Shown: positions 1 to 64,000 of the stretch, piece after piece
Numbering within the stretch: the stretch's first letter is position 1
Layout of the letters: every line of letters begins with the position of its first letter
The notes under the pieces: model-generated
Told to the model about the DNA's origin: nothing
The model's input: only the letters and a program-made list of their open reading frames with translations
The model's database searches: none
From: Psammoneis japonica
Taxonomy: Eukaryota
Assembly: GCA_008632985.1 (NCBI GenBank)
Contig: QPGO01000082.1
Span: forward strand, 186,001 to 250,000
Length of the DNA: 64,000 bases
Direction of reading: 5' to 3'
Translations under genes and position numbers: made by a program

Positions 1-660
1 TTGAATTGGATCCAATTTACTTGAACGGTTGGGTTGCCATTTTTCAGTTCCTCTTTTCGGTTCTACTTGCTGTTCCTGGTGGGATGGCCTCATCGCCACC
101 CGTGCAACCCATTGACTTACCGCGCAACATTCTCAATGGGCTCAAGTGTTATCTGGGTTGGGGCTCTATTGAAACGGGATGCCACCCTGATGATTACTGT
201 GCGTCCCATGCCTCTTTACTGGTGAATCTTTGTCTTGCCATCAACGTAGTCTACACTCTTTCTTACACTCTCATACTCAAGTATGGATCCACAAGTTTAA
301 TGGTAGGAAATTGACTGACCTGCATCGAGAATAGGTGTTGCGGCGGTGGCTCTTTTCTCACCATTCATTCTCTTCTCGTCCTTTCTGCAGTATTTGGCAT
401 TCACAGCAGCCATTCCCGTGGGAAATTTTGCTTTTGCGTTACCATTCATGCCGCAAGCTACAACGTTTCATTTCTCGGACATATTGGGTCTCTGTGTCAT
501 TCTGACTGGACTGGTGTTTTATCGGTTTGGCGATGCATCAAATGAGGACAAGGATAGAGGGAATGCACAGGAACTTGCTGCTGTACCGGTGCACTTGGAA
601 GCGACAAGCGTTGAAGACAACACATTACGAGACCCGCTTTTAGGAAGGGAGCTTTTCTGA
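1..660 (+). CDS. CRT-like (chloroquine-resistance-transporter family) membrane transporter, 3' part; intron 303-390
   Basis: LDPIYLNGWVAIFQF...LKCYLG...ILKYGSTSLM spliced (GT at 303, ttctgcAG at 390) to YLAFTAAIPVGNFAFALPFMP...DILGLCVILTGLVFYR; matches the CRT/CLT C-terminal helices. 5' end lies outside the window. Confidence 0.75.
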
Positions 661-1422
661 TGAAGCAACGTGATCCCAATCAATAGGGAAGCGCATTGTA
701 ATCCTCGCCATGTACATAAACAAAGAGGATACTACCTGGTACCAGTAAGTTAAAGACCGAATGCCCACAAAGTGCCTCTTCGAACGGGGAACACTTGGGC
801 GAATAGTCAATAACACGAGAGAAAGTGTAAAGTAGCCAACAATGTCTTCGATTTTCATATCCGCAGTAGAAACGGAACGTTCTTTCGCAGACAGTTATAT
901 TGAAACCACACTAGACCTACTAGCGTCACGTTTCGCAACTGCTTACAAAGTTCTACGGATCAGGACATCAGCTTCTTCGTACGTAACCGCGCCTCACTCG
1001 TCAACAACATCGTTACGAAGTTCCGAGAGGCGCCTTCCTTGGTAGCCCCTCTTAGCCATGCGAAAATAAAAAACTCCGCGATGATTTTTCTCTAACCACT
1101 TCTAATCAATGTACTTATTCTATGCCACTACCATACACCTCCCAATGGTATTCGATGCATGCTCCAACAGATATGCTCTAGCCAGAGATACAAATCCCAA
1201 ATTCCACGAACTGAGATTCTACGGACAATAATGGGCTTCGCAAGTTTGCCCACCAAGATGTTGTTAGACCACATGTTGTTGTCATCACTTAGCAAGACAC
1301 CGATAATGACAGAGGAGACAAATGAGATATATTCAGCTCCTGTCTCAACTCAAAATGCATTCGGTAAGACAGAGCCCGCCACCGACGCGGAGGCATCCGT
1401 TTACCTTGCCCCCACAGCCCGC

Positions 1423-3391
1423 TCAGGACAGAGAATCTTTCTCTTCCATTCTCAGAAATCGCAATTGTTCTTTGATCGTCTTGGCCAACTCCTCTTCCAA
1501 GCAGTTCTTCGCTTGTCTGAGGGCTTTAATCTCGGCATCAAATCGTTCAGCAGCAAGTTTGTTCGGCTGGATTTTTGCCGCTCTCTGCTTCAAATCATGG
1601 TGCTCCTTTTGGATTCGTCGAAGTTCTGTTCCAAGGACACTGTGGCTTGTTGAAGGGTACGAATCTCAGTGGCAGACTGGCTTTCAAGACTATCCAGTTG
1701 CGTCTTCAACGCCTGGCGTTCCTTTTGGATGCGAACCCGTTTTGCATGCGCACTCTTCAACCGAGTCGTCGAATCATTCATTTCTTGCCGGTGTTGCTCC
1801 CGAAGCTCCTTCAGCGTCGTCTCGTGTCGTTGAGACTGCTCCGTTTGTTTCTCCACGGACTTCTTCCGTTCCAATTCCACCAACGTATTCAAACGTGCCA
1901 CCTCCCACTCCAACTCTTCTTCCCGATTCTTGAAGCTTCGTTTCTTAAAGTTTGCGCTGTCGCCGCTCTTCATTTCGTTGCGCATCTTGTGCATTTTCTG
2001 AAGAACTTGCAAATCTTCCTTTTCCTTCTCGCAAATGTTGGATGGGATTTCCACCTTGAGCGTCACGTAGTGATTTCCTCTTTGGCTCAAGTTGCCAAGG
2101 CTCGGCGCACCTTTACCCTGTAAGCAGATAGTATGCCCTGATTGTGTTCCCGGAAGCACCTTGATCGGCACCTCCCCGTCGATTGTCGGAGTCATGATAT
2201 CGCTCCCAAGAATCGCGTCCAGATAGCTAATCCTTTGAACAGAAGTGATCTCCGGTCCTTTGCGTTTAAATATTGGGTCGTCTTTCACTTTCAAGGCAAT
2301 GTACAAATCCCCCGGTGGTCCACCTTTCGGGCCTGCATCACCGCCACCACGGATAACCACCTTGCTTCCACTTTCCATCCCTGCCGGAATGTTGACCGGG
2401 ACGATCTTCGATATCGGCACAAGGTCGACGGACGATTCCACTCGTTGGATCTGGATATCGGCTTTACCACCCAAAACAGCAGTCTTGAGATCAACCTCCA
2501 ACTCATACGTTAGATCGGTTCCAACATGAATGGATTCACGCTTCTTGGTCTGATCAGCTTCGTGAGGTTGGGATCGGCGTTCGCTTCCGTTGTGAGGCTT
2601 TGCACGAAAGTCGCTTCCGCTCATGCCTGTACCTCCAAAAAAATCTCCAACATAGACGTCTTGCCCATGCTCGTAGGTAGTTCCAAACGTCGTTTCTTGC
2701 CCAAACGAATCGTCGGCAGAGTAAAAGGGCTTTCCTTTCCCAAATACATCTGTATCATCGGCTGCGTAAAAAGTTGTTTCCTTCCCGAAATCATCTCCAA
2801 AGGGCGATGATTTAGCATTCCCAAAATCACTACTCCAAGGCGAGGTTGCTTTTTCAAAGTCATTAGTCCAGGGCGAAGCCGTCGATTCTTTTCCGTAGTC
2901 ATCTCCAAACGGGGATTTGTAGGTTGACGAAGAACCTTTCTTTCTGTCGCGAAAGGGGCTTCGCAAGACTTCATACGCACCGTTCACCTCCTTGAATTTC
3001 TCTGCAGCATTAGCATCAGGGTTGGCATCTATACATACAACAGTAGAAGAGAAAAATGATAAGTAAATACAACAATCGAACGGTATGTCATCAACTCCAC
3101 CCCCCTCGCTGAAAACGCACCAGGATGGTATAATTTTGCAAGCCTTCGGTATGCTCGTTTGATCTCATCCTCGCTAGCATAAGGCGAGACACCCAGAATT
3201 TTATATAAATCAGGAGGAGTAGCTGCGACACACAACGAAGTAGCTCTTCGAAACGGACGGCTTGGCGGAGGAAATCGAACGCATGGGTTCCAGGTGGTGA
3301 TGGATGCAACTTGACTAAAGGGCGGGACAAAGGCTGTGACTTGGGCCGACCATAGCAACGCCACAACAGCAGCAGTCTGGAACAGCGTCAT
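1423..3391 (-). CDS. Plastid-targeted DnaJ/Hsp40 co-chaperone with C-terminal coiled coil; intron 3120-3029; probable 1-nt frameshift near 1607
   Basis: Signal peptide plus AF cleavage motif. The J-domain DLYKILGV...YHP|D is reconstituted across a GT-AG intron. DnaJ C-terminal domain ([13 protein letters not shown]...PTIDG, GKGAP). The ORF stops at 1590 but coiled-coil coding continues in another frame to the stop at 1423. Confidence 0.85.
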
Positions 3392-3824
3392 AGTCTAGCA
3401 AGCAACCGAATAAAGAGTAAGGTTCTGTGATTGCTATTAGCGAAGTGGCGAAGTCTCTTGGTCGATTATCCTCACAAGGGGTTCAGCCAGTGATGTTTTT
3501 GCGACGATGAAAGCATTTCTCGGCGTTGAGTGCGTGTTGGAACGAAGAACTGGCCGGTGCTTGTCGCGTGTGACTGGTACTGATGGCTACGTAGATTCCA
3601 CTTTCGGAAGTGCGTACTCAGAATCGGCGACGGATGCGATGACGTAAGCTTGTCCTCGAGGAATTCTACGTAACATACAATTTATTTAGAAATTAAATGA
3701 TGAAGCTTAAGATGAAAATCTGACGTGGCATATGATGTCATGTTGGCGTGCCCATTTCTCCGCAGGGCAATGGGCGAGCACCATCGGAAAAATCACTGCT
3801 CCTCATTGGTTGTCTCGTTCTATG

Positions 3825-6800
3825 TCGGCAGCAACGGTCAGAAAAGAAGCGTGAGGGGGGCACATGAGCGAGAAAGAACAGCCGGAGATGCAAGAATTCT
3901 TTGACCAAACATCAAGGGTTGATCTGTGGATTTCTTTGCCCCTGGGTTCATCATGTCCTCACCTCTTTCCATTGTTCGAAACAGAGCTCACAAAAAAATC
4001 TCACATTGTTGCTGTGTGAGACAGAGCTCGAAACTTTTCTTGAGCTTGTTGCCAGCCGTCGCACTGGCATCATGCTTGCTGCTTTCTCTCCAGCAGCCAT
4101 GCCAGGTGCCAACAAATTGCACCAGAAACAGGAGCAGGAAAGCCACAGCCAGGTGCACAAGAACAGCTCGGGTGCTCATTTTTGGCAGGGAAACAAAAAT
4201 GGCAGTGTTGCCAGAGCTCACAGCTTGTGCCCCGCAAAACCTCATCTCGGCCAGCACAGTTTCAGAAAAAAAAGAGGCATGTGCAGCTGAGGCACAATGT
4301 GACCCACACAACAGCCAGAGAGATTGTGAGCAAACACTTGGGAACATGTGCAGTTGGTGAGTGACAAAGGTCAGTCAGTCGAGTTTTTTGCACCCTGCAC
4401 ATGTTGAGCTCTCTTCTTTCCATTCTGAGCAGTGCTTGCAATCTTGGGGCACAAGCCATGACCGGCAGGCAGCCATTTCAGTTGTGGTGACTCTGCTGTT
4501 TTTGTCATGCCACAAAAGCTTTCTCCTCTGACATTGCTTTTTTCTCTGTTGTGTGCTCCTCCTCCCCCCTCTCTCTTGCTCAATCTCTCTCTCAAATGAA
4601 TGACACACAGCTGTTGAGGGCAGCTGCTCATCACATGTTGTTGATGATGAAGAGTCCTGTGTAAACTGTTGACACAGTCATGCAGGTGCAACAACTTGGG
4701 CCCATTTCTCTGCAGGCAATGACAGGCAAGAAGGAGTGCCACTGTCAGAAAAACCAGAGCTTCTTGTTGGTTGTCTTTTGCAATGTCAGCTGCGCATCCA
4801 CACAAGAAAAAACATGCTGTTGCACCACATGAGCAAGAAAACAAATGCCAGCCAGAGAGATGCAAAAATTTTGAGCTGTTTGCCATGCACAGAGCAAAGT
4901 TTTAGCAAATGACAAAACAAGGGTTGATCTGCAGATTTCATTGCCAATGGTGGTTGCATGTGCTGCAACTTTCCCCACTCTGAATGTGTGGTGTGTGGGA
5001 GATGACCCCACACACTGCCAGCCTGCAATTTCTGTCATGACTCTGCTTGTTTTGCTGCTGTGCTGTTGGTGCTCTCCCTTCTTCATGCCTCCTCCTGTTT
5101 CCAAGAATTTTTTCCCTGTCTCTTTCACTTGAATGAACAAAAAAAGTTGGAGCAGCTGATTCTCTTGCACTCTGTCATGCACTCTGTCATGCATGACAAA
5201 CAAGAAACAGAAAGTGGCCAAGACAGGGCTGCTTGATCAGATGTTTGTCCAAACCATTCAGCAATGGCAAGGCACAACAACATTTTGGCTTTGAAATCAG
5301 AAGCAAGGCTTTTGGCTGTGGCGGTGCTTCATCAGTGGCTGGCTGCTGTTGTTGACATGGTTGAGGCTGTTGTGTTAAAAAAGATCTGGGTGAGAGGGGC
5401 AGGAGAGTTGAGTTGATCAGCTGGTGCTGGGACAGGCAAGTCAGTTTGACTGGCACTCAACTCAATCTGGTTCGCTCTCTCTTTCTCTTGAACAAACAAG
5501 TGAGGATGGGATTCAGCCAAATGGGGTTCTTGAGTTGTTCTGGTGGCATTGCCAAAGATGAGGTTTTGCCCCTTTTGAAAGAGTGGTTGCAGTTTGCTGG
5601 GCTTGCAGGATTGAGCTTGAAGTCAAAGGTGGAGCAGTCTCATTTTTGCTTTTGCGTTGGTGATTTTGAAGCAATGATTTTGAAGCAAAAGAGCATGCCC
5701 ACAATTGGGCTGGAGAGCACTCCAGTCAGGTGAGCTGAGTGGGGTGGAATGTGCATGCATGAGTTCATTTCTTTTTCACAGAGGGTGGTGTGAAGGTGGG
5801 AGCCTTGGATCAAGATTGTGAGGTCCACAAAGTTAACTTGGCAGCTTCGAGTGCTTGTGATCCAGGTGATGTCAAAGTTGTTGAGGAGCCTGGAGGCAAA
5901 TCTTTCTCAGGTGGTGATGTCTGTGATGTGCCAGATGCCAAAGATGTTGTCAACAAGTTGTTTGCAGCAAAATGGCATGGAGCAAAGCACCTCCAGGAGC
6001 ATGTCTTCATGGAGCATGCAGCACAAGGCAGCACACGGAGGGGAGGGTGGTGCACCCATGGTGGCTCCATTGCACTGGTGTCAGGTGGTGTCCCCAAACA
6101 CATGAGTGCATCATTTTCCACCACAAATTAGAGGACTTTGATGAGGGCACATCCGTTGGTGTGTGTTGCAGTCATTTTTGTGACATTGAAGACAGGAGGC
6201 AATCAATTGAGGCGCTTTTTTGGCAGGCATGTTGGAGCAGCAGGCCTCGGCATCAGACATGAAGTGGAGGCAGTTCGGTGGAAACTCCATTCAGACGAGT
6301 GCTTGTTTTGGGTCCAGGGAGCTCTTGAAGTGTGATCATTGGCAGCACGCAACCTTCTGAAGCTTGTCATCCACTCAGATGCCCAAGCCACAGAGTGAGC
6401 TGCCACTGGTGGAAACAGCTGGTCAAGATCGCAGTGGCCGGGGCTTGTGCACACAGGGAACGGGTCTTCATCAGTTTCAAAACAATGTTTGAGGTGCTTG
6501 CATTCCATTGAAGTGATGCTGTCTTTGTGTGTCTTGAGCCAGTCACTGAGGAGGTTTTTCATTTTGGCATTCTTGGATTCTGGCTTCAAATTTGCTCAGG
6601 GATTGGCGCATGTTGGTGTTGTTGAAATGGCCATGGAATGCCATTTTGACACATTTTCAATGACGGCGGGTCCCAGGTTCTTGTTGCATTGGGCTGTCAT
6701 GAAGTTCTCTTGTTTGTGGTGGAGGCAAGTGAGGGCGTGACATTGGTGGGGCAGGAGGTTGGTTCTGCCTTGGCATTTCACAAGAAGTTTGGTGACTTGT

Positions 6801-7890
6801 GTCTTTAAAAAGGCAGTGTGACAGAATTTGATGATGATGACGTTGAGTTTCCAAGGGGGGGTCCAATCGGACCAGAGGTGCATCCTGGGGTTGTGATCTT
6901 CATCATCATCATTGATTGGTGCATTGGCAAAATGTTCACATTTGTCGAGGTCTTGTTTGAATTGCCCAAGTGGTGTTTGTCATTGGATCTTGGAGGACTT
7001 GCCATTGTTGGTGAAGCATGATGTTAGAACAAATTTTTCAGACCAAGACCAAGCAATGATTGGAGGTTTTTTGGTGGTCGTTTTGTTGCAGTTCAGGCAT
7101 GTTTTGCAGGCAGTGGACACAGACATTGTGTCGGAGTTTGCAAGATGGATGGGCACTGAACCCGCACATGCAATGGACTCAGCATTCGATTGCCTCTGAG
7201 GCTTGCTCTGATTGGTGCTGGAGTGCTGTTGTTTTTTTATGGCTGTTTCAATTTGGGGTGTGATGGCAATGTTTTTGTTGGCACCACACTGGTGGTGTCA
7301 TTGTTGGCATCGTTGGCTGTTTGCAGTGTGTGGGGGGACAAAAAAGTGGGGGCTGCTGGGGGGAGCGTGAAGGACATGGCATCAGGCATGCTTGCAAATG
7401 TCAGCAAGCAGTTGAGAGTGAGGGTGTGTGCAGGCAGCAAGCAACAATTTGCCCACTGGTGCCTTGCAAAGCCGTTTGACTTTTGTGCTGAAAAAGCAAG
7501 ATCACACACATTGCTTTCAGGCAGGGATCATTTTGACACCCCTTTCACACCATGTGGCTTGTTGGTCTTCAGCCAGCCCAATGGCCTGTTGGGGGGATTT
7601 TGGCTCTTCACAATCCACCTGCTGTTTAACTCACCAGTGTTCTCTTTTGCTTCACACCTCATTTTTGGTCCTGTGGAGATCACACTCCATGTGTTTCCCT
7701 TTTGCAACAATCTGCAGTCAAGCTTGTTTGGCGGCGTGATCACAGGACACCAAAAGGAGGTGGTTGTCACAAGGGCATGCCTGGCCAGCAAAGTTTTCAA
7801 GTTGGCTCATGGGGCCCTTGGCATTGGTTGCTTCGGAGTTCACGTTCTTTGACGCCTGCACAGTCGGTTCATTGTTGCGGCACTGGAAGC
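3825..7890. mobile_element. TpA-depleted island A (degenerate transposon region)
   Basis: By eye only about 10 TA dinucleotides in about 4 kb; CG also scarce; TG/CA strongly enriched; ORFs in all frames almost lack Tyr. Confidence 0.85.
5400..6900 (-). pseudogene. Penelope-like retroelement reverse transcriptase relic
   Basis: Minus-strand fragments in the expected order: QCNKNLGPAVIE (DKNLG motif), EDPFPVC, SDAEACCSN, FGDTT*HQCNGATMGAPPSPPCAALCC, CCKQLVDNIFGIW (catalytic IDD), VNFVDLTI, TTLCEKEMNSCMHIPPHSAH (NLYLYxPxxSxHP-type motif). Broken by frameshifts and stops. Confidence 0.8.
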
Positions 7891-8691
7891 AACTGTACCG
7901 CAGTGCAAATCTTTGTGATCTCTGGCAATGAATACAACGCTCTCTCCCATCAGCGCGACAGTGTTGGCTTAGGCACACACGAAAATTGTCTAATAGAGAA
8001 GTAACTAAGAGAGAGAAATATTCAATGAAAAACTCATTTTGATGGATTGTGTAGTCTATGATGATGTGCTATTGTGCTCAAAACGCAACATCACAATGTG
8101 ATGGTGTGTGCTTCTATGATTTTGTGTATGATGTGTGGGTTTCGTGATCCAGTGCGCGGTGACCAAGACCCAAAAACTTGGAAAGAAAGCTTGGATCGAT
8201 AACCTAGAAGAGGACGTCCGCGAGTAAGTACAACTCGTGTGGTGGTCGGTGAATTCAGTAAACCACACATAGACAGACTGTTCCTTCTCGTTGCTATTCA
8301 GTGCTGGTAGGTGCAGCAATGTTGCTGTCGGTGATGTGAGAGATATGGCGTAGTGGTTGTATGATGATGGATGACGCACGTAGTTGAGTAGAGTGACGCC
8401 GATGAAGTATGGTGTGCGGTGATATTGTTGTCGTTGGTGGTGGTGATATGAATATGGAGTAGTGCTTGGATGATAATAATGGATGACGCACGTCGCTGAG
8501 TGGTGTGACGCCTGCTACAAATCCTGAAGCGCGTCAAAAGAAGTACGTTGAGATAGACCGTCCCCTGCCTTCAACGTCGAAGCTAATATCTGGCTTTGTA
8601 TGGCAATCGCTCAATGTGCGCCCCTGGCGGAGTGATAACGTGTTGACCCGATAATCCCTGTTGTTTCCCGTGAAATGAACTATCATCAGGC

Positions 8692-10730
8692 TTAGACCCC
8701 GGTTGCTATCGAAGCTGGCACTGCAGAAACCATGGGCTCGAGACGTTGTCGCTTGTTTGGACGAGGAGATGCCGAACCACTTGACAATGTTTCCTCCGTA
8801 TGCTCGTCTGAAACACTGGCAGCTGCAGAGTGCGTGGCCGATACAACCGAGGATACCGATGAGATAGTCATCATTCCGGTGCGGTGTTGCTGGGGACTCG
8901 CAGTCTTCTTGTCAAAGTCGATGGCCGCGGCCAAGAGGGACTTGATCTGGTCAACCTCTGGGCTAGACTTGGTGTTATCGGTGGCAATCGCTGGAAGCTC
9001 GAGCAACGCAGGAGTGCCTGGTTGAAGCGACGGGGACGACAAAGCCGGTGTAGTTGATTCTGAGACAGCTTCGTAGTCAATCTTGAGGTTGCCAGCGTGG
9101 ACCTTGAGAACACCGTTTTCTTCTTCAAGTTTCTTGATAATCTCTTCCATTTCTTCCATAAAGAGTCGCTTCCGGTCTCGGGTTCGCTTGGCGTGCATTC
9201 GATTGCGCTCGCGACGGATCTGGTCCAATTCTTCAGGAGTACACAACGAGCGATCCTTCCCTAGAAGCTCGTAGTCGATGCCATCGTCAGGGAGGTCGCC
9301 CTGACACTTGGGAGGTATCGACGCTTTCTTTTTCTTGGAGCTGTGATGACCGGGTAAAATGAGAGCAGGAAGTTCAGGTATTTTGGTTGAATCCGGAATA
9401 TCTTCAACGGGTCTATGCAAGAGCTGCTCCACTCGCGGATCTTCGGAGGTTCCTTCGATTCCCTGAGAAAACAGACCAACGAGAATACTCGCAGTGTTCT
9501 TCTCATTGATGAGCTGTCTCAGTCTCAACTGCTCTTGCTTCAACTCGTCAGCGCGGTGCTGTAGGACTTGAATGTGTTCCTTCTTTCGTTGCCGAGTCTT
9601 TCGTGCATGCATTCGATTTCTCTCGCGACTAGCGAGTGAGGTTCGGTATTGGCGAGCCATGGTTGTTCGTTCACAACAAGAGAGAGCAGCAGGATGTGTA
9701 AGATTTGATCAATGATTCAGTCAATCGAGCGATTTTGACAACGTAACGTGTCGTTGCGTTGATGTATTCAGATCAGCAGGTTCAACCTCGGAAGGAACAG
9801 TTCGACGCCAATGGTTTCGCAGGAAAAACGAAAAGCCAACTGCTTCTCAGTCGTGACGCGCGTTCTCCGGTAGTGGGATCAATGTCGCACACAGTTCAAC
9901 TTCATAAGTATTGATGACGAAGACAGAATAAATGCAAATGATCGGCTCTGAAAACAAAGATAATCATCATGACGTCACATCCATAAATAACACAAGATGA
10001 CGGGGACCAATCGAAAGACACGAGGTCGGCAAAAGCGCGGGAAACAACACGGAAGCGAAAATCATGAACGAATGAAAAAAGGCGCCAAGTTGAAGTACAC
10101 GTCAGGGTTCTCAGTTTCACGTCACATTCGAATTAATTAGATAAGCGCACAGCTGGTCGGAGGGGCAAAAAAGTCACAGCAATGCCGGGATGCGATTTCC
10201 GATTTTCCTCGATTTTGATAGGTTGATCATGGGAACAAGAACATCTGCTGATAGACGTACCTTCGTTGCAATCGCTCCGATGGAGACTGTTTCTTCGCAT
10301 GTCCTTTAACGAGGCGCTGAAAACTGGGACCAGATGTGCCCAGGACGACCGTCGTTGAGCCAGGAAAGGTAGCGCCAGATGACAGCGATGTCAGAACACA
10401 CGACGCTCCCAGCTGAGCGGCTGTCGCATTGGCTGGAATTTGGGAGGCTGTTACAGGACCAAGAGTCATTGATTCGTATGGAATCGACGATTGTTGTTGT
10501 GACGTGCACGTTCCATTCTGGAGGTGCGTGTCTGAAGCGGCGATACCACAGGATGCAACAGCTGCCACCACTGAGTCATTGGTCGTGTTTCCTACCGACG
10601 CGGCCGTTTGACTTTCAATTTTGTCCATATTTTGATCTTTATCTCCATTTACCATTCGTTCAGTCACCACTGTTGTGCTTTCCGCAGCAATGTCCTGACT
10701 GTTTGGCGCGAACGCCGTCGATTCGACCAT
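8692..10730 (-). CDS. Transcription factor with two bZIP domains; intron 10260-9629
   Basis: Splicing GTACGT...CGCTAG gives ERLQRSRERNRMHARKTRQRKK plus zipper; second bZIP IRRERNRMHAKRTRDRKR plus zipper. First ATG at 10730. Confidence 0.85.
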
Positions 10731-11356
10731 GATGGCGTCGGAGTTCTGAGACGCGGGACAAAAGAATTTTTGTTCTCGTTTCTCGTTGCCTCGCGCGAGC
10801 AAAGCATCGGTGGATGATTGACGTCGGGAATCAACCACTTGACAGCTGCGCCCCGTAGAAACCTACGAGTTTTGTACTGACACTCCCAGTCATGGCTACC
10901 AGATCTATTTGTCCGTTGTTGAAATCGGAACTTCTTTATTGAATACACGAATGAATATTATTCCGTATTGATTTTTTTTATCAATTTCATCATTTTTCTA
11001 TTCAATTTTTCTGGCTTTCCCGCGCACGACTCAAAACGCCATCCAACGTGCTGGCGGTTCTACCTAGCTTTTTTTTGTGGCTTGACTTTTGGATCTTGTG
11101 GCTTGTGACTTGGATCGCTCCTTTTCTTTGTTGGATTTTTGATGCATCTCACAACCTTGTACGTAACCGTGTGGTGCCGATGACAGTGGTGAAGGTGTAG
11201 CCTCGCTCGCATCTCGCATCACACCGAACGATCACTTCAGACCTGGTGTCAGACTGCGCAAGCCGAAAGCCGAGCCTTACTCGCACAGTACTATACCACC
11301 CCTGATCTAAACTGCACGAAGAGCGTTGTTTCATCCATTGGTCGAAAAAACCGACG

Positions 11357-12054
11357 ATGAAGCACAAGGATTTCGTGGCAGCGTGTGCCACAGCTTTGTT
11401 TGGAGCCTTGCATATTGTTCAATCAACCGGATTTACGATACCCACCTCGGAAACGCTGAGAAGACCGGCTTGTAACCGCAACGCTATACCCTCCTCCAGA
11501 GTATCCTGCAAAAGACAATTTCAATGGCTCGTTCTTGATGGCCGCGAAATTCGTCAACTGCAGCTAACCGCACTCTTTGCTGCAGGAGACTCAAATGATT
11601 CACTGCATGATGATCACGATGAAAGTGACGAGGATTCACAAGAAGCGTACGGCAGGCGATCGCTTTCATGGACAAAGCGATACAGACGCCTCCTGCCTTA
11701 CAAAAAGGCGCGCAAGTCCGTCATGGACCTTGGACTCCGATCTAAGCAAGACTGGGACGATTTTGTAGCAGATGGCAAGGTCGGTTTCGGCCCATATCTC
11801 CCAATCGTCCCGACGACATGTATGCTGACGATTGGATATCATGGGACGAATTCTTGGGAGTCATGCGGCCTTATGATGATGCTAGGAACATTGTGCAGAA
11901 AGTTCTTCAACTAAAAAACATGAAGGAATACTCCGCCTTTATCAAGGACAATCCAGGACGAGCCGAGGGCTTGCGAATTCCAGCGCTTCCACATATCGTG
12001 TACAGGGAAAAAGGATGGAGAGACGACGAAGATTTCTTTGGGTGCTACGAGTAG
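11357..12054 (+). CDS. Hypothetical protein, probably plastid-targeted, with Trp-rich repeats (LRSKQDW...P..MY..DW.SWD.FLG); 1-nt frameshift near 11800
   Basis: N-terminal signal-like segment. ORFs 11357-11914 and 11818-12054 join into YLPNRPDDMYADDWISWDEFLG if one base is added in CTCCCAAT. Confidence 0.6.
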
Positions 12055-12335
12055 GGGTGTGAAACATATCGAAGCATAAAGCTCTCGTGAATTGTAGCAT
12101 CATCCCTAAACCTGAATGCTGAGATATTCCTTATGCCTGGTTATAAACTTGAGGCACAGGAACTATCATAGTCTTTACTGGTAAGGGCTTGTGGCGGAGT
12201 GATAGAACCATAGGCCATATTATGAGACTTTAAACGCGTCGTATTACATAATGCCACCTAGATACATTCCATGCTAGCCACCAACAATTAACCCCGTTCG
12301 AAGTAATGCCAGCAAAAAATCTCAAAACAGCCCTC

Positions 12336-13355
12336 TCAATCATCCTTTGCTTTTGGTGTGAGGAGGATTGCAATGATAATCATTCCAATGAAGCTTGTGA
12401 CTGTGAATGTACCTAATAACACCACAGCAGTAAAGATGGGGGAGAGTCCGAACTCTGTCTTTATCCAACCGAAAGCATCAATGAACATATCGCCAACCTT
12501 CATAAAGAGGGCGCGGAACTGCCCCAGTGGTCCCATGGGTGAAAAGAGAAAGGGAATCGGCTACCACGTAGTAGTCAAGCAGAAAGAAAAATGTTGAGAC
12601 CTTCCTAAAACCAGACCCATCATTTCGAGACAAGCGATATCGACTCACTTCTTGATTTTTGTAACCTCCTTCTGCAAATGCAACAAGATCCTTTCGCGAT
12701 CGTTCACCATCATATTCATAAACGCTCCAGCCATCCACAAGAACAAACGTCGGGTACCCAGAGATGTCAAATCTCGACATGATGGCTTTTTCAGTGTCTC
12801 CATCGACCTTTGCCGCGAACCTCTTTTTCTTTCTTCCTTCTCTTTGATTCTTTCCGTGAAGAGCTAGTGCTACCGTCTAGAATGAAATAGAGAGAGAGAG
12901 AGAGAGTTTGTTCGTTCGTTCGTTCGTTCGAGAGAGAAAGAGGGGGGGGGGGGGGGGGGAGCACATGTCAGGGACTATTCCGTTACAAATCTCGGGCATT
13001 CTCTCTAGAGAGTAACAATATTTCTCGCACCTGGTATTCCATTTCAAATCGTTTGCAATGTCCACACCAACTTTTCGGCAAGCCCGTAGAATTGCAATGC
13101 ATCAAACAACAACAGTTTGTGAGGAACGTTAGGGTGTTGAATAGTACCAGAATTGGAGAAAGGTCGCGCTCACCTAGCATAGAACTCTATAAGCCACACA
13201 TTCCCATCGCGAATCGACGAGTCAAAGTTCCTTGAATCTAAATCATAAACGCCATGGATCGTTTTCGTCGGATTCTCTGGATCTACTTCGTCGTCGGTGA
13301 CACATACCGGCAGGTATGCGAGTATAAGAGCCGCAACAATTCGAATGATCTTCAT
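12336..13355 (-). CDS. Thioredoxin-related transmembrane protein (TMX/PDI-like), 4 exons (13355-13174, 13070-13031, 12876-12649, 12560-12336)
   Basis: Signal peptide; WLIEFYAS-WCGHC across an intron; RFDISGYPTF; C-terminal TM helix ending KAKDD (di-lysine-like ER signal). Confidence 0.85.
12888..12960. repeat. Compound intronic microsatellite (GA)n-(TTCG)n-poly(G)
   Basis: Directly visible inside the TMX intron. Confidence 0.9.
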
Positions 13356-13764
13356 TCTTGTTGATTCCAGAGCCAGGTAACAAGGGTTCTAGCACTATTC
13401 CACTGATCACGAGGACACAACGGTTTAATTGGTTGCAGATTCGCAGCAGGATATGCCTAGAGGGCTAGGGGCAGAGCTATTACCACTACTTTGGTGGTGG
13501 CTGGGCACTATGGGCACTGGGCACCGAAAATCTGGAATCTGAAAATTGAAAATGACTACTGTACAGTAAACTGCGTGCGAGTCGTCGTCGCGAGACAGTC
13601 TCGCGCACACATCAGATGCGACAGCGAGACGTCCATCTCCTGTGTGTTCCACTGTTTTATCATTTGTCGACTCTGTGGCACTCTAGCTGCTGGCAGTAGA
13701 GAGCTCTAATGCTGCTCTCTACTCTGGGGCCCTATGTAGCTACTGGTAGCTCCACTGTCTAGCA

Positions 13765-15900
13765 GCAGAGAGCACAAAAAGTGTTCACTGGCAAAAGGCA
13801 GAGAGACGACGGGATCCCTGCAAAACACCAACACCCATGGCCGGCTCCTTCTTTCAAGAGAGATGTTCTGGACTGGCAACTTTTCATCATGTTTCACTGT
13901 GCTCAAAGAACCTGCAACAAAGACAAGGCTATGTGCTGGTAAAAAGCAAGTCTCACAAAGGCACAACAACAGCCAACTTGTTCTTTGACTTCAGCCGCAC
14001 TCTTCATGTGTTGACAGGCACATCTCTCTTCATCAGAAGGTGCTCATTTCATGCTTTTCCTTTCACAAAAATGTTCTGACATGATTCCCCATGCACACTC
14101 TTGCGGTGAAGCATTTCCTCCTCAAGCTGACTCCAGGCTTCAAATGGAACGCACTCAACTTCTTCTCAAGTCCCCTCCTTCCTTGATTTCACAATCCTGC
14201 CCTTTTCCAAGCAACAAAGTCATTTGTGACATTGTTGAGAACAAACCCTTTTGCACCCAACAATTTTTCATCATGATTTGCTGCACTGCAGTTTTGTGCT
14301 GGGCTTGCAACGGCAATGTGGGAGTGCTGGTCAGCAACTTCAAATCACGTGGTGGAGCTGCCCCCTCTGCAACACCATTGTGACCTGTTTTTTCTTCTGC
14401 AACCTTTGCCTCTTCATTTTCTTTTGAGCACTCAACCCCAGCCAGTGCTTTGACCCAAAGAGCAGCACAACTGTGCCAGCTGCTGCTGCAGTCTTCATGT
14501 GAGGTTGTCTGTTCCCTGCTCCTCCAATGCCATGCCTTGTGATCTTCTGTTGTTTTGTCCTCCTCTTCTCCCTCATCTCTCTTGTCCTCCTCTTCATCTT
14601 CAGTGCTTCCACCTCATGCAGCCACAAAAGAACCACTTGGCTTGACTGTCACTTCCGTCTGTGTCAAAAGCACCACAATGTCCCCACTCATTGTGTTTTT
14701 GATGATGGTGCTTTGTGCCAAGAGTGTCGTCTGTCTGTCTCAACAACCCCGCAAATTCTGAAACTTGTCAGGTGCCTCAATGACTCACGAGTTGAGGGTT
14801 TCTGATTTCTGTGAAAAACTCTTGTTTGTGCACCCCAGTTGCAAGAGATCCAGCACATGTTCTGTGTGTTTGCTCACAATTTGTCTGCAAACTGTCAACT
14901 GTCATCTGGAGCCCTTGGGCACAGCAAATTTGCTCCCCCCCTCTGTCCTGTCTGTCTGTTTTTCTTTTCGGCTTCTGCCAAGCCATGTGACATCCACAAG
15001 TTCTGCAAATTGTCTCAACCAGCTGTGTCAGCAGAAGAGTGACTTTGTCTTGTTTGACTGGACAGCTCCAGATGAAGAATGTCATTGACGCCACTGTGCA
15101 TCACTCAAATCTCTGATCAACCCCAGCAACTTTGATGACAGATCAAAGTCTGTGATTAAAGTGCACAAGTTGGACTCTGGACATCCAGAAGATGTCCACA
15201 CTTTCTTCAAGTCATCTGACATCCAGGGCAGCTTTCTCTTGTGCAGTGTGAAGACCATGACCAAGACACCTTCAAAGCAGTGCACAAAGAGTTTCTGCCA
15301 AAAAATGTGCCCGGCCCAAGACATTGCAGTGGAGGCCAAAGACTGGTTGCAACCACTCAAAAATGCACAAGGATCAGCAAGGCTTGCAAGCCAACTCCAA
15401 CTGGAGTTCCCAAATCAGCAATGACTTGTGTCCTGTCCATGAAGCAGCCCATCCAAATGGACAAGTGCAACATCATCACCCACCATGAGCAAGAAAACTG
15501 TCAGCAGCAGCATTAAAAAAGGCTTCAATGCACTCAAACCTCATCCAACAGGAGCCAAGACAACCAAACTTGAAGCCAGTTGCAACAACATCATCCCAGC
15601 TGTTGCTGCAACCTTTGCATCAGAAGCAGCCAACAACAAGTCAATGAAAGTGGCTGCAACGTGTCTCATGGATCAAGAATTCTGGTTTCTGTGAAGAGTT
15701 CTTGTTTGTGCATTCTAATTGCAAGGCATCTAGCACATGCTCTGTGTGTTTCCTGTGAGGACTTTTGAGAAAGCGGCTCTAAAGCTCCTCTCTGTTTTAG
15801 CTCACAATTCGTCAATGAACTCACTCTGCTGACAACTGCTTTGCCAACTGTCATCTGGTGCCATTGGGCATTGTGGCTCTTTCCGGTCAACGAATTCAAA
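13765..15900. mobile_element. TpA-depleted island B; degenerate element with imperfect direct repeats (about 14800-14925 and 15680-15875) and a possible retroelement gag-like relic (about 15100-15450, +)
   Basis: No TA seen between about 13945 and 15510. Repeat copies read ttctgtgaa..cttgtttgtgca..ttgcaag..agcacatg..ctgtgtgttt..ctcacaatt..actgtcatctgg. The gag resemblance (KVHKLDSGHPEDV) is weak. Confidence 0.7.
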
Positions 15901-16175
15901 TGCCCTTCCCAGTATGACATTGACTTTGTTGGCGTTGTAAGACAATGCGTTCGAGATTGATTGGGGAACAACTTCTGGAGAACAAATCTGGAATCCAGAA
16001 AATCAAAAAATCGTTCTACCTGGTCATTATCTTAGCAAATTCCAAAGTCTGCAGACTCTAACCTTTACGTCGTATGTCATCATTGAACCTACAACATAAG
16101 CGCCTCGGCTAGCTAATAGTGGCACGTCATGCCTAATGATCAGTAAAGTATGACACTGTCGGATATCATGCAGAG

Positions 16176-17380
16176 TTACGGAAGTTCAAAGTCAATAAAT
16201 CCCTTCTCAGCGCACTCGCGAAGGAGCCCATTGTGGATCGGGCAGGAGGCATCGCCAAGATTATAGAAGTATTGATTACGCCATTCGAATTCCTTCACTG
16301 CACAGGGGAAATCAGTTACCACGTCTGTGTATGCCGCAAGGCGCTCCATAGTGCCAGACTCAAATTCAATGCCTTCCTTAGCTTTGACTGCAGCAACAAG
16401 CTCGTTGACTACCTGCTCTACTAATTCTCCGTGGTCAGAGCCAGCTTGACCAACTGACTTGCATTCTTTGGCGGCTCCAACCAACATGTATGTCGAAATC
16501 CAGCTACACGCAGAAAGATCACGAGCACAAAGCAGAATAGGGTAAGAATAATGAGACAACTATCGGCCAATTCACTAAAGGAAGAGAAATTTCAGAAGTG
16601 TATTCGCTCAGACATCCAAGGAAGTATTTCGCTCCAGTCGCATCAAAGTACGGTCAGCTTTGAACTGCAAACGTTTATGGGAAAATCATCGTCATGGCGA
16701 ACGAGTGCTGTAAAAAAATGGCTGGTCAATGCTTACATGAGTTTCTCAAACATGGCTGGACGGTACTGCTTAGGTGTCACAACATTGCATTTCAGATCAA
16801 GTGCTGCGAGCCGATCAGCAAAGGCTTGGGCATGCTCCCCGGTAGCTGCTGTCAAGCCCTCCGGGTTGACGGTTGTAATGCCGTCTACTGGATCCGCGCC
16901 CTTGGCGGTGACGGAAAGGTAGAGAAGGACTTGTGTGTTGTCCATCAGACCCTTGGACTCGAGAAACTCGTCAAGGTAGCCGTTCTGCATAAAGACGAGA
17001 TCTTTCTTGCGATTATCCGGGCAAGCCTCGACAATTCCTTCAAGCGAGTCATTACGCGTAGCAATCAGAATGGGCCCAGTACCATCCTCAGCAATGCTAT
17101 CGCCACGTCCGAGCATGGTTGATTTCCCTCCTTCAGCCAAGAGAGATCCAATTCTTCCTCCTCCGATAACAGTTACCGAAGATTCCCCGGTTGACGCGGC
17201 AGTCGCATCCGAACCTTCGGCGAATCCACGCTTAGCCAGCCATTCCTTTTTTCTCAACCATTTTGTTGCACCTCTCGATGCCATCATCGACACAGAGCTT
17301 CTCTTGTATGGAGTCCAAGCATCGGATGCACCCGAGATAAGAGCTGTACACAAAAGCAACAGAGAAGAAGAGAGCCTCAT
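16176..17380 (-). CDS. Rossmann-fold (ketopantoate-reductase-like) conserved algal protein; intron 16736-16504
   Basis: Signal/transit peptide, VIGGGRIG, ILIATRND, LVFMQNG; spliced FEKLIWIS. Confidence 0.75.
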
Positions 17381-17752
17381 GGGTAGGACGGCTCTGCAAC
17401 ACCCACCCTACAAAAAATGATGTGTGAGGTGAGCAGAGACAGAGCGGGGTCAGGGTGGTCGGTGCTGACGTCAGAAGGAATTCGGAATGTGTTTCGAAAA
17501 TGCGAAATTTCCCTCCGACTTTCGACATCATCCTCGCTCTCTTGCTCGTTCATCGTTCATCGTCGTCTCTTCTTATTTTTTCTGGAGTGGGTTGGTGGTT
17601 TGGGTTTCATATCACCTTTATTGTTACTGTAGTTTGTAAACCACTGATGAAAGCCACTGTCTGCCGAAGGGGATTTATACTAAACGGATTACCAGCATTT
17701 GATCTCCAGCGCATCTTGATTTTCACATCTTTGCGACTTGCGTCCGCCAACC

Positions 17753-18484
17753 ATGACGATGACAACAGGATCAATGTTGCTACGCGTCACCCGACAACAA
17801 TGGAGGACCTTGTTCGAAGGAAAGATTCCAAGCGGTCGATGTTTGTCTGCCTGCTTTTCTACATCTAGGTACGAAAGTAAAAGTCACTGCGGATATGCAT
17901 CGTGTCAATCCCACGCATGTGCGTGCAACGTCCGCAGGCTTAACGCCTCCGCAATGGCGCCTGCTCCAATCTGCGGTTCTGCTTTCGCAAGCGTACAACC
18001 ATTTCGATGCATGTCTACGACAAAGAATGATAAAGAAGAAGAACAGGTCGTCTCTCCGGAAGATCTTAAGCTTGCCATTGAAGCGACGCAGCAAGCAAGA
18101 AAGGATGACGAATTGCTGACAGACCTCCCGGGTTCGAAATCGGGAGGCAAGAAGCTGGCAATTTTATTCACATGTACTGTTTGCAACACGCGATCGGCAA
18201 AGCAGTTTACGGAACACGCTTATCAAAATGGTGTTGTTCTCGTGCGTTGTCCGGGGTGTCAGAATCTTCACCTCATTGCTGATCGCCTTGGCATGTTTGA
18301 AGACAAGGGCGAGGACGGAAAGGGCTGGGACATTGAAAAAGCCATGTCTGACATGGGAGAAAAGGTAGTTGCTGTTACGAATGACAATGTCTTGGAATTG
18401 ACGTTGAAGGACGTCCTAGGAGAGAAGTTAGATGATGTGACAGCTGCAGCAGCAAGCGAATCGCAGCCAGATACTACAAAGTGA
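17753..18484 (+). CDS. Mitochondrial DNL-type zinc-finger protein (Zim17/Hep1-like Hsp70 escort)
   Basis: FTCTVCNTRS...HAYQNGVVLVRCPGCQNLHLIADRLG; Arg/Ser-rich presequence. Confidence 0.9.
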   Translation: MTMTTGSMLLRVTRQQWRTLFEGKIPSGRCLSACFSTSRYESKSHCGYASCQSHACACNVRRLNASAMAPAPICGSAFASVQPFRCMSTTKNDKEEEQVVSPEDLKLAIEATQQARKDDELLTDLPGSKSGGKKLAILFTCTVCNTRSAKQFTEHAYQNGVVLVRCPGCQNLHLIADRLGMFEDKGEDGKGWDIEKAMSDMGEKVVAVTNDNVLELTLKDVLGEKLDDVTAAAASESQPDTTK

Positions 18485-18559
18485 AACAGAAGGTGTTTTG
18501 CCGTTTCATGTTGAGGTATACCTGCTGCGAATTTCAAACTTCCTTTAATGAAAAGACTA

Positions 18560-19100
18560 CCTGTACGAGGAGTAGCCTCCTGGTCCGAGAATCGTTTGCA
18601 AAGGCACTTCCTCTCCTTGTCGATGGTGAAGCCGCGGCTCGTGCAAAGTGCCACTGCTGGCGGCATTGATTGCAGGGGGCTTGGAGTAACGCGTTTGTTT
18701 CCTTTGGACTTTGCAATTCTTCTTAGACACCTACCAGCTTTTTTCCCAAGCCCGGCTTAACGGCAGTCGCTTCTTACGGACATTCTGACCAACTCACATG
18801 CCTGACTCTCGGACACGTTGCAATCATTTGGATTTTGTTATTGAACTTCTATACGCAACCGACCGCTCTCCCGTCAGGATCAAGAACACAGAATAGACAT
18901 ATACCCTTTCCTTCCTTCTTGTTCGCTGCTTCAACACCTCCAGAATGTTCCATGTACGATGAATACACGTCTTTCATATCTTTCTCGACTTGTCATCGAT
19001 GAACCTCTTTGTCAAGAGATCAAGTCCTTTGATTTCATCATCGACACAATTCAAGACCGCTTTTGAAGAGTTCAACGACCTGAGCTTGATGTGATGGTTC
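18560..19100 (-). pseudogene. Probable GNAT acetyltransferase pseudogene
   Basis: Minus strand reads CELVRMSVRSDCR*AGLGKK...AKSKGNKRVTPSPLQSMPPAVALCTSRGF, resembling GNAT motifs A and B, with stops and frameshifts. Confidence 0.45.
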
Positions 19101-19483
19101 AAAAGGAACAATCCTATTGCTACTGCCAAACGCAAGTGTGGGCGCGATTTGGGGGTTCATCAGTCCACGTTTCTCCAAAACGATTTCACTGCGGCTTTCA
19201 GGTTTCGAGTTTGAATTTTTTGTGATATATGCGCTTTCACAACTGCAACAAAGGACAAAAAAGCTGCTACCGGTACGTCTTTTTGCACGAATGAGGAAAT
19301 TTGTTGTTCGATGTCGTTCCCGCCGCGTGGCAGACGGGTGGGCGCATACAATTCCATGTAGGAGTAGGAGGGGTATGGTAGCTCTGAGCGCACATCAAAT
19401 TTATCTTGATTATCGTCTCTAGACCTAATAGTTGTCTTTGTGTACAGTAGCATGAGAAGACCGACTGTCTGACGATTTAAACA

Positions 19484-20116
19484 TTAGACTGGATGGTCTT
19501 TCTTCCATACTTTCATTGCTTTCTTTAATCCATCAACAATAGCATTTTCGCTCATTTCTCGAATCATGGTATCCTCATCCATTTCACAACGACTTGCTCG
19601 CACTTGCACTCCACCTTCGGTTTTTTCCACCACAACTTCGACACCACCTTGCTTTGGAGGCTCCTTCTTTGTCTCTGCCTCGCCTTGTTCTGCAGCCTTC
19701 TCTTCGTCCTTTGATTTGTAAGAAGATTCTTTGGGTTTAAATAGAATCTGTGCTCCCTTGTCATTCGTCACAACCTTGACAGGCGTTGTCAGACCTCCTT
19801 CTGTTTCGAAAAGCATGGACCACTGTCGAATGTATTCCGTCAAAGCATCGTATTGCTCGGAGGGAAGATTTGAAAAGCTTGCGAGATCCGCATCCATGTC
19901 ACTGCTTGATTCGGAGCCAAACATACCACCAAAGAAAAATAACGTGGTGGAGGAAACATCCTGTTCTTTTGGGATTCGAAATGAATGCGATAATGAAGTG
20001 GAGGCCGAGAATGCGAAAGCAGGACGGGGTGGTCCCAACACAAATCCTCTGGTCGAAGGACCCAAAGAAACAAACACGAGCGACAAGCGCAACACTACGG
20101 ACTGCGATTTCTTCAT
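19484..20116 (-). CDS. Hypothetical protein, probably plastid-targeted
   Basis: Open 210-aa frame from MKKSQ; signal-like segment followed by GF; charged globular C-terminal half. Confidence 0.65.
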   Translation of the reverse strand: MKKSQSVVLRLSLVFVSLGPSTRGFVLGPPRPAFAFSASTSLSHSFRIPKEQDVSSTTLFFFGGMFGSESSSDMDADLASFSNLPSEQYDALTEYIRQWSMLFETEGGLTTPVKVVTNDKGAQILFKPKESSYKSKDEEKAAEQGEAETKKEPPKQGGVEVVVEKTEGGVQVRASRCEMDEDTMIREMSENAIVDGLKKAMKVWKKDHPV

Positions 20117-20435
20117 GATTTCTTTAACGTTGCGAGATCTCTCTGTAATGTAGAATAGGGTAAAGGCTTTCGGAAGGAGGAGGAAGTGATGTTGTGCTAC
20201 TCTTTTGGCCATGGAAGAATAATCCATCCAGCCAATCAATCGAAATCAAATCAATCTCAAAATCAATCCAAATCTTATCTGGAGTCAGAGGCCAAATTAG
20301 CACAAACGCCTTTTGCGAGTCCGCGATCTTCGTGCGGGTTGAACTTACGATATACTTTCTATAGAAATGGCCATGGCACGGGAAGATGATGGTGAAACCA
20401 ACTTGACATGATAGCGGCGCTGGCGAATAGCATCG

Positions 20436-22961
20436 ATGGATAGCTGGGTACTAGTTGCGTTTATACTGCTGCTAAGCGCCATCTTGACTTCTGGCTTGCA
20501 CGATGAAAGTCGATGCCGAAATCCACCGATACGAGGCAACACGATTGCTCGTGTCAGAACGCCTGCAGCTGCTTTCGTGTCGACGAGGACTTTTATATCA
20601 AGATGGAGGAGTTCCGATCAACACTTTTGGAAGAACAGACATCCTACATGGAAGGTAAGCACTTTCCGCCGTGCGAAGAAAGGACATGGCAAGTTTTTGC
20701 CGATGAAGGCTGGTATCAACAGGGTAGCTGGCGACGAAGCCCATAAGGTGAATAGCTGCCCCCAATTCAAGACAAATATCACCTCATTGCCCCTAAAGAA
20801 TCTCCTAGAAAAGGTTCAGTCCTACTCTCCAGAGGCTGACCTCTCACTTATTGCCAAAGCTTACGAATTTGCCGAAAACGCACACGAGGGTCAGCGTCGC
20901 AAGTCTGGCGATCCTTATTTTATTCATCCAATTGGTGTTGCAAGGATTATTGCTGATCTGAAACTTGATGTTGCTAGCGTCGTAACGGGTCTTCTTCACG
21001 ATACTGTGGAGGATACTAACGTTACATTGAGGGATATTGAACGAGAGTTCGGGGAAGAAACCGCGTTACTCGTAGATGGCGTGACCAAGATATCGAGGAT
21101 CCACTTCCACTCACAGCAGCAGCGTCAAGCGGAGAACTACCGAAAAATGATTGTTGCCATGGCTCGGGATATTCGGGTCATTCTTGTCAAGTTGGCGGAC
21201 CGAACGCACAACATCCGTACTCTTCGGCATGTTCCACCAGCCAAACAGAAAAAGGTGGCGCGAGAGACCTTGGAATTGTATGCTCCCCTCGCTCATCGGT
21301 TGGGTATTTATCGACTAAAAACTGAGCTCGAAGATACGTCACTAAGATATCTACACCCGGAAGAATATGCCGAGCTGGAAGGAATGGTGGCGGTCAAGCA
21401 AAGTGAACGGCAGGAATACACCGAAACTGTGATTTTCATTCTGAATGAAACACTTTCTCAGACTGGTATCCAAGGTGCGAGGGTTTCGGGAAGACCAAAG
21501 AGCTACTATTCCATATATCAGAAGATGCAGAATCTTGCCTTCAATGAAATAAATGATCTCATTGCCTTTCGTGTGCTCGTTGAGAATATTGAGCAGTGTT
21601 ACCAAGTTCTCGGATCCGTCCATGCCAAGTGGAAGCCAGTACCTGGACGTTTCAAGGACTACATTGCTCTTCCCAAACCGAATGGGTACCAATCTCTACA
21701 TACCACGGTTATTGGGCCCGAAGGGAAACGTATCGAGATTCAAATTCGTACAAAAGGTATGCACGAGATTGCGGAGGGAGGGATAGCGGCGCATTGGATG
21801 TATAAAGGAGAGAACAAGGGGATAGAAGAAGCTAGACGCTTTTCGTGGCTTCGACAACTTGTCGAGTGGGTCCAACACCTAAACGATCCATCTGAATTCC
21901 TACACTCTGTGAAAGAGGATCTGTTTGAGAAGGAGGTCTTTTGCTTTTCGCCCAAAGGACAGCTCTTTGCACTTGCCAAGGGTTCATCGGTGCTTGACTT
22001 TGCTTATCGTATTCACTCAGACTTGGGCAATCATTGCAGTGGGGCTAAGGTGAACGGCAAAATGGTACCCTTGAAGCATGAGCTACGAAATGGGGATAGT
22101 GTGGCAATAATTCAGTCTTCAGACCAACGACCCCGCCGAGAGTGGCTGAGTTTCGTACGAACATCAAAAGCGAAGACGAGGATCCGGGCTTGGCTCAAGC
22201 AAGAGCAGCGTGATGAAAGTATCGTTCTCGGGAGAGAGCTGCTTGAAAGAGAGTTGAAGCGCAACGCCTCTAAAGGTGTCGATGGAATGAAGGAGTACCG
22301 AGAGAAGCTGGACCGCATACTATCCGAGTTTGGCCTACACCACGAGAATCATCTTTTGTCGGCGCTTGGGTACGGACAGATCAGTGTCTCGAGCGTAATG
22401 AATCTTGTCTTTAGCGGACTGGGTAAACCGAAGCGTGGTCTCACGAGAGACGAAAGGGGAGACCAAAAAGTCTTGGACGTTCTCGGAGAGAAGCAGGAGG
22501 ACACACCGTCTCGGTCTCAGCCAGGCGGCGGTGTGATTGTTGGCGGAAAGCACAATATTATGGTTGAATTCTGCAGAAACTGCAGTCCGCTTTACGGGGA
22601 AGAGGTGAAAGGGGTTGTCACACGTGGTCGTGGAGTAAAGGTTCATAGGCTCGATTGTCAATATTTGCATGAGAGCGACGAGGAACGAAGGATAGACACA
22701 GTCTGGGATGAAGACGCTAAGACCAAGTCAAGAGTTGTCCGATTGGACGTGTTCTTTGAGGACTCACCAGGAATGCTGGCGAGTATTAGCAAAGCAATAT
22801 CATCCCTTGGCATCAACATCCATAGCGTTGTCCTCCGAACTGTCTCAAACGCTCGTGGGCTTGCTCGTTTCGAGGTTATGCTCGTGACCATTGACGACTT
22901 GCGGAAGGTATCGTCCGAGCTACAAAAAGAGCACGGTGTCATCAGCGTAAAGAGAAGGTGA
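20436..22961 (+). CDS. RSH: RelA/SpoT homologue, long bifunctional (p)ppGpp synthetase/hydrolase with N-terminal targeting peptide
   Basis: AHEGQRRKSGDPYFIHP, LLHDTVED (HD), VKLADRTHN, GRPKSYYSIY, DLIAFRV, PKPNGYQSLHT, EIQIRT, TGS (DFAYRIHSD...AKVNG), Cys-rich zinc-finger region and C-terminal ACT domain; no intron. Confidence 0.95.
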   Translation: MDSWVLVAFILLLSAILTSGLHDESRCRNPPIRGNTIARVRTPAAAFVSTRTFISRWRSSDQHFWKNRHPTWKVSTFRRAKKGHGKFLPMKAGINRVAGDEAHKVNSCPQFKTNITSLPLKNLLEKVQSYSPEADLSLIAKAYEFAENAHEGQRRKSGDPYFIHPIGVARIIADLKLDVASVVTGLLHDTVEDTNVTLRDIEREFGEETALLVDGVTKISRIHFHSQQQRQAENYRKMIVAMARDIRVILVKLADRTHNIRTLRHVPPAKQKKVARETLELYAPLAHRLGIYRLKTELEDTSLRYLHPEEYAELEGMVAVKQSERQEYTETVIFILNETLSQTGIQGARVSGRPKSYYSIYQKMQNLAFNEINDLIAFRVLVENIEQCYQVLGSVHAKWKPVPGRFKDYIALPKPNGYQSLHTTVIGPEGKRIEIQIRTKGMHEIAEGGIAAHWMYKGENKGIEEARRFSWLRQLVEWVQHLNDPSEFLHSVKEDLFEKEVFCFSPKGQLFALAKGSSVLDFAYRIHSDLGNHCSGAKVNGKMVPLKHELRNGDSVAIIQSSDQRPRREWLSFVRTSKAKTRIRAWLKQEQRDESIVLGRELLERELKRNASKGVDGMKEYREKLDRILSEFGLHHENHLLSALGYGQISVSSVMNLVFSGLGKPKRGLTRDERGDQKVLDVLGEKQEDTPSRSQPGGGVIVGGKHNIMVEFCRNCSPLYGEEVKGVVTRGRGVKVHRLDCQYLHESDEERRIDTVWDEDAKTKSRVVRLDVFFEDSPGMLASISKAISSLGINIHSVVLRTVSNARGLARFEVMLVTIDDLRKVSSELQKEHGVISVKRR

Positions 22962-23667
22962 GACGAAGGTCGCGTTTCAAAGTTTGGCTATATGTTTAAA
23001 CCTGGGATGCTCTGTGGGGTTTAGTGTGAATTCATTCTCTTTTGTCGAGTGCGTCCCCTTGACGACAATTATGTGGGCTATTGCGTACCGCTCCTCTGAT
23101 GGGACGAGTCGAACACCGCTTGCCCTAAAAATATTGGTTTCGCGGAAGCAGCCTCATAAATTCATCCGATACCCCGAACTAGACCATTGCCTTGTCAAAA
23201 ACTCAAGAAACGACAATTTAGGTCTAGCTACTTTCTCTAGAGTGACCAGTGATCTCTGCACTGTACAAAAAATAGTGAGTTGCCAGCTGAGTGCTCCAGT
23301 TTATTCAAAGATTAGATAGTTGCCCCGCCTTGCAGTAGCCATCAGATCATCCACGCAATCTCGAAATCTCGAAACAATGTTCTTTGCATAATATGCTTAC
23401 AAAGCTCTCTCTACTCTCTCTACTCTAGCTACTAGAGTAGAGGAGACAGTAGATCGTGTCAGTTCCACCCGCAACAGGCAGCAGACAGACAGGCGAGGCA
23501 TGAAGCGAAGCGAGCGAGCACCGAAATCCAAAAAGTTTCATGATGAGTGCGTGATGAGAGTTGTCGGAATCGAAGAACTAACTGCATGCAAGTAGTCGTA
23601 TGAGTAACACCTGTGCCATCACAACGCCTCCTTGTCAGTACGACAGATTCTGTTGTGATTAGTCCAC

Positions 23668-24390
23668 ATGAGCCATGCCGTGAAAAAACAAGCGCCCTCC
23701 CGAAAGCAGCGAGCTAGAGAACCTCGATCGTTCGCTGACAACGAGTCGCTGACATGTGTAGCTTCGCCATTGGGACCGATACGCACACCAGTTGTCTCTA
23801 CAGTTACAAAGGAAATTATTTTGGAACGTATAGATAAGGAGATTGTCCGCCGATTTTCCTTTTCGCTGACCTCTCCACGATCAACAAGCCACCAAGGCCC
23901 GAAATACCTTGTCGGAGGCAAACTCGTATCCGGTAGCGATGAACGTGACGCAAAGAGGAGGAAGGTAATTAGAGAGGGCAGCGAGCTATGCGATGCAGAA
24001 GAAAAGGTGAAATCACCCGAACGAGTGAAGAGGGATGTCGTAAGACAACGGCTCTTGGTTGGAACCAATCAATGCACGAGAGCCTTGGAGGGAGCTGCCT
24101 CCGACGAGTGTGAAGCGCCTCTTCTAATAATTTTGGCAAGAGACATTTATCCTCCAACCATTCTGGCGCATGTGCCATTTCTTGCAAAGCAGGTAGGTAC
24201 ACCAATAATGCTACTTCCTGGACAGGCATCAGTAGAACTAGGAAAGGTGCTGGGGACGAAAAAGGTTGCAGTTCTCGCGTTTCTCCCGTCGCCATGCAGC
24301 CCCGACAAGAAGGAAGAATCCGAGATGGAGAGACACCATAGCGATATTGACTCCTTTATTGACTTTGCAAAGACTAAGCTACCAACATAG
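23668..24390 (+). CDS. L7Ae/L30e-family RNA-binding protein (RNase P/MRP Pop3/Rpp38-like)
   Basis: LLVGTNQCTRALE...LIILARDIYPPTILAHVP...ELGKVLGTKKVAVLAF. Confidence 0.7.
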   Translation: MSHAVKKQAPSRKQRAREPRSFADNESLTCVASPLGPIRTPVVSTVTKEIILERIDKEIVRRFSFSLTSPRSTSHQGPKYLVGGKLVSGSDERDAKRRKVIREGSELCDAEEKVKSPERVKRDVVRQRLLVGTNQCTRALEGAASDECEAPLLIILARDIYPPTILAHVPFLAKQVGTPIMLLPGQASVELGKVLGTKKVAVLAFLPSPCSPDKKEESEMERHHSDIDSFIDFAKTKLPT

Positions 24391-24661
24391 GATGCAAAGA
24401 GCATACCATCGCTGTGTTTCTATGACAACAAGTACACGCAGGCCTCGAACGAACCAACTGATCTCGTAATCTATAAAAAAGCGTAAAAGCTCATCCTACA
24501 ATTGAAAAAGAAAACCCCACAAGAACTATCGTCATCATTTTCGTGGTAGTTTCAACAAGAAGCTGTGCACGAATCGACGCTCAAAAGGCATAACGAGCTG
24601 TCGACGCCCCATGCAACAACGCAACGTGTTCTTCACACTTGCACGCTGCGTCAGGACAAAC

Positions 24662-25524
24662 TTATGATTCATCAACCCAGCTCTGCTCCACAATTTCCCG
24701 GACACGGCGATTGTATTCGCGGCGGTTCTCGCTATAAAGACGACTGGCCTCTGAGTTTGCAGGCGACGCCGGGTTCGGATCGCACAAGAGCGATTGGATC
24801 GAGGTTAGGATTGCGGAAATATCATAAATAGGACTCCACTGGTTCTGCAAGATATCCAAGCAAATCTGTCCATCATTGTAAATGTTGGGATGAAACATTT
24901 TGGTCAAGAAGCGGACCTGCGGGGCCTTATTGGGGTAGTCTTCAGTGAATTCCAAAACAAGCTTAAAAGTGCCTCCTTCCCAAGGCGTATCGTCAGGACC
25001 GAAAATGACTGCTTGCCACATCATAATATTCGTATCCATGGGAGCACCTGTGACACCTGAAGGAGGGTCATTCTGCAACCTGTTTCAATTCAGCGGTTCA
25101 AGTAATCGGTTTGAATACAATGAGTAAAGAGGTGAGATTTTAGTTCAGAACAAAACAACATGCCGCTCAAATTCAGGTGGGAAATCGCTTCATACAAAGA
25201 ACGCAGAGACCGCGACAGCCGCAACCGCCGAGCGATATTATAGCTGAGAACACACAGAGCAAAAAGGAGTCAATTGTTTCCCGTTATGCTTCGCCAGAGT
25301 CGCCACAATAACGCATTTCTGATTTACGTCATTTCCAACCCCGCACGCCAAATCGTGGAGTTTGCCAGTACTGACTTCACGTTCAATTCTACGCGGAGCT
25401 GCTGCCACCTCCATCCTCCAATCACAAAACTTTGACCGTCTCTAGCTTCACTTTCCGCCACTCGATTCAACCACACCTACCTCTTAAAGTCCCTCAGAAG
25501 GCGGCGTCTAGCACTTGTGCTCAT
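24662..25524 (-). CDS. UBC2: Ubiquitin-conjugating enzyme E2, Rad6/UBC2; intron 25480-25080
   Basis: [21 protein letters not shown]...[25 protein letters not shown]...[12 protein letters not shown]. Confidence 0.95.
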
Positions 25525-27029
25525 AATGAATCCTTTTAGAACTGCGCTTGCCAGTAAAACAGCCTTGACGCTCTCGATCACAACCGCCACGCCGCTCAAC
25601 GGTCGGAATGTCGGGGCGGGATCGATGCGCGGAATGCGCGAAAGTTCACAGTCAAAGTCATGCGCAGTCGCACGGTGACGACACGTCCAAAAGTTCAAGA
25701 CAATGACACGACGGCAAACAATGCAGGAAGCAATGCCTTACGTTTGCGCAAGACAGGGTAGATCAACACGGGGATTCCTTGAGCTGTTCAATTGAAAAAG
25801 GTGGAGCAAGAGGAGGAATTACTTTAGCTCTGCTTTTGGTGTTGAAGGAACAACTTCAGGAGCCGCTCTCTCATTGTGCAAAGAGTCGAGCACGTGCTCT
25901 TGCTTGTTCTCTTCTGTGTGTCAAAGCATGCAGCCAGCAGAGGCCATCACAGCAGGAACAGAAAGCAGGTGTGTCCAGACACGGTGTGACAATCCCAAGG
26001 AGGACGAGGTGACAACACAAAATGTTGGTGGGTTGAAGCAAGAACAAGTGGGGAGGGGGGGGGGCAGCCTGGCCGCATCATGACGGGGCCACCAAGAGCA
26101 CTCTGTGAGGGGGTCTTCTTGCCCCCTCTCAGCCCAAATTCAGAACAAGACAAGTGGCAACAAACAAGAAACAGGATTGCCAATGTTCCACGTCAGCAGC
26201 AATGACAACAACAACAAGACATTTTTTTGTGCCCCACCCCCTTGAGTTGTGTGTGAGCGAGGAATCCCACGCAATGCTCCCAAACAGCCACGAGCTCCCC
26301 ACCCAGGCAGAAAGGCAAGACAGACAAGAACAAAAACAAAGAAACAGACCAGCAACACATGAATGGAGTGTGGTTGTTGTCACAAAACCTTCAGTGGGTG
26401 GACAGACTGCCAGGTGAATCCACACAATTTGAGTCAAAATGCAGAAAAGCAGTGCAGCAGGCACGTTCCAGGTGCAGCAAAATTGTTGTGCAATTTTGGA
26501 CATTGCCAAAATCAGCCAGGTTTAAAACCAGTCAAAAGGGAGTCCTGTCATCATCAGGCTTCCCACTCCTTCCTCCCCCTTTTGATCTCCCACTTCAGCA
26601 GATGCGCGCCCAACATGCACTGCAGCAGAGGCGTGTGGGTCTTGAGTTAAAACACATTGGTTTGTCCTGAACCATTGATTCATCTCATCTGTTGCCACAT
26701 GGAAGTTCTCATCTGGGACTTCTTGTTTTCTCTTGGCCATCATGTCATTCAGTCTTCCAGGCTTGTCCCAGCAGTGCCACACAGCCACCGCTTCATTGTC
26801 GCGTCATGTGGCACATGGTGCTCATCATTGCTGGGCTTGTTCATGATCAGCAACATCATGGTCAACAACTGCACTAAAGAACACAATGTTGACAGGACAA
26901 ATTGTGACTGGTTGAACCTTGTGGCTCATGGCATCATGGCATCTTCCAGGCAACAGGGATCTTTCACCCACGTGCATCAGAGTTCTTGTCTGACATCACA
27001 AACAGGAAATGCTCCTGTCATGCTTGAAG

Positions 27030-28340
27030 TTGACAGTCCATGACAGCTTGTTTGAACATTTGAAACTTCTTGCCCTGCGGTGGCTCAGTCATTGAGTCTC
27101 TCCAAGCCTGTCATTGGTTGGACAATGCCGCACTCTGAGATTGCCCTTCTCAATCTGATCATCGGCAAAGAAAGGCCAAACATTGAGTGCTCTGGACTGC
27201 CTTCTGGCACTCCTGTGCCCATCTGTTTCCAACAGGCATGGTGCTTTTGTTGTTCCAGCAAAGGATGTTCTTGTCAATCAGAATTTCCTTGATGCCCCAT
27301 GAGCACTTTCATTTGCAGTGTCATGGTCATCGCTTGCGTCATTGACTCCTGAAAGCTCAGCCTCTGTGCTGCTTTGTGTGTTGAGCTTCTGGCATTTTGA
27401 TGCAGCCTGTGCTGCTCCATTGCCCATGGTCACAATTCCTCCTGTGTGGCTCTTCAAGTCAAGACGTGTGCCATCAATGATGCATCCACATGCCACTTGA
27501 TTGCTCAAAGGTCCTTTGCACTCAATGCAGTGAATTTGTTTTGTGCCCAGCTCAGGCACTTGGTGCAATCAACTGGGCTTCCCTGCTCTTGTTGGCTGGC
27601 TCTTTGACTCATGTGCACAGTGCTGCAACAGTGGGCACACATCCACACAGCCTCTCTTGGACATGAATTGTCCCTTGGACACCCATGCATGGAATTTCTT
27701 TGCTTTGTTGGCTGGAAATCTTGTGCTGCCGGTGTCAAACAGGTTCTCCCCAGCTGGCATTGTGGCTGCATCTGCACTCTTGATCTCTTCCATGAACTGT
27801 CAAACCATGTTGTGAACAGTGTCAGCCATGTTGACCTTTGCCTTCCCCTTGTGGCTGAAGTCCAGGGTCATGCCAAGGCAGTCTCATGCTTCTTCCCTTG
27901 TGTCATGACTTCACCATGGCTTTCACACATCTTGTTTGGCCACCTTAAAAAATTTTGGCATTTGCTTTTGGGTTCATGTGGCTTGCCAACAGGTTGTTCA
28001 CATGGAAATGTGGGGTGTCCTGCTTGCTGTCAACTGTTCAATTGGCAATGCATGGGTCACAGCCACGGGTTGAACTTGAACCCAATTTTCTCCAAGTCCT
28101 TGCAAAACTGCTTGCATCACAGCCATGTGCTCAGCTCTGATGACTTGGATGCAGAGGACTCTCTTCCCCTCTCCATTGTGACCACATGTGGTCCACACAG
28201 GTTGGAATCAATGCTCACTGGCATGATGACCAACACTCCTGCAATCTTCATCATGATCTGGTCTTCACCCTCCTGAGGCTTTGGAGTCAACATCTGCACA
28301 AATGCAGTTGGCACATCTGCACAAACGCAGCTGGCACAGT
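27030..28340 (-). pseudogene. Ty1/Copia RT-RNase H relic (diatom CoDi-like)
   Basis: ADVPTAFVQ...MKIAGVLV...LCGPHVV; GKRVLCIQVIRA; LEKIGFKFNP; TMPAGENLF; DLKSHTGG..TMGNGA..SKCQKLNTQSSTEAEL; RALNVWPFF..DQIEKGNLRVRHCPT; PQGKKF. Confidence 0.9.
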
Positions 28341-28399
28341 GGGTCCAATGACATGTGGACATGGCATCCTCAACTTGTCCCTGGAGATCCTTGCATCAT

Positions 28400-29400
28400 C
28401 CAACCACTGTTGTTGCAGCTGAGGTTGCAAATGTGGGTGCATGTCAGCCAAAAAGCCCCCCTGGCATCTTCAGATGTGTGCTGCAGCAGCTTGTCTGACT
28501 TGGTTTGTTGATGAAAGTTTTCAGCTGTGATGTGCATTTTCTGCACTTGCTTGCAGTGTGATCCACTGGTGATGAAAATTAAAAGCCACAAATCACTGCC
28601 CACAGAAAGAGCACAAATGTTGTTCCTCCTGAAAAGGCCACCATCTCAGATCAGGCCATCCTCCTCTGCAAACTCCTCATGATGTGAGTGAGAGAATGTT
28701 GGCATTGTTTTCCAGTGAGAGCAAACATGATGGAAGCTTGATGGAGGTGGGAAAAAAGAGCATCAAAAGAAGAAGATCAAAAGTTGAGGCCATGTTGGGA
28801 CAGTTCATCAACAAGCTGGCACACCAAGTCTGTCACATCCTTGACACAAGTCTTTTCCATTGTCATGTTTGCCATTCTGGCACCCATGCTTGCTGGGGGC
28901 ATTTGATGCTGAGCCACTGCAGTGGGTCATGTGTCTGTCAACCAATGTGCAGCCCAGGCACTCAAAGAGCAAGCTGTGGCATTGGAAATGCTCCCATGGT
29001 GGTGGCATGTTGTGGAGGCATTCATGGAGTGCAAGCATTGGTGCACAAAGGCAAGCAGCATCAACCATGAAATTGTTGCAGTGGCCCACACAGACTTGCC
29101 AGCAAGTTTTGGACTTGATGTTGATTTGGACACTTCTCCCCTTGCATGTGTCATGTCTGCTTGGCAGGTGACTGTGTCAAAGCAAAATGAATTGCAGGAC
29201 AACTGCTTGAGCTTGTGGAGGAAGCTCCAGTTTTAGGAATTTGTCAAGGCAGACTGTTTTGCAGTGGAAGCCTTGCAGAGGGTGGTGGCATGGGTGGTTT
29301 GTTTGGGATGAGAGCAAAGCTGATGATGATGGGCTGCAGCTTGCAGGTCCTTGGCAGAGGTCTTGTGCTGGAGCTTTCACTGCTGGACAGGTTCAAATGC
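28400..29400 (-). pseudogene. Highly degenerate coding relic, possibly a piggyBac-like transposase
   Basis: Fragments CKGRSVQINIKSK, HNMPPP and GVPAC loosely recall piggyBac-type transposases; very eroded. Confidence 0.25.
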
Positions 29401-30169
29401 ATGTGTCACATGGGTTGTTTTTGAGAAGGGCACTGTGGTGAGACCAGATCTTGACATCCTTCATGGTGCCCCAAGCACTCGGTCAAAATTCTCATTGGGA
29501 CAACTGCAACCCCCAAGAAGGATGTTCTCAAATGTTGTGTGAACATGTGGTGTTGTCAAATGCAAAATCCATTTTGAAGCTTGGATTTCTGCTGGCATTT
29601 GTGGAGGCAATCACAAACCTGTTAGAAGACAGGGTGGCTGTTCATGACATCAGAGATGAAGATGACAATGAACAAGTCCCTCCAGGGGAGGTAATGCATG
29701 ATTTGCTGCAACACAGTTGCAATGGCACCAGGTGGGGGGATGGATTTTGTCCAGTGGAAGTGGGCCATGCATGTTGCTGTTGTTCTGAGCATTTTGCTGT
29801 GGGGCATTGTTGTTGTCATGTTTGCAACAGACATGTCATGTGGCTGTTGCAAGCTGCAGCAGCAGCAGCTGCCAAACTTTTTTCTGATGCACTCATGTCA
29901 GCATGCAATGTTCAGCAATGAGGACAATCATTTTTTTGTGCATTTTTCCATTTGTCAAGGTTGGCATTCACAAAAGAACACAAAAGAAATGCAACCTCCA
30001 GAATTTGCCACAGATTTGACCAGCACCAAAAGTCATGCTGGAAACATGCCAATGTCAAAAAGCACTTTGCCTGGAGATGGAACACGCCTGCTGGCACTTC
30101 TGCTGATGAACTTGAAGCTGGGGTTAAGAACTCATCAGGTGTCTCCTGCAATGAAAACAACATTGTGCA

Positions 30170-31140
30170 ACCTTCTTGTGCAATGAGGGTGAAGTTGGAA
30201 ACTTTCCAGGGATCAAGATTGAGAAGCTTTCTGATGGAAAATTTTTGCTGTCACAACAATGTTTGATCAATGAGGTTTTGTGCATCACGCAAATGGAAGA
30301 CTGCAAAGCAACTCTGACACCTGCTGCTCCCAAGGCAGCCATTCTTGGTGCAAAAACTGATGGACTTCTGTTTGGTGATGAACTGTGGGAATGTCAACAA
30401 ACAGCAGGAGTGGCGCCAACATGCAACTCCTTGTGGGCAACAGGAGCTGGCCAGACATTGCCTCTGTGATGGTGTGTCAAGCAGCAAGGTTCTCCTGTGC
30501 ACCTCAAGCTTCTTGAGCACTTGCTGTCAAGTGCATTTGGCAATGCCTTGGGGCTGCTTTGGATGAGAGTCTCATTTTGAAGCCAGCTGACAACAACTGA
30601 GTGTGGATTGGCTTGTGAGCTGAGCACTTTTTGGCATCAAAAATTCCCAAGACTTTGGCTTCTGTTGTGTCACACACAGGGTGTCTTTCTGCTGTGCAGG
30701 ATGTCTGATTTTCTGGGTCTCCAAGCTTCAATCTCTTGTCGCCATCTCTGCCATGGAAGAAGCCAAACATGTTGCATTGTCTTGGGCCACACAATGAATG
30801 AATTCCTGTGCTGAATGAAATCTTCAAGGAGATGAGAGTGCACACATGTTCAACATGCCTGAACTTCTTGACAAGATCATGATGCATTCCAGTCAAGGCA
30901 TTTGAACTTGCCAGTCAAGGCTCTGAAGATGTGAGTGTTGCTGTTCACAATGGCCTCCACTCCATCTGCTCCTGTGTGGTGTGGTGATGACTCCAAATGA
31001 AAGTGGAAAGCCTGGAAATTGACATTCAACCCATTGTCACTGCCGAGCAACCAGCTGATCAATTTGCCCTGAACTGTTCCAGATCGCTGGGAAGGCTCTC
31101 ATGGGCTGGCAATTTCTCTCTTCATTGGTTGAGAGGGAGA
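30170..31140 (+). pseudogene. Second Ty1/Copia RT-RNase H relic with polypurine tract
   Basis: EGEVGNFPGIKIEK..F.LSQ..LINEVL..MEDCK..TPA; LILKPAD; SHTGC..CAGCLIFWVSKLQS..AISAMEEAKHVAL; TAEQPADQF; LMGW at 31098-31109, then a purine tract GAGAGGGAGA at 31131-31140. Confidence 0.85.
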
Positions 31141-31613
31141 GTCACGATTTACTCACGTTTGACTTTGCTGTCAAAACATGACTCAAAATGTCTCACTGAA
31201 CTCCACAATTTGAACCGTCTCTGATCTGAAACTCACTTTTCCATTGATCTCGATCACTTTTGAATCTCCACAACGACGCCATTTTCAGAATCACATCATT
31301 GTCAACATTCGTTTTATTCTTCTTCGCTGTTGCTTTTAGACAACCTCCTGTCGAGGACTGCTCTTTCCAGCCCAAGCCGGAGTGCACACTCAAGCAGGCT
31401 ACCAAGACGCCACAACTGGCAAGTGATGTTGGATGGAGGAGGTGCCGTGAGAATTGAATGCATTGTGATGCGGTGTGAAGAGGCGCATGTCCGGGTTGTT
31501 AGGTTGACTTTGGGAGGAACATGATAGCGTGAGTGAAAGTGCTAAAGAGAGACGAATGAATACAATCTACTAGTTTATGATATTGGTGAGTAACTACATC
31601 AGCTCCAAGCTAT

Positions 31614-32867
31614 TTATAACCAACCAAAGAGGAAATCCACAATCCTCGAAATTAGGCCACCGTCATCGTCATCGTCAACTGCTTCACCATCACCAAACCG
31701 CCAAACGTCATTGTCGACATTTTTAAACTGAGTCAGGTCGATGAAATTAAAGGTCTCCCGGTCACCACCAAACGTATAAATGACACTTGAACCCTCGGGT
31801 TCCGTGACAACCAAGGAATCAAAGTCGTATTTGACATCTGCCGGACCATGCGCGTTCCATGGCGAACCGCTCAATTGAACCCATTCTTCGCCGTCCACAC
31901 TCTCCCAAATATCCGTTGGGTTGGCTGGAGAAGTGTCGGTAATGTCTTCATTCAGACCAAAGCCTCCATAACACACGATACGGCTCCTGATTGTATTGCA
32001 GGCATGTCCCGGCCTAGGTGACCACCCAGCACTTGCTGTCACGAGTTCCCAAGTTTGGCCGTCGTCAGTCTTCCAAACGTCATTGTAATACGGAGGAGGG
32101 GACCCCACAAAACCACTCTCACCACCCAAGATATAGAGGGAGCCATCCATAACCGTAACGGACGCTCCAGCCCGTGCGGCCCAACCAGCGCTCGGCGTGA
32201 CCTCGTCCCAATCCACGCCATTGGAAGATTTCCAAACATCATTGAAATACCGACGATCCAGTCCGCCCAGCGAGGCATCGTTGCCGGTAGAACCAGCCAT
32301 GACATAGATTTCGTCGTTGAAAACAATGGCACTGAAACCCGCTCGTCCTTCCCATCCCGGATTGTTGGTAAGCTCTTGCCAGGTCATACCACCATCGGTA
32401 GACTCCCACACATCACTGAAGAATTCAGAATTGTCCTCTAGGGGCGGTATACCACCATCCAAGGGATTAAACCCCGGGCCCAACTCAATTTCATAGTTTT
32501 GTCCTCCAAGCACAAAGATGGAATCTCCTTTTGTTACCGCTTGAAAATAGGCCCTTGCAGGAAAATCCGCCGTCTCGACAATTTCCTTCCACGTCTTGCC
32601 CATGTCTTCGCTAATCCAAACATCTCCACGGATAATGCTGTCACCAGGAATGAATGGAATACCGGGCGGCTTGGGAGTCCTTCCTCCAATAATGACTAAG
32701 GTATCGTCGGGTAACTGTACAGCCTGGAGACCGGCTCGCCGTTCCCATTCGGTGTTGCTGTTAAGTTCAGTCCATTTAAAGTCATCGAGGTCTGCTTGGG
32801 CGGCGGTGATACTACCAAGGTGAATAGTACACCACAAGAATGCAGCAATTGAGAGCTTCATTTTCAT
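31614..32867 (-). CDS. Secreted kelch-like beta-propeller protein
   Basis: Signal peptide MKMKLSIAAFLW...; about six repeats of W.xR.G....(I/L)Y(V/I)xGG...NDVW.S.DG..W; no intron. Confidence 0.85.
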   Translation of the reverse strand: MKMKLSIAAFLWCTIHLGSITAAQADLDDFKWTELNSNTEWERRAGLQAVQLPDDTLVIIGGRTPKPPGIPFIPGDSIIRGDVWISEDMGKTWKEIVETADFPARAYFQAVTKGDSIFVLGGQNYEIELGPGFNPLDGGIPPLEDNSEFFSDVWESTDGGMTWQELTNNPGWEGRAGFSAIVFNDEIYVMAGSTGNDASLGGLDRRYFNDVWKSSNGVDWDEVTPSAGWAARAGASVTVMDGSLYILGGESGFVGSPPPYYNDVWKTDDGQTWELVTASAGWSPRPGHACNTIRSRIVCYGGFGLNEDITDTSPANPTDIWESVDGEEWVQLSGSPWNAHGPADVKYDFDSLVVTEPEGSSVIYTFGGDRETFNFIDLTQFKNVDNDVWRFGDGEAVDDDDDGGLISRIVDFLFGWL

Positions 32868-33383
32868 CGTGGGCGGGAGGGGGATAGACAACACTACCTG
32901 CTGTCGCCTGTTCGCTGCTTTGTGCTTGTGGTGCTCCTGCACGTACCGTACTGTACGAACATTGCAAAATCGAAAAATTGTTTTTCATCATATGCGTTGA
33001 ATGCATCGAACTATATTCTTTAATAGTTTTGTATATCGCCGAGATAGCAAATCTTTGTATAAACATATTAAGCTGTTTGTACTGATAGGAACTTTGCTAA
33101 ATTAATGAAGTTATTTTAATAATGAAATCCGTTGAGGTATTCGGAGTATCGCTCCTCAGATGCATACACGGGACTCGCTGACTCTATGCACTTATTAAGA
33201 CGCATGAATATTAGGATAGGTTCAACGAAGTTCCTACGTACAGGCTGTACTGTACCGGCGGCATCGATCGATCGCCGAACAAAAAAAAAAGGAAAAGATT
33301 TTGAAAAAAAGCGACGACATCTCACTTGCACTTCTTACCTCTACTACAGTGCTATTTTCTAGCTAGAGAGCCGATCCCTTACC

Positions 33384-33794
33384 ATGAAGGTCACCATTTT
33401 CATCTCCGTCCTGTTCTCTGTGTTTGTCTTGGGCACAAAGGCTAGCAGTCTCCGCAAGGCGAAGGACCTGCTCCGTGAAGAGGAGGGGTCAGACCCCCGT
33501 CGTCTTGGTTTCGTGATCGACTTTATTCTGTCTCTTGTGGCGAAAAGGCTGGACGAAGTTGGCACCACGAACACGTTTGATTGCCCCCCTTGTACTAGTG
33601 AATGCGAACTGGACCCTGAGCCCTTTGGCGACAAAGGCTGCATGCGGGGTGTGATCGTTGAACCACTTTTCCCTTTCAGTCTCATTTGGGGCGAAGGTGA
33701 CACGTTTTGCTACCCAGTGAGTCTCGTGAATGCGATGCTTGATAACGACCCCGGTACTCTTGGCTGCGCCGGCACTAACGCCACGCGGAGTTAA
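33384..33794 (+). CDS. Small secreted Cys-containing hypothetical protein
   Basis: Signal peptide, SLRK...RRL propeptide-like motif typical of diatom secreted proteins, Cys-containing mature part. Confidence 0.6.
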   Translation: MKVTIFISVLFSVFVLGTKASSLRKAKDLLREEEGSDPRRLGFVIDFILSLVAKRLDEVGTTNTFDCPPCTSECELDPEPFGDKGCMRGVIVEPLFPFSLIWGEGDTFCYPVSLVNAMLDNDPGTLGCAGTNATRS

Positions 33795-35174
33795 GTCAAG
33801 TGACGGTCAAGAAGAAATGAGAAGACCAAGAACAAGATCAGTAGGAGTTTTTGAGACATGTGGTGTCTACAGTCTACAGTACATGATGTTACCAAGCAAG
33901 GATAAATGTGCAGTATTAGTTTATTCGTTGTTAATATGACACGCATTGTTCTTCAGCTTCTTATCATACATCAATGTTCAGGTCTTATTGGTGCCTGTGC
34001 ATGCAGCACATGTTGTCGCTCTTTGGCACTCGGTGCCTTCAACCGTGCAATCGAGAGCAACCCTGCATTCCTAAGTTTACCGCATTTCTTGCATCTAAAA
34101 GTACGTTAGGAACCCCATGTGGAGACCAGTGGTCTAGGTCTACCGGCACTTGTATGGGGAAGTTCATCCAAGCTGTCCCTCTTTTTTCCTCGAGCTTTTC
34201 CACAGCCCGACGGAGGTTGGCCGACAAATTCTTTCGCTCATGGTCCATTGTTTGGAGCATTGTCCATTCTGATGGTGTGTGGTTCTCATCACTGCTGTTG
34301 CGGCATGAGCGCAAGGTTTGCTGTTTGTTGTTTGTTTGCCAGCAGTGCTGTGGGGCAACTTGTGAGTGATGTTTGCTTCTCCTTCAGATGGAGTTCCTTC
34401 CCAGCAAATGATGCCCCCCGTGAGGACAACAACGACGACCAGCGCATCGCACACAATGTGGCACCCATCACTCTCATCGCACAATCTTTGAACAGCATTG
34501 AGAAGATGAGAATGAGATGTCAAGGAATTGGAACATTGTGGAGCATGTGGTGCTCTTGTTGTTGTTGGTTTGACGGTTGCCAGTGCAACTCAACCTCCTC
34601 GTGCAAGGAAAAATTTTTGCACTGCCAACCTTGACAACGATGCGGCCGATGGGAGACAGTCACCAAGGAACTGCTGTCCAAGGGAGTTTGCCCTTGACAG
34701 ATTGAGAAAATTCCTGGAGTGTGCAGGACAAACTTGATGGCTGGAAGAATGTTTGCACAACAATGTGCCACAACTTGCTTGTGTGCAAGCAACACAGTGT
34801 GCGCTTTCATGGCACCTGGCCAGCAGGAAGTTTCAGATGACTGACTCTCAGTGTTTGGCATGTCATTGAGTGCTCAGGCAACAATGCCAGCACTGTGCTG
34901 AGGCAAGGACACAAGTCCTGAGGTGAGGATGACCAATTGCTGAGCCTTGTGCCAGAGCACTGAGCTGGTCGAGGATGAAACTTTGGCACAACCAAGCTTT
35001 CCACTGCAGTGCAGCATGCAGCCTTGGCCACTGCAGAACATGGTCATAGAGTGGCATGCTCTGTGTGCATGTTTGTGTTGTTTGTCAAGCAATTTGAATT
35101 TGTGCATTTCCATGTGTGTGTGAAGAATGTGGAGCTGCAATGCCAGTGGAAAAAGGTGCCACTCGATTGCAGCA

Positions 35175-36060
35175 CCAATTCCTGCCATCCACCATCCAGC
35201 AACTGCCACTCAGCATCCACCATCCACCATCCAGCATTGCCCCACCATCCAGCATCTGCTGTCTGCCAGGTTTTTTTCACCATCTGTCCAGCATGTGCCT
35301 GCTGCCATCCACCATTCAGTGCATGCCATCCACCATTCACCACCCAGCATCTGCCGCCGAGCATCTGCCACCCACTGCCCACATCCTGCCATCCACCACC
35401 ATCCACCAACCAGCACCAGCACCCAGCATCAACCACCCACCATCCAGCTTCCAGCATCCACCATCAAGCATCTCCAGCATCCAGCATCTGCCATCAAGGA
35501 TCTTCCATCCAACATCCAACATCTGCCATCCACCATCCATTGTCCACCATTTGCCAGCCACCATCCACCACCCACCATCTGCCATTTAGCACCCAGCACT
35601 CTCCCTTCAGCATCCATCATGGACCATCCAGCACCCAGCATCTGCCGTCACCCGCAACACCCAGCACCCAACATCCACCAAGGTGAGACATGAGAGAAAT
35701 GATGTGTTGCACCATTTTTGCATGACAGGTGTGCACTGAAAAATGAGAAAACTGTTTTGTGCACTTCAGTCTCAAGTGACAGTGTGACATCATCACCACA
35801 AAAAAACACCACCACATTGATGTCATCCATGCCGCAGCCACACAACAACACATGTCAAAAACAAATTGGAGATCTCTGTTGAGACCACATTGGCTGATGC
35901 CAGATGGTGGATTTTGGATGGTGGACAGTGGATGGCTGGTGGTGGGTGGTGCAGGATGGGCTGCTGGCTTGTGGGTGGTGGATGGCAGATGGTGGATGGT
36001 GGATGCTGGGTGCTGGGCAGCACATGGTGGACAGCAGATGGTGGATGCTGGTTGGGGGGA
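35175..36060. repeat. Low-complexity (CCAT/CCAC/CCAG/GCAT)n tract 35175-35680 and inverted (ATGG/GTGG/CTGG)n tract 35895-36060
   Basis: Directly visible; the two tracts are reverse-complement in composition. Confidence 0.85.
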
Positions 36061-37229
36061 GTCTTTTCACCTGTTGCTGCACCAAAATGACTGTTGAGTT
36101 GACAAAACAAAAATTGGCAACAAAGTTGCTCCCAACACAAAATGTGGAACCAGGAGTGAGCAACAAAACAATGGCAGAGCAGTTGAGCAGCAAAGGCAGG
36201 AAAAATTGTCACAGCAAAGCAGGAGCAGGCTGGAAGGTTGCTCAGGATGACAGCATGTCCAGAGCACACCAACATCAACAGCAGTTGCACATCAACAGAA
36301 TTTTTGCCAAATGTGCTGAGCAATGTCAAGTCACTCTCTTACAGCTCTTTGTTTGCAACTCCAATTAGCAGCAGATTGGGCAGCCATGCAATGATGTGAG
36401 ATCTGCCAGGTTCAGCATGTCTGGCAAATGAAAAGCTTTCACATCATTCATGTGCTTTGTGCAAACTTTCTCATTGGCCAGCATCATGTTTGCTTGTGCC
36501 GTTGTAAAGTTCAAAATGAAAATGATGTCAAAATGTTTGAGATTGTGTCAATGGAAAAACAGACAAGATTTGACAGATCATCAAGGCTGAGATTTTGGTG
36601 TGGTGCACTCATTGATGTGCTCAACACATTTGGGCAAAGCACTCAGAGTTCAGAGTCAATGCTCTCTTTTCTGGCATGTGTCATTTGCATTGTTGTAAAC
36701 TCCTCATGCACAGCATTTGCTTGTCAGAGTGCCAGCAGCTTTTTCCAACTGCCAGTCTGCTGCAGACAGAAAAAACTGCAAAAAAGACTTTTGCAGACAA
36801 AGGCAGGTGACACAGAGGCTGTTGTTGTTGTTGGAGCTTTCACATCACAGGTGTTGCAAGGCACCTGGACATGTTGAAGGGAAGAAACTCCAACTCCTGA
36901 TGCAATTTGCTGAGTGACTCTTTGTGAGAAGAGTTTCACCACAATCAACCCCTCACCTTTGACTTTCATCTCACTCTTTGGAGTTGGTTGTTTGGTTTGC
37001 AATTTGGCACACAGGTGCCTGTAATTTTGCAAGTTTGCAGCTCAAATTGATGACTTTTGGTGACCCATTGCCAAAAAAGATTGCCAAGACAAGTGCATCA
37101 AGTGGCACAGGAAGCCCAGTGGGGTTTCCTTTAGGGAAGATTGACTTGCCAGCTCAACATTCACTCCAAAGAGTTGCTGGCACTGTGCTCAGTGCTTGCA
37201 AACATCGGCCCATGTGCAGACAACCAAGC

Positions 37230-37755
37230 ACTGAATGCCTGCACATTGCACAGCAGAGGAGGAGGTGGAACAAGCAGCAGAGGCTGAAGCTGAAGCTTTG
37301 GCAGCAGGAAAGGTGACAAGAGTCACAGGTCCTGCACTGAGAAATGACTTTCAGCCTGAAATGAAATTTCATCCTTTGTCACTGAACAGCAATGCTCACA
37401 ATGATGCTGTGCACAAAGACATCAAGAAGAAGATCATCTGTTGCATGCAAAAGGGGTGTGAACAAGGCATGCACATCATGGGGTCTTTAGAAGACATGAA
37501 ATGGTGCAAGGATCATGGCTCTGAAAAAAAAACACCTTGAGAGTGTCAATGGGGGCAGCACCTGAGGTGACAGAAGTGGGATGCCAGGATGTGCTGCAGA
37601 AGAAATGGCTCAAAGACAAGGAGCTGGAACATGAGCACAAAGCAGAGCCAAGTGACTGCTGCAACAAAGCAAAGCAGTTTGAAGAGGACAACAAGACAAC
37701 TGCATTTGCCAAGATGGCAGACAACTGCTGCACCAAGCAAATCAAGTGCAGGGCA
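37230..37755 (+). pseudogene. Copia gag-like relic
   Basis: KIICCMQKGCEQGMHIMGSLED and ELEHEHKAEPSDCCNKAKQFEEDNKTTAFAKMADNCCTK resemble the N-terminal region of diatom Copia polyproteins with Tyr replaced by Cys/His. Confidence 0.5.
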
Positions 37756-37909
37756 GTTCCACCCTTTGCACTTGACTCAATGAGGGGTCAACGTCTGTTC
37801 TGCCACAGTTGTCCCACTGGCATCAGGGACAATCTGACCAAGTTGCTGAAACCAATCCAATCTCTTGCACTCATCTCAATGAGAGGTCAACATCTGTTCC
37901 ATGCACTTG

Positions 37910-40900
37910 CCAGCACAAACACCTGAGAATGATTGGGATTGTTTCTGTGCGCATCAATGCACGAAAACAAAAAGCAAGCACATTCTCTGGCGTGAGCACC
38001 ACTCTGGACAAGAGTTTGCACACACGGCAAGTGTGTCTCTCGCTGGTGGGTGTGAAAAGAAGACATCAATGTCAGTGACATCTGTGGCATCAATTGCAAA
38101 TGCTTCTGCCGCTTGTCACTTGCGCAAGTCTCGCGCAGTTTTTCCAGCACAGTGCCACACGCAAAAGAGCAGAAACAAACAACAGGCGCAGCCAGGCGAA
38201 CCAAGCAATGACATGCATGACGATGCTTCAAAAGTTGCAAAAGCAAGTGATGGCTGGCATTCATCAACTGCATTGCTTGCTGTGATTCTCCCACTCTCTG
38301 CTGCAGTGCTGGTGTCAGCAGCTGGGCTTCAGGCCCCAATGACAGAGAATCCAAAGCACAGTGAGACAAGCAGCGATGATCGAGAAATCAAAACAATGCC
38401 GAGAGAGAAAGCATCTTTCTTGCAGATGGCAATCAACTTGCCAAAAATGCAGAGATGTCCACAATTTGCAGCAGAGAGGGAGATCACTTGGTGTGAGTGC
38501 CGTGCACTCTGGTTGACAAATGTGACTGTGCTTTGAATGATGGCTTTTGTCTTGGGCCGGCATGCCGTGAGGTGCGTCTTCAGTTTCTGCAACTTGCTGA
38601 CACTCGTCACCACAAAGTGTTCACCCATGACGACAACCCTGATTGATGAGGTGCAAGTCGTTCAGCGGTCTTTCTCTGCAGATCCAAATGCACAGAAAGA
38701 ATAAAAAAATCAGACACCACTCTGTTCAGTGCCGTTCATCGACATCATTGCGCAATGTGGCTTTTCTTGTCGCTGGCAATGACGTGGTGACCATTTCGCA
38801 GTGAATGAGGCACAACGCATGACATCTCCCCTCCACGTGTTGTCTTCATCCAATCTGACATCATTGTCGGTGAAAACACAATTGACAGAGTGTGAGACAA
38901 ATGGCAACTGAAATGACAAAACAATGCCAAGAGTGAAATGGTGCATTGCTTGCCAATGATGCAAACACAGCATTCCACAATGCACTGGTGGCTGACAGAT
39001 AGAGAGATCATGCTGTTCAATGCCACACGTTCTCACCAGCCACCACAGACCAGCAACTCTGGCAGAAGAGGATGTCTCTCTGCATCAAGCCACCAAAAGG
39101 AATTGTTGCCATGCCCACAGTCCATTGTGTTGCCACATTGCCTGCACACAACACTGATCTTCAAAACCAAAGAGTCCAAATGCCAACACACAGTGAACAG
39201 CATGCTGAGACTCAACCACAGTTGTTTTGCCTTGTCTGTCAACAAGGTGTGACACATGACATCTCCCATTGGCTTGATCTGAAGAAAAGAATAAGAGCAC
39301 AAGAGAACAATGTGAGCAAAGAATGGAACACTGGAGTGACAACAAAAGCTCAAAAGGGCACACATTCAATGCCCACCAGATGCAATGTGATCATTTAGAC
39401 GACAATCCACAAAACAGAAAATGGATGCCATGAGAACTGGGTTGTCACTTCTTGTGTCATTTCAGAGTCTTGCAAATGTGGCAGCTTGACCACTGCAGCA
39501 CTGCTTCAGCAAATCAGATTGATGGAGGAACACAGCAAATTGTCACAGCCAGCACAAGTGCACCAGATTGGCAACCCCAAGGCTGAAGGAGGACAGGCAA
39601 CACACATCTGATTGATGCTTCTGCTGTTCGCAGAAATTTTTACAAAACAATCCAAATCCTGCCTTCCTCCCTTGTGCTTCCTTGGCTTGCTTGCTTCCCC
39701 ACAAGCAAAAAACTGGTCTGTCCTCTGCCTTTTGGCATCTCTGTAAAAGTCAATTTTGTTTCCAAAATCAATGGGTTTTTCAACAGGCAATGCTTCTGGC
39801 ATCTTCTGACATTGTCAACTGACGTGCTTTTGTGCCAGTGTTTGTCAGTTTCATGGTTCTGAACGCCATTGCCACTGTTCAGATGCTTCTGCTGTTGGCA
39901 GAAATTTTTGTGAAACAAACAAAATCCTGCCTTCCTCCCTTGTGCTTCCTTGGCTTGCTCGCTTCCCCACAAGCAAAAAACCAGTCTGTCCTCTGCCTTT
40001 TGGCATCTCTGCAAAAGTTGATTTTGTTTCCAAAATCAATGGGTTTTTCACCATGCAATGCTCTTGCATCTTCTGACATTGTCGGTGACATGCTCTTGTG
40101 CCCATGTTCACCAGTTTCACACCAGCTCTGAATGCCATTGCCACTGTTGCAAGAAGGGCCTTTTTTTGCTCCAAGAGGACAGACCGGTCATCATCAGAAT
40201 TCTGTGTGGCAATGCACTGAGAAATTTACAAAGTTTTTTTTTTGCCTCCGACCTCAATTGCTTGGCCATTGTCTCTCACTGCGGCAGCATGGCAAGTTCA
40301 CAATGCACACTCTTGTCAAACAATGTGGGCCCACAAGCTCTCATTCATTGTTGTTTTGCCTTGTTGCTCACATTTTGTGTGCATGCATTTGTCTCGAATT
40401 GGAAATGGACAACTTAAAAAACGTTCATCAATGAGGATGATCAATGACACAAAATCTCTGTAAATTCTCAAATGACTGTTTTTTCTTAGAAAATGGTGAT
40501 GTGCTGCTTTTGCCCCCCCCCAATTGTGCCATGATGCAACACTCTTTTATCCGCTGTTTTCACAAAGTGCTCTGTTGACCTTCTGACTGATGCCAGCAGA
40601 GGCAGTTTGCACGTCAAACAATGGGGGCCACTCTTAAAGTGATTTGCAAAGTTTGCTCTTGCAAGAGGACAGACCAGTTGGAAGAGAACAGACTGGTTTT
40701 TTGCTTGCACCACAGCACCAAGTTTTCTGTGTTCTTCTGCCACCCTGGACCACAGCCACGTGCACATGAAATAAAAAGCACCAACGCCAAATCAAGATGG
40801 AGAGCAATGATGCGTGACAGATGCGCACAAGGAAAAAAAGATCATTTGCACGCACATGCCTGCAGCACATTCTCAAACATGGGTGGCGCAACTTTTAAGG

Positions 40901-43900
40901 CATCGTGCAAAGACTTGCGTGCTGCACAGAGGATTTGCGCAGGGCAGTGCAAATTAGATGCCAGAGGCTGTGCAGAAAAAATGCAAAATCACTGCACTCA
41001 TGCTCAACCAAAACCGGTGGCAAAATTTCCGTCAGTGGTGTGGTGAATCCTGCGGAAATTCTTGAACAGATTTTGCCGGGACTCAACATGAAGCACAACT
41101 CAGAGGAGCTGGATGATGATGACACATCTTTGCAAGACCAACAAACCACACATGCATGAAAAGATCATTGAGAGCAGATGTGTCAAACTGCATCTCACAC
41201 CCACGTGTCCAGGGACATCACTCTTTAAAATCTGACGCCTTCCAATTTGTGGTTTGGGGGAAATCTGATGACATCTTCAGACAGGTTGGTGCAAGATGCA
41301 GTTTGACCCTCCAAACCTTCTTCCCCCACATGTGCTTGAGACACTTTGACACCCATTTCTTTGTGACACTTGACATGTTGACAAGACAGTCGCCACTGAA
41401 AATGTTTGCTCCACTCAGTCCACTCAATGCAGAATTGATGCTGCAGTCTGCAGCCCATGAGCAACAGCACTCAAGTCTTTGTGTGATGCCTCAATGCAAC
41501 CCCAAAGCACCGCATGTCAGTTTTGGCAAAAGAGTCCAAGAACACTGCTCCAAATGGTGATTCAATCAGGTGTTGCATGTGGCAGCACAAGACAAGCCAA
41601 GTGGCAGCCTTCTGTTGGTCCGTGTGCGCCATCGAGTGCTTCTCTTCAGCAGTCACGGCATTCTAGATTGCTGGATGAGGGAGCGCATCACATTGTAGAT
41701 GCTTGTGCAAAACAATGCAAAGGGCAGCCAAGATCTTGCTGGACAAACCGGTCTTCCAACTTGAGATTGCAAAAAGGAACAGAAGCAATGGATTCTCCAT
41801 TGCACAACCAACGATCTTAGAAAGATGATTGGTGATCAAGTTGCAGCTTGATTCTGCCAAATCACAACAGAGTTGCGCAATGGATTCTTTGCACATCATG
41901 CACTCAAACGGCGCTGGTGGATTCTTGCGCTGTTGCAGGCCAAATTCCAACATCAACAACCAAATCATTTTTTTTGGGTCCCAGGTTTTCCCATGGCAGT
42001 CTTGCAACAACTTGACAAAAAAAATGTTGAAAGTCACTCAATCCCTCAGCTTTGTCAAAAGCATCAATGAAATTCCGGCAAACCACTTGCATCTCTGCAT
42101 CAAAATTGGCGCTGGTGCAATCAAGATTGACCATGACACAAAATTGGTCATCTTGCCTGACATCTTTTGAAAGGTTGCGGTGGTTGTGCATGTTGCCACT
42201 TGCCCCAATCATTTTCAGTGCATCGTTTTGAATGCCACAAACACCAGGGCTGTTGGTGACAGCTCGGGTGGCATTTGGTCTGAACAGCGCCTGTCTGGAT
42301 GCTCAACAACATGGTGTTTTTGAGCAAGCACTGCCATGGCTTCACAGTGCAGCTTGGCAGTTTCTTGGGCCACGTTGGAGCCAAACATTGGCATGATCAA
42401 TTGCTTGTAGAACTTCTTTTCATTGTGTGGCATCTCATTGCCAGGGTGCAGCTGTCAGGCTCATTGTTCATGCCAATTTCATGGATCTTTTGCCAGTCGT
42501 CAATCCCACCTGCTCAGTCACAGACAGTCTGTCCTTGCACTGCCAGTTTTTTGTCGGCATCACAACATTTCATCTTGTCAAACACAACATGATGTTACAT
42601 TGTTGTTTGCATTGAGACACAGCCAAATGCACCGCAAAGCCCAAATGAAGTGAGCAAAAATCAGCAACACCCGTGCACCAGTCAGACAGTGTCCAAATCT
42701 CTAAAACTCTGCCACAGAAGCAGGGCATGTGGAGGCACCACATGTCTTGAGGCAGTGCTTCTTGAGGCAGGTGCTTTTGAAGTTTTGGCGACTCACTTGC
42801 GCTCTTCATGACAAAGCATTGACCTGTGACAACAACCCCAGACTGACGAGGTGCAAGTTGTTCGGCGGCCTTTCTCTGCAGATCAGAAATGCAACAAGCA
42901 ACAAAAAATCAGACACCACCTTGATGGGAAAGATTGTCACAATCTTCGACACGTGGCACTTCAGCCAAAGCAACATTCTTGGAGGATTGAATTGGAATGT
43001 CATCAACACGTGCAGCACTTTGGTCAGAGTGGCGTTCTTGGAGGATGGACTTGGACCAGAAGCACTGACAGTCTGTCATGCCGGCATTTGGCAGAGTTGT
43101 TGTGATGTGATGTGCACTTTGCAAGTTGCTGGTGACAACATTTTGGAGCTGCTGTTCATGCAGCGCCACATTGATTTGCACCCTGTTTGGCATTTTGCAG
43201 CAGAAGGGCCAGCATGCATCACAAATGAAGTGCTCAAAAAAGGGCATGGCAATGATGCTGCATGTCTTTCTGTTTGTCATGGGCACCTCACACTGTTTGC
43301 TTTTGTTTGTGTTTTGTGCACATGCCATTGCTTGCATGTTGATGTGCCAGAGAGCTGGCAGAGTGGGGCCCTGCAGCCGGGGCCTCTGCGTGCAGTGCAC
43401 AGGCTCAGAGCCTGTGCTGCGCACGAGTGATGTGGTGCCGTCAAAATTTGAAAATTTGACTTTGAAAGCACAAACACCTGAGAATGATTGGGATTGTTTC
43501 TGTGCGCATCAACGCGCGAAAACAAAAAGCAAGCACATTCTCTGGCATGAGCACCACTCTGGACGAGAGTTTGCACACGGCAAGTGTGTCTCTCGCTGGT
43601 GGGTGGTGGGTGTGAAATGAAGACATCAATGTGTCAGTGACGTGCGTGGCATTAATTGCAAATGCTTCTGCCGCTCGTCACTTGCACAAGTCTCATGCAG
43701 TTTTTTCAGCACAGTGCCACACGCAAAAGAGCAGAAACAAACAGCAGGCGAATCAAAGCAATGACATGCATGACGATGCTTCAAAAGTTGCAAAAGCACA
43801 CCCGCCTAAAAGTGATGTTTGCATTTGCGAGGATCAATCAAATGTCTGCAGTATGGTCCACTTCTCTACAGCAGAGTCTGCAACACCCCACTGTGCTGCA

Positions 43901-46530
43901 GCACCTTTTTCAATTCACGAGGATCAACCAAACACAAGCTCAACAACCAAATGGAGCTTCTTTCCCAGCACGGCAACTTTCACTCCAATCAAAGAAGTCA
44001 CACTCAGCTTTGGCAATCACTGAACACAAATTGACACAACACACATCCGTTCGCAACTCCACCCTGCATTCCACCCACAGTGACTCTGACCTTGCGTCTC
44101 TTGTCCCTCTTGCATTTCACCTTCTTGATGTCCAAATGAGGACGCCGCTCGCAAGTGACAGAATTGGCATTTCCCTTGAACGTTCGGCAAGACTGGCTGC
44201 CGCACCAGCCATGGCACGGGGACTGAAAAAGGTGCCAATGGTCTTTTGTCCTTTGTCAAGAGGCTTGTGTTGCTTGGGAGGCATGGTGATGTGACACATT
44301 TGGCTGCAGTGCAAATCACGTGCGAATCCTTTGGCATCACAACAGCAAACGACGAATGTTCAGAAGTGCATCAGAAACAAAAGAGTTCAGCACGAACAAC
44401 AATGTGATTGAATGCTCACTGTGTCGAATGACAGCAATTGGCGCACAGCCACCAATGCCGAGCCGAGTGCAGTGCATGCGTGTTGTTGCAATTCGTTCAT
44501 TCTTCAGGGCTGAACGATGTCGAACCAACAATCAACAAGGAACAAAACAGTCAATGAGCAACACATTTTATAAACAGGAAATTGAAGAGTGGCATTGTGT
44601 CGATTCAATGCTCACCTGGTGATAACGCTGCGGGTGTGACACTGTCACGAGGAGTCTCTTGACGTCCGATGCACCTTTGTGTGCCGATGGAGTTGACTCC
44701 ATCAACATCGTTGAAACGATCAGCACGATGGCAAACCAAACACGAGAAGTGAGAATGCATTCAAAGTACAAACGACACAAGAAATTGACATGAACGGAGA
44801 TGAAGGCTCACCTTTCAAAGTGCACTCACAAAACAAAGCAGCTCGATGCGACAGTCGCCTTCTTTTCGTTGATTCTGAGATTGATGACCGCGGAATTCCG
44901 GCGCGCCAATTTCGTGGATCTTTTGCCACTCGTCAATCCCACTTGCTCAGTCACGGACAGTCTGTCCTCGCACTGCCGGTTTTTCGTCGGCATCACAACA
45001 TCATTTCATCTCGTCAAACACAACAAGATGTTACATTGTTGTTTGTGTTAAGACAGCCGAACGCAACGCAAAGCCCAAACAAATAAAATGAATGAAAAAT
45101 CAGCAACGCCCGTGTGTAAGTCGGACAGTGTCAAAATCTCTAAAACTCCGCCACAGAAGCAGGGCATGTAGAGGCACAGCATGTCTTGAGGCAGCACGTC
45201 TTGCGGCAGGTGCTTTTGCAGTTTCTGTCACTCGCTGACACTCGTCATGACAAAGTGTTGACCTGTGACGACAACCCTAGATTGATGAGGTGCGAGTCGT
45301 TCGGTGGCCTTTCTCTGCAGATCAGAAATGCAACAATCACAAAAGATCAGACACCGCCTTGATGGGAAAGATTGTCACAATCTTCAACACGCGGCGCTTC
45401 AGTCGGAGCAGCATTCTTGGAGGATGGACTTGGAATGTCATCAACACGCGCATCACTTCAGTCGGAGTGGTGATGTCAGAGGACAGACTTGTGCCAGCAT
45501 CATTGATTGTCTGAAAAAAGAAAAAGGAGTGCTTGTTAGATTCACAAAATTTGTTCGTCGTCCTCGTGATTCATCAGATGTTGCATGCTCACCACATTCA
45601 AAAAACAACAATGACACGTCAATCAAAGCAAGTGGCATGTCTCAAATCACATCAACACGCAGGCAATGACACATGTGCAAAACACAAACAAAGCAAATGG
45701 CACAAGATGCCCATGACAAACAGAAAGACACACAGCATCGTTGCCTTGCCATTTTTCGAGCGTTGCATTTGCAATGCACACCGGCGCTTCTGCTGCAAAA
45801 TGCAAATCAATGCTGCACATGCAGCAGCTCCAAAACGTTGTTACTTGCAACTTGTAAAGCGTGCATCGCATCATGACGACTCTGCCAAATGTGCCGAATG
45901 AAGAATGAAGAAGAGTCCAGGAGCAAGGCAAGAACCCAACGACGAATCGTGTCGAGACTCATCCACACACAGTGTGCATGATGTTTGTGGACCGGTGCAT
46001 GTTTTGATGTGCATTGATTTGTTGAGAGTTGAGGGCGAACTTGAGGTTTTTGGCCAAATTGACCAAGGGAAAGCAAGGAAGGCAGCAGTTTCTTGGATGG
46101 CACTCGCCAGCTCGCTCGCTTGTGCGCGGCTTGCTCGCTCGAACAGATTTCGAATCATCATCAAGCCCCGCCAATGCACGCACGACGCACGTGCACACCA
46201 TCAGAATTTGTCTTGAAAAGCACAAACACCTGTGAATGAGCAGTGTCATGTCCACGCGCATCAACGTGCGAAAACAAACGCGCGCGCTCCATCCATGCGA
46301 GCCTTCACTCGGCGCACCAAGGCTGAGTGCAAACAATGGTGACAATGAGACAACCATGTCAGTGACATGCATGACTTTAAATGCAAATGCCACTACACCG
46401 TGTCACTTGCAGGAGTCTTGTGCATTTGTTTTAGCACAGTGCAGCGCAAAAGAGCAGTGACAAAGCGATGTCGAATCGACACATCGTGATGCTTCAAATC
46501 CTGCAAAAGCACAACCGCCTAAAAGTGAAT
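37910..46530. repeat. Dispersed segmental duplication, three partial copies (about 37910-38250 plus 38560-38720; 42470-43815; 44905-46530)
   Basis: Shared blocks such as tttctctgcagatc, gcacaaacacctg, gatgcttcaaa..tgcaaaagca, ccacagaagcagggcatgt. Confidence 0.85.
39613..40090. repeat. Tandem duplication, period 268 bp
   Basis: gatgcttctgctgtt...catcttctgacattgtc at about 39613-39820 and 39881-40088. Confidence 0.9.
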
Positions 46531-46602
46531 TCCGGCACAGGGACTCGAACCCTGGTATCCTGCGTGAGAGGCAAGTATGCTAACCACCTACATCATGCCG
46601 GA
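46530..46602 (-). tRNA. tRNA-Glu (CTC)
   Basis: Minus strand TCCGGCA-TG-ATGT-AGGTGGTTA-GCAT-A-CTTGC-CT[CTC]AC-GCAGG-ATAC-CAGGG-TTCGAGT-CCCTG-TGCCGGA-A folds as a complete cloverleaf; TTTT Pol III terminator just downstream (46524-46521). Confidence 0.95.
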
Positions 46603-48520
46603 CAGATGCTATGAAATGCGTTTCGTTGCTTTTTGAACATTTGCGCAATTGTTCGTCAATGCAAAATGGGTGTGCATGCAGGTCATTTGTGCAGCTTTCA
46701 CAGTCTGGAAAAGGGCAGCAAAGCACAGAACTGAAATGAACAACAATGTTAAAAGTGAGTGTCAAGAGAAAAGAACTCGAATGACCTCGCTCACTTGTTG
46801 GTGCTGCTCCACCACACCAGCGGCTCTCGAGCGGCGTGCTCGATTCTCAGGCGAAGCACAGAGCGACAATCCATTTTGAGCACAAATTGTGTGTTTCTCA
46901 TGTGTGGAGCATTTTCACAAAAAGGTGCTTGTGCAAATGGGCTTTTGTGGGTGTGCGTGCAGAATGTGGCTTTTTCTTTCGCGGAGCTCAAGCCATCGTA
47001 GAACACACGCCACAAATTTCCTTTGACACGCTGGCTGTGCGACAATGCACCCCCTCACAGGCAGAACACCCCACTGGAAACATTGTGGGCAGCTCTTTTG
47101 CATTGATGTCCAAACACTTAATTTGCACGAATCTTCAACACTTTTGCTGAAAATCACCTGCTGTCAACAACTTTGCAGCGCTGATGCAAGTCTTGTCAGT
47201 GTTTCAAAACATTGGCATTTTAACAAATCTCTGCTGTTGGTTGGTGGTCGATCGCAAGTTGGTGGGGGCCACATGAAAAACATGCAAATGTCATTTTTGT
47301 GCACAATTTGGTTCATGCACAACTGCTGAAACACATGGAGTTTCCCCCATTTGTCAGAGTGCAGAGTGTGAAAGATGTGGGACAACAAATTTTCTCCCTG
47401 CCAAGAGCAGATTGTGGGTTGTTGCTCACAAGAAGGTTCAACCTGCCAAGCTAGAACCTGGCTGTTCAAAACAACAAAAGCAAGTGATCTCTGCAAGCAC
47501 AAAGGAGGGTGCTAAAGCCAGCTGTGCAGCCTTGTTTTTGGAGCCAAACGCCAGGTGCTTTCCATGCTTTGCATTTTGAGGCAGCCACACAAGTGCACAA
47601 TTGAACTCCATGCATGCTGTGTGTGAAGTGTGCCGCATTGTTTGCACTTGCAAAAGGTTTTGAAATTGCCGACCAAAGCCATCCTCTGGAGCACAAATCC
47701 TTTCATGATGTTTTGTCTGTGGTGATGGCAAAGCAAACCATGAAAAAATTGCAACAAGAAGGTCAAGGTGCAAAAGCAATGCAGTGCTGAGTCAGCCTCC
47801 TGGTCTGCCATGAGTGCCGAGTCACTTGCCAAAATGGGGAAGAAAGCATTTTTTGGCGGCCTGGATTGTTGTGGCGCATGGCCACCCATTTGTTGGAGCT
47901 TGGTGATGCTGCCTTTTGCCTTCTGTGACTTCAAGGAAATGGGCACACATCAAGCAGCATTAACATCTTTCAGTTTCATCCTCTCTTCTTGGGCTTTGAC
48001 ACAAAAGAACAACCTGATTTGATTGTCAAAGCCAAACAACGCACAGCACGGGTTCTGTCAAACCTTTTGTTGGCACGGTGGTCAGAAAAGGCTTCAGTCA
48101 CCAGGCAAGGCACAGGCAAGTGTCAAAATTATATAACGGTTCGTTGGAATCATCTCATCTGAGGGCCGTCGGATCCATGCGCAATTCCAACTGTAGCACA
48201 ACAGACGCTGCAGAAGACATCTATATCATCAACAACCTCCCAAACGTAGTGTTCTTAAAACTGCAAAGCAGAGCACACACGGCATCTGGAAGGAACTTAT
48301 AAGACCAAGCAGTGAGTTTTATGCTTAACTAGAACTACAGTAGCTAGCGGTGTAGGCTTGCACTGGAGCGATGAACTTAGAAGAAAGCCCTGAATCGCCA
48401 CAAACTTCTTTGAAGAACGAGCTTACTTCTTGTAGTTCTGTTGGCAACAAAAGGACGAACAAAATTAGGAAAAACATAGAATGGGGATGACGATTGCAAA
48501 CGAATTATGGAGGCGCCAAC

Positions 48521-49766
48521 TCATACCTTGAGGAAATCCAAAGCTTCGGCACTGACTTCTTCCTTTTGAAGGACTTTGCCTCCCGATTCTCCTCCCTTAA
48601 CAACACCAAGACCAGAAGAAGATGTCTTAACAACAGGAGCAGGTGCCGCTTTTGGCGCTGGAGCGGGGGCTGGTGCTGGTGCTGGTGCCGGCTTTGGTGC
48701 GGGTGCAGTGGCCGCCTTTTCATCCTTGGCGAGAACCTTCTCCGCAGCGGCAGTCGTCTTCTCCGCAGCAGCGGCTGCTTGTTCCTTCTTCTTGGCCTCG
48801 AGTTCTGCAGCCTTCTCTTCTGCTTCTTTTTGTTTGGCCAGCTTTTCTGCCTTTTCTGCCTCCGCCTTGGCCTTTGCTTCTGCTTCCTCGGCGGCACGCT
48901 TATCCGCCAGTGCTTCGGCCTTGGCTTGAGCCTTTGCCTCGCTTTCAGCCTTGGCCTTGGCAGCAGCCTCAGCCTTGGCAGCAGCTTTCTCTGCCTTCGC
49001 TGCTTCGGCTGCTGCTTTCTTCTCCTCTGCTTCCTTTTCTTTTGCCGCGCGTTCAGCTCTCTCAGCGTCTAACTTAGCCTTGGCAGCTTTTTCCTCGGCA
49101 GCGCGCTTGTCGGCCTCAAGTTCACCCTTCATTGCCTCATCCTCATCGACTTTAAGTTCTTCTTTCGCCAGCTTGCTTGGCTTGGCTGGAGAAGTTCCGT
49201 CGAAATCATAGCCCTGCTCTTTGAAGGCCTTCTTCGTCTTTGGTGCCGCCTTCTTCTTTGGTGCCTTGGCGGGGACAGGAGCTGCTACTTTCTTGGGCGC
49301 AGCAGCTTTTTTCTCTGACATTTGCACCTTGGGTACGGGAATAGAAGGAAGAGACACACTAGGCGCCTCCGTATCGGCGAAGGGTGCCGCCAAGATTAAA
49401 CCAAGACAAGCACCGGCCGCTCCCAGAAGTCCCTATTTGATGGTTCGAAAGGAAATTGAGTGGTGAGATACTGTAACGCTTGACAGATGGTGGATGCCAA
49501 GACCACATTGAAAACTTAAGAAATACAATGTGGTTTAAGCACACCTCAGTGCCATTTTGATACATATCTACATTACTTACAACTGCCTTGACTGCGGTGG
49601 TTTCATCGGGCGGAGGGTTTTGCACGCCTGCGACCTGGGTCAAAGTTCCGCGGCTTGCAGGAGTAGCCCTCGGGGTGAATGCAGCGTTTCTTGCAATCGG
49701 CGAGTTCACACCAAATGCATCTCCGCCGGCAATGGCGATCGCAAGAACAAGAGCTCCAAATCTCAT
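48521..49766 (-). CDS. Plastid-targeted Ala/Lys/Glu-rich low-complexity protein; intron about 49544-49433
   Basis: MRFGALVLAIAIAGGDAFGV signal plus transit peptide; hydrophobic segment GLLGAAGACLGLILAAPFA; EKAA/AKA helical repeats and a (PA)n tract. Confidence 0.75.
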
Positions 49767-50039
49767 TTTGCCGTCTATCGATGAGAGAGATTTCCGAGTT
49801 GCGGATGGCCCTGCACGTACGACGACAACAACGCCGTGGGGTTAGATGATCATCCATCATCCCGTACTTTCCACCATGACGATAGTACGTCACGTTGCCG
49901 CTGACGACGCGGCGACGCGCGCGTTCAAACTTGAATTTTGAGGATATGCTTGAGTCGTGGTTTATTTGGTGGCGGGACTTTCGTTGTCGTACTACGTTTT
50001 CAACGTACCGCCCGGTAGGGCCCTACGGTACCCCGGTAT

Positions 50040-51165
50040 CACCCCTGTGGTAGGGGAGAATATGGTGATGTCATGGTTACGTGGCAGTTTATATCTTATT
50101 CATTATATTTTTATATAAATGTCCTTACATTTAAATGGTTACGTGGCAGTTTATATCTTATTCATTATATTTTTATATAAATGTCCTCACATTTATTTAT
50201 GCATTTGTACACAAATGCTAATAGTAGCAGGAAAAATCCTGAACCATATTCTCCCCTAAAACTCTAACCACCAAAAACCGGGTCGGAAGCGCACTTTTGG
50301 GAGCTCTTTTTCTCCGCACAAAAAACACGCGTTTCGTCGACTCGACCATGACGGGCCGAAACGCAGGTGCGGCGTTGGAATTCGTGACAGTATCTGTGGG
50401 AGGCGGTGGGGCGAGAATGAAAGAAGTGTGAGTTGTTGGCATTTCATTGTGGACGTCATTGGCAAAATACAATGACAGCATCAACAGCACCTGCGGCAGC
50501 AAGGGTGGGAGTAACAGCATCGGGCATGCTAGGGGGCCGAAACGCAGGTACGGCGTTGGAATTCGTGACAGCATCTGTGGGAGGCGGTGGGGCGAGAATG
50601 AAAGAAGTGTGAGTTGTTGGCATTTCATTGTGGACGCCGTTGGCAAAATGCAACAACAGCATCAACAGTGCCTGCGGCAGCAAAGGCAGGAGCAACAGTG
50701 TCGGGCATGCTAGGGGCCCGAAACGCAGGTGCGGCGTTGGAATTCGTGACAGCATCTGTGGGAGGCGGTGGAGCGTGCAAACAACAGTGTGAGTTTGCAG
50801 CATCTTATTTTGCACGTGTCACACCCACGAGAACCGGAATGATGACATTGCCTGTTGTGTCAGTGTCATTGGCAATGGTGTCAGTAGGATCGGCGTCCTG
50901 GGAAGGCGATGGGGAAGAACCACGAGGCATCATCATGGTCGAGTCGACGAAACGCGTGTTTTTTGTGCGGAGAAAAAGAGCTCCCGAAAGTGCGCTTCCG
51001 ACCCCTCGGTTTTTGGTGGTTAGAGTTTTAGGGGAGCTGTGGAATAGGAATTTTTACTTATGGAATATACACATTCGTGTGGATATTAACATTAAAACTC
51101 AACGCACGGCGAAGCCGTGCGCGCACAACCACGCACACACACACAGCTCCCCTACCACAGGGGTG
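50040..51165. mobile_element. Non-autonomous TIR DNA transposon (Mutator/Foldback-like), 1126 bp, 19-bp TIRs, 9-bp TSD
   Basis: TIR CACCCCTGTGGTAGGGGAG (50040-50058) is the exact reverse complement of 51147-51165. CCCCGGTAT is duplicated at 50031-50039 and 51166-51174. Internal 100-bp inverted repeats and 62-bp and 181-bp tandem repeats. Confidence 0.9.
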
Positions 51166-51800
51166 CCCCGGTATAGGAATGCTTCCATTCGTGAGACTCT
51201 ATGATACAGATAGATGGTATTACAGTATGTTGCTATGGTTACAAACCCTGGTGGGCCACGGTCAAACTCTAAAACAGCCCTCCGCCCGAAGTCAACGCTG
51301 GATTACAAACCTAGAAACTATTGTAAGTTGCACTCCATGTCAATTTCGCCTAAATGGATTTTGAATTGCCAATAAGTCTACGCAGTGTTTCTCATTTTGA
51401 AACTCGAGGCTGCGCGTAGGAAGCGCTACGCCATCTTGTGTAGGGCTTAGGGCACTAGAGTTTACTAGATCAAGCTGCCTCGGATACAATCGAGCAAAGT
51501 TTAAAATTCTCTTCCCAATAGTTCTCGCATAAGGTACGAACCGTGTTTAGAGCAGATGACGGCCCTAACTGACATGTAATTGACAGCAGCAGCGACAGCC
51601 TGCGCAAAGGCGTTCGGTTGGATTCAGTGGCGGCTGTCAAGTTGAAAACGTCAAGTTTCTTCGTCATACCTGCCGAATGCTCAATTTTTAAAAGCGAGAA
51701 TGCTTACTCTTTTCCTCGTCATATGACAAATCAAGCCGGCAGCGGTGGTAAATCTCATCTTTCCCACTGACGCGCACACACTATTTCCAAGCCTCATGCC

Positions 51801-52577
51801 TCATGGAACATCTTCACTAACCATTGCTTGCTTAACATCGTCTTCTGTAATCATGCGAGATCGACAGTATGGGCATTCTGTATTTCTTTCAAGCCATTGC
51901 AAAAGACAATCCTGATGAAACACATGACTGCACGATTTGGACTTGGCCGCAACATTTCCAATAACTGACAAGCAATCGTTGAGGGTAAGAGCGGTTTTAA
52001 AAAGCATTTTGATATAACGTGATGATTTATGGAGCTTCTTACCGATGTTCTGCAGGCAGATAGAACAGGTATTATCTCTGTTCGAACCAGTGTTCTCCGT
52101 CTGCTTAGTAGAACCGGACGGATCGCTCAAACGCTCTCCATTCCAAAGACCAACATCCTCGGATGTGACAGTCTATGAATCAATTTAATTTGAAGAGAAA
52201 CAAGTTAGAAACACTTGTTACGGCTTGACGAAGTTCAGAAGTGATGAAACGCTCACCTTCCTGTCAAGGATGAATGCCAAAACCGCACTTCGTTCTTCTA
52301 GAGACAAGCCAGACAGCAAACCATTCAAAGTCGATTCTGCCTGTTCTTCTTGTTGTCCTTCGTTGGTCCCCGCTGGGTCTCGAGCTTCGTGGTTATTTCG
52401 CCGCCATGGTACGACTCTTCCGTGGCCGAGCAAAAATACATCCAGACAATAAATAAACAGAAATCGAAGCGCCGTGAGTACGACCAAGAGGCCCAGCAAA
52501 CCAGCTACAATGATAAAACCTTCACGAATTGAAAGGTTTGGTTCATTGGCTGGGATCCGATCAGATGCGCTTGACAT
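51801..52577 (-). CDS. Transmembrane RING-H2 E3 ligase-like protein, 3 exons
   Basis: N-terminal TM helix; CSICLQ ... CSHVFHQDCLLQWL..NTECPYCR split by short introns. Confidence 0.8.
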
Positions 52578-53276
52578 GATTGCCTATTGGAGTTGATTGT
52601 GTCGAAAGAACTCGTAAAGAAGTCAGCACGAGTATGTTTGCACTTGCACAGCGATATACCTCCTCACTCGCATCCTCCTCTTGAGATAGCACGCTTCTTC
52701 TCCCTCTATCTGTCGGTTCTTCCTTCCGATAGCTGCTTTCGAAACCCTTCTAGGAAGTCGAATGAAAAGTGCTGTACGGCAGTTGTTGACTCTTGACTCT
52801 TTGTTGTGTTGTGACTTCTCTTCCTCTCTTTTCTTGCGAGCTTTTGTTGCGCCGCAGAATCTCCACGTCAACTTGTAGTCGAATGGATCAAAAAGATTCT
52901 CCTTTTGCGCGACTGTCGCGCGCGTTAGTGGAAAGCGAACGATGTCAATCGAAAGAATGTCGAACCGTTCGACTGAAAATCCTCTGTCAACGACAGCGTG
53001 TAACAAAAGCGTGTTTTTGTTGCATTGCGTCGCTAAAACAGATTGTATTCACTTACAATGGCGTCTGCTGCTGTTCTTAGCCCCCCAGTGAACGGTATCG
53101 TAAGTAGACTTTGATGCGTAGTGAAGAAAAAGGCCGGCGTTTGTTTACCGAGCAACGAAAGTGCTGCCGATCATTGTTGTCTTAGTTTCGTATATTTGTA
53201 ATGTTGAATACGAAAATGTTTCTAATTTCTTATTTGTCTATGTGTTTCTTGTGGGGGGATGCAGGTCGAATCGACC

Positions 53277-54561
53277 ATGGCGGACGTCGACGACAAGGAG
53301 GTGGAGGAAGAGAACGTGGACTTATACCACGAGATGAAGAGCATGGAGCGTCAGCTAGAGTTTGTCGAGCTGCAGGAGGAATATCTAAAAGACGAAATGA
53401 GGCACTTGGAACGCGAGCTTCTGAGAGCCAAGGAGGAGATTCGCCGAATCCAATCGGTGCCTCTGGTAATTGGGCAATTCAATGAAATGATTGATGCGAA
53501 TTATGGGATTGTTTCGAGCACAGCGGGATCAAATTACTTGGTACGGATCCTGAGTACGCTTGATCGCGAGCTCCTCAAACCCAACACGAGCATCGCTCTT
53601 CACAGGCATTCTCATTCGGTAGTTGATGTGCTTCCTCCCGAGAGTGATTCGACTGTCCAGCTCATGAGCGAGAAACCAAACGTTTCGTACAAGGATATTG
53701 GCGGTATGGACGTGCAGAAGCAAGAAGTGAGAGAGGCGATTGAATTGCCGCTTATTCAGCACCACTTGTACCAACAGATTGGTATTGATCCACCTCGCGG
53801 TGTGTTGCTTTACGGACCTCCTGGTACGGGTAAGACCATGATGGCCAAGGCTGTTGCCAACGCCACCTCGGCTACCTTTATCAGTATGGTGGGATCCGAG
53901 TTTGTTCAGAAGTACCTTGGCGAAGGACCACGGATGGTCCGTGATGTCTTTAGGTTGGCACGCGAGAACTCGCCTTGTATTGTTTTCATTGACGAGATTG
54001 ATGCAATTGCAACGAAGCGCTTTGACGCTCAGACGGGAGCTGATCGGGAAGTTCAGCGTATCTTGCTGGAACTGCTTAATCAGATGGATGGTTTCGATCA
54101 ACAAACCAATGTCAAGGTGATTATGGCGACCAATCGCGCCGACACCCTCGATCCAGCTCTTTTGCGACCTGGACGTCTCGATCGTAAGATTGAGTTTCCC
54201 ATGCCGGATCGGAGGCAGAAACGCATGGTGTTTCAGGCAGCCACTTCGAAGATGAATCTCAGCGATGAGTTGGATCTAGAAGATTACGTCAACAGAAGTG
54301 AAAAGATTTCTTCGGCTGATGTTAGCTCCATCTGTGCGGAGGCTGGATTGCAAGCGGTGAGAGAGAACCGATATGTGGTGTTGCCAAAGGACTTTGACAA
54401 TGCTTACAAGAAGGCAGTCAGCAACCGAGATAAGGAGCACATGTTTTACAGTATTGTAAGTGAACAACTCCACGCTTTGTTCTGTGAGTCTTGTTTTGTT
54501 GTTGAGAACCAGAACTAACGTTACATGTCCTTCTCCGCCTCTCCTTCCTCTCGCGAAGTAA
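53277..54561 (+). CDS. RPT3: 26S proteasome AAA-ATPase subunit RPT3 (PSMC4); probable terminal intron 54456-54558
   Basis: [62 protein letters not shown]. Confidence 0.97.
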
Positions 54562-55047
54562 TCGGAAGGCACTCACGGTTGCCAAACGTTTCGCGGGTGT
54601 TGTCTGCTACGATAGACAGCCAAAAAAGATTGTCTTCTGAGAGTTATTGAACTATGTAGCGTCTCATGTAATTCCTTTAGTTGTCATCACAAAGGTCGTT
54701 TCCTTTGCCCTTACAACTTAGCATCTTCAACTTACATCTCAACCTTTGCCTTTGTTTCGGCGGTAGCTAGCTAGAGGCTACAATTCGATCAAAGAGCAAG
54801 CTAATAAGTTGTGCCAGCACTTGACATCTGGTTATGAGTATCGCAAGAAGATGCTGAGCGATGATGAATGATGAGCGAGCGAGATGATGCTGATCCCTCG
54901 CCTGATTGATTCCAGATGCACCTTTTACTCCTGGCCACCTTGCACCGCTCGTCGATCCTCCCCCCAAAAATAGAAGAGAGAAGCACTTTGCGTCTGGAAA
55001 GAAAATCACTCAAGGTCAAACAATCATCCCAAGCGCGGCTGAATACC

Positions 55048-57186
55048 ATGTCGGTTAGGCCTTTCCCAGTGTTGATAGTCGCCGCCGTATTTCTTGTTGT
55101 TTCGCATCATGCCTGTTATGCAGAGTCTGTTTCAAATAATAATATACTCGTGGTGGGCTCGGTGAATGCAGATACCTTTTTACCAGTATCACGACTTCCC
55201 GTAGAGGGGGAAAACATTTCGTTGCGGCCAGGATGCGATCCTATTGTCGATATACCCGGAGGCAAGGGCTGCACTCAGGCAGTGGCGGCATCAAAGCTTT
55301 CCAACTCAAAAGTATCATTTGTTGGGATGTTTGGGGACGATTCAGCCGCTACCATACTACGAAAAGCTCTCTCGGATGCTCATGTCGACCTTAGATATTC
55401 TGCCGATTGCAGAGGCTTACCAAGTGGGCGTGGGTATGTTTTCATCACAGATTCTGGTTCCGTAAGTGCGGTTGTTTCTGGTGGAAGCAATACAGCAGGG
55501 TGGAAAGCTTGGGAAAGAGCGTGGATGGACCGGGATTTAAAGCGGAAAGAAAACTTGAAGGATCGAGATAATCTCTCCAATCTTCTCGATGAGATGTTGA
55601 GCAGAACAAAGTGTGTGATGCTGCAGCGAGAAATTCCCGAGTATGTCAACTTGCTGATTGCCACTGAAGCAAGAAAGCGTGGAATACTGGTGCTACAGGA
55701 CATTGGGGGAGAAGATCGTCCTATGGATCGTGAAATGATGGAATGTTGTGATTTTTTGATTCCGAACGAGACAGAGTTGCATCGATTGGTTCGTTTTCTT
55801 GATGAAGACTGTCCTAGGGATGGAGACGCCGACGCTGTTGTAAGATATGCCAAGGTGTTACAGAAACATGGTGCGCGGAACGTTCTTGTCACAAGAGGAA
55901 GTCGTGGGTCGACTCTGATTACAGAATCAGGACTCATAATAAATCAAGAGCCGTGCACCCTGTCGGATGGTGAAGTGGTTGATGAGACCGGTGCAGGGGA
56001 CTGTTATCGAGCGGCCTTTGCTGTGGCTCTTGTACAGGGGCTTTCGCTTTCCAAATCCATGGCATTTGCAAGTGCAGCGGGCGCATGCTCGGTTACGAAA
56101 CAGGGAGCAGTTCCCAGCACTCCGACAAGAGAAGACGTGTCTCGCATTCAGCACCTTACAAAGGATGATGTATTGTCGATTCCTCGTGGTGGAAGCAAGG
56201 CAGGGGACTACGACGACGACTCCTTTCCTCTCATGTTTGGATCTAGACTGAATAGCATGAAGGATCGACCAGAGCTGTGGCCAGAAAAGCTCACCAGTGT
56301 GAGGGACTGGGTGAAACGGCAGGGGACCATTCGTGGCCTAAATTGCGTAGACTTTAACTACCCACAACATTTTCATGATTGGTCAAATAAAGAAGCAAGG
56401 GAAGCGCTGGAAGAAGCTGGTCTAGTTGCAGGAGCTGTCTGTCTGAGATATCCTTCCAAGTTTGCACGTGGCGCGATGAACCATCCAAGTCCAGATAAAA
56501 GACGAGAAGCAATAGAGCTTACAAAAGAAGCCGCTCAAGCTGCAATCGATCTAGGATGTAAGGAGGTTGTGGTTTGGAGCGCTTTTGATGGGTATGACTA
56601 CCCCTTTCAGGTGGACTACGATGAAAAGTGGAAGGAGTTGGTCCGCGCCTTTCAAGAATGCTGCGACGCATTCCCTGATATCAAGTTTTCGTTAGAATTT
56701 AAACCTACGGATGAGAACACAAGATTTTTCACAGTACCAAGTTCTGGAGCGGCGCTTCTTTTTGTGAATGAGGTTGATCGTCCAAACATGGGTTTGACTC
56801 TTGACGTAGGACACATGCTTATGGCTGGAGAGAACCCTGGACAGTCGATTGCAATGGTTGGCAAGAAATTATTCGGAATACAGCTGAATGATGGGTATAC
56901 AAGATTGGCAGCTGAGGATGGCATGATGTTTGGATCCATTCACCCTTCGATTGCGCTTGAGATTGTATTCCAGCTTCAACGGATTGGATATGCTGGTCAT
57001 CTATACTTTGATACATTCCCGCAGAGGACAGATCCAGTCAAAGAGGGGGAATATAATATCAAACGTGTTAAGAAGTTCTGGTTGGCTGCACAGAAAATGG
57101 ATAGGGCGAAGCTTCGACGAGCGATGAAGAATCATGATGCAATTGAAGCTCTCGAACTTGTCAATGAGGCTTTGCGGCTGACGTAG
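55048..57186 (+). CDS. Fusion of ribokinase/PfkB kinase and xylose-isomerase-like TIM-barrel domain, with signal peptide
   Basis: VVGSVNAD, PGGKG..QAVAA, PNETEL, DETGAGDC (PfkB); then W...DGYDYPFQ, LEFKP, LDVGH, QLNDG, FDTFP (xylose-isomerase-type metal ligands). Confidence 0.9.
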   Translation: MSVRPFPVLIVAAVFLVVSHHACYAESVSNNNILVVGSVNADTFLPVSRLPVEGENISLRPGCDPIVDIPGGKGCTQAVAASKLSNSKVSFVGMFGDDSAATILRKALSDAHVDLRYSADCRGLPSGRGYVFITDSGSVSAVVSGGSNTAGWKAWERAWMDRDLKRKENLKDRDNLSNLLDEMLSRTKCVMLQREIPEYVNLLIATEARKRGILVLQDIGGEDRPMDREMMECCDFLIPNETELHRLVRFLDEDCPRDGDADAVVRYAKVLQKHGARNVLVTRGSRGSTLITESGLIINQEPCTLSDGEVVDETGAGDCYRAAFAVALVQGLSLSKSMAFASAAGACSVTKQGAVPSTPTREDVSRIQHLTKDDVLSIPRGGSKAGDYDDDSFPLMFGSRLNSMKDRPELWPEKLTSVRDWVKRQGTIRGLNCVDFNYPQHFHDWSNKEAREALEEAGLVAGAVCLRYPSKFARGAMNHPSPDKRREAIELTKEAAQAAIDLGCKEVVVWSAFDGYDYPFQVDYDEKWKELVRAFQECCDAFPDIKFSLEFKPTDENTRFFTVPSSGAALLFVNEVDRPNMGLTLDVGHMLMAGENPGQSIAMVGKKLFGIQLNDGYTRLAAEDGMMFGSIHPSIALEIVFQLQRIGYAGHLYFDTFPQRTDPVKEGEYNIKRVKKFWLAAQKMDRAKLRRAMKNHDAIEALELVNEALRLT

Positions 57187-57562
57187 CCTCTCATTGAGTG
57201 CTGAGTACATACCTGAGTGCTTCTTCCTGCTACGACTGACTGTTCTACCAGAGAACTCAAGCTAGCTAGAGAGAACTAATGATTAGTAGAAGTATCAAGA
57301 AAACATATTTTCCATCCCCAATTTCGATATGCCGGTAAAGCGTGACTGACCGACTGCCTGCGACGGGTGACTGACTCAGTCACGCGCGCTGACTGAGAAG
57401 AATCATCACAGCGACGATTACGACATCCTTCAACTTTTTCCTTCCTCTCTCCTTCTTCACCTTGTCTCTTTCTGTCTGTTATCTCCTCTGCTTTGTTGCA
57501 CAAACACGCAAGCAACGTGCATATTAAAAAACGATCACAAAATGATCCGAGGCTCCAATGCA

Positions 57563-58408
57563 ATGAAGCTGTGTTTATTATCCCTGCTGATGGCGTCCAG
57601 TGTTGCTTTTCACATTTCCAACCCTCGATTCTCCCCGAACTGCGCACCGTCCAAGGTGCGAATGGATCAAGTTGCGCATGTTGTTACTGTACCGTTTCTG
57701 TAACATACATCATTTTACCGGTGGAAGTCTAACGCGTTACTTTTCTCCCTCGAATTATAGACAGCTTTGAGAATGGGGCTTTTCGACGGGTTGTTTGGTG
57801 GCGGGCAATCGCCTTTCGGCGGCGGTCCAGTCTTTTCGGAACCTTGCAAAATGGGTGACGAGAGCATCATGTCGAAGAAAGCTCATGGTAAGGACAGGCA
57901 GTACGATAGCTTTCATTTTTGGAACATGGACTGTTGTATTGAAAGTCAATTTTTCACCGATTGAATTGTAACAGGCACGTCAGAGACGCCGGTACAGGAG
58001 AACTTACGTTGGGATTGTGACCGGAAGGTGGCCGACAACATATGCAACTTCAATCGCCACTACGCCGAGTATCGTGGATACTGGGAGACCACTCCATTTA
58101 TCGAGGAAGCAAGGAAGGAATACGAGGCCAACGGAGAGGTGAAGTTCTACGATTCCAACACCGGGAAGCTTTTGTTTGTTGCACCAAAAGGGCGGTCCTT
58201 TGATGACTTTGTTAGGGAAAGCAAGTCCCATGGGTGGCCGAGCTTCCGAGATGAAGAAGTTGTGTGGGATGATGTAAGATGCCTCCCTAATGGTGAAAGT
58301 GTGAGCTTGGATGGAACACACTTGGGGCACAATCTTCCTGACAGGGCTGGCAACAGGTACTGCATCAACTTAGTTAGTGTTGCCGGAAATCCTAACGAGA
58401 CCGAGTAA
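57563..58408 (+). CDS. Plastid-targeted MsrB-like (methionine-R-sulfoxide reductase domain) protein, 3 exons
   Basis: MKLCLLSLLMASSVAF...|TALRMGLF; HGWPSF, GTHLGH, RYCINLVSV. Confidence 0.8.
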
Positions 58409-58463
58409 AGAAAAGAGAATAAAGAAGCACCCGATTTTGCCACCGATATTAAGTTAAAAGCGT

Positions 58464-59084
58464 TTATGACTGTGCTGTATCATGTGGTATCTCACTACTG
58501 AATTTGTCCAGCTCTAGAAAAGCAACGACTGATGGGTGGTTTGCGTATCCAGGGCGTTGTAGGATGTCTTTCATGAAATCAAAAAGCTGGTCCATCCGAT
58601 TTTTTGTGAACTCTTCATTTTGAGGCTGAAACAGACACGTTCCAGGAGGCATCTTGATTGCCTCAGTATCAGTTGGCTGGTCTTCCACCGGTGGATTTGA
58701 TTTAAGCTGATCATACAGCCATTTGAAATTCGAGTATCTCCGATACATGGTTCGGTGTTCATGCTGACGGAGTACTTGCAACTCAAAATAAACCGCAGGG
58801 TGATTCGTCCTTCCACCAATCAGCGTCTCATTCGACATTGGAGAGCTGGACATACTTCTTCGGGAAACGATTTTGACAGTGAAGAAAGCACTCTCATATC
58901 GAGGTGACCAGTGCTCGGGTGCCAAATACATGAGCTTGTGCATGATTCCTCTGGTAATTAAACTACAGTATCCTCTTTGTACACGGCAGCTGCGTCCTGC
59001 ACTTGCGTGCCCCTTGCATGTGTTCATGGATGAAGAGTCCCGAGTCCCGAGAACAGAATCAAAAATGAGGCAGGCACGACTCAT
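58464..59084 (-). CDS. PX (phox homology) domain protein; start codon uncertain
   Basis: VYFELQV...RRYSNFKWLYDQL...MPP...R..QL..F...L.......V..FLEL. Confidence 0.75.
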   Translation of the reverse strand: MSRACLIFDSVLGTRDSSSMNTCKGHASAGRSCRVQRGYCSLITRGIMHKLMYLAPEHWSPRYESAFFTVKIVSRRSMSSSPMSNETLIGGRTNHPAVYFELQVLRQHEHRTMYRRYSNFKWLYDQLKSNPPVEDQPTDTEAIKMPPGTCLFQPQNEEFTKNRMDQLFDFMKDILQRPGYANHPSVVAFLELDKFSSEIPHDTAQS

Positions 59085-59394
59085 ATAATATATATATCCA
59101 TATTGGCATACTCAATATTGAGAATGAAAGAGAAGACCGTTAGACCAACGGTCCGGCAAAACTTTCAAATTCAAACCGCCGTCCATCCCGCCCGCTCGGT
59201 TTTGGTGCGAGAGCCGAGAGCGAGAGCAAAAACTCATTCGTCGTTGTCTTCTTTAAAATAGAGTCATGACAGTTACAACAATGGGACCAATGAAAGAAGG
59301 CGGTGGAGAAGTTACAGAACATGTCATGACGCGTAAGTCTTTATTGTATGACTGAATTTGTTCTTTGCCACGGACCAAAAGCTCATTTTGCGCA

Positions 59395-61046
59395 TGAGAT
59401 CTACCATAGTCATGGCCGACGCCGAAAGCCACCATGAGCTACTACACTCTTTGACAGTCGCTCTGACATACTTTGATCACCATGATGAGAAAGCCCATGA
59501 CGTGGAGCTGACTGATGGCGTTGCTACAATTCTAGCAAGAAAAATATGCAGCGTTCTTGATTCAAGAGAATACACCAGCTCTCTTGTCCGATCAGAGGCT
59601 CTTCAAGTGAACATCCTCCTGAGTGCGCTAGAAATCATTATTCTTCGATGCTCTGGAAGCGCTTTGGGAGCCCATTTCCAAGAACTCGATGTTTTGCCAG
59701 CGATGAAGAATATCGTCGAAATCATATCCAAAGACAAAGCGGCTTTGCAAGACGAAATGACTCGAGACATGGTATTGAACAAGGTGGCAGCGATTCTGAG
59801 AAGGGTTTCAAGTTATTGTACAGCTAACATTGACACCGTTCTTGAACTCTCGCTAAGCATCGTGAAGAGCAATGTCGCTTCTGACGTAAAGATTGAGGCG
59901 GCATTGACTGTAACGTGTCTCATTGACAAAAGAGCTTATGGGAGCGACTTCAACATGTACGACAAGATTGAAGCGGCGGCAGGGTTTCTTGTTGCCACTC
60001 TTACTACCGCAGCTTCTTCCGGCATAGAGATAGTCTCTAGAGAAGCCTTGACGGGTCTGCGTGTTTTGGCATCCTCCTCTCGAATAGCTCGGGTGCTTAT
60101 CGCGAAACGAAGAGACACAATCACGGCCGTGGTGAAGTTCCTCCGTCACTCCACGTTGGGCAGTGAAAGAATCGAAGCCTTGGCAATGATAAACCTGTTG
60201 TTGAAGTGTTCAGATAGCATTGCCTGTCTACAGGCGGCTCCGAGCTTCTCAGGTGGGATACTTATGAAAGGACTGGCAGTGACAGCAACGTCGGAGAATA
60301 CTCTTCTTCAACATGGAGTCATCTACACCCTCCTCGGATCGGTGTCTGACCGGAGGTGCAAGTTCGCGACGCAAAACGAGTCAGTAATCGATGCGCTCGA
60401 GAAGGTTGTCTCTAATGACAAGGAGGACTCATGCAAAATTCTAGGAGCGAAGGCGCTCTCAAAGCTGGCGCTCTCCAGTGACACACCTGGAATCTTCCGT
60501 CCTCGGATTCTTTCACAGTTGGTTATGCTCATGGCTTCTCCCAGCGACAAAATACGAGGTGAAGCGTTGACGGCTTTGAACCAAGCGTCACTAAATCACC
60601 CAGATTCCTTGCGTCTCGATCGGCAGCCAGAATTGCTAGACAAGATTGAGAGCATAGTTGCAACAGGGAAATCCAATGACGAATTGGCACGCTCTCTGGA
60701 GATCCTTCGGCAGCTATCTCGTGAGGCCTACAACCGGGCAATCATTTCGGGAAATGATAGCTTGACTGCCGAACTATTTTCGTTGCTGACGCGACGAAAG
60801 AGTGTGAATCGATTGCCATACCTGTGCGCAGTGGAAACAGTTTTATCGTTGGTCACCGAGGAATCCTGCTTAAAATACTCTCAGCTACTTCCTTGGCTCG
60901 TGTCGTTCGCGAACTCCACAACATCCGATGGTTCTTTAAAAAGAGACGCGGTTGAGGCCATCTTCCGCATTTCGAAAGCACTTCTTGCGTTGGACTCCGA
61001 CAATGCGAAGTACAAAGACGAGGAGACAGAGAGCCTGTGTGTGTAG
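59395..61046 (+). CDS. Hypothetical alpha-solenoid (ARM/HEAT-like) protein
   Basis: 550-aa open frame of Leu/Ala-rich amphipathic helices. Confidence 0.65.
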
Positions 61047-61094
61047 CTCATACCCATCTAGACAATTGTAACTAAACTGTAAAAAATCGCAATT

Positions 61095-63427
61095 TCACTT
61101 TCGAGAAGCCGCTAAGGCAGCTCCCAACGGGGTCAAAGTCATTTGCCCGACAAAGCCAGTATTCTCTGTGATCTCGTGAAAGTATGGAGTTGAGCGCATT
61201 GTAGCGTCGTGAGGATCGCTTTGATATGGTTGAGGTCGGAGACAGTATGGGACGGGTAGGTGGATCATAGTTGCGCCTTCAGTTGGCTGCCTACCACACA
61301 TGCACTGCGTTGGATTCCAACAGTACAGTCGATCGTTACGATGACCCTGCAGACGGCTGACAAACATGACACCAAGTTCAAAATTGGAATACGTGATTTC
61401 GTCGCTTTCAAAACCTCGGGAAACATCTGCCATGCCTTGTGCGCCCCGTGACAAACATGCGCTCGTCAACATTACCCATGAGAATAGTTCCTCTGCCTTT
61501 TTAACCTTGTATTTCTTTCTTAAGATGTACTCATTACCTCCAAATAGTCGGCCAAATGTCTTGATGTGAGGCGGGAGAAGTACTGGCATCTGTTGAGGAA
61601 AACTGGGTTCAAACATTGACATGCGAGAAATGCAAGGAAGATCAATGCTATTGAAGGAGCGGGAGGAAAGGAAGATAAAGCTTGGGTTCTCGTTGGAGCC
61701 ACTTGAATTCTGCCCATTAATGATTCCAGCGACCGAGTCGGGCGACTTTCGCTGTGCATCGCCACGGAAATCTGGGACGAAACTTTGCATAAACTCTCCA
61801 GTAGGCCACAGGATATCTGTTCGCTCTAGCATATCGTCGTCGCTCTGGCGTTTTCGTGCCGATTGTTGTTGAAGGTCATCATTGCCACCGTAGGCCCGGA
61901 CTAGCTCGGCAAAGTTGGAACGCGTCCAGTTCCCTCCAAAAGATGTTGTTTGCATAATCAGCCTGTCCTCCTGGTCAGACAATATATGCGTTGGTAGCCA
62001 CGGTTGCTTCTTCTTGTCGCTCTTGCCCTTCCACTTATACTCCGGCCCGGATCGGTGGAGAATATCAGCGACACGCTGCGGTCCATAGAGAAACGACCTT
62101 GAGCTGCCACTCGTTTTTCCTAAGTGTGTAGAGCTATGCCGACCAGGGTATTCACCAGGCACAGTAGCAATTAGGTGAGCCTGAGCATCTTCAAACTTGT
62201 ACCGGCTTCTCAAATCATCAATGCTAGCCATACCAAGATGCTTTTTCAGAAAAGCTTCAGGAATCATCTGGCCTTCTCGTGCCGCGTTCGACTGGAACTG
62301 AAGAAAATTGGCCAGGACATGGCCAAAGTCTGATCCATTCTGTCGCATCTCGCTTGTAACCTTGGGTGGCGACTGCGCTGGTCCAAAACGTTGTACCCAG
62401 GATCCATCCGTTGACCGTGGTTTTGTCAAGTTGCCGGTTGAAACGACAACGACAACTGATCCGCCCTTCTCAAACAAAATCATATACTTGGGATGGTGAA
62501 CTCCAAGCTTGCGTTTTCTACGATTCACAATGGATGGATCTACGCTTGTGCAGTCTGCAGCCTCGGTACCTCTACTTGACGGTTTGGCAGGACTTTGCAT
62601 AGAAGGAGCAGAGCTTAACGCGTCGCTCTTGATTGGAGGTAGCCACGTCGTCAAGATCTCGGTAAAATATACGCAAGCATTGAAAGCCGACATGCTCCGT
62701 CCCCTTGTTTTGTATGTACTCGTGTTCAACCACCCCTCCTCGGGTGGAGGCTCCTCGATCTCTTGTTTAACAACTGCGTTTCCACTGACGCTCGAAAGAC
62801 TCAAAACAGCCTCTGCTTTAGCATTTCCGGATTTGACCTGCTCAGAAGTACCGGAGAATAGTTCGGTCGATGTCTGCTCCTCGTCGCTGTAGTCGTCTAC
62901 AAAAACAGCGTCTCCCTCTCTCTTCTTCATTGCTTGAGATTCTGATATGACTGCGTCGGGTATGCCTCAGAAATCGGAGCTTCCATGACATCAGAACTAC
63001 CATACTGAACCGGCAAAGCAGCTTGCGCCTCTTCAGTTCTCATAACAAGACCCTTGGTCCCATGCAAAACAAGAGTCGGTACAGAGCCTTCCGCAAAGAG
63101 GGACGGGAATTCTTGAACCATCCAATCAGGCTCCAGCGTGTAGGTCGCAACAATGGCCGCTTCGAGTTGAAGTGATGCCACCAACCGACCGCGGTCCAAC
63201 AAGGGCGGAGGAGTGCGTGCACCACATGTACACTCCGCCATATAGCCAGGCGATTCCGTCATCTCCGCAGGGCGATGGAGGTAAAAGCGATCACTCGAGT
63301 AGTCAATGCCGTCCACGGTAATTTTCGGCACGGGGTCTCTGCAACAGGCAGAAGAGTCGTCGCTATCGCTTTCGTCGCCGCGGCCAATGCCACGACGCTC
63401 CCACGGACGTGAAGCACGTTTTGGCAT
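61095..63427 (-). CDS. Tyrosyl-DNA phosphodiesterase 1-like protein; frame change (short intron or indel) near 62930-63000
   Basis: Two HxK motifs (GVHHPKY...STGNL; PHIKT...TSACLSRGAQG), NFELGV, LPVPY; the upstream ORF supplies the N-terminal IVATY..W...VLHG segment. Confidence 0.8.
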
Positions 63428-64000
63428 GATTCTCGATAATGTTACTACCGCTTAAGTTGGAAGGAAGTTAAAGTATAATGCCAAGACTCTGAGCTGCGCT
63501 GATGATGATGCTTCGAATGTTGTCTGTGTCTCGATCGAGAAAAAATGCGCGACAGTGGGTGACCGCGGAGAAACAAGATGGCGCGCGCTTGAGCTCGATA
63601 CTGCGATATCAATGAACAATATTCATGAGGAAGTACCAAACCTACAAAATCATTCCAAATTTATCTATTAAGTTTGCTCTCCAACACGAACTTGATCGGA
63701 ACTCCCGCAGCTCTGCCCATCTGTTACCAAGTGTCGCCACACTTATTGTGCCTAGAGAGCTCTATTCGCAGAAAGCAAGAATTTGGGAGTGCTCGCATCC
63801 GATCCCCTGCGCTGCTCCGCAGATCCGATGCCAATAGTCAAGCGCTTTCACTTTTTCCATTATTGCTATCTCTGTACGACGACGCCAATCTTTGCACATC
63901 AAGTAAAACAAAGAGAGAAGCGGGTAACGTCACTGCCGCTGCCGTTGTGACATCCAGATGAGAGGGTAAATCGACCACGAGAGACCCGTACTTTACCAAG

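Follow-up and report, generated by a model that had tools for sequence, protein, structure and literature searches.

Repeat-derived islands in a diatom-type nuclear genome have lost TA, probably through a site-specific transition process distinct from CpG decay

Four blocks in the window (the whole 64,000-nucleotide stretch that was analyzed) have lost nearly all of their TA dinucleotides, which raises the question of whether TpA is itself a target of mutation in this DNA and, if so, by what agent. We consider it quite probable that these islands derive from repeats and transposons of a diatom-type nuclear genome and that the DNA itself has undergone two distinct kinds of site-specific transition. 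The flanking genes bear out the diatom assignment made in the initial annotation. Coordinates of the features discussed are collected in Table 1, where island edges are maximum-likelihood TA change points.

Table 1. Positions of the islands, repeats and control sequence in the window
Feature	Positions	Strand	Remarks
Island A	3735..7895		TA-free, CG-poor; between DnaJ-type gene and bZIP gene
Island B	13765..15715		TA-free, CG-poor block
Island C	25830..31315		TA-free, strongly CG-depleted; houses copia relic
Degenerate Ty1/copia-type relic	26933..28359	-	RT C-terminal part and RNase H
Island D	34155..48130		14-kb TA-free block, several repeat families; CG loss uneven
Tandem and inverted short-repeat block in island D	35150..36070		Many direct/inverted self-matches
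Repeat pair span	42469..45513		Copies 42469-43075 and 44902-45513
CG-near-normal sub-block of island D	44000..47000		1-kb windows: TA O/E 0.06-0.17, CG O/E 0.82-0.88
Untouched control, TA-rich 62-bp x2 tandem repeat	50073..50195		Adjoins affected element; 98% matches
Inverted-arm element around 181-bp array	50251..51036		Arms 50251-50354 and 50930-51036
181-bp tandem repeat, 2.3 units	50353..50817		TRF period 181

Island A holds 9 TA in 4066 bp (O/E 0.03; binomial P 2e-58 against the outside rate), island B 8 in 2136 bp (0.05; 1e-27), island C 13 in 5661 bp (0.03; 4e-80) and island D 65 in 13971 bp (0.07; 8e-160), compared with 1528 TA in 38166 bp (0.59) of non-island window DNA. The initial annotation had reported sharply bounded TA-poor islands, and both parts of that description hold: all four lie at TA O/E 0.03-0.07, and the change points fall 0-185 bp from the edges first proposed. 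The TA edges are abrupt, to about 100 bp. At the start of island D, for example, TAs occur regularly up to 34153 and then not until 35047, while a partly depleted tail of island C extends to about 31490. The lost TAs are balanced by gains of CA (O/E 1.66-2.11) and TG (1.53-1.84), both 1.13 outside. Since the Y-R dinucleotide total is preserved (24.71% in islands vs 23.70% outside), this exchange fits transitions alone. In every island TG and CA are about equally frequent and follow one another at random (runs z -0.2 to -1.6), and G+C is 0.47-0.51 both in and out of the islands.

CG is depleted as well, with O/E of 0.21, 0.17, 0.15 and 0.40 in islands A to D vs 0.98 outside, and 0.02-0.03 at 28-30 kb in island C. 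This depletion is less complete than that of TA and its edges are more gradual. The initial annotation overlooked this parallel depletion, so that two processes appear to be superimposed in the islands. Deamination of 5-methylcytosine at methylated CpG cannot remove TpA. It does explain the loss of CG and some of the gain in TG and CA, and CpG methylation of LTR retrotransposons in a diatom is described in the literature available to us. Unlike this decay, the TA loss extends to DNA with intact CG, is more complete and is sharper-edged. Depletion of TA at 44-47 kb despite normal CG, together with the 181-bp repeat described below, shows that the TA process is independent of CpG decay.

Among the four islands, an ancestor family was identified only for island C. 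The relic in island C gave a best phmmer E of 5.8e-34, with 1121 hits at E<=1e-3, and RVT_2 was present in eight of the nine hits tested. Searches with tblastn and a family HMM (positions 1087-1486 of 1553) matched the window solely at this relic, which is about 35% identical to its copia family. Dead retroelements had been proposed in three islands and a gag-like relic in island B. This stands for island C; no element was recognized in islands A, B and D by Pfam, tblastn or the family HMM. Island A gave no Pfam match in 38 ORF pieces of at least 70 aa or in six read-through frames, and no copia match by tblastn or the family HMM; the 17 ORF pieces of island B gave 0 Pfam matches. Island B contains one short internal repeat (14784-14871 / 15665-15751).

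None of the seven conserved Tyr columns is kept in the relic, and two of the seven read Cys (TGC) or His (CAT). Tyr makes up 0.1% of the relic frame, while the median for 150 homologues is 3.0%. Arg survives only as AGR, and six of the remaining eight Arg positions read C, H, Q or W, as decay of CGN to TGN or CAN explains. Single-transition changes in the relic comprise 4 of TA type, 8 of CG type and 7 other transitions. Related copia loci from metagenomes, whose sources are other than the window's genome, have TA O/E of 0.39-1.04 in 79 of 79 cases, and only 1 of their 2951 500-bp windows has two or fewer TA. Three database proteins predicted from other public assemblies read His or Cys at many positions occupied by Tyr in their 10 best normal relatives (P0158, 115/185; P0150, 93/136; P0125, 91/187), with Arg retained despite the Tyr loss. 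The replacement of conserved Tyr by Cys or His claimed earlier is thus strong in these three relatives and partial in the window's own relic. Taken with the TA-normal relatives, the loss of Tyr from the relic indicates that the island TA loss is mutational in origin and not intrinsic composition.

That duplicated copies differ at TA, TG and CA sites had also been claimed; this holds, and the clearest case lies beyond the span first described, in the 181-bp tandem repeat. Units 1 and 2 (50353-50714) differ at 15 positions, of which 13 lie in Y-R (TA/TG/CA) sites, with site patterns of TA/TG at 2, TA/CA at 2, discordant TG/CA at 4 and TA/TA at 1. The four discordant sites each require two hits on one ancestral TA. 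CG sites are intact at 10 of 11 (CG/CG 10, CG/CA 1). Changes thus affect about 12/18 TA site-copies, 1/22 CG site-copies and 2/~166 others (Fisher, TA vs CG P=3e-5, TA vs other positions P=7e-13). This array appears to be an early-stage target with TA sites mutated and CG intact. The arms of the element around it are 96-97% identical in inverted orientation, and the whole element has TA O/E 0.29 and CG O/E 1.0.

Repetition as the trigger, as the term "repeat-targeted" in the initial annotation implied, fared less well, since the 98%-identical 62-bp repeat next to this element is untouched (28 TA in the 191 bp of 50060-50250, O/E 1.12) and the TA loss of island D appears to be mostly older than the divergence of its local copies. 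The copies at 42469-43075 and 44902-45513 are 84.5% identical in four letters and 94.5% in purine/pyrimidine letters, and so differ mainly by transitions. By the time of duplication TA was down to about 5 sites per 610 bp, and CG lies mostly in the second copy (23 vs 5 sites). Most between-copy differences in island D are of CG type, and its copy pairs have 13 discordant TG/CA sites where 15 are expected from CG decay alone. Because TA was nearly gone before divergence and CG decay explains the discordant sites, these pairs are no demonstration of action in situ. The short-repeat block of island D has TA O/E 0.02 and CG O/E 0.09.

The TAs that survive in the islands are informative about the flanking bases. 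With non-island DNA as a proxy for ancestral composition, 4 of ~311 expected remain in RTAY (1.3%), 39 of 531 in mixed contexts (7.3%, where an additive per-strand model predicts 5.9%) and 52 of 192 in YTAR (27%); baseline TA context shares are equal in the 79 foreign copia loci. The products are skewed too, with RCAR+YTGY : RTGR+YCAY at 1844:1248 in islands vs 1534:1323 outside (P=4e-6). This ratio is 1.3-1.8 across all four islands, and the asymmetry is also seen in the 44-47 kb sub-block (187:125). Residual TAs and product asymmetry together suggest A>G change within 5'-TAY-3', whichever strand is hit.

Islands C and D were recovered with about 0.2% differences among contigs of a public run (run X1; Logan contigs, depth ~60), which may be the window's own sample. 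One island C match spans 2596 bp with 11 differing letters. Among 37 listed island differences between window and run, 24 letters are Y-R to Y-R transitions; 6 are of TA type (3 in each direction, unpolarised) and 1 is a TG/CA double. We count the TA-type differences in support of recent or ongoing action. The short-repeat block of island D has the top summed contig depth in this run (word depth 1688 vs ~60 elsewhere), and 775 contigs match 25001-45000 (415 with 90-95% likeness), many of them on island D.

At the level of sequence, these data demonstrate the signature, its restriction to blocks, its presence on both strands, its independence of CpG, its action after duplication and its flanking-base preference. 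The central claim of the initial annotation, an A:T>G:C change at TpA on both strands, found only in repeat or transposon DNA and separate from CpG decay, is upheld by composition, by the 181-bp repeat and by the relatives. The first process would be a TpA-specific A:T>G:C hypermutation that runs nearly to completion and halts sharply at the element edge. The two strands of the palindromic TA would be struck independently of each other, leaving TG or CA at random, and the process would favor A before a pyrimidine (5'-TAY-3', equivalent to T after a purine on the other strand). The second would be ordinary methylated-CpG decay to TpG and CpA, slower and patchier.

As agent of the first process we tentatively propose a TadA/ADAT2-type adenine deaminase acting on nuclear DNA and recruited by a repeat-silencing mark. 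TadA, ADAT2-ADAT3 and TadA-derived base editors convert A to I (read as G). The natural target, A34 in a tRNA loop, follows U33; with the motif listed below, this corresponds to a 5' T and a 3' pyrimidine around the edited A, the context proposed here. We know of no natural TadA/ADAT enzyme in algae established to act on chromosomal double-stranded repeat DNA. Motifs in the part of a review table available to us are 5'-ACG for TadA/ADAT2 and 5'-UAG for ADAR, and the flanking preference seen here fits a TadA/ADAT2-like enzyme better than an ADAR-like one. A deaminase preferring a 5' T, suggested from the outset, is a reasonable candidate, and the added 3'-pyrimidine preference suits TadA/ADAT2 over ADAR. 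Animal ADAR and APOBEC resemble the present case in restriction by deaminases and in clustered transitions in mobile elements, and ADAR favors a 5' U. However, they leave strand-asymmetric footprints via RNA or cDNA, whereas the islands are strand-symmetric and unclustered by strand. A 3' G preference is listed for ADAR and APOBEC makes C>T changes; here a 3' pyrimidine is preferred and a tandem repeat is hit in place.

The same sites could be explained by chemistry on thymine, with the TpA thymine modified in silenced DNA (for example by TET/JBP-type oxidation to 5-hydroxymethyluracil) and then mispairing with G or being mis-repaired to give T>C; the preference would then be 5'-RTA-3'. TA being palindromic, A>G on one strand is T>C on the other, and both the context and the 181-bp results fit either route. 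Enrichment of 5-hydroxymethyluracil at TpA in dinoflagellates also counts for it. Yet no result here supports such chemistry, the 3'-pyrimidine reading agrees with the listed TadA/ADAT2 motif, and the sole measured precedent, in Bigelowiella natans, was read by its authors as adenine deamination, so we find the thymine route unlikely. Error-prone heterochromatin repair or replication, or biased mismatch repair strongest at TpA, would need no dedicated enzyme. Error-prone synthesis was among the options of the initial annotation, and the signature coincides with CG-depleted, presumably methylated and silenced DNA. Such a route is quite unlikely given the near-total specificity for one dinucleotide, flanking-base effects consistent with an additive per-strand model, the concentration of changes at TA in the 181-bp repeat (~12/18 site-copies vs 2/~166 other positions), TA loss where CG is intact, and TA edges sharper than those of CG.

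It is very improbable that the elements simply arrived TA-poor and that nothing acts on TA here. The few TAs present at duplication in the island D pairs would agree with this, as would islands A, B and D having no identified ancestor, but the 181-bp units diverged at TA sites after duplication in place, TA sites are polymorphic between window and run X1, all 79 related copia loci are TA-normal, all 7 conserved Tyr were lost from the relic, and TA is equally extreme in four unrelated blocks. ADAR-like editing of retroelement transcripts, fixed by reverse transcription, would suit the retroelement in island C and the 5' U favored by ADARs. It is largely refuted by strand symmetry and is hardly credible: editing of genomic RNA would give sense-strand TA>TG only, whereas TG is about equal to CA, in random order, even in island C, a tandem repeat that is not a retroelement is affected in place, and TAG-type contexts survive best, contrary to the motif listed for ADAR. 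Equally hard to credit is an artefact in which modified repeat bases are mis-called and the real DNA keeps its TA and CG. Run X1 was used as contigs only and possibly shares its sample with the assembly, but the islands also emerge from a second assembler, mis-calling at a palindrome could not produce TG at some sites and CA at others in a stable manner, proteins predicted from other public assemblies show Tyr>Cys/His replacement as well, and Illumina data from B. natans yielded de novo calls of the same mutations.

Calling the phenomenon undescribed was too strong. In the available part of their text, Mettrop et al. (bioRxiv 2026, 10.64898/2026.01.13.699255) measure de novo TpA>TpG/CpA hypermutation of viral DNA integrated in the B. 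natans genome, only as A>G and T>C, only at TpA and on both strands. They find TpA-depleted coding sequences and clusters enriched in RT and DDE domains, and propose the adenine deaminase ADAT2. Long-term TpA loss with CpA and TpG gain is common to B. natans and the islands. The host there is a rhizarian alga and here a diatom-type stramenopile; the targets are a single-copy giant-virus insert and virophage there, and a copia relic, repeats and a tandem repeat here. The footprint is modest in B. natans (Rho TpA 0.45 in the virus region, cluster cut-off 0.43) and saturated here (0.03-0.07), and rates are measured there and only inferred here. CpG decay, flanking-base preference and diatoms are not mentioned in the available text, and our literature search found no report of TpA hypermutation in diatoms.

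A role in genome defence may be inferred. Jointly, the two processes would abolish coding capacity and eliminate Tyr codons as well as TAA and TAG stops, with no change in G+C. Fungal RIP is alike in that it hypermutates only repeats or selfish elements, by transitions, is sharply bounded, abolishes their coding capacity and marks them with a dinucleotide footprint. As described in the sources available, RIP changes C:G to T:A, with CpA as its main site and TpA as its product. Unlike RIP, the process seen here erases TpA, the opposite direction, and G+C is not lowered. As far as those sources go, a TA-specific DNA hypermutation footprint has previously been reported in only one alga, the unrelated B. 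natans.

Dinucleotide counts bear out the TA depletion that the initial annotation had claimed for four spans, here islands A (3825-7890), B (13765-15900), C (25830-31490) and D (34155-48125). TA occurs 9 times in the 4066 bp of A (observed/expected ratio, O/E, 0.03), 8 times in 2136 bp of B (0.05), 13 times in 5661 bp of C (0.03) and 65 times in 13971 bp of D (0.07), against 1528 times in the 38166 bp of the non-island remainder (0.59). Binomial P values relative to the outside TA rate are 2e-58, 1e-27, 4e-80 and 8e-160 for A to D, respectively. The sharpness claimed for the island bounds holds as well, with maximum-likelihood TA change points at 3735/7895 for A, 13765/15715 for B, 25830/31315 for C and 34155/48130 for D, close to the proposed edges and marked by an abrupt drop. 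Flanking genes are intact and have a TA O/E of about 0.6.

Loss of TpA is coupled to a gain of CpA and TpG across approximately 26 kb in four blocks. The O/E values of TG and of CA are 1.5-2.1 in islands versus 1.13 outside, and a 500-bp scan of the window showed unchanged G+C content between the two. A parallel depletion of CG, absent from the initial annotation, was also detected (CG O/E 0.21 in A, 0.17 in B, 0.15 in C and 0.40 in D versus 0.98 outside). CG persists inside the TA-free zone in places such as 3826-4169, 25864-26191 and 34191-34478, where the two footprints have no common edge. Pyrimidine-purine dinucleotides (Y-R: TA, TG, CA and CG) together make up 24.71% inside the islands versus 23.70% outside; a conserved total is expected if TA and CG were converted to TG and CA by transitions, with little else. 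Erasure of TAA and TAG results in long spurious ORFs. In frame 1 of 25700-31600, 51 of 57 stop codons are TGA, and the 238 island ORFs of at least 70 aa lack Tyr and have abundant Cys, His, Trp and Gln. Such ORFs may be annotated as genes by gene-finding software.

TA loss and CpG decay are two processes, not one. Between 44 and 47 kb, TA O/E is 0.06-0.17 yet CG O/E is 0.82-0.88. TA edges are sharp, and CG declines gradually across the outermost 200-400 bp of the islands. Decay of methylated CpG explains the CG part of the pattern, and LTR elements are CpG-methylated in a diatom according to the available part of a diatom transposon paper, but TA was lost where CG is intact and we reject such decay as the whole cause. 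Differences between copy pairs in island D are mostly of the CG type and asymmetric, with CG kept at 23 sites in one direction versus 5 in the other, and about 5 TA sites per 610 bp remained when the copies separated. These two observations indicate that D was purged of TA first, with CpG decay carrying on later. The pairs were rejected as proof of post-duplication TA mutation, since their 13 discordant TG/CA sites, versus 15 predicted, are explained by CG decay alone. Copies that are 76-89% identical in four letters reach 91-97% when scored only as purine or pyrimidine, hence transitions dominate throughout.

The TA loss is mutational, on four lines of evidence, and the decisive case is the 181-bp tandem repeat. 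Duplicated copies had been described as differing at TA, TG and CA sites, and units 1 and 2 of this repeat agree with that description: 13 of their 15 mismatches lie within Y-R sites and only 2 at other positions. Two sites pair TA with TG, two pair TA with CA and four are discordant as TG/CA, while one further site, in CTAG, is still TA in both units. A TG/CA discordance implies two changes on one ancestral dinucleotide. Ten CG sites are intact in both units and one has changed; with just 1 of 22 CG site-copies changed, the ancestor of the four discordances was not CG. Changed site-copies amount to about 12 of 18 for TA, 1 of 22 for CG and 2 of about 166 for other positions (Fisher P 3e-5 for TA versus CG and 7e-13 for TA versus others). 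This repeat shows TA-specific change on both strands, after duplication and in place, without CpG decay.

The 181-bp array is enclosed by the inverted arms of a foldback- or TIR-like element. The sole TAs of these arms are in CTAA context and intact, and the arms differ from each other at two CG/TG sites. About 60-160 bp from the hypermutated array sits the 62-bp tandem repeat, and repetition alone, at least at 62-bp x2 length, does not attract the process. With respect to a duplication-length trigger of the RIP kind, it is the 181-bp x2.3 repeat that is affected, the 62-bp x2 one being untouched, and in island D the loss of TA is older than the local duplications.

A full HMMER search (phmmer) with the read-through frame of island C identified 1121 relatives at E<=1e-3 (best 5.8e-34), and RVT_2 (Ty1/copia-type) is present in eight of nine tested homologues. 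A family HMM from 43 full-length copia homologues aligns at positions 1087-1486 of 1553, and the relic consists of the C-terminal part of an RVT_2-type reverse transcriptase (RT) followed by RNase H. Neither HMM nor tblastn gave a signal for gag, protease or integrase upstream of its RT, and these parts have either decayed too far to be recognised or been lost by truncation. No copia signal was found elsewhere in the window by tblastn with 150 homologues or with the profile of 43. Self-comparison, run both on the four-letter sequence and on its purine/pyrimidine reduction, gave no LTR pair for A or C. Pfam searches with the 238 stop-to-stop island pieces of at least 70 aa gave only five chance-level matches, none credible; with six read-through frames each they gave one chance-level match (PsbT) in C and none in A. 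These blanks are weak, as Pfam also missed the genuine copia relic of C. Retroelements had been claimed in three islands. That of C is confirmed as a copia relic, and those claimed for A and D, together with a gag-like relic in B, found no match in the Pfam, tblastn and HMM searches.

Island D is composed of several internal repeat families, as seen by self-comparison. Contigs from a public sequencing run produced with another assembler (run X1) number 775 on 25001-45000, which covers C and most of D, and 415 of them match it at only 90-95% likeness, indicating that C and D sequences are multi-copy in these data. Dense short direct and inverted repeats occupy 35150-36070 (TA O/E 0.02), where the summed X1 contig depth is the highest by far (1688 versus about 60). 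This segment may represent a satellite-like family.

The coding content of the copia relic records the same changes. Tyr makes up 0.1% of its frame versus a median of 3.0% in 150 homologues. Conserved columns, defined by agreement among 50% or more of 120 aligned homologues, number 137. Seven of them are Tyr, and the relic has lost every one, with TGC (Cys) in one and CAT (His) in another. The three Arg columns that still encode Arg all use AGR, and six of the eight other Arg columns are Cys, His, Gln or Trp, as predicted from CGN>TGN/CAN. For codon-level polarisation against the family the relic is too diverged (34 of 76 differing conserved columns need at least two changes). Replacement of conserved Tyr by Cys or His, another claim of the initial annotation, is thus seen in two of seven columns of the relic and not in the rest, and is strong in three database relatives.

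The copia family does not appear to be TA-poor by nature. Related metagenome copia loci, which were chosen by intact motifs and come from other organisms, have TA O/E of 0.39-1.04 in 79 of 79 cases (median 0.64), and a single one of their 2951 500-bp windows has two or fewer TAs. Equally TA-free family members, which would have spoken for intrinsic composition, are therefore not what these loci from other organisms contain. Three of the 150 homologues, P0158, P0150 and P0125, appear to carry the TA footprint without CpG decay. Public assemblies are the origin of all three, which are open copia-type ORFs 541, 458 and 693 aa long. The seven conserved Tyr columns are occupied by HCFHCCH in P0158 and by FHHCHHC in P0150, and in both proteins the conserved Arg columns are all Arg/Lys. 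At positions that are Tyr in the ten best normal relatives, P0158 carries His at 58, Cys at 57 and Tyr at 10 of 185; the corresponding numbers are 59, 34 and 21 of 136 for P0150, and for P0125 Cys 60, His 31 and Tyr 44 of 187. The RT motif normally starts with Tyr; a search pattern derived from P0150 reads WHVDDNKI at this motif. No usable match to the DNA of P0158 or P0150 was found in viral contigs. The three homologues could guide a search for this process in further genomes, and they indicate that Tyr-free, Cys/His-rich "proteins" already sit in public collections.

One alternative is an artefact of assembly or base calling. The X1 contigs have a word depth of about 60 and contain 84% of sampled words from 25000-32500. 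Over 25001-45000 they agree with the assembled sequence of islands C and D along pieces as long as 2.7 kb, with few mismatches (11 in a piece of 2596 bases, for instance), and an assembler artefact is ruled out. X1 alone does not rule out a base-calling artefact because the run may be the window's own sample. The order of TG and CA along the islands is random, as in the flanks (runs test z -0.2 to -1.6), and a systematic mis-call at a palindromic site could not yield such an order. Also against an artefact, the pattern of Tyr loss recurs in proteins predicted from other public assemblies, and matching mutations were called de novo from Illumina data in the rhizarian alga Bigelowiella natans, according to the available text of a preprint (Mettrop et al., bioRxiv 2026, 10.64898/2026.01.13.699255). 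Among the 40 single-contig differences between window and X1 with the best support, 37 are inside islands. These 37, which are unpolarised as there is no outgroup, comprise 16 CG versus TG/CA, 6 TA versus TG/CA (3 in each direction), 8 other transitions, 5 transversions and one TG/CA double counted as 2. Six TA-type differences stand against only about 60 TAs in the compared stretch, and TA sites are far more variable per site than ordinary positions between window and X1.

Residual island TAs are unevenly distributed over flanking bases. TTA or TAA accounts for 75 of 95, and TTAA for 22 versus 4.5-6.8 expected under uniform survival or regeneration from TG/CA. With flank (non-island) composition as the baseline, survival is 4 of about 311 (1.3%) for RTAY, 39 of about 531 (7.3%) for mixed contexts and 52 of about 192 (27%) for YTAR; baseline class shares are 30/51/19% in the flanks and 30/52/18% in the 79 foreign copia loci. 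An independent-strand model, with one rate for A before pyrimidine and another for A before purine, predicts 5.9% mixed survival from the two pure classes versus 7.3% observed. Products are skewed correspondingly: RCAR+YTGY to RTGR+YCAY is 1844:1248 in islands versus 1534:1323 outside (P=4e-6). Taken singly, the four islands have ratios of 1.3-1.8, and a CG-normal sub-block has 1.5. The survival gradient and product asymmetry indicate that the preferred event is A>G at 5'-TAY-3', equivalent to T>C at 5'-RTA-3' on the other strand.

Two known routes to hypermutation differ from this picture. Fungal RIP consists of C:G>T:A changes, mostly CpA>TpA, which raise TpA and lower G+C; in the islands TpA is erased, CpA and TpG are raised and G+C is unchanged. 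RIP's defining direction of change is not found here, and the process behaves like its mirror image. ADAR-type RNA editing fixed by retrotransposition would be expected to leave A>G changes restricted to the transcribed strand and favouring a 3' G. We reject it, as TG is about equal to CA, strand-coordinated tracts are lacking and TAR contexts survive best; the strand asymmetry expected from RNA or cDNA editing is missing from the islands. In tRNA the base preceding A34 is U33, and base editors have a "YAC" preference. A review table lists, in the part available, the motif 5'-ACG for TadA/ADAT2 and 5'-UAG for ADAR1/2. The flanking rule fits a TadA/ADAT2-like enzyme and runs against an ADAR-like one, a resemblance of preference only, and it cannot separate adenine chemistry from thymine chemistry. 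An enzyme of the TadA/ADAT2 type is a tentative candidate for the agent, one we would bet slightly against.

The process was proposed as undescribed, but the B. natans preprint reports a matching TpA>TpG/CpA signature. As its available text describes (10.64898/2026.01.13.699255), two integrated viral regions received 231 of the 302 nuclear point mutations seen in mutation-accumulation lines; with one exception these 231 were A>G or T>C changes, every such change sat at TpA, and the rate was about 6e-7 per site per generation, in some lines only. RT and DDE domains were over-represented among TpA-depleted coding sequences, and an ADAT2 homologue was proposed as the agent. The two cases share TpA-confined A:T>G:C change giving TpG or CpA by strand, with which the 181-bp units, the Y-R total and the Tyr>His/Cys pattern of the database relatives agree. 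They also share clustered TpA depletion with CpA/TpG enrichment, and confinement to selfish DNA (here the island C copia relic) beside normal host genes. Unlike B. natans, the window comes from a distant lineage, is saturated, involves a retrotransposon relic and repeats, and has CpG decay overlaid. The window is a further instance of this very recently described TpA hypermutation. Diatoms, CpG and flanking bases are not mentioned in the preprint's available text, and its supplements may hold flanking-base data. Our literature search found no diatom paper with a TpA-loss signature, and the available parts of two diatom transposon papers contain no passage on TpA loss.

The island flanks carry DnaJ, bZIP, RelA/SpoT, Kelch, proteasome ATPase, PfkB fusion and TDP1 genes, intact and mostly intron-free. 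The proteasome ATPase is 88-91% identical to those of the centric diatoms Proboscia, Leptocylindrus, Aulacoseira and Corethron and 85-89% to those of bolidophytes; the RelA/SpoT homologue is 65% identical to that of Ditylum. These protein identities point to a diatom or very close relative, not Bigelowiella, as the source. The RelA/SpoT homologue has 52-57% identity to many bacterial proteins and 63-65% to algal transcriptome proteins, and looks like an alga-type stringent-response gene of bacterial ancestry. The product of the 564-aa ORF had no relatives at E<=1e-10 among 8000 candidates scored and may be lineage-specific.

Features of the window discussed in the text
Feature	Position	Strand	Details
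RelA/SpoT homologue	20415-22961	+	848 aa, intron-free; HD, synthetase, TGS and ACT domains
Copia relic, RT C-terminal part and RNase H	26933-28359	-	tblastn with 150 homologues and family HMM
62-bp x2 tandem repeat, TA-rich, untouched	50073-50195		98% matches; 28 TA in surrounding 191 bp
Foldback- or TIR-like element, about 790 bp	50251-51036		inverted arms about 105 bp, 96-97% identical, enclosing the 181-bp array
181-bp tandem repeat, x2.3	50353-50817		outside the span of the initial annotation; CG O/E 1.0
PfkB-family sugar kinase and xylose-isomerase-like TIM-barrel domain in one ORF	54910-57186	+	758 aa
564-aa ORF	59352-61046	+	sub-threshold Cnd3 match only

The TA signature and its restriction are established with high confidence, and an active, enzyme-driven genome defence is likely. 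It is possible, at a little short of an even balance in our judgement, that diatoms, and with Bigelowiella perhaps much of the stramenopile-alveolate-rhizarian group, carry a dedicated DNA-editing defence. Its enzyme, most simply a TadA/ADAT2-derived adenine deaminase, would turn the A of 5'-TAY-3' into I in chromosomal repeats, whichever strand carries it, faster than and independently of CpG-methylation decay, erasing Tyr codons and TAA/TAG until TA is gone. If true, such a defence would mirror fungal RIP and be a naturally occurring adenine editor for double-stranded DNA, and an enzyme that edits A in double-stranded chromosomal DNA would be of interest to base-editing research. The 3'-pyrimidine preference, CpG independence, in-place action on a tandem repeat and random strand choice per site turn "some deaminase" into testable predictions, and some diatoms are engineerable, permitting such tests. 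TpA hypermutation has so far been known from one preprint on one rhizarian alga; a diatom footprint would mean that it is not a single-species curiosity and may be an ancient or repeatedly arising genome defence of a group responsible for a large share of ocean photosynthesis.

Follow-up and report, generated by a model that had tools for sequence, protein, structure and literature searches.

Islands depleted in TpA and CpG

The window, i.e., the whole 64-kb stretch of DNA analyzed here, contains four islands (25.6 kb in total) that were called by a two-state HMM on TA density (Table 1). These islands are gene-free and repeat-rich, and nearly every TA within them has been converted into TG or CA. 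TA densities are 1.8–4.7 per kb in the HMM islands compared to 39–48 per kb in the flanking genic background, such that 89 TpA sites remain where approximately 1020 would be expected at background density; the background itself holds 1534. CG is also depleted, with 7.7–22.5 per kb in the islands against 52–59 per kb in the background, while G+C content is near equal (0.47–0.49). Among the 16 dinucleotides, the steepest falls by a wide margin are those of TA (0.09x background) and CG (0.30x), and the strongest rises those of CA (1.68x) and TG (1.54x); the changes in all others are within about 20% of background, including mild shifts in GA (0.78x), TC (0.89x), and GC (1.21x) and the values for TT (1.06x) and AA (1.09x). 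CpG decay in the islands is a process distinct from TpA erasure and slower than it.

The islands are also repeated, both as paralogues inside the window and in the contigs of X1, the sole informative sequencing run and possibly that of the source sample: 743 of its contigs match on 20 kb, 591 of which are less than 99% alike, and island 4 is matched by many of the run's contigs at 90–99% likeness. Runs X2 and X3 contained hardly any of the sampled words. By comparison, X1 depth is flat at 59.7 across the genic stretch 31465–34132. Of 229 island ORFs (70 aa or longer), none reached the Pfam cut-off, and the islands thus have no visible coding function. The only four matches (Peptidase_S28, IZUMO, DUF5818, and Cytochrom_C_asm) all fell below the cut-off and were regarded as chance matches. 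Neither these ORFs nor 15 longer ones yielded a recognizable transposon or viral protein in this window. A homology search with the RSH gene returned no identical protein; the best matches were 63–65% identical and labelled Rhodomonas lens (cryptophyte) and Ditylum (diatom), such that this gene does not single out one lineage.

Table 1. Positions of the islands, repeat copies, and tandem within the 64-kb window
Feature	Position	Strand	Content	Basis
Island 1	3732..7895	.	TA and CG erased; 10 TA left (4 TTAA, 5 one-sided, 1 neither)	HMM, site list, context classes
Island 2	13761..15715	.	TA and CG erased; 4 TA left (2 TTAA, 1 one-sided, 1 neither)	HMM, site list, context classes
Island 3	25826..31314	.	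TA and CG erased; 10 TA left (5 TTAA, 5 one-sided, 0 neither)	HMM, site list, run X1 contigs
Island 4	34154..48129	.	Mosaic of repeat families; 65 TA left	HMM, site list, repeats, run X1
Repeat copy c1, third	37912..38720	+	Position 38702: TA in window, TG in X1 contig, CA in c2 and c3	
Repeat copy c2, older	42472..43815	+	TA at 42596 (TTAC), 42702 (CTAAAA), 43653 (TTAA), 43807 (CTAAAA)	
Youngest-looking part of island 4	44154..47153	.	TA down to 8.7 per kb, CG still 49 per kb; 9 of 26 TA unprotected	
Repeat copy c3, younger	44905..46528	+	Paralogue of c2; 9 additional TA	
Tandem	50073..50195	+	Two 61-base units, 98% alike, 21 TA; normal background, not in mutated domain	HMM, repeats, composition

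Flanking context of the residual TpA sites

Residual TpA sites in the islands have a strong flank bias. A preliminary description of this DNA had noted that most of the TAs left between 4660 and 39400 are preceded by T or followed by A; all 15 of the sites that it quoted as examples are indeed TpA at those positions, and 33 of the 36 island TAs in this interval have such a flank. For the islands as a whole, the proportion is 70/89, compared to 616/1534 for background TA (odds ratio 5.5, Fisher p = 8e-13). The bias was retained when the background was limited to DNA outside long ORFs (p = 1e-9) and when 200 bp were removed from each island edge (67/84, p = 8e-13).

The tally of all 16 NTAN contexts in islands and flanks that the preliminary description had proposed gave a marked difference from background (chi-square 116.8, p = 8e-18). 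The bias likewise persists relative to the expectation from island base composition (chi-square 85.6) and to that based on island NT x AN dinucleotides (chi-square 47.4, p = 3e-5). Relative to the background, TA density is 0.46 for TTAA, 0.24 for TTAG/CTAA, 0.13 for GTAA/TTAC, and 0–0.06 for the rest. The near-absence of CTAC, GTAC, CTAG, and GTAT noted earlier is likewise borne out: the islands have 3, 1, 3, and 3 such sites, compared to background counts of 117, 108, 79, and 117, and no ATAT is left from a context that occurs 129 times in the background. Survival of ATAA/TTAT is 0.063, little above that of unprotected contexts.

This bias reaches three bases on each side, giving a footprint of ~8 bp. 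The fraction of A at half-site positions +1, +2, and +3 is 0.52, 0.53, and 0.45, compared to 0.22, 0.27, and 0.28 in the background, and the effect is absent at +4. Enrichment of A at +2 persists with A, C, or G at +1. Moreover, flank contexts learned from islands predict residual TA across islands (AUC 0.85 and 0.80).

Probable differential erasure versus re-creation of TpA

The residual island TpA sites are probably in the main survivors of a domain-restricted TpA to TpG/CpA process with a flank-dependent hazard. Under this model, the per-site hazard of erasure would be set by the flanks up to three bases out on both sides, with 5′ T's and 3′ A's slowing erasure. We approximated the ancestral state by the genic background; this proxy is imperfect, as in one segment the gain in CAAA exceeds the supply from its TA and CG losses. 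The fitted decay constants for the base after TA, or the complement of the preceding base, are 0.35 for A, 1.19 for G, 1.79 for C, and 2.32 for T; TTAA would therefore decay approximately five times more slowly than V-TA-B, and one-sided sites at around half the full rate. An additive four-parameter decay model describes the counts well (deviance 4.87, 6 df, p = 0.56), in contrast to a uniform rate (deviance 96.7, 9 df). These estimates, and the flank rule itself, rest on 89 sites in a single window. The earlier proposal that the mutator prefers VTAB-like contexts needs refinement: a flank-dependent preference is the best explanation, but VTAB is too coarse a summary. The effect is graded (A<G<C<T after TA) and extends three bases out, protection on a single side lowers the hazard by only about half, and ATAA/TTAT gain hardly any protection.

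A similar context spectrum would arise if original TAs were erased irrespective of context and present ones were made later by C-to-T changes at TpCpA (TCA to TTA, or, on the complementary strand, TGA to TAA), as by an APOBEC-like TpC deaminase, since every TA made in this way necessarily follows a T or precedes an A. Uniform re-creation does not account for the NTAN counts (chi-square 86.7 for transitions and 108.8 for transversions). However, a four-parameter creation model with a fitted conversion of 4.5% of TCA sites gives a deviance of 15.5 on the 16 counts (12 df, p = 0.22), compared to 14.9 for survival. The mild decreases in TC and GA and increases in TT and AA in the islands are also in the expected direction, with coding DNA as the baseline for the TC and GA ratios. 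In addition, three of the positions listed as differing between the window and run X1 have TA in the former and TG in the latter; all lie in TAA contexts, and these three differences cannot be polarized. The NTAN counts alone are insufficient to prove a survival bias; as a general caution, survivor spectra by themselves cannot tell slow erasure from biased re-creation.

Age strata and repeat copies tip the balance to differential erasure. TA density falls alongside CpG decay, from 8.7 per kb in young to 3.6 in middle and 2.1 in old island DNA, rather than rising as it would under re-creation. The context mix shifts at the same time (chi-square 10.8, p = 0.029): counts of TTAA, one-sided, and neither are 4/13/9, 7/24/8, and 11/11/2, respectively. 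A proportional-hazards fit to the strata (deviance 2.09, 4 df, p = 0.72) yields hazards of 0.19 for TTAA and 0.55 for one-sided sites relative to 1 for neither. Repeat copies c2 and c3 give the same picture. All four TAs of the older copy c2 are common to c3, every one in a protective context, and private TAs number nine in the less decayed c3 and none in the more decayed c2, which has TG, CA, or (once) CC in their place. In the longest aligned segment of these two copies, CG in c3 faces TG or CA in c2 at 21 sites and the reverse holds at five. Among 13 TA-involving differences between island repeat copies in the window, 11 are TA versus TG or CA and two are complex.

The window was also compared with run X1. 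TA versus TG or CA makes up 6 of the 40 differences listed, with 165 more beyond that list, among them the island 3 TAs at 29692 and 30125, which are TG in X1 contigs. With hand-counted denominators, the differences listed up to 41812 affect 3 of 33 island TAs, compared to about 0.35% of island bases, no more than a hint of a raised rate at TpA. As evidence against re-creation, by hand tally, none of the six C-to-T or G-to-A changes among the listed differences that are neither CpG nor TA-forming lies in a TpC context. Re-creation would further require its own three-base flank dependence, given that AA follows TAA in 30% of cases but follows TGA precursors in 8.5%, as well as a second mutator. 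We consider re-creation disfavored and quite unlikely, and differential erasure the best reading.

Possible roles of ancestral composition, selection, and strand specificity

It is highly improbable that the islands descend from DNA with TA already mostly in T or A runs, or that TA was retained by function, e.g., in poly(A) signals. AA and TT are slightly commoner in the islands and, by our own reading of the site list, 6 of the 89 surviving TAs lie in AATAAA or ATTAAA. However, these hexamers account for only those six sites, the flanks of YR steps are flat in the islands, and TG and CA contexts predict 6.3 TTAA sites compared to the 22 seen; the variation of the class mix with island age also argues against both composition and selection. 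The idea that transversions within T or A runs gave rise to TA was rejected because the TTTA and TAAA precursors are themselves rare, with 1.1 TTAA expected against these 22.

Within the preferred reading of differential erasure, the flanks could act in a strand-specific manner: a single-strand deaminase might read the bases 3′ of its target adenine, such that an A-run shields its own strand only and one-sided sites are edited via the other strand. The additive half-site model fits slightly better than a multiplicative one (deviance 4.87 versus 7.37), although the two are not separable, and the one-sided hazard of 0.55 is near the additive prediction of 0.595. Totals of YR-AA are also kept (40.1 versus 40.9 per kb), with gains of 11.0 per kb for CA-AA and 1.7 per kb for TG-AA, in 6/6 island segments. 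Protection of the same-strand adenine by a 3′ A-run, which we had read from this CA-AA gain as proven, is an argument that we have withdrawn. In polarized repeat pairs with one-sided TA, four edits fall on the strand lacking the 3′ A and three on the strand with it. CpG decay, which in polarized pairs lacks any such bias (17 versus 13; 3 versus 4 with an AA flank), confounds the bulk asymmetry, as does ancestral composition, one segment having the excess of CAAA described above. The three allelic, unpolarized window-TA/X1-TG sites among the differences listed are, moreover, all TG beside a 3′ A, whereas approximately 84% of edits would be expected on the unprotected strand. A strand-specific reader is thus rather doubtful; the occurrence of both TG and CA products at one-sided sites in the few polarized cases suggests that the flank may influence the entire TpA step and not one strand.

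With regard to the agent, the footprint would reflect the sequence preference of an enzyme. The most plausible candidate is a DNA adenine deaminase with TpA as its target, of the kind suggested in Bigelowiella natans. Duplex melting or breathing is, by inference, not the determinant because flanking G:C pairs fail to protect (GTAC, 1 in islands versus 108 in background). DNA polymerase eta makes WA-motif errors, with A-to-G changes at both TA and AA. A-to-G at TA is shared with the islands, but AA is not depleted in them (1.09x), such that the W of the motif does not hold and general WA-type polymerase error is excluded, in agreement with the preliminary description.

Relation to known systems

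The closest parallel comes from B. natans, in which integrated giant-virus and virophage DNA undergoes hypermutation limited to TpA (Mettrop et al., bioRxiv 10.64898/2026.01.13.699255). The de novo mutations measured in that alga were restricted to TpA, at a rate ~1000-fold above the rest of the genome, and an ADAT2-like adenine deaminase was proposed as the agent (bioRxiv 10.64898/2026.01.13.699255). Shared with the system as that preprint describes it are the limitation of changes to TpA to TpG or CpA, the confinement to discrete genomic domains beside normally evolving genes, and the long-term depletion of TpA with enrichment of CpA and TpG (bioRxiv 10.64898/2026.01.13.699255). In contrast to that description, the genome here is a different one: background TpA makes up 4.0% of dinucleotides here compared to 6.0% there and genes here are intron-poor; erasure here is near saturation (0.09x) and joined by CpG decay, and its targets are repeat-rich, gene-free islands without a recognizable viral or transposon protein in the window. 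The main text of the preprint treats the dinucleotide only and gives no flank rule (bioRxiv 10.64898/2026.01.13.699255), and the rule described here is, relative to that text, additional. In a full-text literature search, no listed paper dealt with the flanking context of TpA hypermutation or described the erasure of TpA in diatoms; a "TpA" match in PMC4504042 was the word "Tpase".

As a form of genome defense, hypermutation that erases TpA has hardly been described, with one 2026 preprint from a different supergroup. A quantitative flank rule provides a fingerprint that can be compared between lineages and thus helps to distinguish shared from convergent machinery. It can also guide the choice of candidate enzymes and the design of oligonucleotide assays (TTAA versus GTAC or ATAT; single- versus double-stranded), and it provides a correction when mutated repeats are dated by residual TA. 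We tentatively raise the possibility that the two-fold symmetric footprint of ~8 bp, in which 5′ T's and 3′ A's protect whereas T, C, or G after TA leaves the site exposed, reveals how a natural adenine-modifying enzyme specific for TpA recognizes its sites in chromosomal duplex DNA. This enzyme would be directed to repeat or foreign chromatin and shared by distant algae (a rhizarian and the red-plastid alga here). If so, the flank rule would be expected again in the de novo mutations of Bigelowiella and would offer a specific assay read-out for finding the enzyme.

Among adenine deaminases, ADAR prefers 5′ neighbors in the order U>A>C>G and 3′ neighbors in the order G>C~A>U, and TadA/ADAT targets A34 after the invariant U33. 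The islands resemble both in that adenine after U/T is the preferred target, and the 5′ T requirement is near absolute here since AA is untouched. However, the 3′ susceptibility of T>C>G>A (2.32, 1.79, 1.19, 0.35) does not match the 3′ G preference of ADAR, and the substrate here is inherited DNA.

Repeat-induced point mutation (RIP), known from Neurospora and other ascomycetes, is a dinucleotide-specific transition hypermutation of repeated DNA that makes TpA from CpA. The islands are similar in that dinucleotide-specific transitions are confined to repeats and leave neighboring genes untouched. Their direction is nevertheless the opposite, with TpA destroyed (11-fold depleted) and CpA/TpG made. 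Unlike in RIP, some repeats also escape: tandem and inverted repeats at 50–51 kb are unmutated. These include the ttatat tandem, which the preliminary description had regarded as largely spared; because it lies outside every island, it is irrelevant to the flank rule and was untargeted, not spared by its context.

The TpA-Depleted Islands Are Repeated DNA Without Recognizable Protein Domains

The window holds nuclear DNA from a eukaryote with few introns, and long open reading frames lie in its normal parts. Their products include a RelA/SpoT homologue (RSH), a bZIP factor, a proteasomal AAA ATPase, a DnaJ-type chaperone, a tyrosyl-DNA phosphodiesterase, a PfkB kinase fusion, and a Kelch protein. 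In homology searches, the RSH protein was 63–65% identical to algal and 52–57% identical to bacterial proteins; its best named relatives, at 63–65% identity, came from marine algal transcriptomes and diatoms. By its sequence, it would fit a plastid-related (p)ppGpp enzyme.

Per-kb dinucleotide counts revealed blocks in which TA and CG fall to near zero while TG and CA rise by an equal amount. A two-state HMM on TA density delimited four such islands, totaling 25,584 bases. TA density was 1.8–4.7 per kb in islands versus 39–48 in the background, and CG density 7.7–22.5 versus 52–59, with G+C at approximately 0.48 in both. Among the 16 dinucleotides, the largest falls relative to background were those of TA (0.09-fold) and CG (0.30-fold) and the largest rises those of CA (1.68-fold) and TG (1.54-fold); shifts in GA (0.78-fold), TC (0.89-fold), and GC (1.21-fold) were mild, and AA was steady (1.09-fold). 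At 44154–47153, TA is reduced to 8.7 per kb, yet CG still stands at 49 per kb, compared to 56 in the background. TpA erasure thus precedes CpG decay, proceeds faster, and can be separated from it.

The islands consist of repeated DNA, with paralogues within the window being 68–89% identical. None of 229 island ORFs of at least 70 aa scored above cut-off in a Pfam scan, i.e., no recognizable protein domain was found. In X1, a public sequencing run possibly from the window's source sample, 743 contigs matched the 20-kb stretch 28130–48129, with 591 of these being less than 99% alike; contig depth was flat across the genic stretch between two islands. Summed contig depth is approximately 60 in unique stretches, and the high-depth parts of island 4 show many joints. 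These parts probably belong to high-copy repeat families, although contig depth does not equal copy number.

Features of the window discussed in the text (positions within the window)
Feature	Position	Strand	Basis or content
Island 1	3732–7895		HMM on TA density
Island 2	13761–15715		HMM on TA density
RSH, full length	20415–22961	+	848-aa open frame with HD, RelA_SpoT, TGS, ACT
Island 3	25826–31314		HMM on TA density
Island 4	34154–48129		HMM on TA density
High-depth part	35467–36133		Summed X1 contig depth 1890
High-depth part	39469–40802		Summed X1 contig depth 541–719
Older repeat copy	42472–43815		Three-copy family, island 4
Younger repeat copy	44905–46528		Three-copy family, island 4
High-depth part	46806–47472		Summed X1 contig depth 392

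Residual TA Sites Are Biased Toward Particular Flanks

The preliminary description had claimed that the few TA left in the islands mostly carry a 5' T or a 3' A, and the counts bear this out. All 15 example sites it quoted were verified as TpA in the site list, and such a flank was present at 70 of the 89 island TA compared to 616 of the 1534 in the background, an odds ratio of 5.5 (p = 8e-13). Across the 16 NTAN contexts, islands and background differed (chi-square 116.8), and the island counts were not proportional to base composition (chi-square 85.6 against the island-composition expectation). The bias held against background outside long ORFs (p = 1e-9), after trimming 200 bases from each island edge (67/84), and against the expectation from island NT and AN dinucleotides (chi-square 47.4, p = 3e-5). 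An AT-rich tandem at 50073–50195, previously described as largely spared, lies in normal DNA outside the islands and is thus uninformative on flank context.

Density of TA contexts in islands relative to background
Context	Relative density
TTAA	0.46
TTAG/CTAA	0.24
GTAA/TTAC	0.13
ATAA/TTAT	0.063
CTAG	0.057
CTAC/GTAG	0.048
ATAG/CTAT	0.047
ATAC/GTAT	0.020
GTAC	0.014 (1 in islands, 108 in background)
ATAT	0 (none in islands, 129 in background)

We pooled half-sites by taking the bases 3' of the A from both strands at each TA. The fraction of A in island half-sites was 0.52, 0.53, and 0.45 at positions +1, +2, and +3, versus 0.22, 0.27, and 0.28 in the background, with no A enrichment at +4 to +6; enrichment at +2 persisted when +1 was A, C, or G. 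The footprint is thus approximately 8 bp and two-fold symmetric.

A Poisson decay model with four parameters, which adds two half-site constants to give log survival, was fitted to the ten strand-collapsed classes and gave decay constants of 0.35 for A, 1.19 for G, 1.79 for C, and 2.32 for T. Its deviance was 4.87 (6 df, p = 0.56), compared to 96.7 (9 df) when one rate was assumed for all contexts. When a logistic half-site model was fitted to one set of islands and tested on the others, AUC reached 0.85 and 0.80. The proposed VTAB rule, in its two-class form, is therefore too coarse for these graded constants. A single protective flank approximately halves the hazard and the opposite flank also counts; ATAA/TTAT is hardly spared because this second flank still matters.

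Residual TA Sites Are Better Explained by Survival Than by Re-creation

Uniform re-creation of TA fitted poorly, whether by transitions from the islands' own TG and CA (chi-square 86.7) or by transversions from TT, TC, AA, and GA (chi-square 108.8). Transversions within T or A runs would yield 1.1 TTAA versus the 22 seen, and this route is impossible because the precursors contain TA themselves. A more specific alternative is that every TA was erased and newer ones formed by C-to-T mutation at TpCpA. This fits the tetranucleotide counts as well as survival does (deviance 15.5 versus 14.9, 12 df), so that these counts alone cannot decide, but four lines of evidence favor survivors of differential erasure and make wholesale re-creation improbable. 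TA density drops with the order of CpG decay among island parts (8.7, 3.6, and 2.1 per kb). From least to most decayed, the counts of TTAA, one-sided, and neither-flank sites are 4/13/9, 7/24/8, and 11/11/2; this mix varies between strata (chi-square 10.8, p = 0.029) and is fitted by proportional hazards of 0.19 : 0.55 : 1 (deviance 2.09, 4 df, p = 0.72). In the three-copy family of island 4, all four TA of the older copy (42596, TTAC; 42702, CTAAAA; 43653, TTAA; 43807, CTAAAA) are common to a paralogue and none is private, whereas the less decayed copy has nine extra TA where the older copy has TG, CA, or once CC; CpG loss in the longest aligned segment is likewise greater in the older copy (21 versus 5). 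In a hand tally of the listed differences to X1, none of six C-to-T or G-to-A differences that neither involve CpG nor create TA followed T. Re-creation would also need a second mutator with a three-base flank dependence of its own, and AA follows 30% of TAA but 8.5% of TGA precursors. Some of the remaining TA may nevertheless stem from re-creation, above all in the oldest islands.

If TA sites are survivors, an A-run might shield specifically the adenine of its own strand, a reading we consider unlikely, if somewhat less so than wholesale re-creation. In its favor, YR-AA totals are conserved (40.1 versus 40.9 per kb) with CA-AA up by 11.0 and TG-AA by 1.7, in six of six island segments. The polarized repeat pairs disagree: at one-sided TA, the edited strand lacked the 3' A in four cases and carried it in three, and CpG changes showed no flank bias (17 versus 13). 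Three differences to X1 (window GTAA, TTAA, and ATAAAAA; run TG) likewise place the G beside the 3' A each time. CAAA is approximately twice background in all islands (20–28 versus 11–14 per kb) and TGAA at background level, in six of six segments; in one of these, 44154–48129, the rise in CAAA is larger than the combined local loss of TA and CG. Given the discordant polarized cases and this excessive gain, we ascribe the bulk CA-AA asymmetry for the most part to ancestral composition. A flank effect on the entire TpA step, rather than on one strand, would agree with the data.

Flank Dependence Suggests Probable Sequence Recognition

Duplex-stabilizing G:C flanks are not protective, with one GTAC left versus 108 in the background and CTAG at 0.057, and contexts made entirely of A:T pairs occupy both extremes (TTAA 0.46, ATAT 0). 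The pattern is therefore not dictated by AT-richness or simple melting; most simply, a protein would read the flanking sequence. WA-type polymerase error alone had already been judged insufficient, and a WA spectrum is excluded by AA being untouched in the islands (1.09-fold). ADAR prefers a 3' G, which does not match the 3' susceptibility order in the islands (T > C > G > A). Enzymes of the ADAT/TadA family target A34 after U33. By analogy, the absolute 5' T would fit such targeting, though the palindromic TpA equally allows T as the target. This family was proposed for Bigelowiella natans, in which TpA-restricted hypermutation was measured in mutation-accumulation lines (Mettrop et al., bioRxiv 10.64898/2026.01.13.699255).

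The two systems share the same dinucleotide chemistry in different lineages. The window does not belong to the B. natans genome: TpA makes up 4.0% of all background dinucleotides here compared to 6.0% in B. natans (Mettrop et al., bioRxiv 10.64898/2026.01.13.699255), and the homology search turned up no identical protein. Erasure in the islands is near saturation and is joined by CpG decay. The main text of that preprint gives the motif as a dinucleotide only, and a full-text literature search returned nothing on the flank context of TpA hypermutation or on TpA erasure in diatoms. While TpA hypermutation itself is already known, the quantified flank rule was not found in print.

Differences Between the Window and Run X1

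Two island pieces carried 11 differences to X1 in 2596 bases and 9 in 2746 (approximately 0.4%), compared to 2 in 3185 (0.06%) for a genic piece between islands. This is a hint of ongoing mutator activity; X1 may be the window's own source, in which case the differences could be haplotypes. Among 40 differences listed (165 further), 24 set CG or TA against TG/CA (18 CG and 6 TA) and 16 were of other kinds.

Repetition nearby is not enough by itself to trigger the mutator. At 50073–51036, normal TA-rich DNA contains two 61-base tandem units (98% alike), an approximately 181-base tandem (88% alike), and an inverted repeat with 100-base arms (96% alike). The two 61-base units differ only once, with TA in one and CA in the other.

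Follow-up and report, generated by a model that had tools for sequence, protein, structure and literature searches.

Two adjacent 181-bp tandem units within a transposon differ from each other by transitions only, mostly at TA, TG and CA dinucleotides, and we consider a mutational process directed at TpA the probable main cause of these differences. The units lie in the 64,000-bp stretch of DNA analyzed here (the window), which also contains four blocks nearly devoid of TpA and, in one of the blocks, the remnant of a Copia-like retroelement that carries no tyrosine codon. The transposon and its parts, with their coordinates in the window, are:

50031..50039, no strand: left target-site duplication CCCCGGTAT; the same 9-mer occurs again at 51166-51174
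50040..51165, no strand: non-autonomous terminal inverted repeat (TIR) transposon of 1,126 bp (MITE-like), from a high-copy family
50040..50058, plus strand: left TIR, 19 bp, 100% complementary to 51147-51165
50073..50195, plus strand: 62-bp tandem, 2.0 copies (TRF)
50251..50351, plus strand: left arm of the inner inverted repeat, partner of 50933-51036
50353..50533, plus strand: tandem unit 1, 181 bp (TRF, unit alignment)
50534..50714, plus strand: tandem unit 2, 181 bp (TRF, unit alignment)
50715..50775, plus strand: partial tandem unit 3, degenerate onward to about 50817
50933..51036, minus strand: right arm of the inner inverted repeat
51147..51165, minus strand: right TIR
51166..51174, no strand: right target-site duplication CCCCGGTAT

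The element is a non-autonomous TIR transposon: it has perfect 19-bp TIRs and a 9-bp duplication of CCCCGGTAT, as the initial annotation of this DNA had noted, it exists in many copies, no transposase was found in it, and none of its five open reading frames (ORFs) matched Pfam (0/5). The 19-bp TIR word has two matches in the window, where 0 are expected. A 9-bp duplication would, we assume, suit the Mutator or Merlin superfamily. The arms of the inner inverted repeat (about 100 bp) pair over 72 nt at 99% and 30 nt at 100%, and their sole mismatch is a TG/CG pair. Variation among family members was read from the assembled contigs of one public sample (runs X1-X3 of one study, possibly the source sample), in which run X2 contributed a single matching contig and run X3 none. 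At a likeness of at least 80%, 973 contigs align to the studied stretch, and 176 family contigs fit two places in it. The summed contig depth is 1,113-18,614 over the element versus 39-62 over its flanks, a 20- to 340-fold difference that identifies a high-copy family. Furthermore, the other family copies part from this one exactly at 50040, where their contigs have loose ends.

One contig from run X1, the sole contig over the left flank, bridges both flanks without the element at single-copy depth, so the insertion is missing from that haplotype or strain. This contig joins 49992 to 51176 with 37 other letters in place of 49993-51175. Judged by eye, the 37 letters are a copy of the left-proximal flank that has diverged at TA/CA, CG/TG and CG/CA steps and has no CCCCGGTAT word. 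The contig is therefore not a clean empty site. Metagenome matches to the TIR (four loci, L001-L004) had only a 19-30 bp word in common with it and no partner TIR, and we set them aside as chance matches. None of the four has transposon features, and two of them are near-identical, GC-rich loci (63% GC).

TRF detects the 181-bp period in 2.3 copies across 50353-50775. Aligned without gaps, units 1 (50353-50533) and 2 (50534-50714) have 15 differing bases at 11 places, all of them transitions (15/15). The initial annotation had listed 11 differing sites, eight of them in the TA/TG/CA class, and every position it gave was right. Four of these eight keep TA in one unit (unit 1/unit 2: TG/TA at 50368/50549, TA/CA at 50391/50572, TA/TG at 50468/50649 and TA/CA at 50512/50693). 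The other four are swaps between TG and CA (50473/50654, 50488/50669, 50506/50687 and 50518/50699). The remaining three differences are T/C at 50456, CA/CG at 50457/50638 and G/A at 50503, and two of the 11 places fall outside pyrimidine-purine (YR) steps. YR steps hold 13 of the 15 differing bases versus 54% of positions (P=0.009). The reported retention of CpG also holds in the ungapped comparison: unit 2 keeps all ten CpGs of unit 1 and adds an 11th at 50638. Likewise, the TA 50126 / CA 50188 difference described for the neighboring 62-bp tandem is present, and its two units also differ at the last base. In simulations, four or more TG/CA swaps seldom arose from 15 random transitions (P=1.5e-5), and they stayed rare when the transitions were restricted to the variable final 78 bp (P=1.5e-4).

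The differences are unevenly spread along the unit, with two in the first 103 bp (50353-50455, which hold eight of the kept CpGs) versus 13 in the last 78 bp (50456-50533; Fisher P=0.0005). Possible causes are constraint, a recent conversion event between the units, or exposure that depends on position, the 181-bp period being near the nucleosome repeat length. The swaps at 50473, 50488, 50506 and 50518, as well as TG/CA places at 50840, 50849 and 50858, are spaced by multiples of three, and the swap region is made of CAN/TGN triplets that are Gln/His/Cys-like in one frame, with no frame open across the units. We considered a coding constraint behind the swaps, which lie 15, 18 and 12 bp apart and would encode Cys/His on the minus strand. 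We dropped it because 181 is not divisible by three, stops interrupt every frame, and CAN/TGN triplets bring the YR steps into the same phase. The 93-aa frame in which the swaps become Cys, His, Arg or Tyr had 0 relatives in a protein search. Small inversions or template switching were also dropped as a source of the TG/CA swaps, as the flanks are not palindromic.

We compared the unit differences with models of origin from TA or from CpG. In the TA model, each TA copy converts independently with probability q, and TA/TA : TA/x : TG/CA pairs follow (1-q)^2 : 2q(1-q) : q^2/2. The observed 1:4:4 fits this model with a single rate, q=0.76 (p=0.67). A single-rate CpG-origin model is rejected for the corresponding CG/CG : CG/x : TG/CA counts of 10:1:4 (p=0.0004) and also when only the last 78 bp of the units are considered (p=0.011-0.043). 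The same CpG-decay model fits all four of the old repeat pairs tested in the window (R1-R4, p=0.66-1.0). The proposed direction of change at the eight unit sites rests on this model fit, and the partial unit 3 opposes it at two of them. Units 1, 2 and 3 read G, A and G, respectively, at the set of 50369 and T, C and C at the set of 50391. TA is thus the minority state at both of the sites that unit 3 covers (2/2), which makes it derived by simple parsimony.

The transposon family varies at 130 places, 113 of them transitions, and 40 of the 130 are available in detail, apparently those with a share of at least 33%. These 40 include 36 transitions within the element, of which 34 fall in YR steps (P=7e-8) and 17 at positions where this copy has TA (P=2e-9). 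Similarly, among the 40 of 130 places, replacement in at least a third of the family depth affects 15 of 50 TAs versus six of 65 CpGs (Fisher P=0.007), and 15 places read TA in this copy but CA or TG in at least a third of the family depth, versus a single place with the reverse pattern. For example, the family reads CA (58%) or TG (41%) at 50512-3, where TA would retain roughly the depth of a single copy provided the two sets of contigs do not overlap, and CA (36%) or TG (58%) at 50885-6. Together with 50368-9 and 50391-2, these are the four TA-centered sites with three states in the family; the one CG-centered three-state site comes from a single contig. Four other places (50506-7, 50840-1, 50849-50 and 50858-9) are TG/CA dimorphic with almost no CG or TA, and both changes of each are carried by the same contigs.

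Three places in the family show a different pattern. The CA share reaches 95% at 50530, 80% at 50711 and 77% at 50549, with no TG share of at least 33% among the places listed, and this strong CA majority, where independent hits would be expected to yield about 1:1, suggests shared ancestry rather than repeated hits. The initial annotation had staked the ancestral TA on a family consensus that would read TA, not CG, TG or CA, and these three TA places, taken literally, contradict it. TA remains abundant in the AT-rich arms of this copy (observed/expected, o/e, 1.0-1.1). In the central region of the element, the excess of TG+CA (36) goes beyond the deficit of TA+CG (13), which indicates that the region was partly CA/TG-rich by origin.

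Depletion of TpA is far more complete elsewhere in the window, in the following blocks:

3821..7627, no strand: TA-free, CpG-poor, CA/TG-rich block, the presumed end state of the same process
13941..15716, no strand: TA-free block
25825..31150, no strand: TA-free block with a Copia-like pol remnant
27020..28050, minus strand: Ty1/Copia-type remnant of the pol C-terminus, with the end of the reverse transcriptase (RT) and RNase H (phmmer, tblastn)
34153..47961, no strand: largest TA-free block, with internal repeats R1-R6

The four blocks have sharp edges and sum to approximately 25,250 of 64,000 bp (about 40% of the window). They have the clustered TpA depletion and the CpA and TpG enrichment of TpA-targeted hypermutation. 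Inside them the o/e ratios are 0.05 for TpA, 0.29 for CpG, 1.85 for CA and 1.77 for TG (0.81-1.27 for the other 12 dinucleotides), versus 0.59 for TpA, 0.97 for CpG and 1.14 for CA/TG in the rest of the window. The GC content is the same in both. The longest TA-free gap of the window spans 1,217 bp; the block at 13941..15716 has zero TA in 1,216 bp, and the block at 3821..7627 has TA-free gaps of up to 841 bp, with TpA o/e of 0.03-0.08 and CpG o/e of 0.11-0.31 in 2-kb bins. In all 12 of the 2-kb bins that lie fully within blocks, TpA o/e is 0.03-0.12, while CpG ranges from 0.03 to 0.85. We estimate that TpA this low needs an exit rate from TA that exceeds entry through ordinary G>A and C>T changes by tens of times.

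The gain of TG+CA in the blocks was weighed against the loss of TA+CG. Excess and deficit are 96.0 and 99.8, respectively, at 13941..15716, and 208.5 versus 183.3 and 189.9 versus 174.4 in two further blocks; at 44-46 kb, the fourth block tested, the excess is larger than the deficit (133.4 vs 79.5). The TG and CA products are in about equal excess in the blocks, and a runs test found no strand-coordinated runs of TG or CA (z -0.03 to -1.97). Hits therefore look independent, per site and on either strand. The repeats of the window have TpA/ApT ratios of 0.03-0.15 and (CA+TG)/(AC+GT) ratios of 1.56-2.21. In one repeat pair (44905-45513 vs 42472-43075), 20 CpGs are kept by one copy only and five by the other only; both copies are already TA-free, and TA loss came before CpG loss. 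Six-frame translations of the blocks contain 0.10% Tyr versus 2.21% elsewhere, with abundant Cys, His, Gln and Trp. Pfam returned 0 matches for 100 block ORFs, apart from two at chance level, and 0 for six long block frames read through TGA.

The Copia-like remnant reveals the direction of change. A phmmer search with its frame returned 1,190 related proteins (E<=0.001; best 1.1e-34), including many polyproteins 1,100-1,800 residues long, and tblastn with 59 long homologues confined the matches to 27020..28050, the C-terminal part of pol alone. No LTR pair was found around the block, no upstream pol was detected at the remnant, and Pfam misses (0 matches) what phmmer picks up. The minus-strand frame of the 25.8-31.2 kb block comprises 1,658 codons (TGA translated as X), none of which encodes Tyr; the pooled Tyr content of 133 homologues of normal Tyr content is 3.2%. 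None of the six columns with a Tyr consensus keeps Tyr in the remnant (two now read TGC and CAT), and the YCPT motif has become HCPT. Columns with an Arg consensus retain Arg only as AGR codons, and four of the five replaced Arg columns read TGT, TGG or CAG (the fifth, GAG). We also examined the 72 conserved codons of the remnant that differ from the consensus of the 59 long homologues. Reverting TG/CA to TA restores seven of the 72, a modest effect (null 3.1, P=0.03), reverting TG/CA to CG restores nine (null 2.2, P<0.0005), and either reversion restores 17 (null 5.5). At the level of the block, Tyr loss and codon reversions thus indicate that TG/CA replaced TA in this genome and that CpG was lost too. 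Some Copia-type homologues in the public protein library (P0278, P0268, P0288 and P0244) are Tyr-poor (0.2-1.3%) and rich in Cys and His, so comparable erosion may be present in further data sets.

These results bear differently on the broader claims of the initial annotation. Its view that TA was ancestral and was hit independently on either strand agrees with the TA-origin fit, the blocks and the Tyr loss, but not with unit 3. That TA is lost faster than CpG is consistent with blocks in which TpA is always nearly gone and CpG variable, as far as rates can be deduced from sequence. The CpGs described as untouched are so between units 1 and 2 but not in the family and the genome, which both display CpG change.

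We propose that the tandem, in what appears to be a young, mobile and non-coding transposon of a diatom-lineage alga, is exposed to a process aimed at TpA that would produce TpG when one strand is hit and CpA when the other strand is hit. Deamination of the A in TpA to inosine would yield exactly these products, and a deaminating enzyme is the presumed agent. Each TA of each copy would be hit separately; an ancestral TA pair would therefore end as TA/TG, TA/CA or TG/CA, all of them visible, or as the same product in both units, which is invisible. On this model, about three quarters of the TA copies in units 1 and 2 may already be converted. Methyl-CpG decay (CG to TG/CA) would be a second, slower process that has worn the older repeats and barely touched this copy. 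Both processes would end in the 25 kb of TA-free, CpG-poor, CA/TG-doubled blocks, one of them a dead Copia-like retroelement. The process may be targeted to foreign or silenced DNA. A Copia-like pol remnant lies in one of the blocks, the other blocks gave 0 Pfam matches, and the element under study is itself a transposon. The unit differences may have arisen in place or in a master copy of the element. More tentatively, and inclining toward doubt, we suggest a genome defense of the diatom lineage that chemically erases TpA and CpG, the two self-complementary YR steps, from silenced or invading DNA and still acts on a mobile MITE family, with TpA hypermutation being old and widespread in SAR.

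Methyl-CpG decay could alone have produced the differences if the swap places were once CpGs that were lost on different strands and TA arose later through C>T or G>A at CA or TG. Such a history would resemble the other repeats of the window, where 27 TG/CA swaps are accompanied by 27 CG/TG and 33 CG/CA differences and by just nine that bear TA, where three-copy alignments have five CA/CG/TG sites and 0 CA/TA/TG sites, and where one rate fits the old repeats. It would also suit the polarity of unit 3 (TA derived at 2/2 sites) and the CG>CA or CG>TG changes that the family carries at six CpGs of this copy (among 40 of the 130 variable places). Furthermore, diatoms methylate their transposons at CG, with DNMT5a described as maintaining this methylation (Hoguin et al. 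2023, PMC9998398). We nevertheless regard CpG decay alone as unlikely. The ten kept, one half-lost and four fully lost CpGs that it requires of the units are incompatible with one rate (p=0.0004), and no CpG of this copy is replaced in more than 54% of the family depth, yet the swap places are fully converted. Nor does it explain a TpA o/e of 0.05 in the blocks and the loss of every Tyr codon. A RIP-like process, perhaps via the diatom DNMT4, would reverse the direction of change, with duplicated DNA hit by C>T at CpA and TA as the product. The units are tandem duplicates, the excess of TA in this copy over CA/TG in the family (15 places against one, among 40 of 130) is what such a process would leave, and DNMT4 is reported to group with fungal RID and to have no known function (PMC9998398). 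However, RIP enriches TpA, and the old repeats here are almost TA-free; it cannot reach TG/CA swaps, and conserved Tyr codons were lost rather than gained. We thus judge a RIP-like origin extremely improbable.

Sequence artefacts are a further concern, since the blocks are known from the assembly alone. Modified bases at CpG or TpA could be miscalled during sequencing or polishing, with TG/CA as consensus errors, and random calling would also give TG and CA without strand runs, as seen in the runs test. We find this very unlikely, as contigs from an independent run (up to 315 kb, about 55x) contain the same TG/CA dimorphisms of the family and Illumina sequencing recorded a comparable process in a different alga (10.64898/2026.01.13.699255). 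The Copia-like remnant is also truly decayed, with TG/CA reversion mending just 17 of the 72 differing conserved codons. Ordinary neutral divergence of two old paralogous units in a master element would accommodate the clustering of differences in the last 78 bp of the unit and the CA/TG-rich composition of the central region. It has scarcely any probability in our view, given that all 15 unit differences are transitions, that four or more TG/CA swaps are so rarely met by chance (P=1.5e-5), and that transitions make up 113 of the 130 variable places of the family, with 34 of 36 in YR steps among the 40 places detailed.

The TpA-directed process that we favor looks like one described in the chlorarachniophyte Bigelowiella natans, here in a diatom-lineage genome and beside a slower CpG decay. 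Mutation-accumulation lines of B. natans gained 231 mutations in two hypermutable regions of integrated viral DNA, and 230 of these were A>G or T>C (10.64898/2026.01.13.699255). According to the available text of that preprint, all of these GC-biased mutations fell on TpA, which became TpG or CpA (Mettrop et al., 10.64898/2026.01.13.699255), at a rate of approximately 6e-7 per site per generation and with only some lines active. The B. natans genome also contains TpA-depleted clusters, enriched in CpA and TpG, that are linked to viral or transposon sequences, and the authors discuss adenosine deaminases with a 5'-U/T preference (TadA/ADAT2-3, ADAR) (10.64898/2026.01.13.699255). As in B. natans, the process proposed here would turn TpA into TpG or CpA depending on the strand, would be regional and would run against the usual GC>AT direction. 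The two differ in host lineage, with a diatom-lineage stramenopile here, and in the type of evidence, as the B. natans rate was measured in mutation-accumulation lines and the direction here is deduced from sequence. Depletion is reported to be mild in B. natans (rho TpA of 0.45 in an NCLDV insert, with a cluster cut-off of 0.43) versus 0.05 here. The targets here would include a Copia-like element and probably a MITE family, compared to viral regions in B. natans. CpG is also lost here, and the available text of the preprint mentions neither CpG nor diatoms.

Other known systems share part of this behavior. Methyl-CpG decay converts CG to TG/CA on either strand and is clearly acting in the old repeats of the window, but it does not remove TpA, and the CpG retention of the 181-bp units does not fit it. 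RIP also degrades repeated or foreign DNA through dinucleotide-specific transitions, but in the opposite direction, from CpA to TpA. Adenosine deaminases would have the right chemistry, as A>G after a 5' T gives TA>TG and, on the other strand, TA>CA; processive editing of single strands, however, predicts strand-coordinated runs, and none are seen here. In E. coli, CTAG is depleted through very-short-patch repair. There, a repair bias that guards methylated cytosines turns TA words into CA/TG words, a conversion like the one proposed here, but that system is bacterial, concerns one tetranucleotide and is far weaker, and we use it as an analogy only.

Mutation aimed at TpA against the GC>AT bias has been reported once so far, in the 2026 chlorarachniophyte preprint, and our literature search on diatoms and other stramenopiles retrieved nothing of this kind. 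If our interpretation is correct, a second major algal lineage has the process in a far more advanced form (about 40% of a 64-kb window), where it joins CpG decay and acts on ordinary transposons, not only on giant-virus inserts. It would also point to a DNA-editing defense not yet known. The dating, annotation and recognition of repeats would change accordingly, with Tyr-free pseudo-proteins rich in Cys, His, Gln and Trp escaping Pfam. On the more tentative suggestion of a genome defense, TpA hypermutation would be common to Rhizaria and stramenopiles and not peculiar to a single chlorarachniophyte. Dead elements would end up without TA, and thus without any Tyr codon and any TAA or TAG stop, and TA-free blocks, which can be read from any assembly, would provide a clock for the age of silencing.

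The host is an intron-poor eukaryote that we treat as a diatom-lineage alga, and its genes in the window encode a long homologue of RelA/SpoT, a proteasome ATPase, Tdp1 and a bZIP protein. Among named sequences, those closest to the ATPase (85-91% identity) come from diatoms and bolidophytes (Proboscia, Leptocylindrus, Aulacoseira, Corethron and Triparma). The RelA/SpoT homologue has 63-65% identity to a record labeled Rhodomonas lens and to one from Ditylum. In addition, a single ORF on the plus strand (54916-57186) combines a PfkB-type sugar kinase domain with a xylose-isomerase-like TIM barrel.
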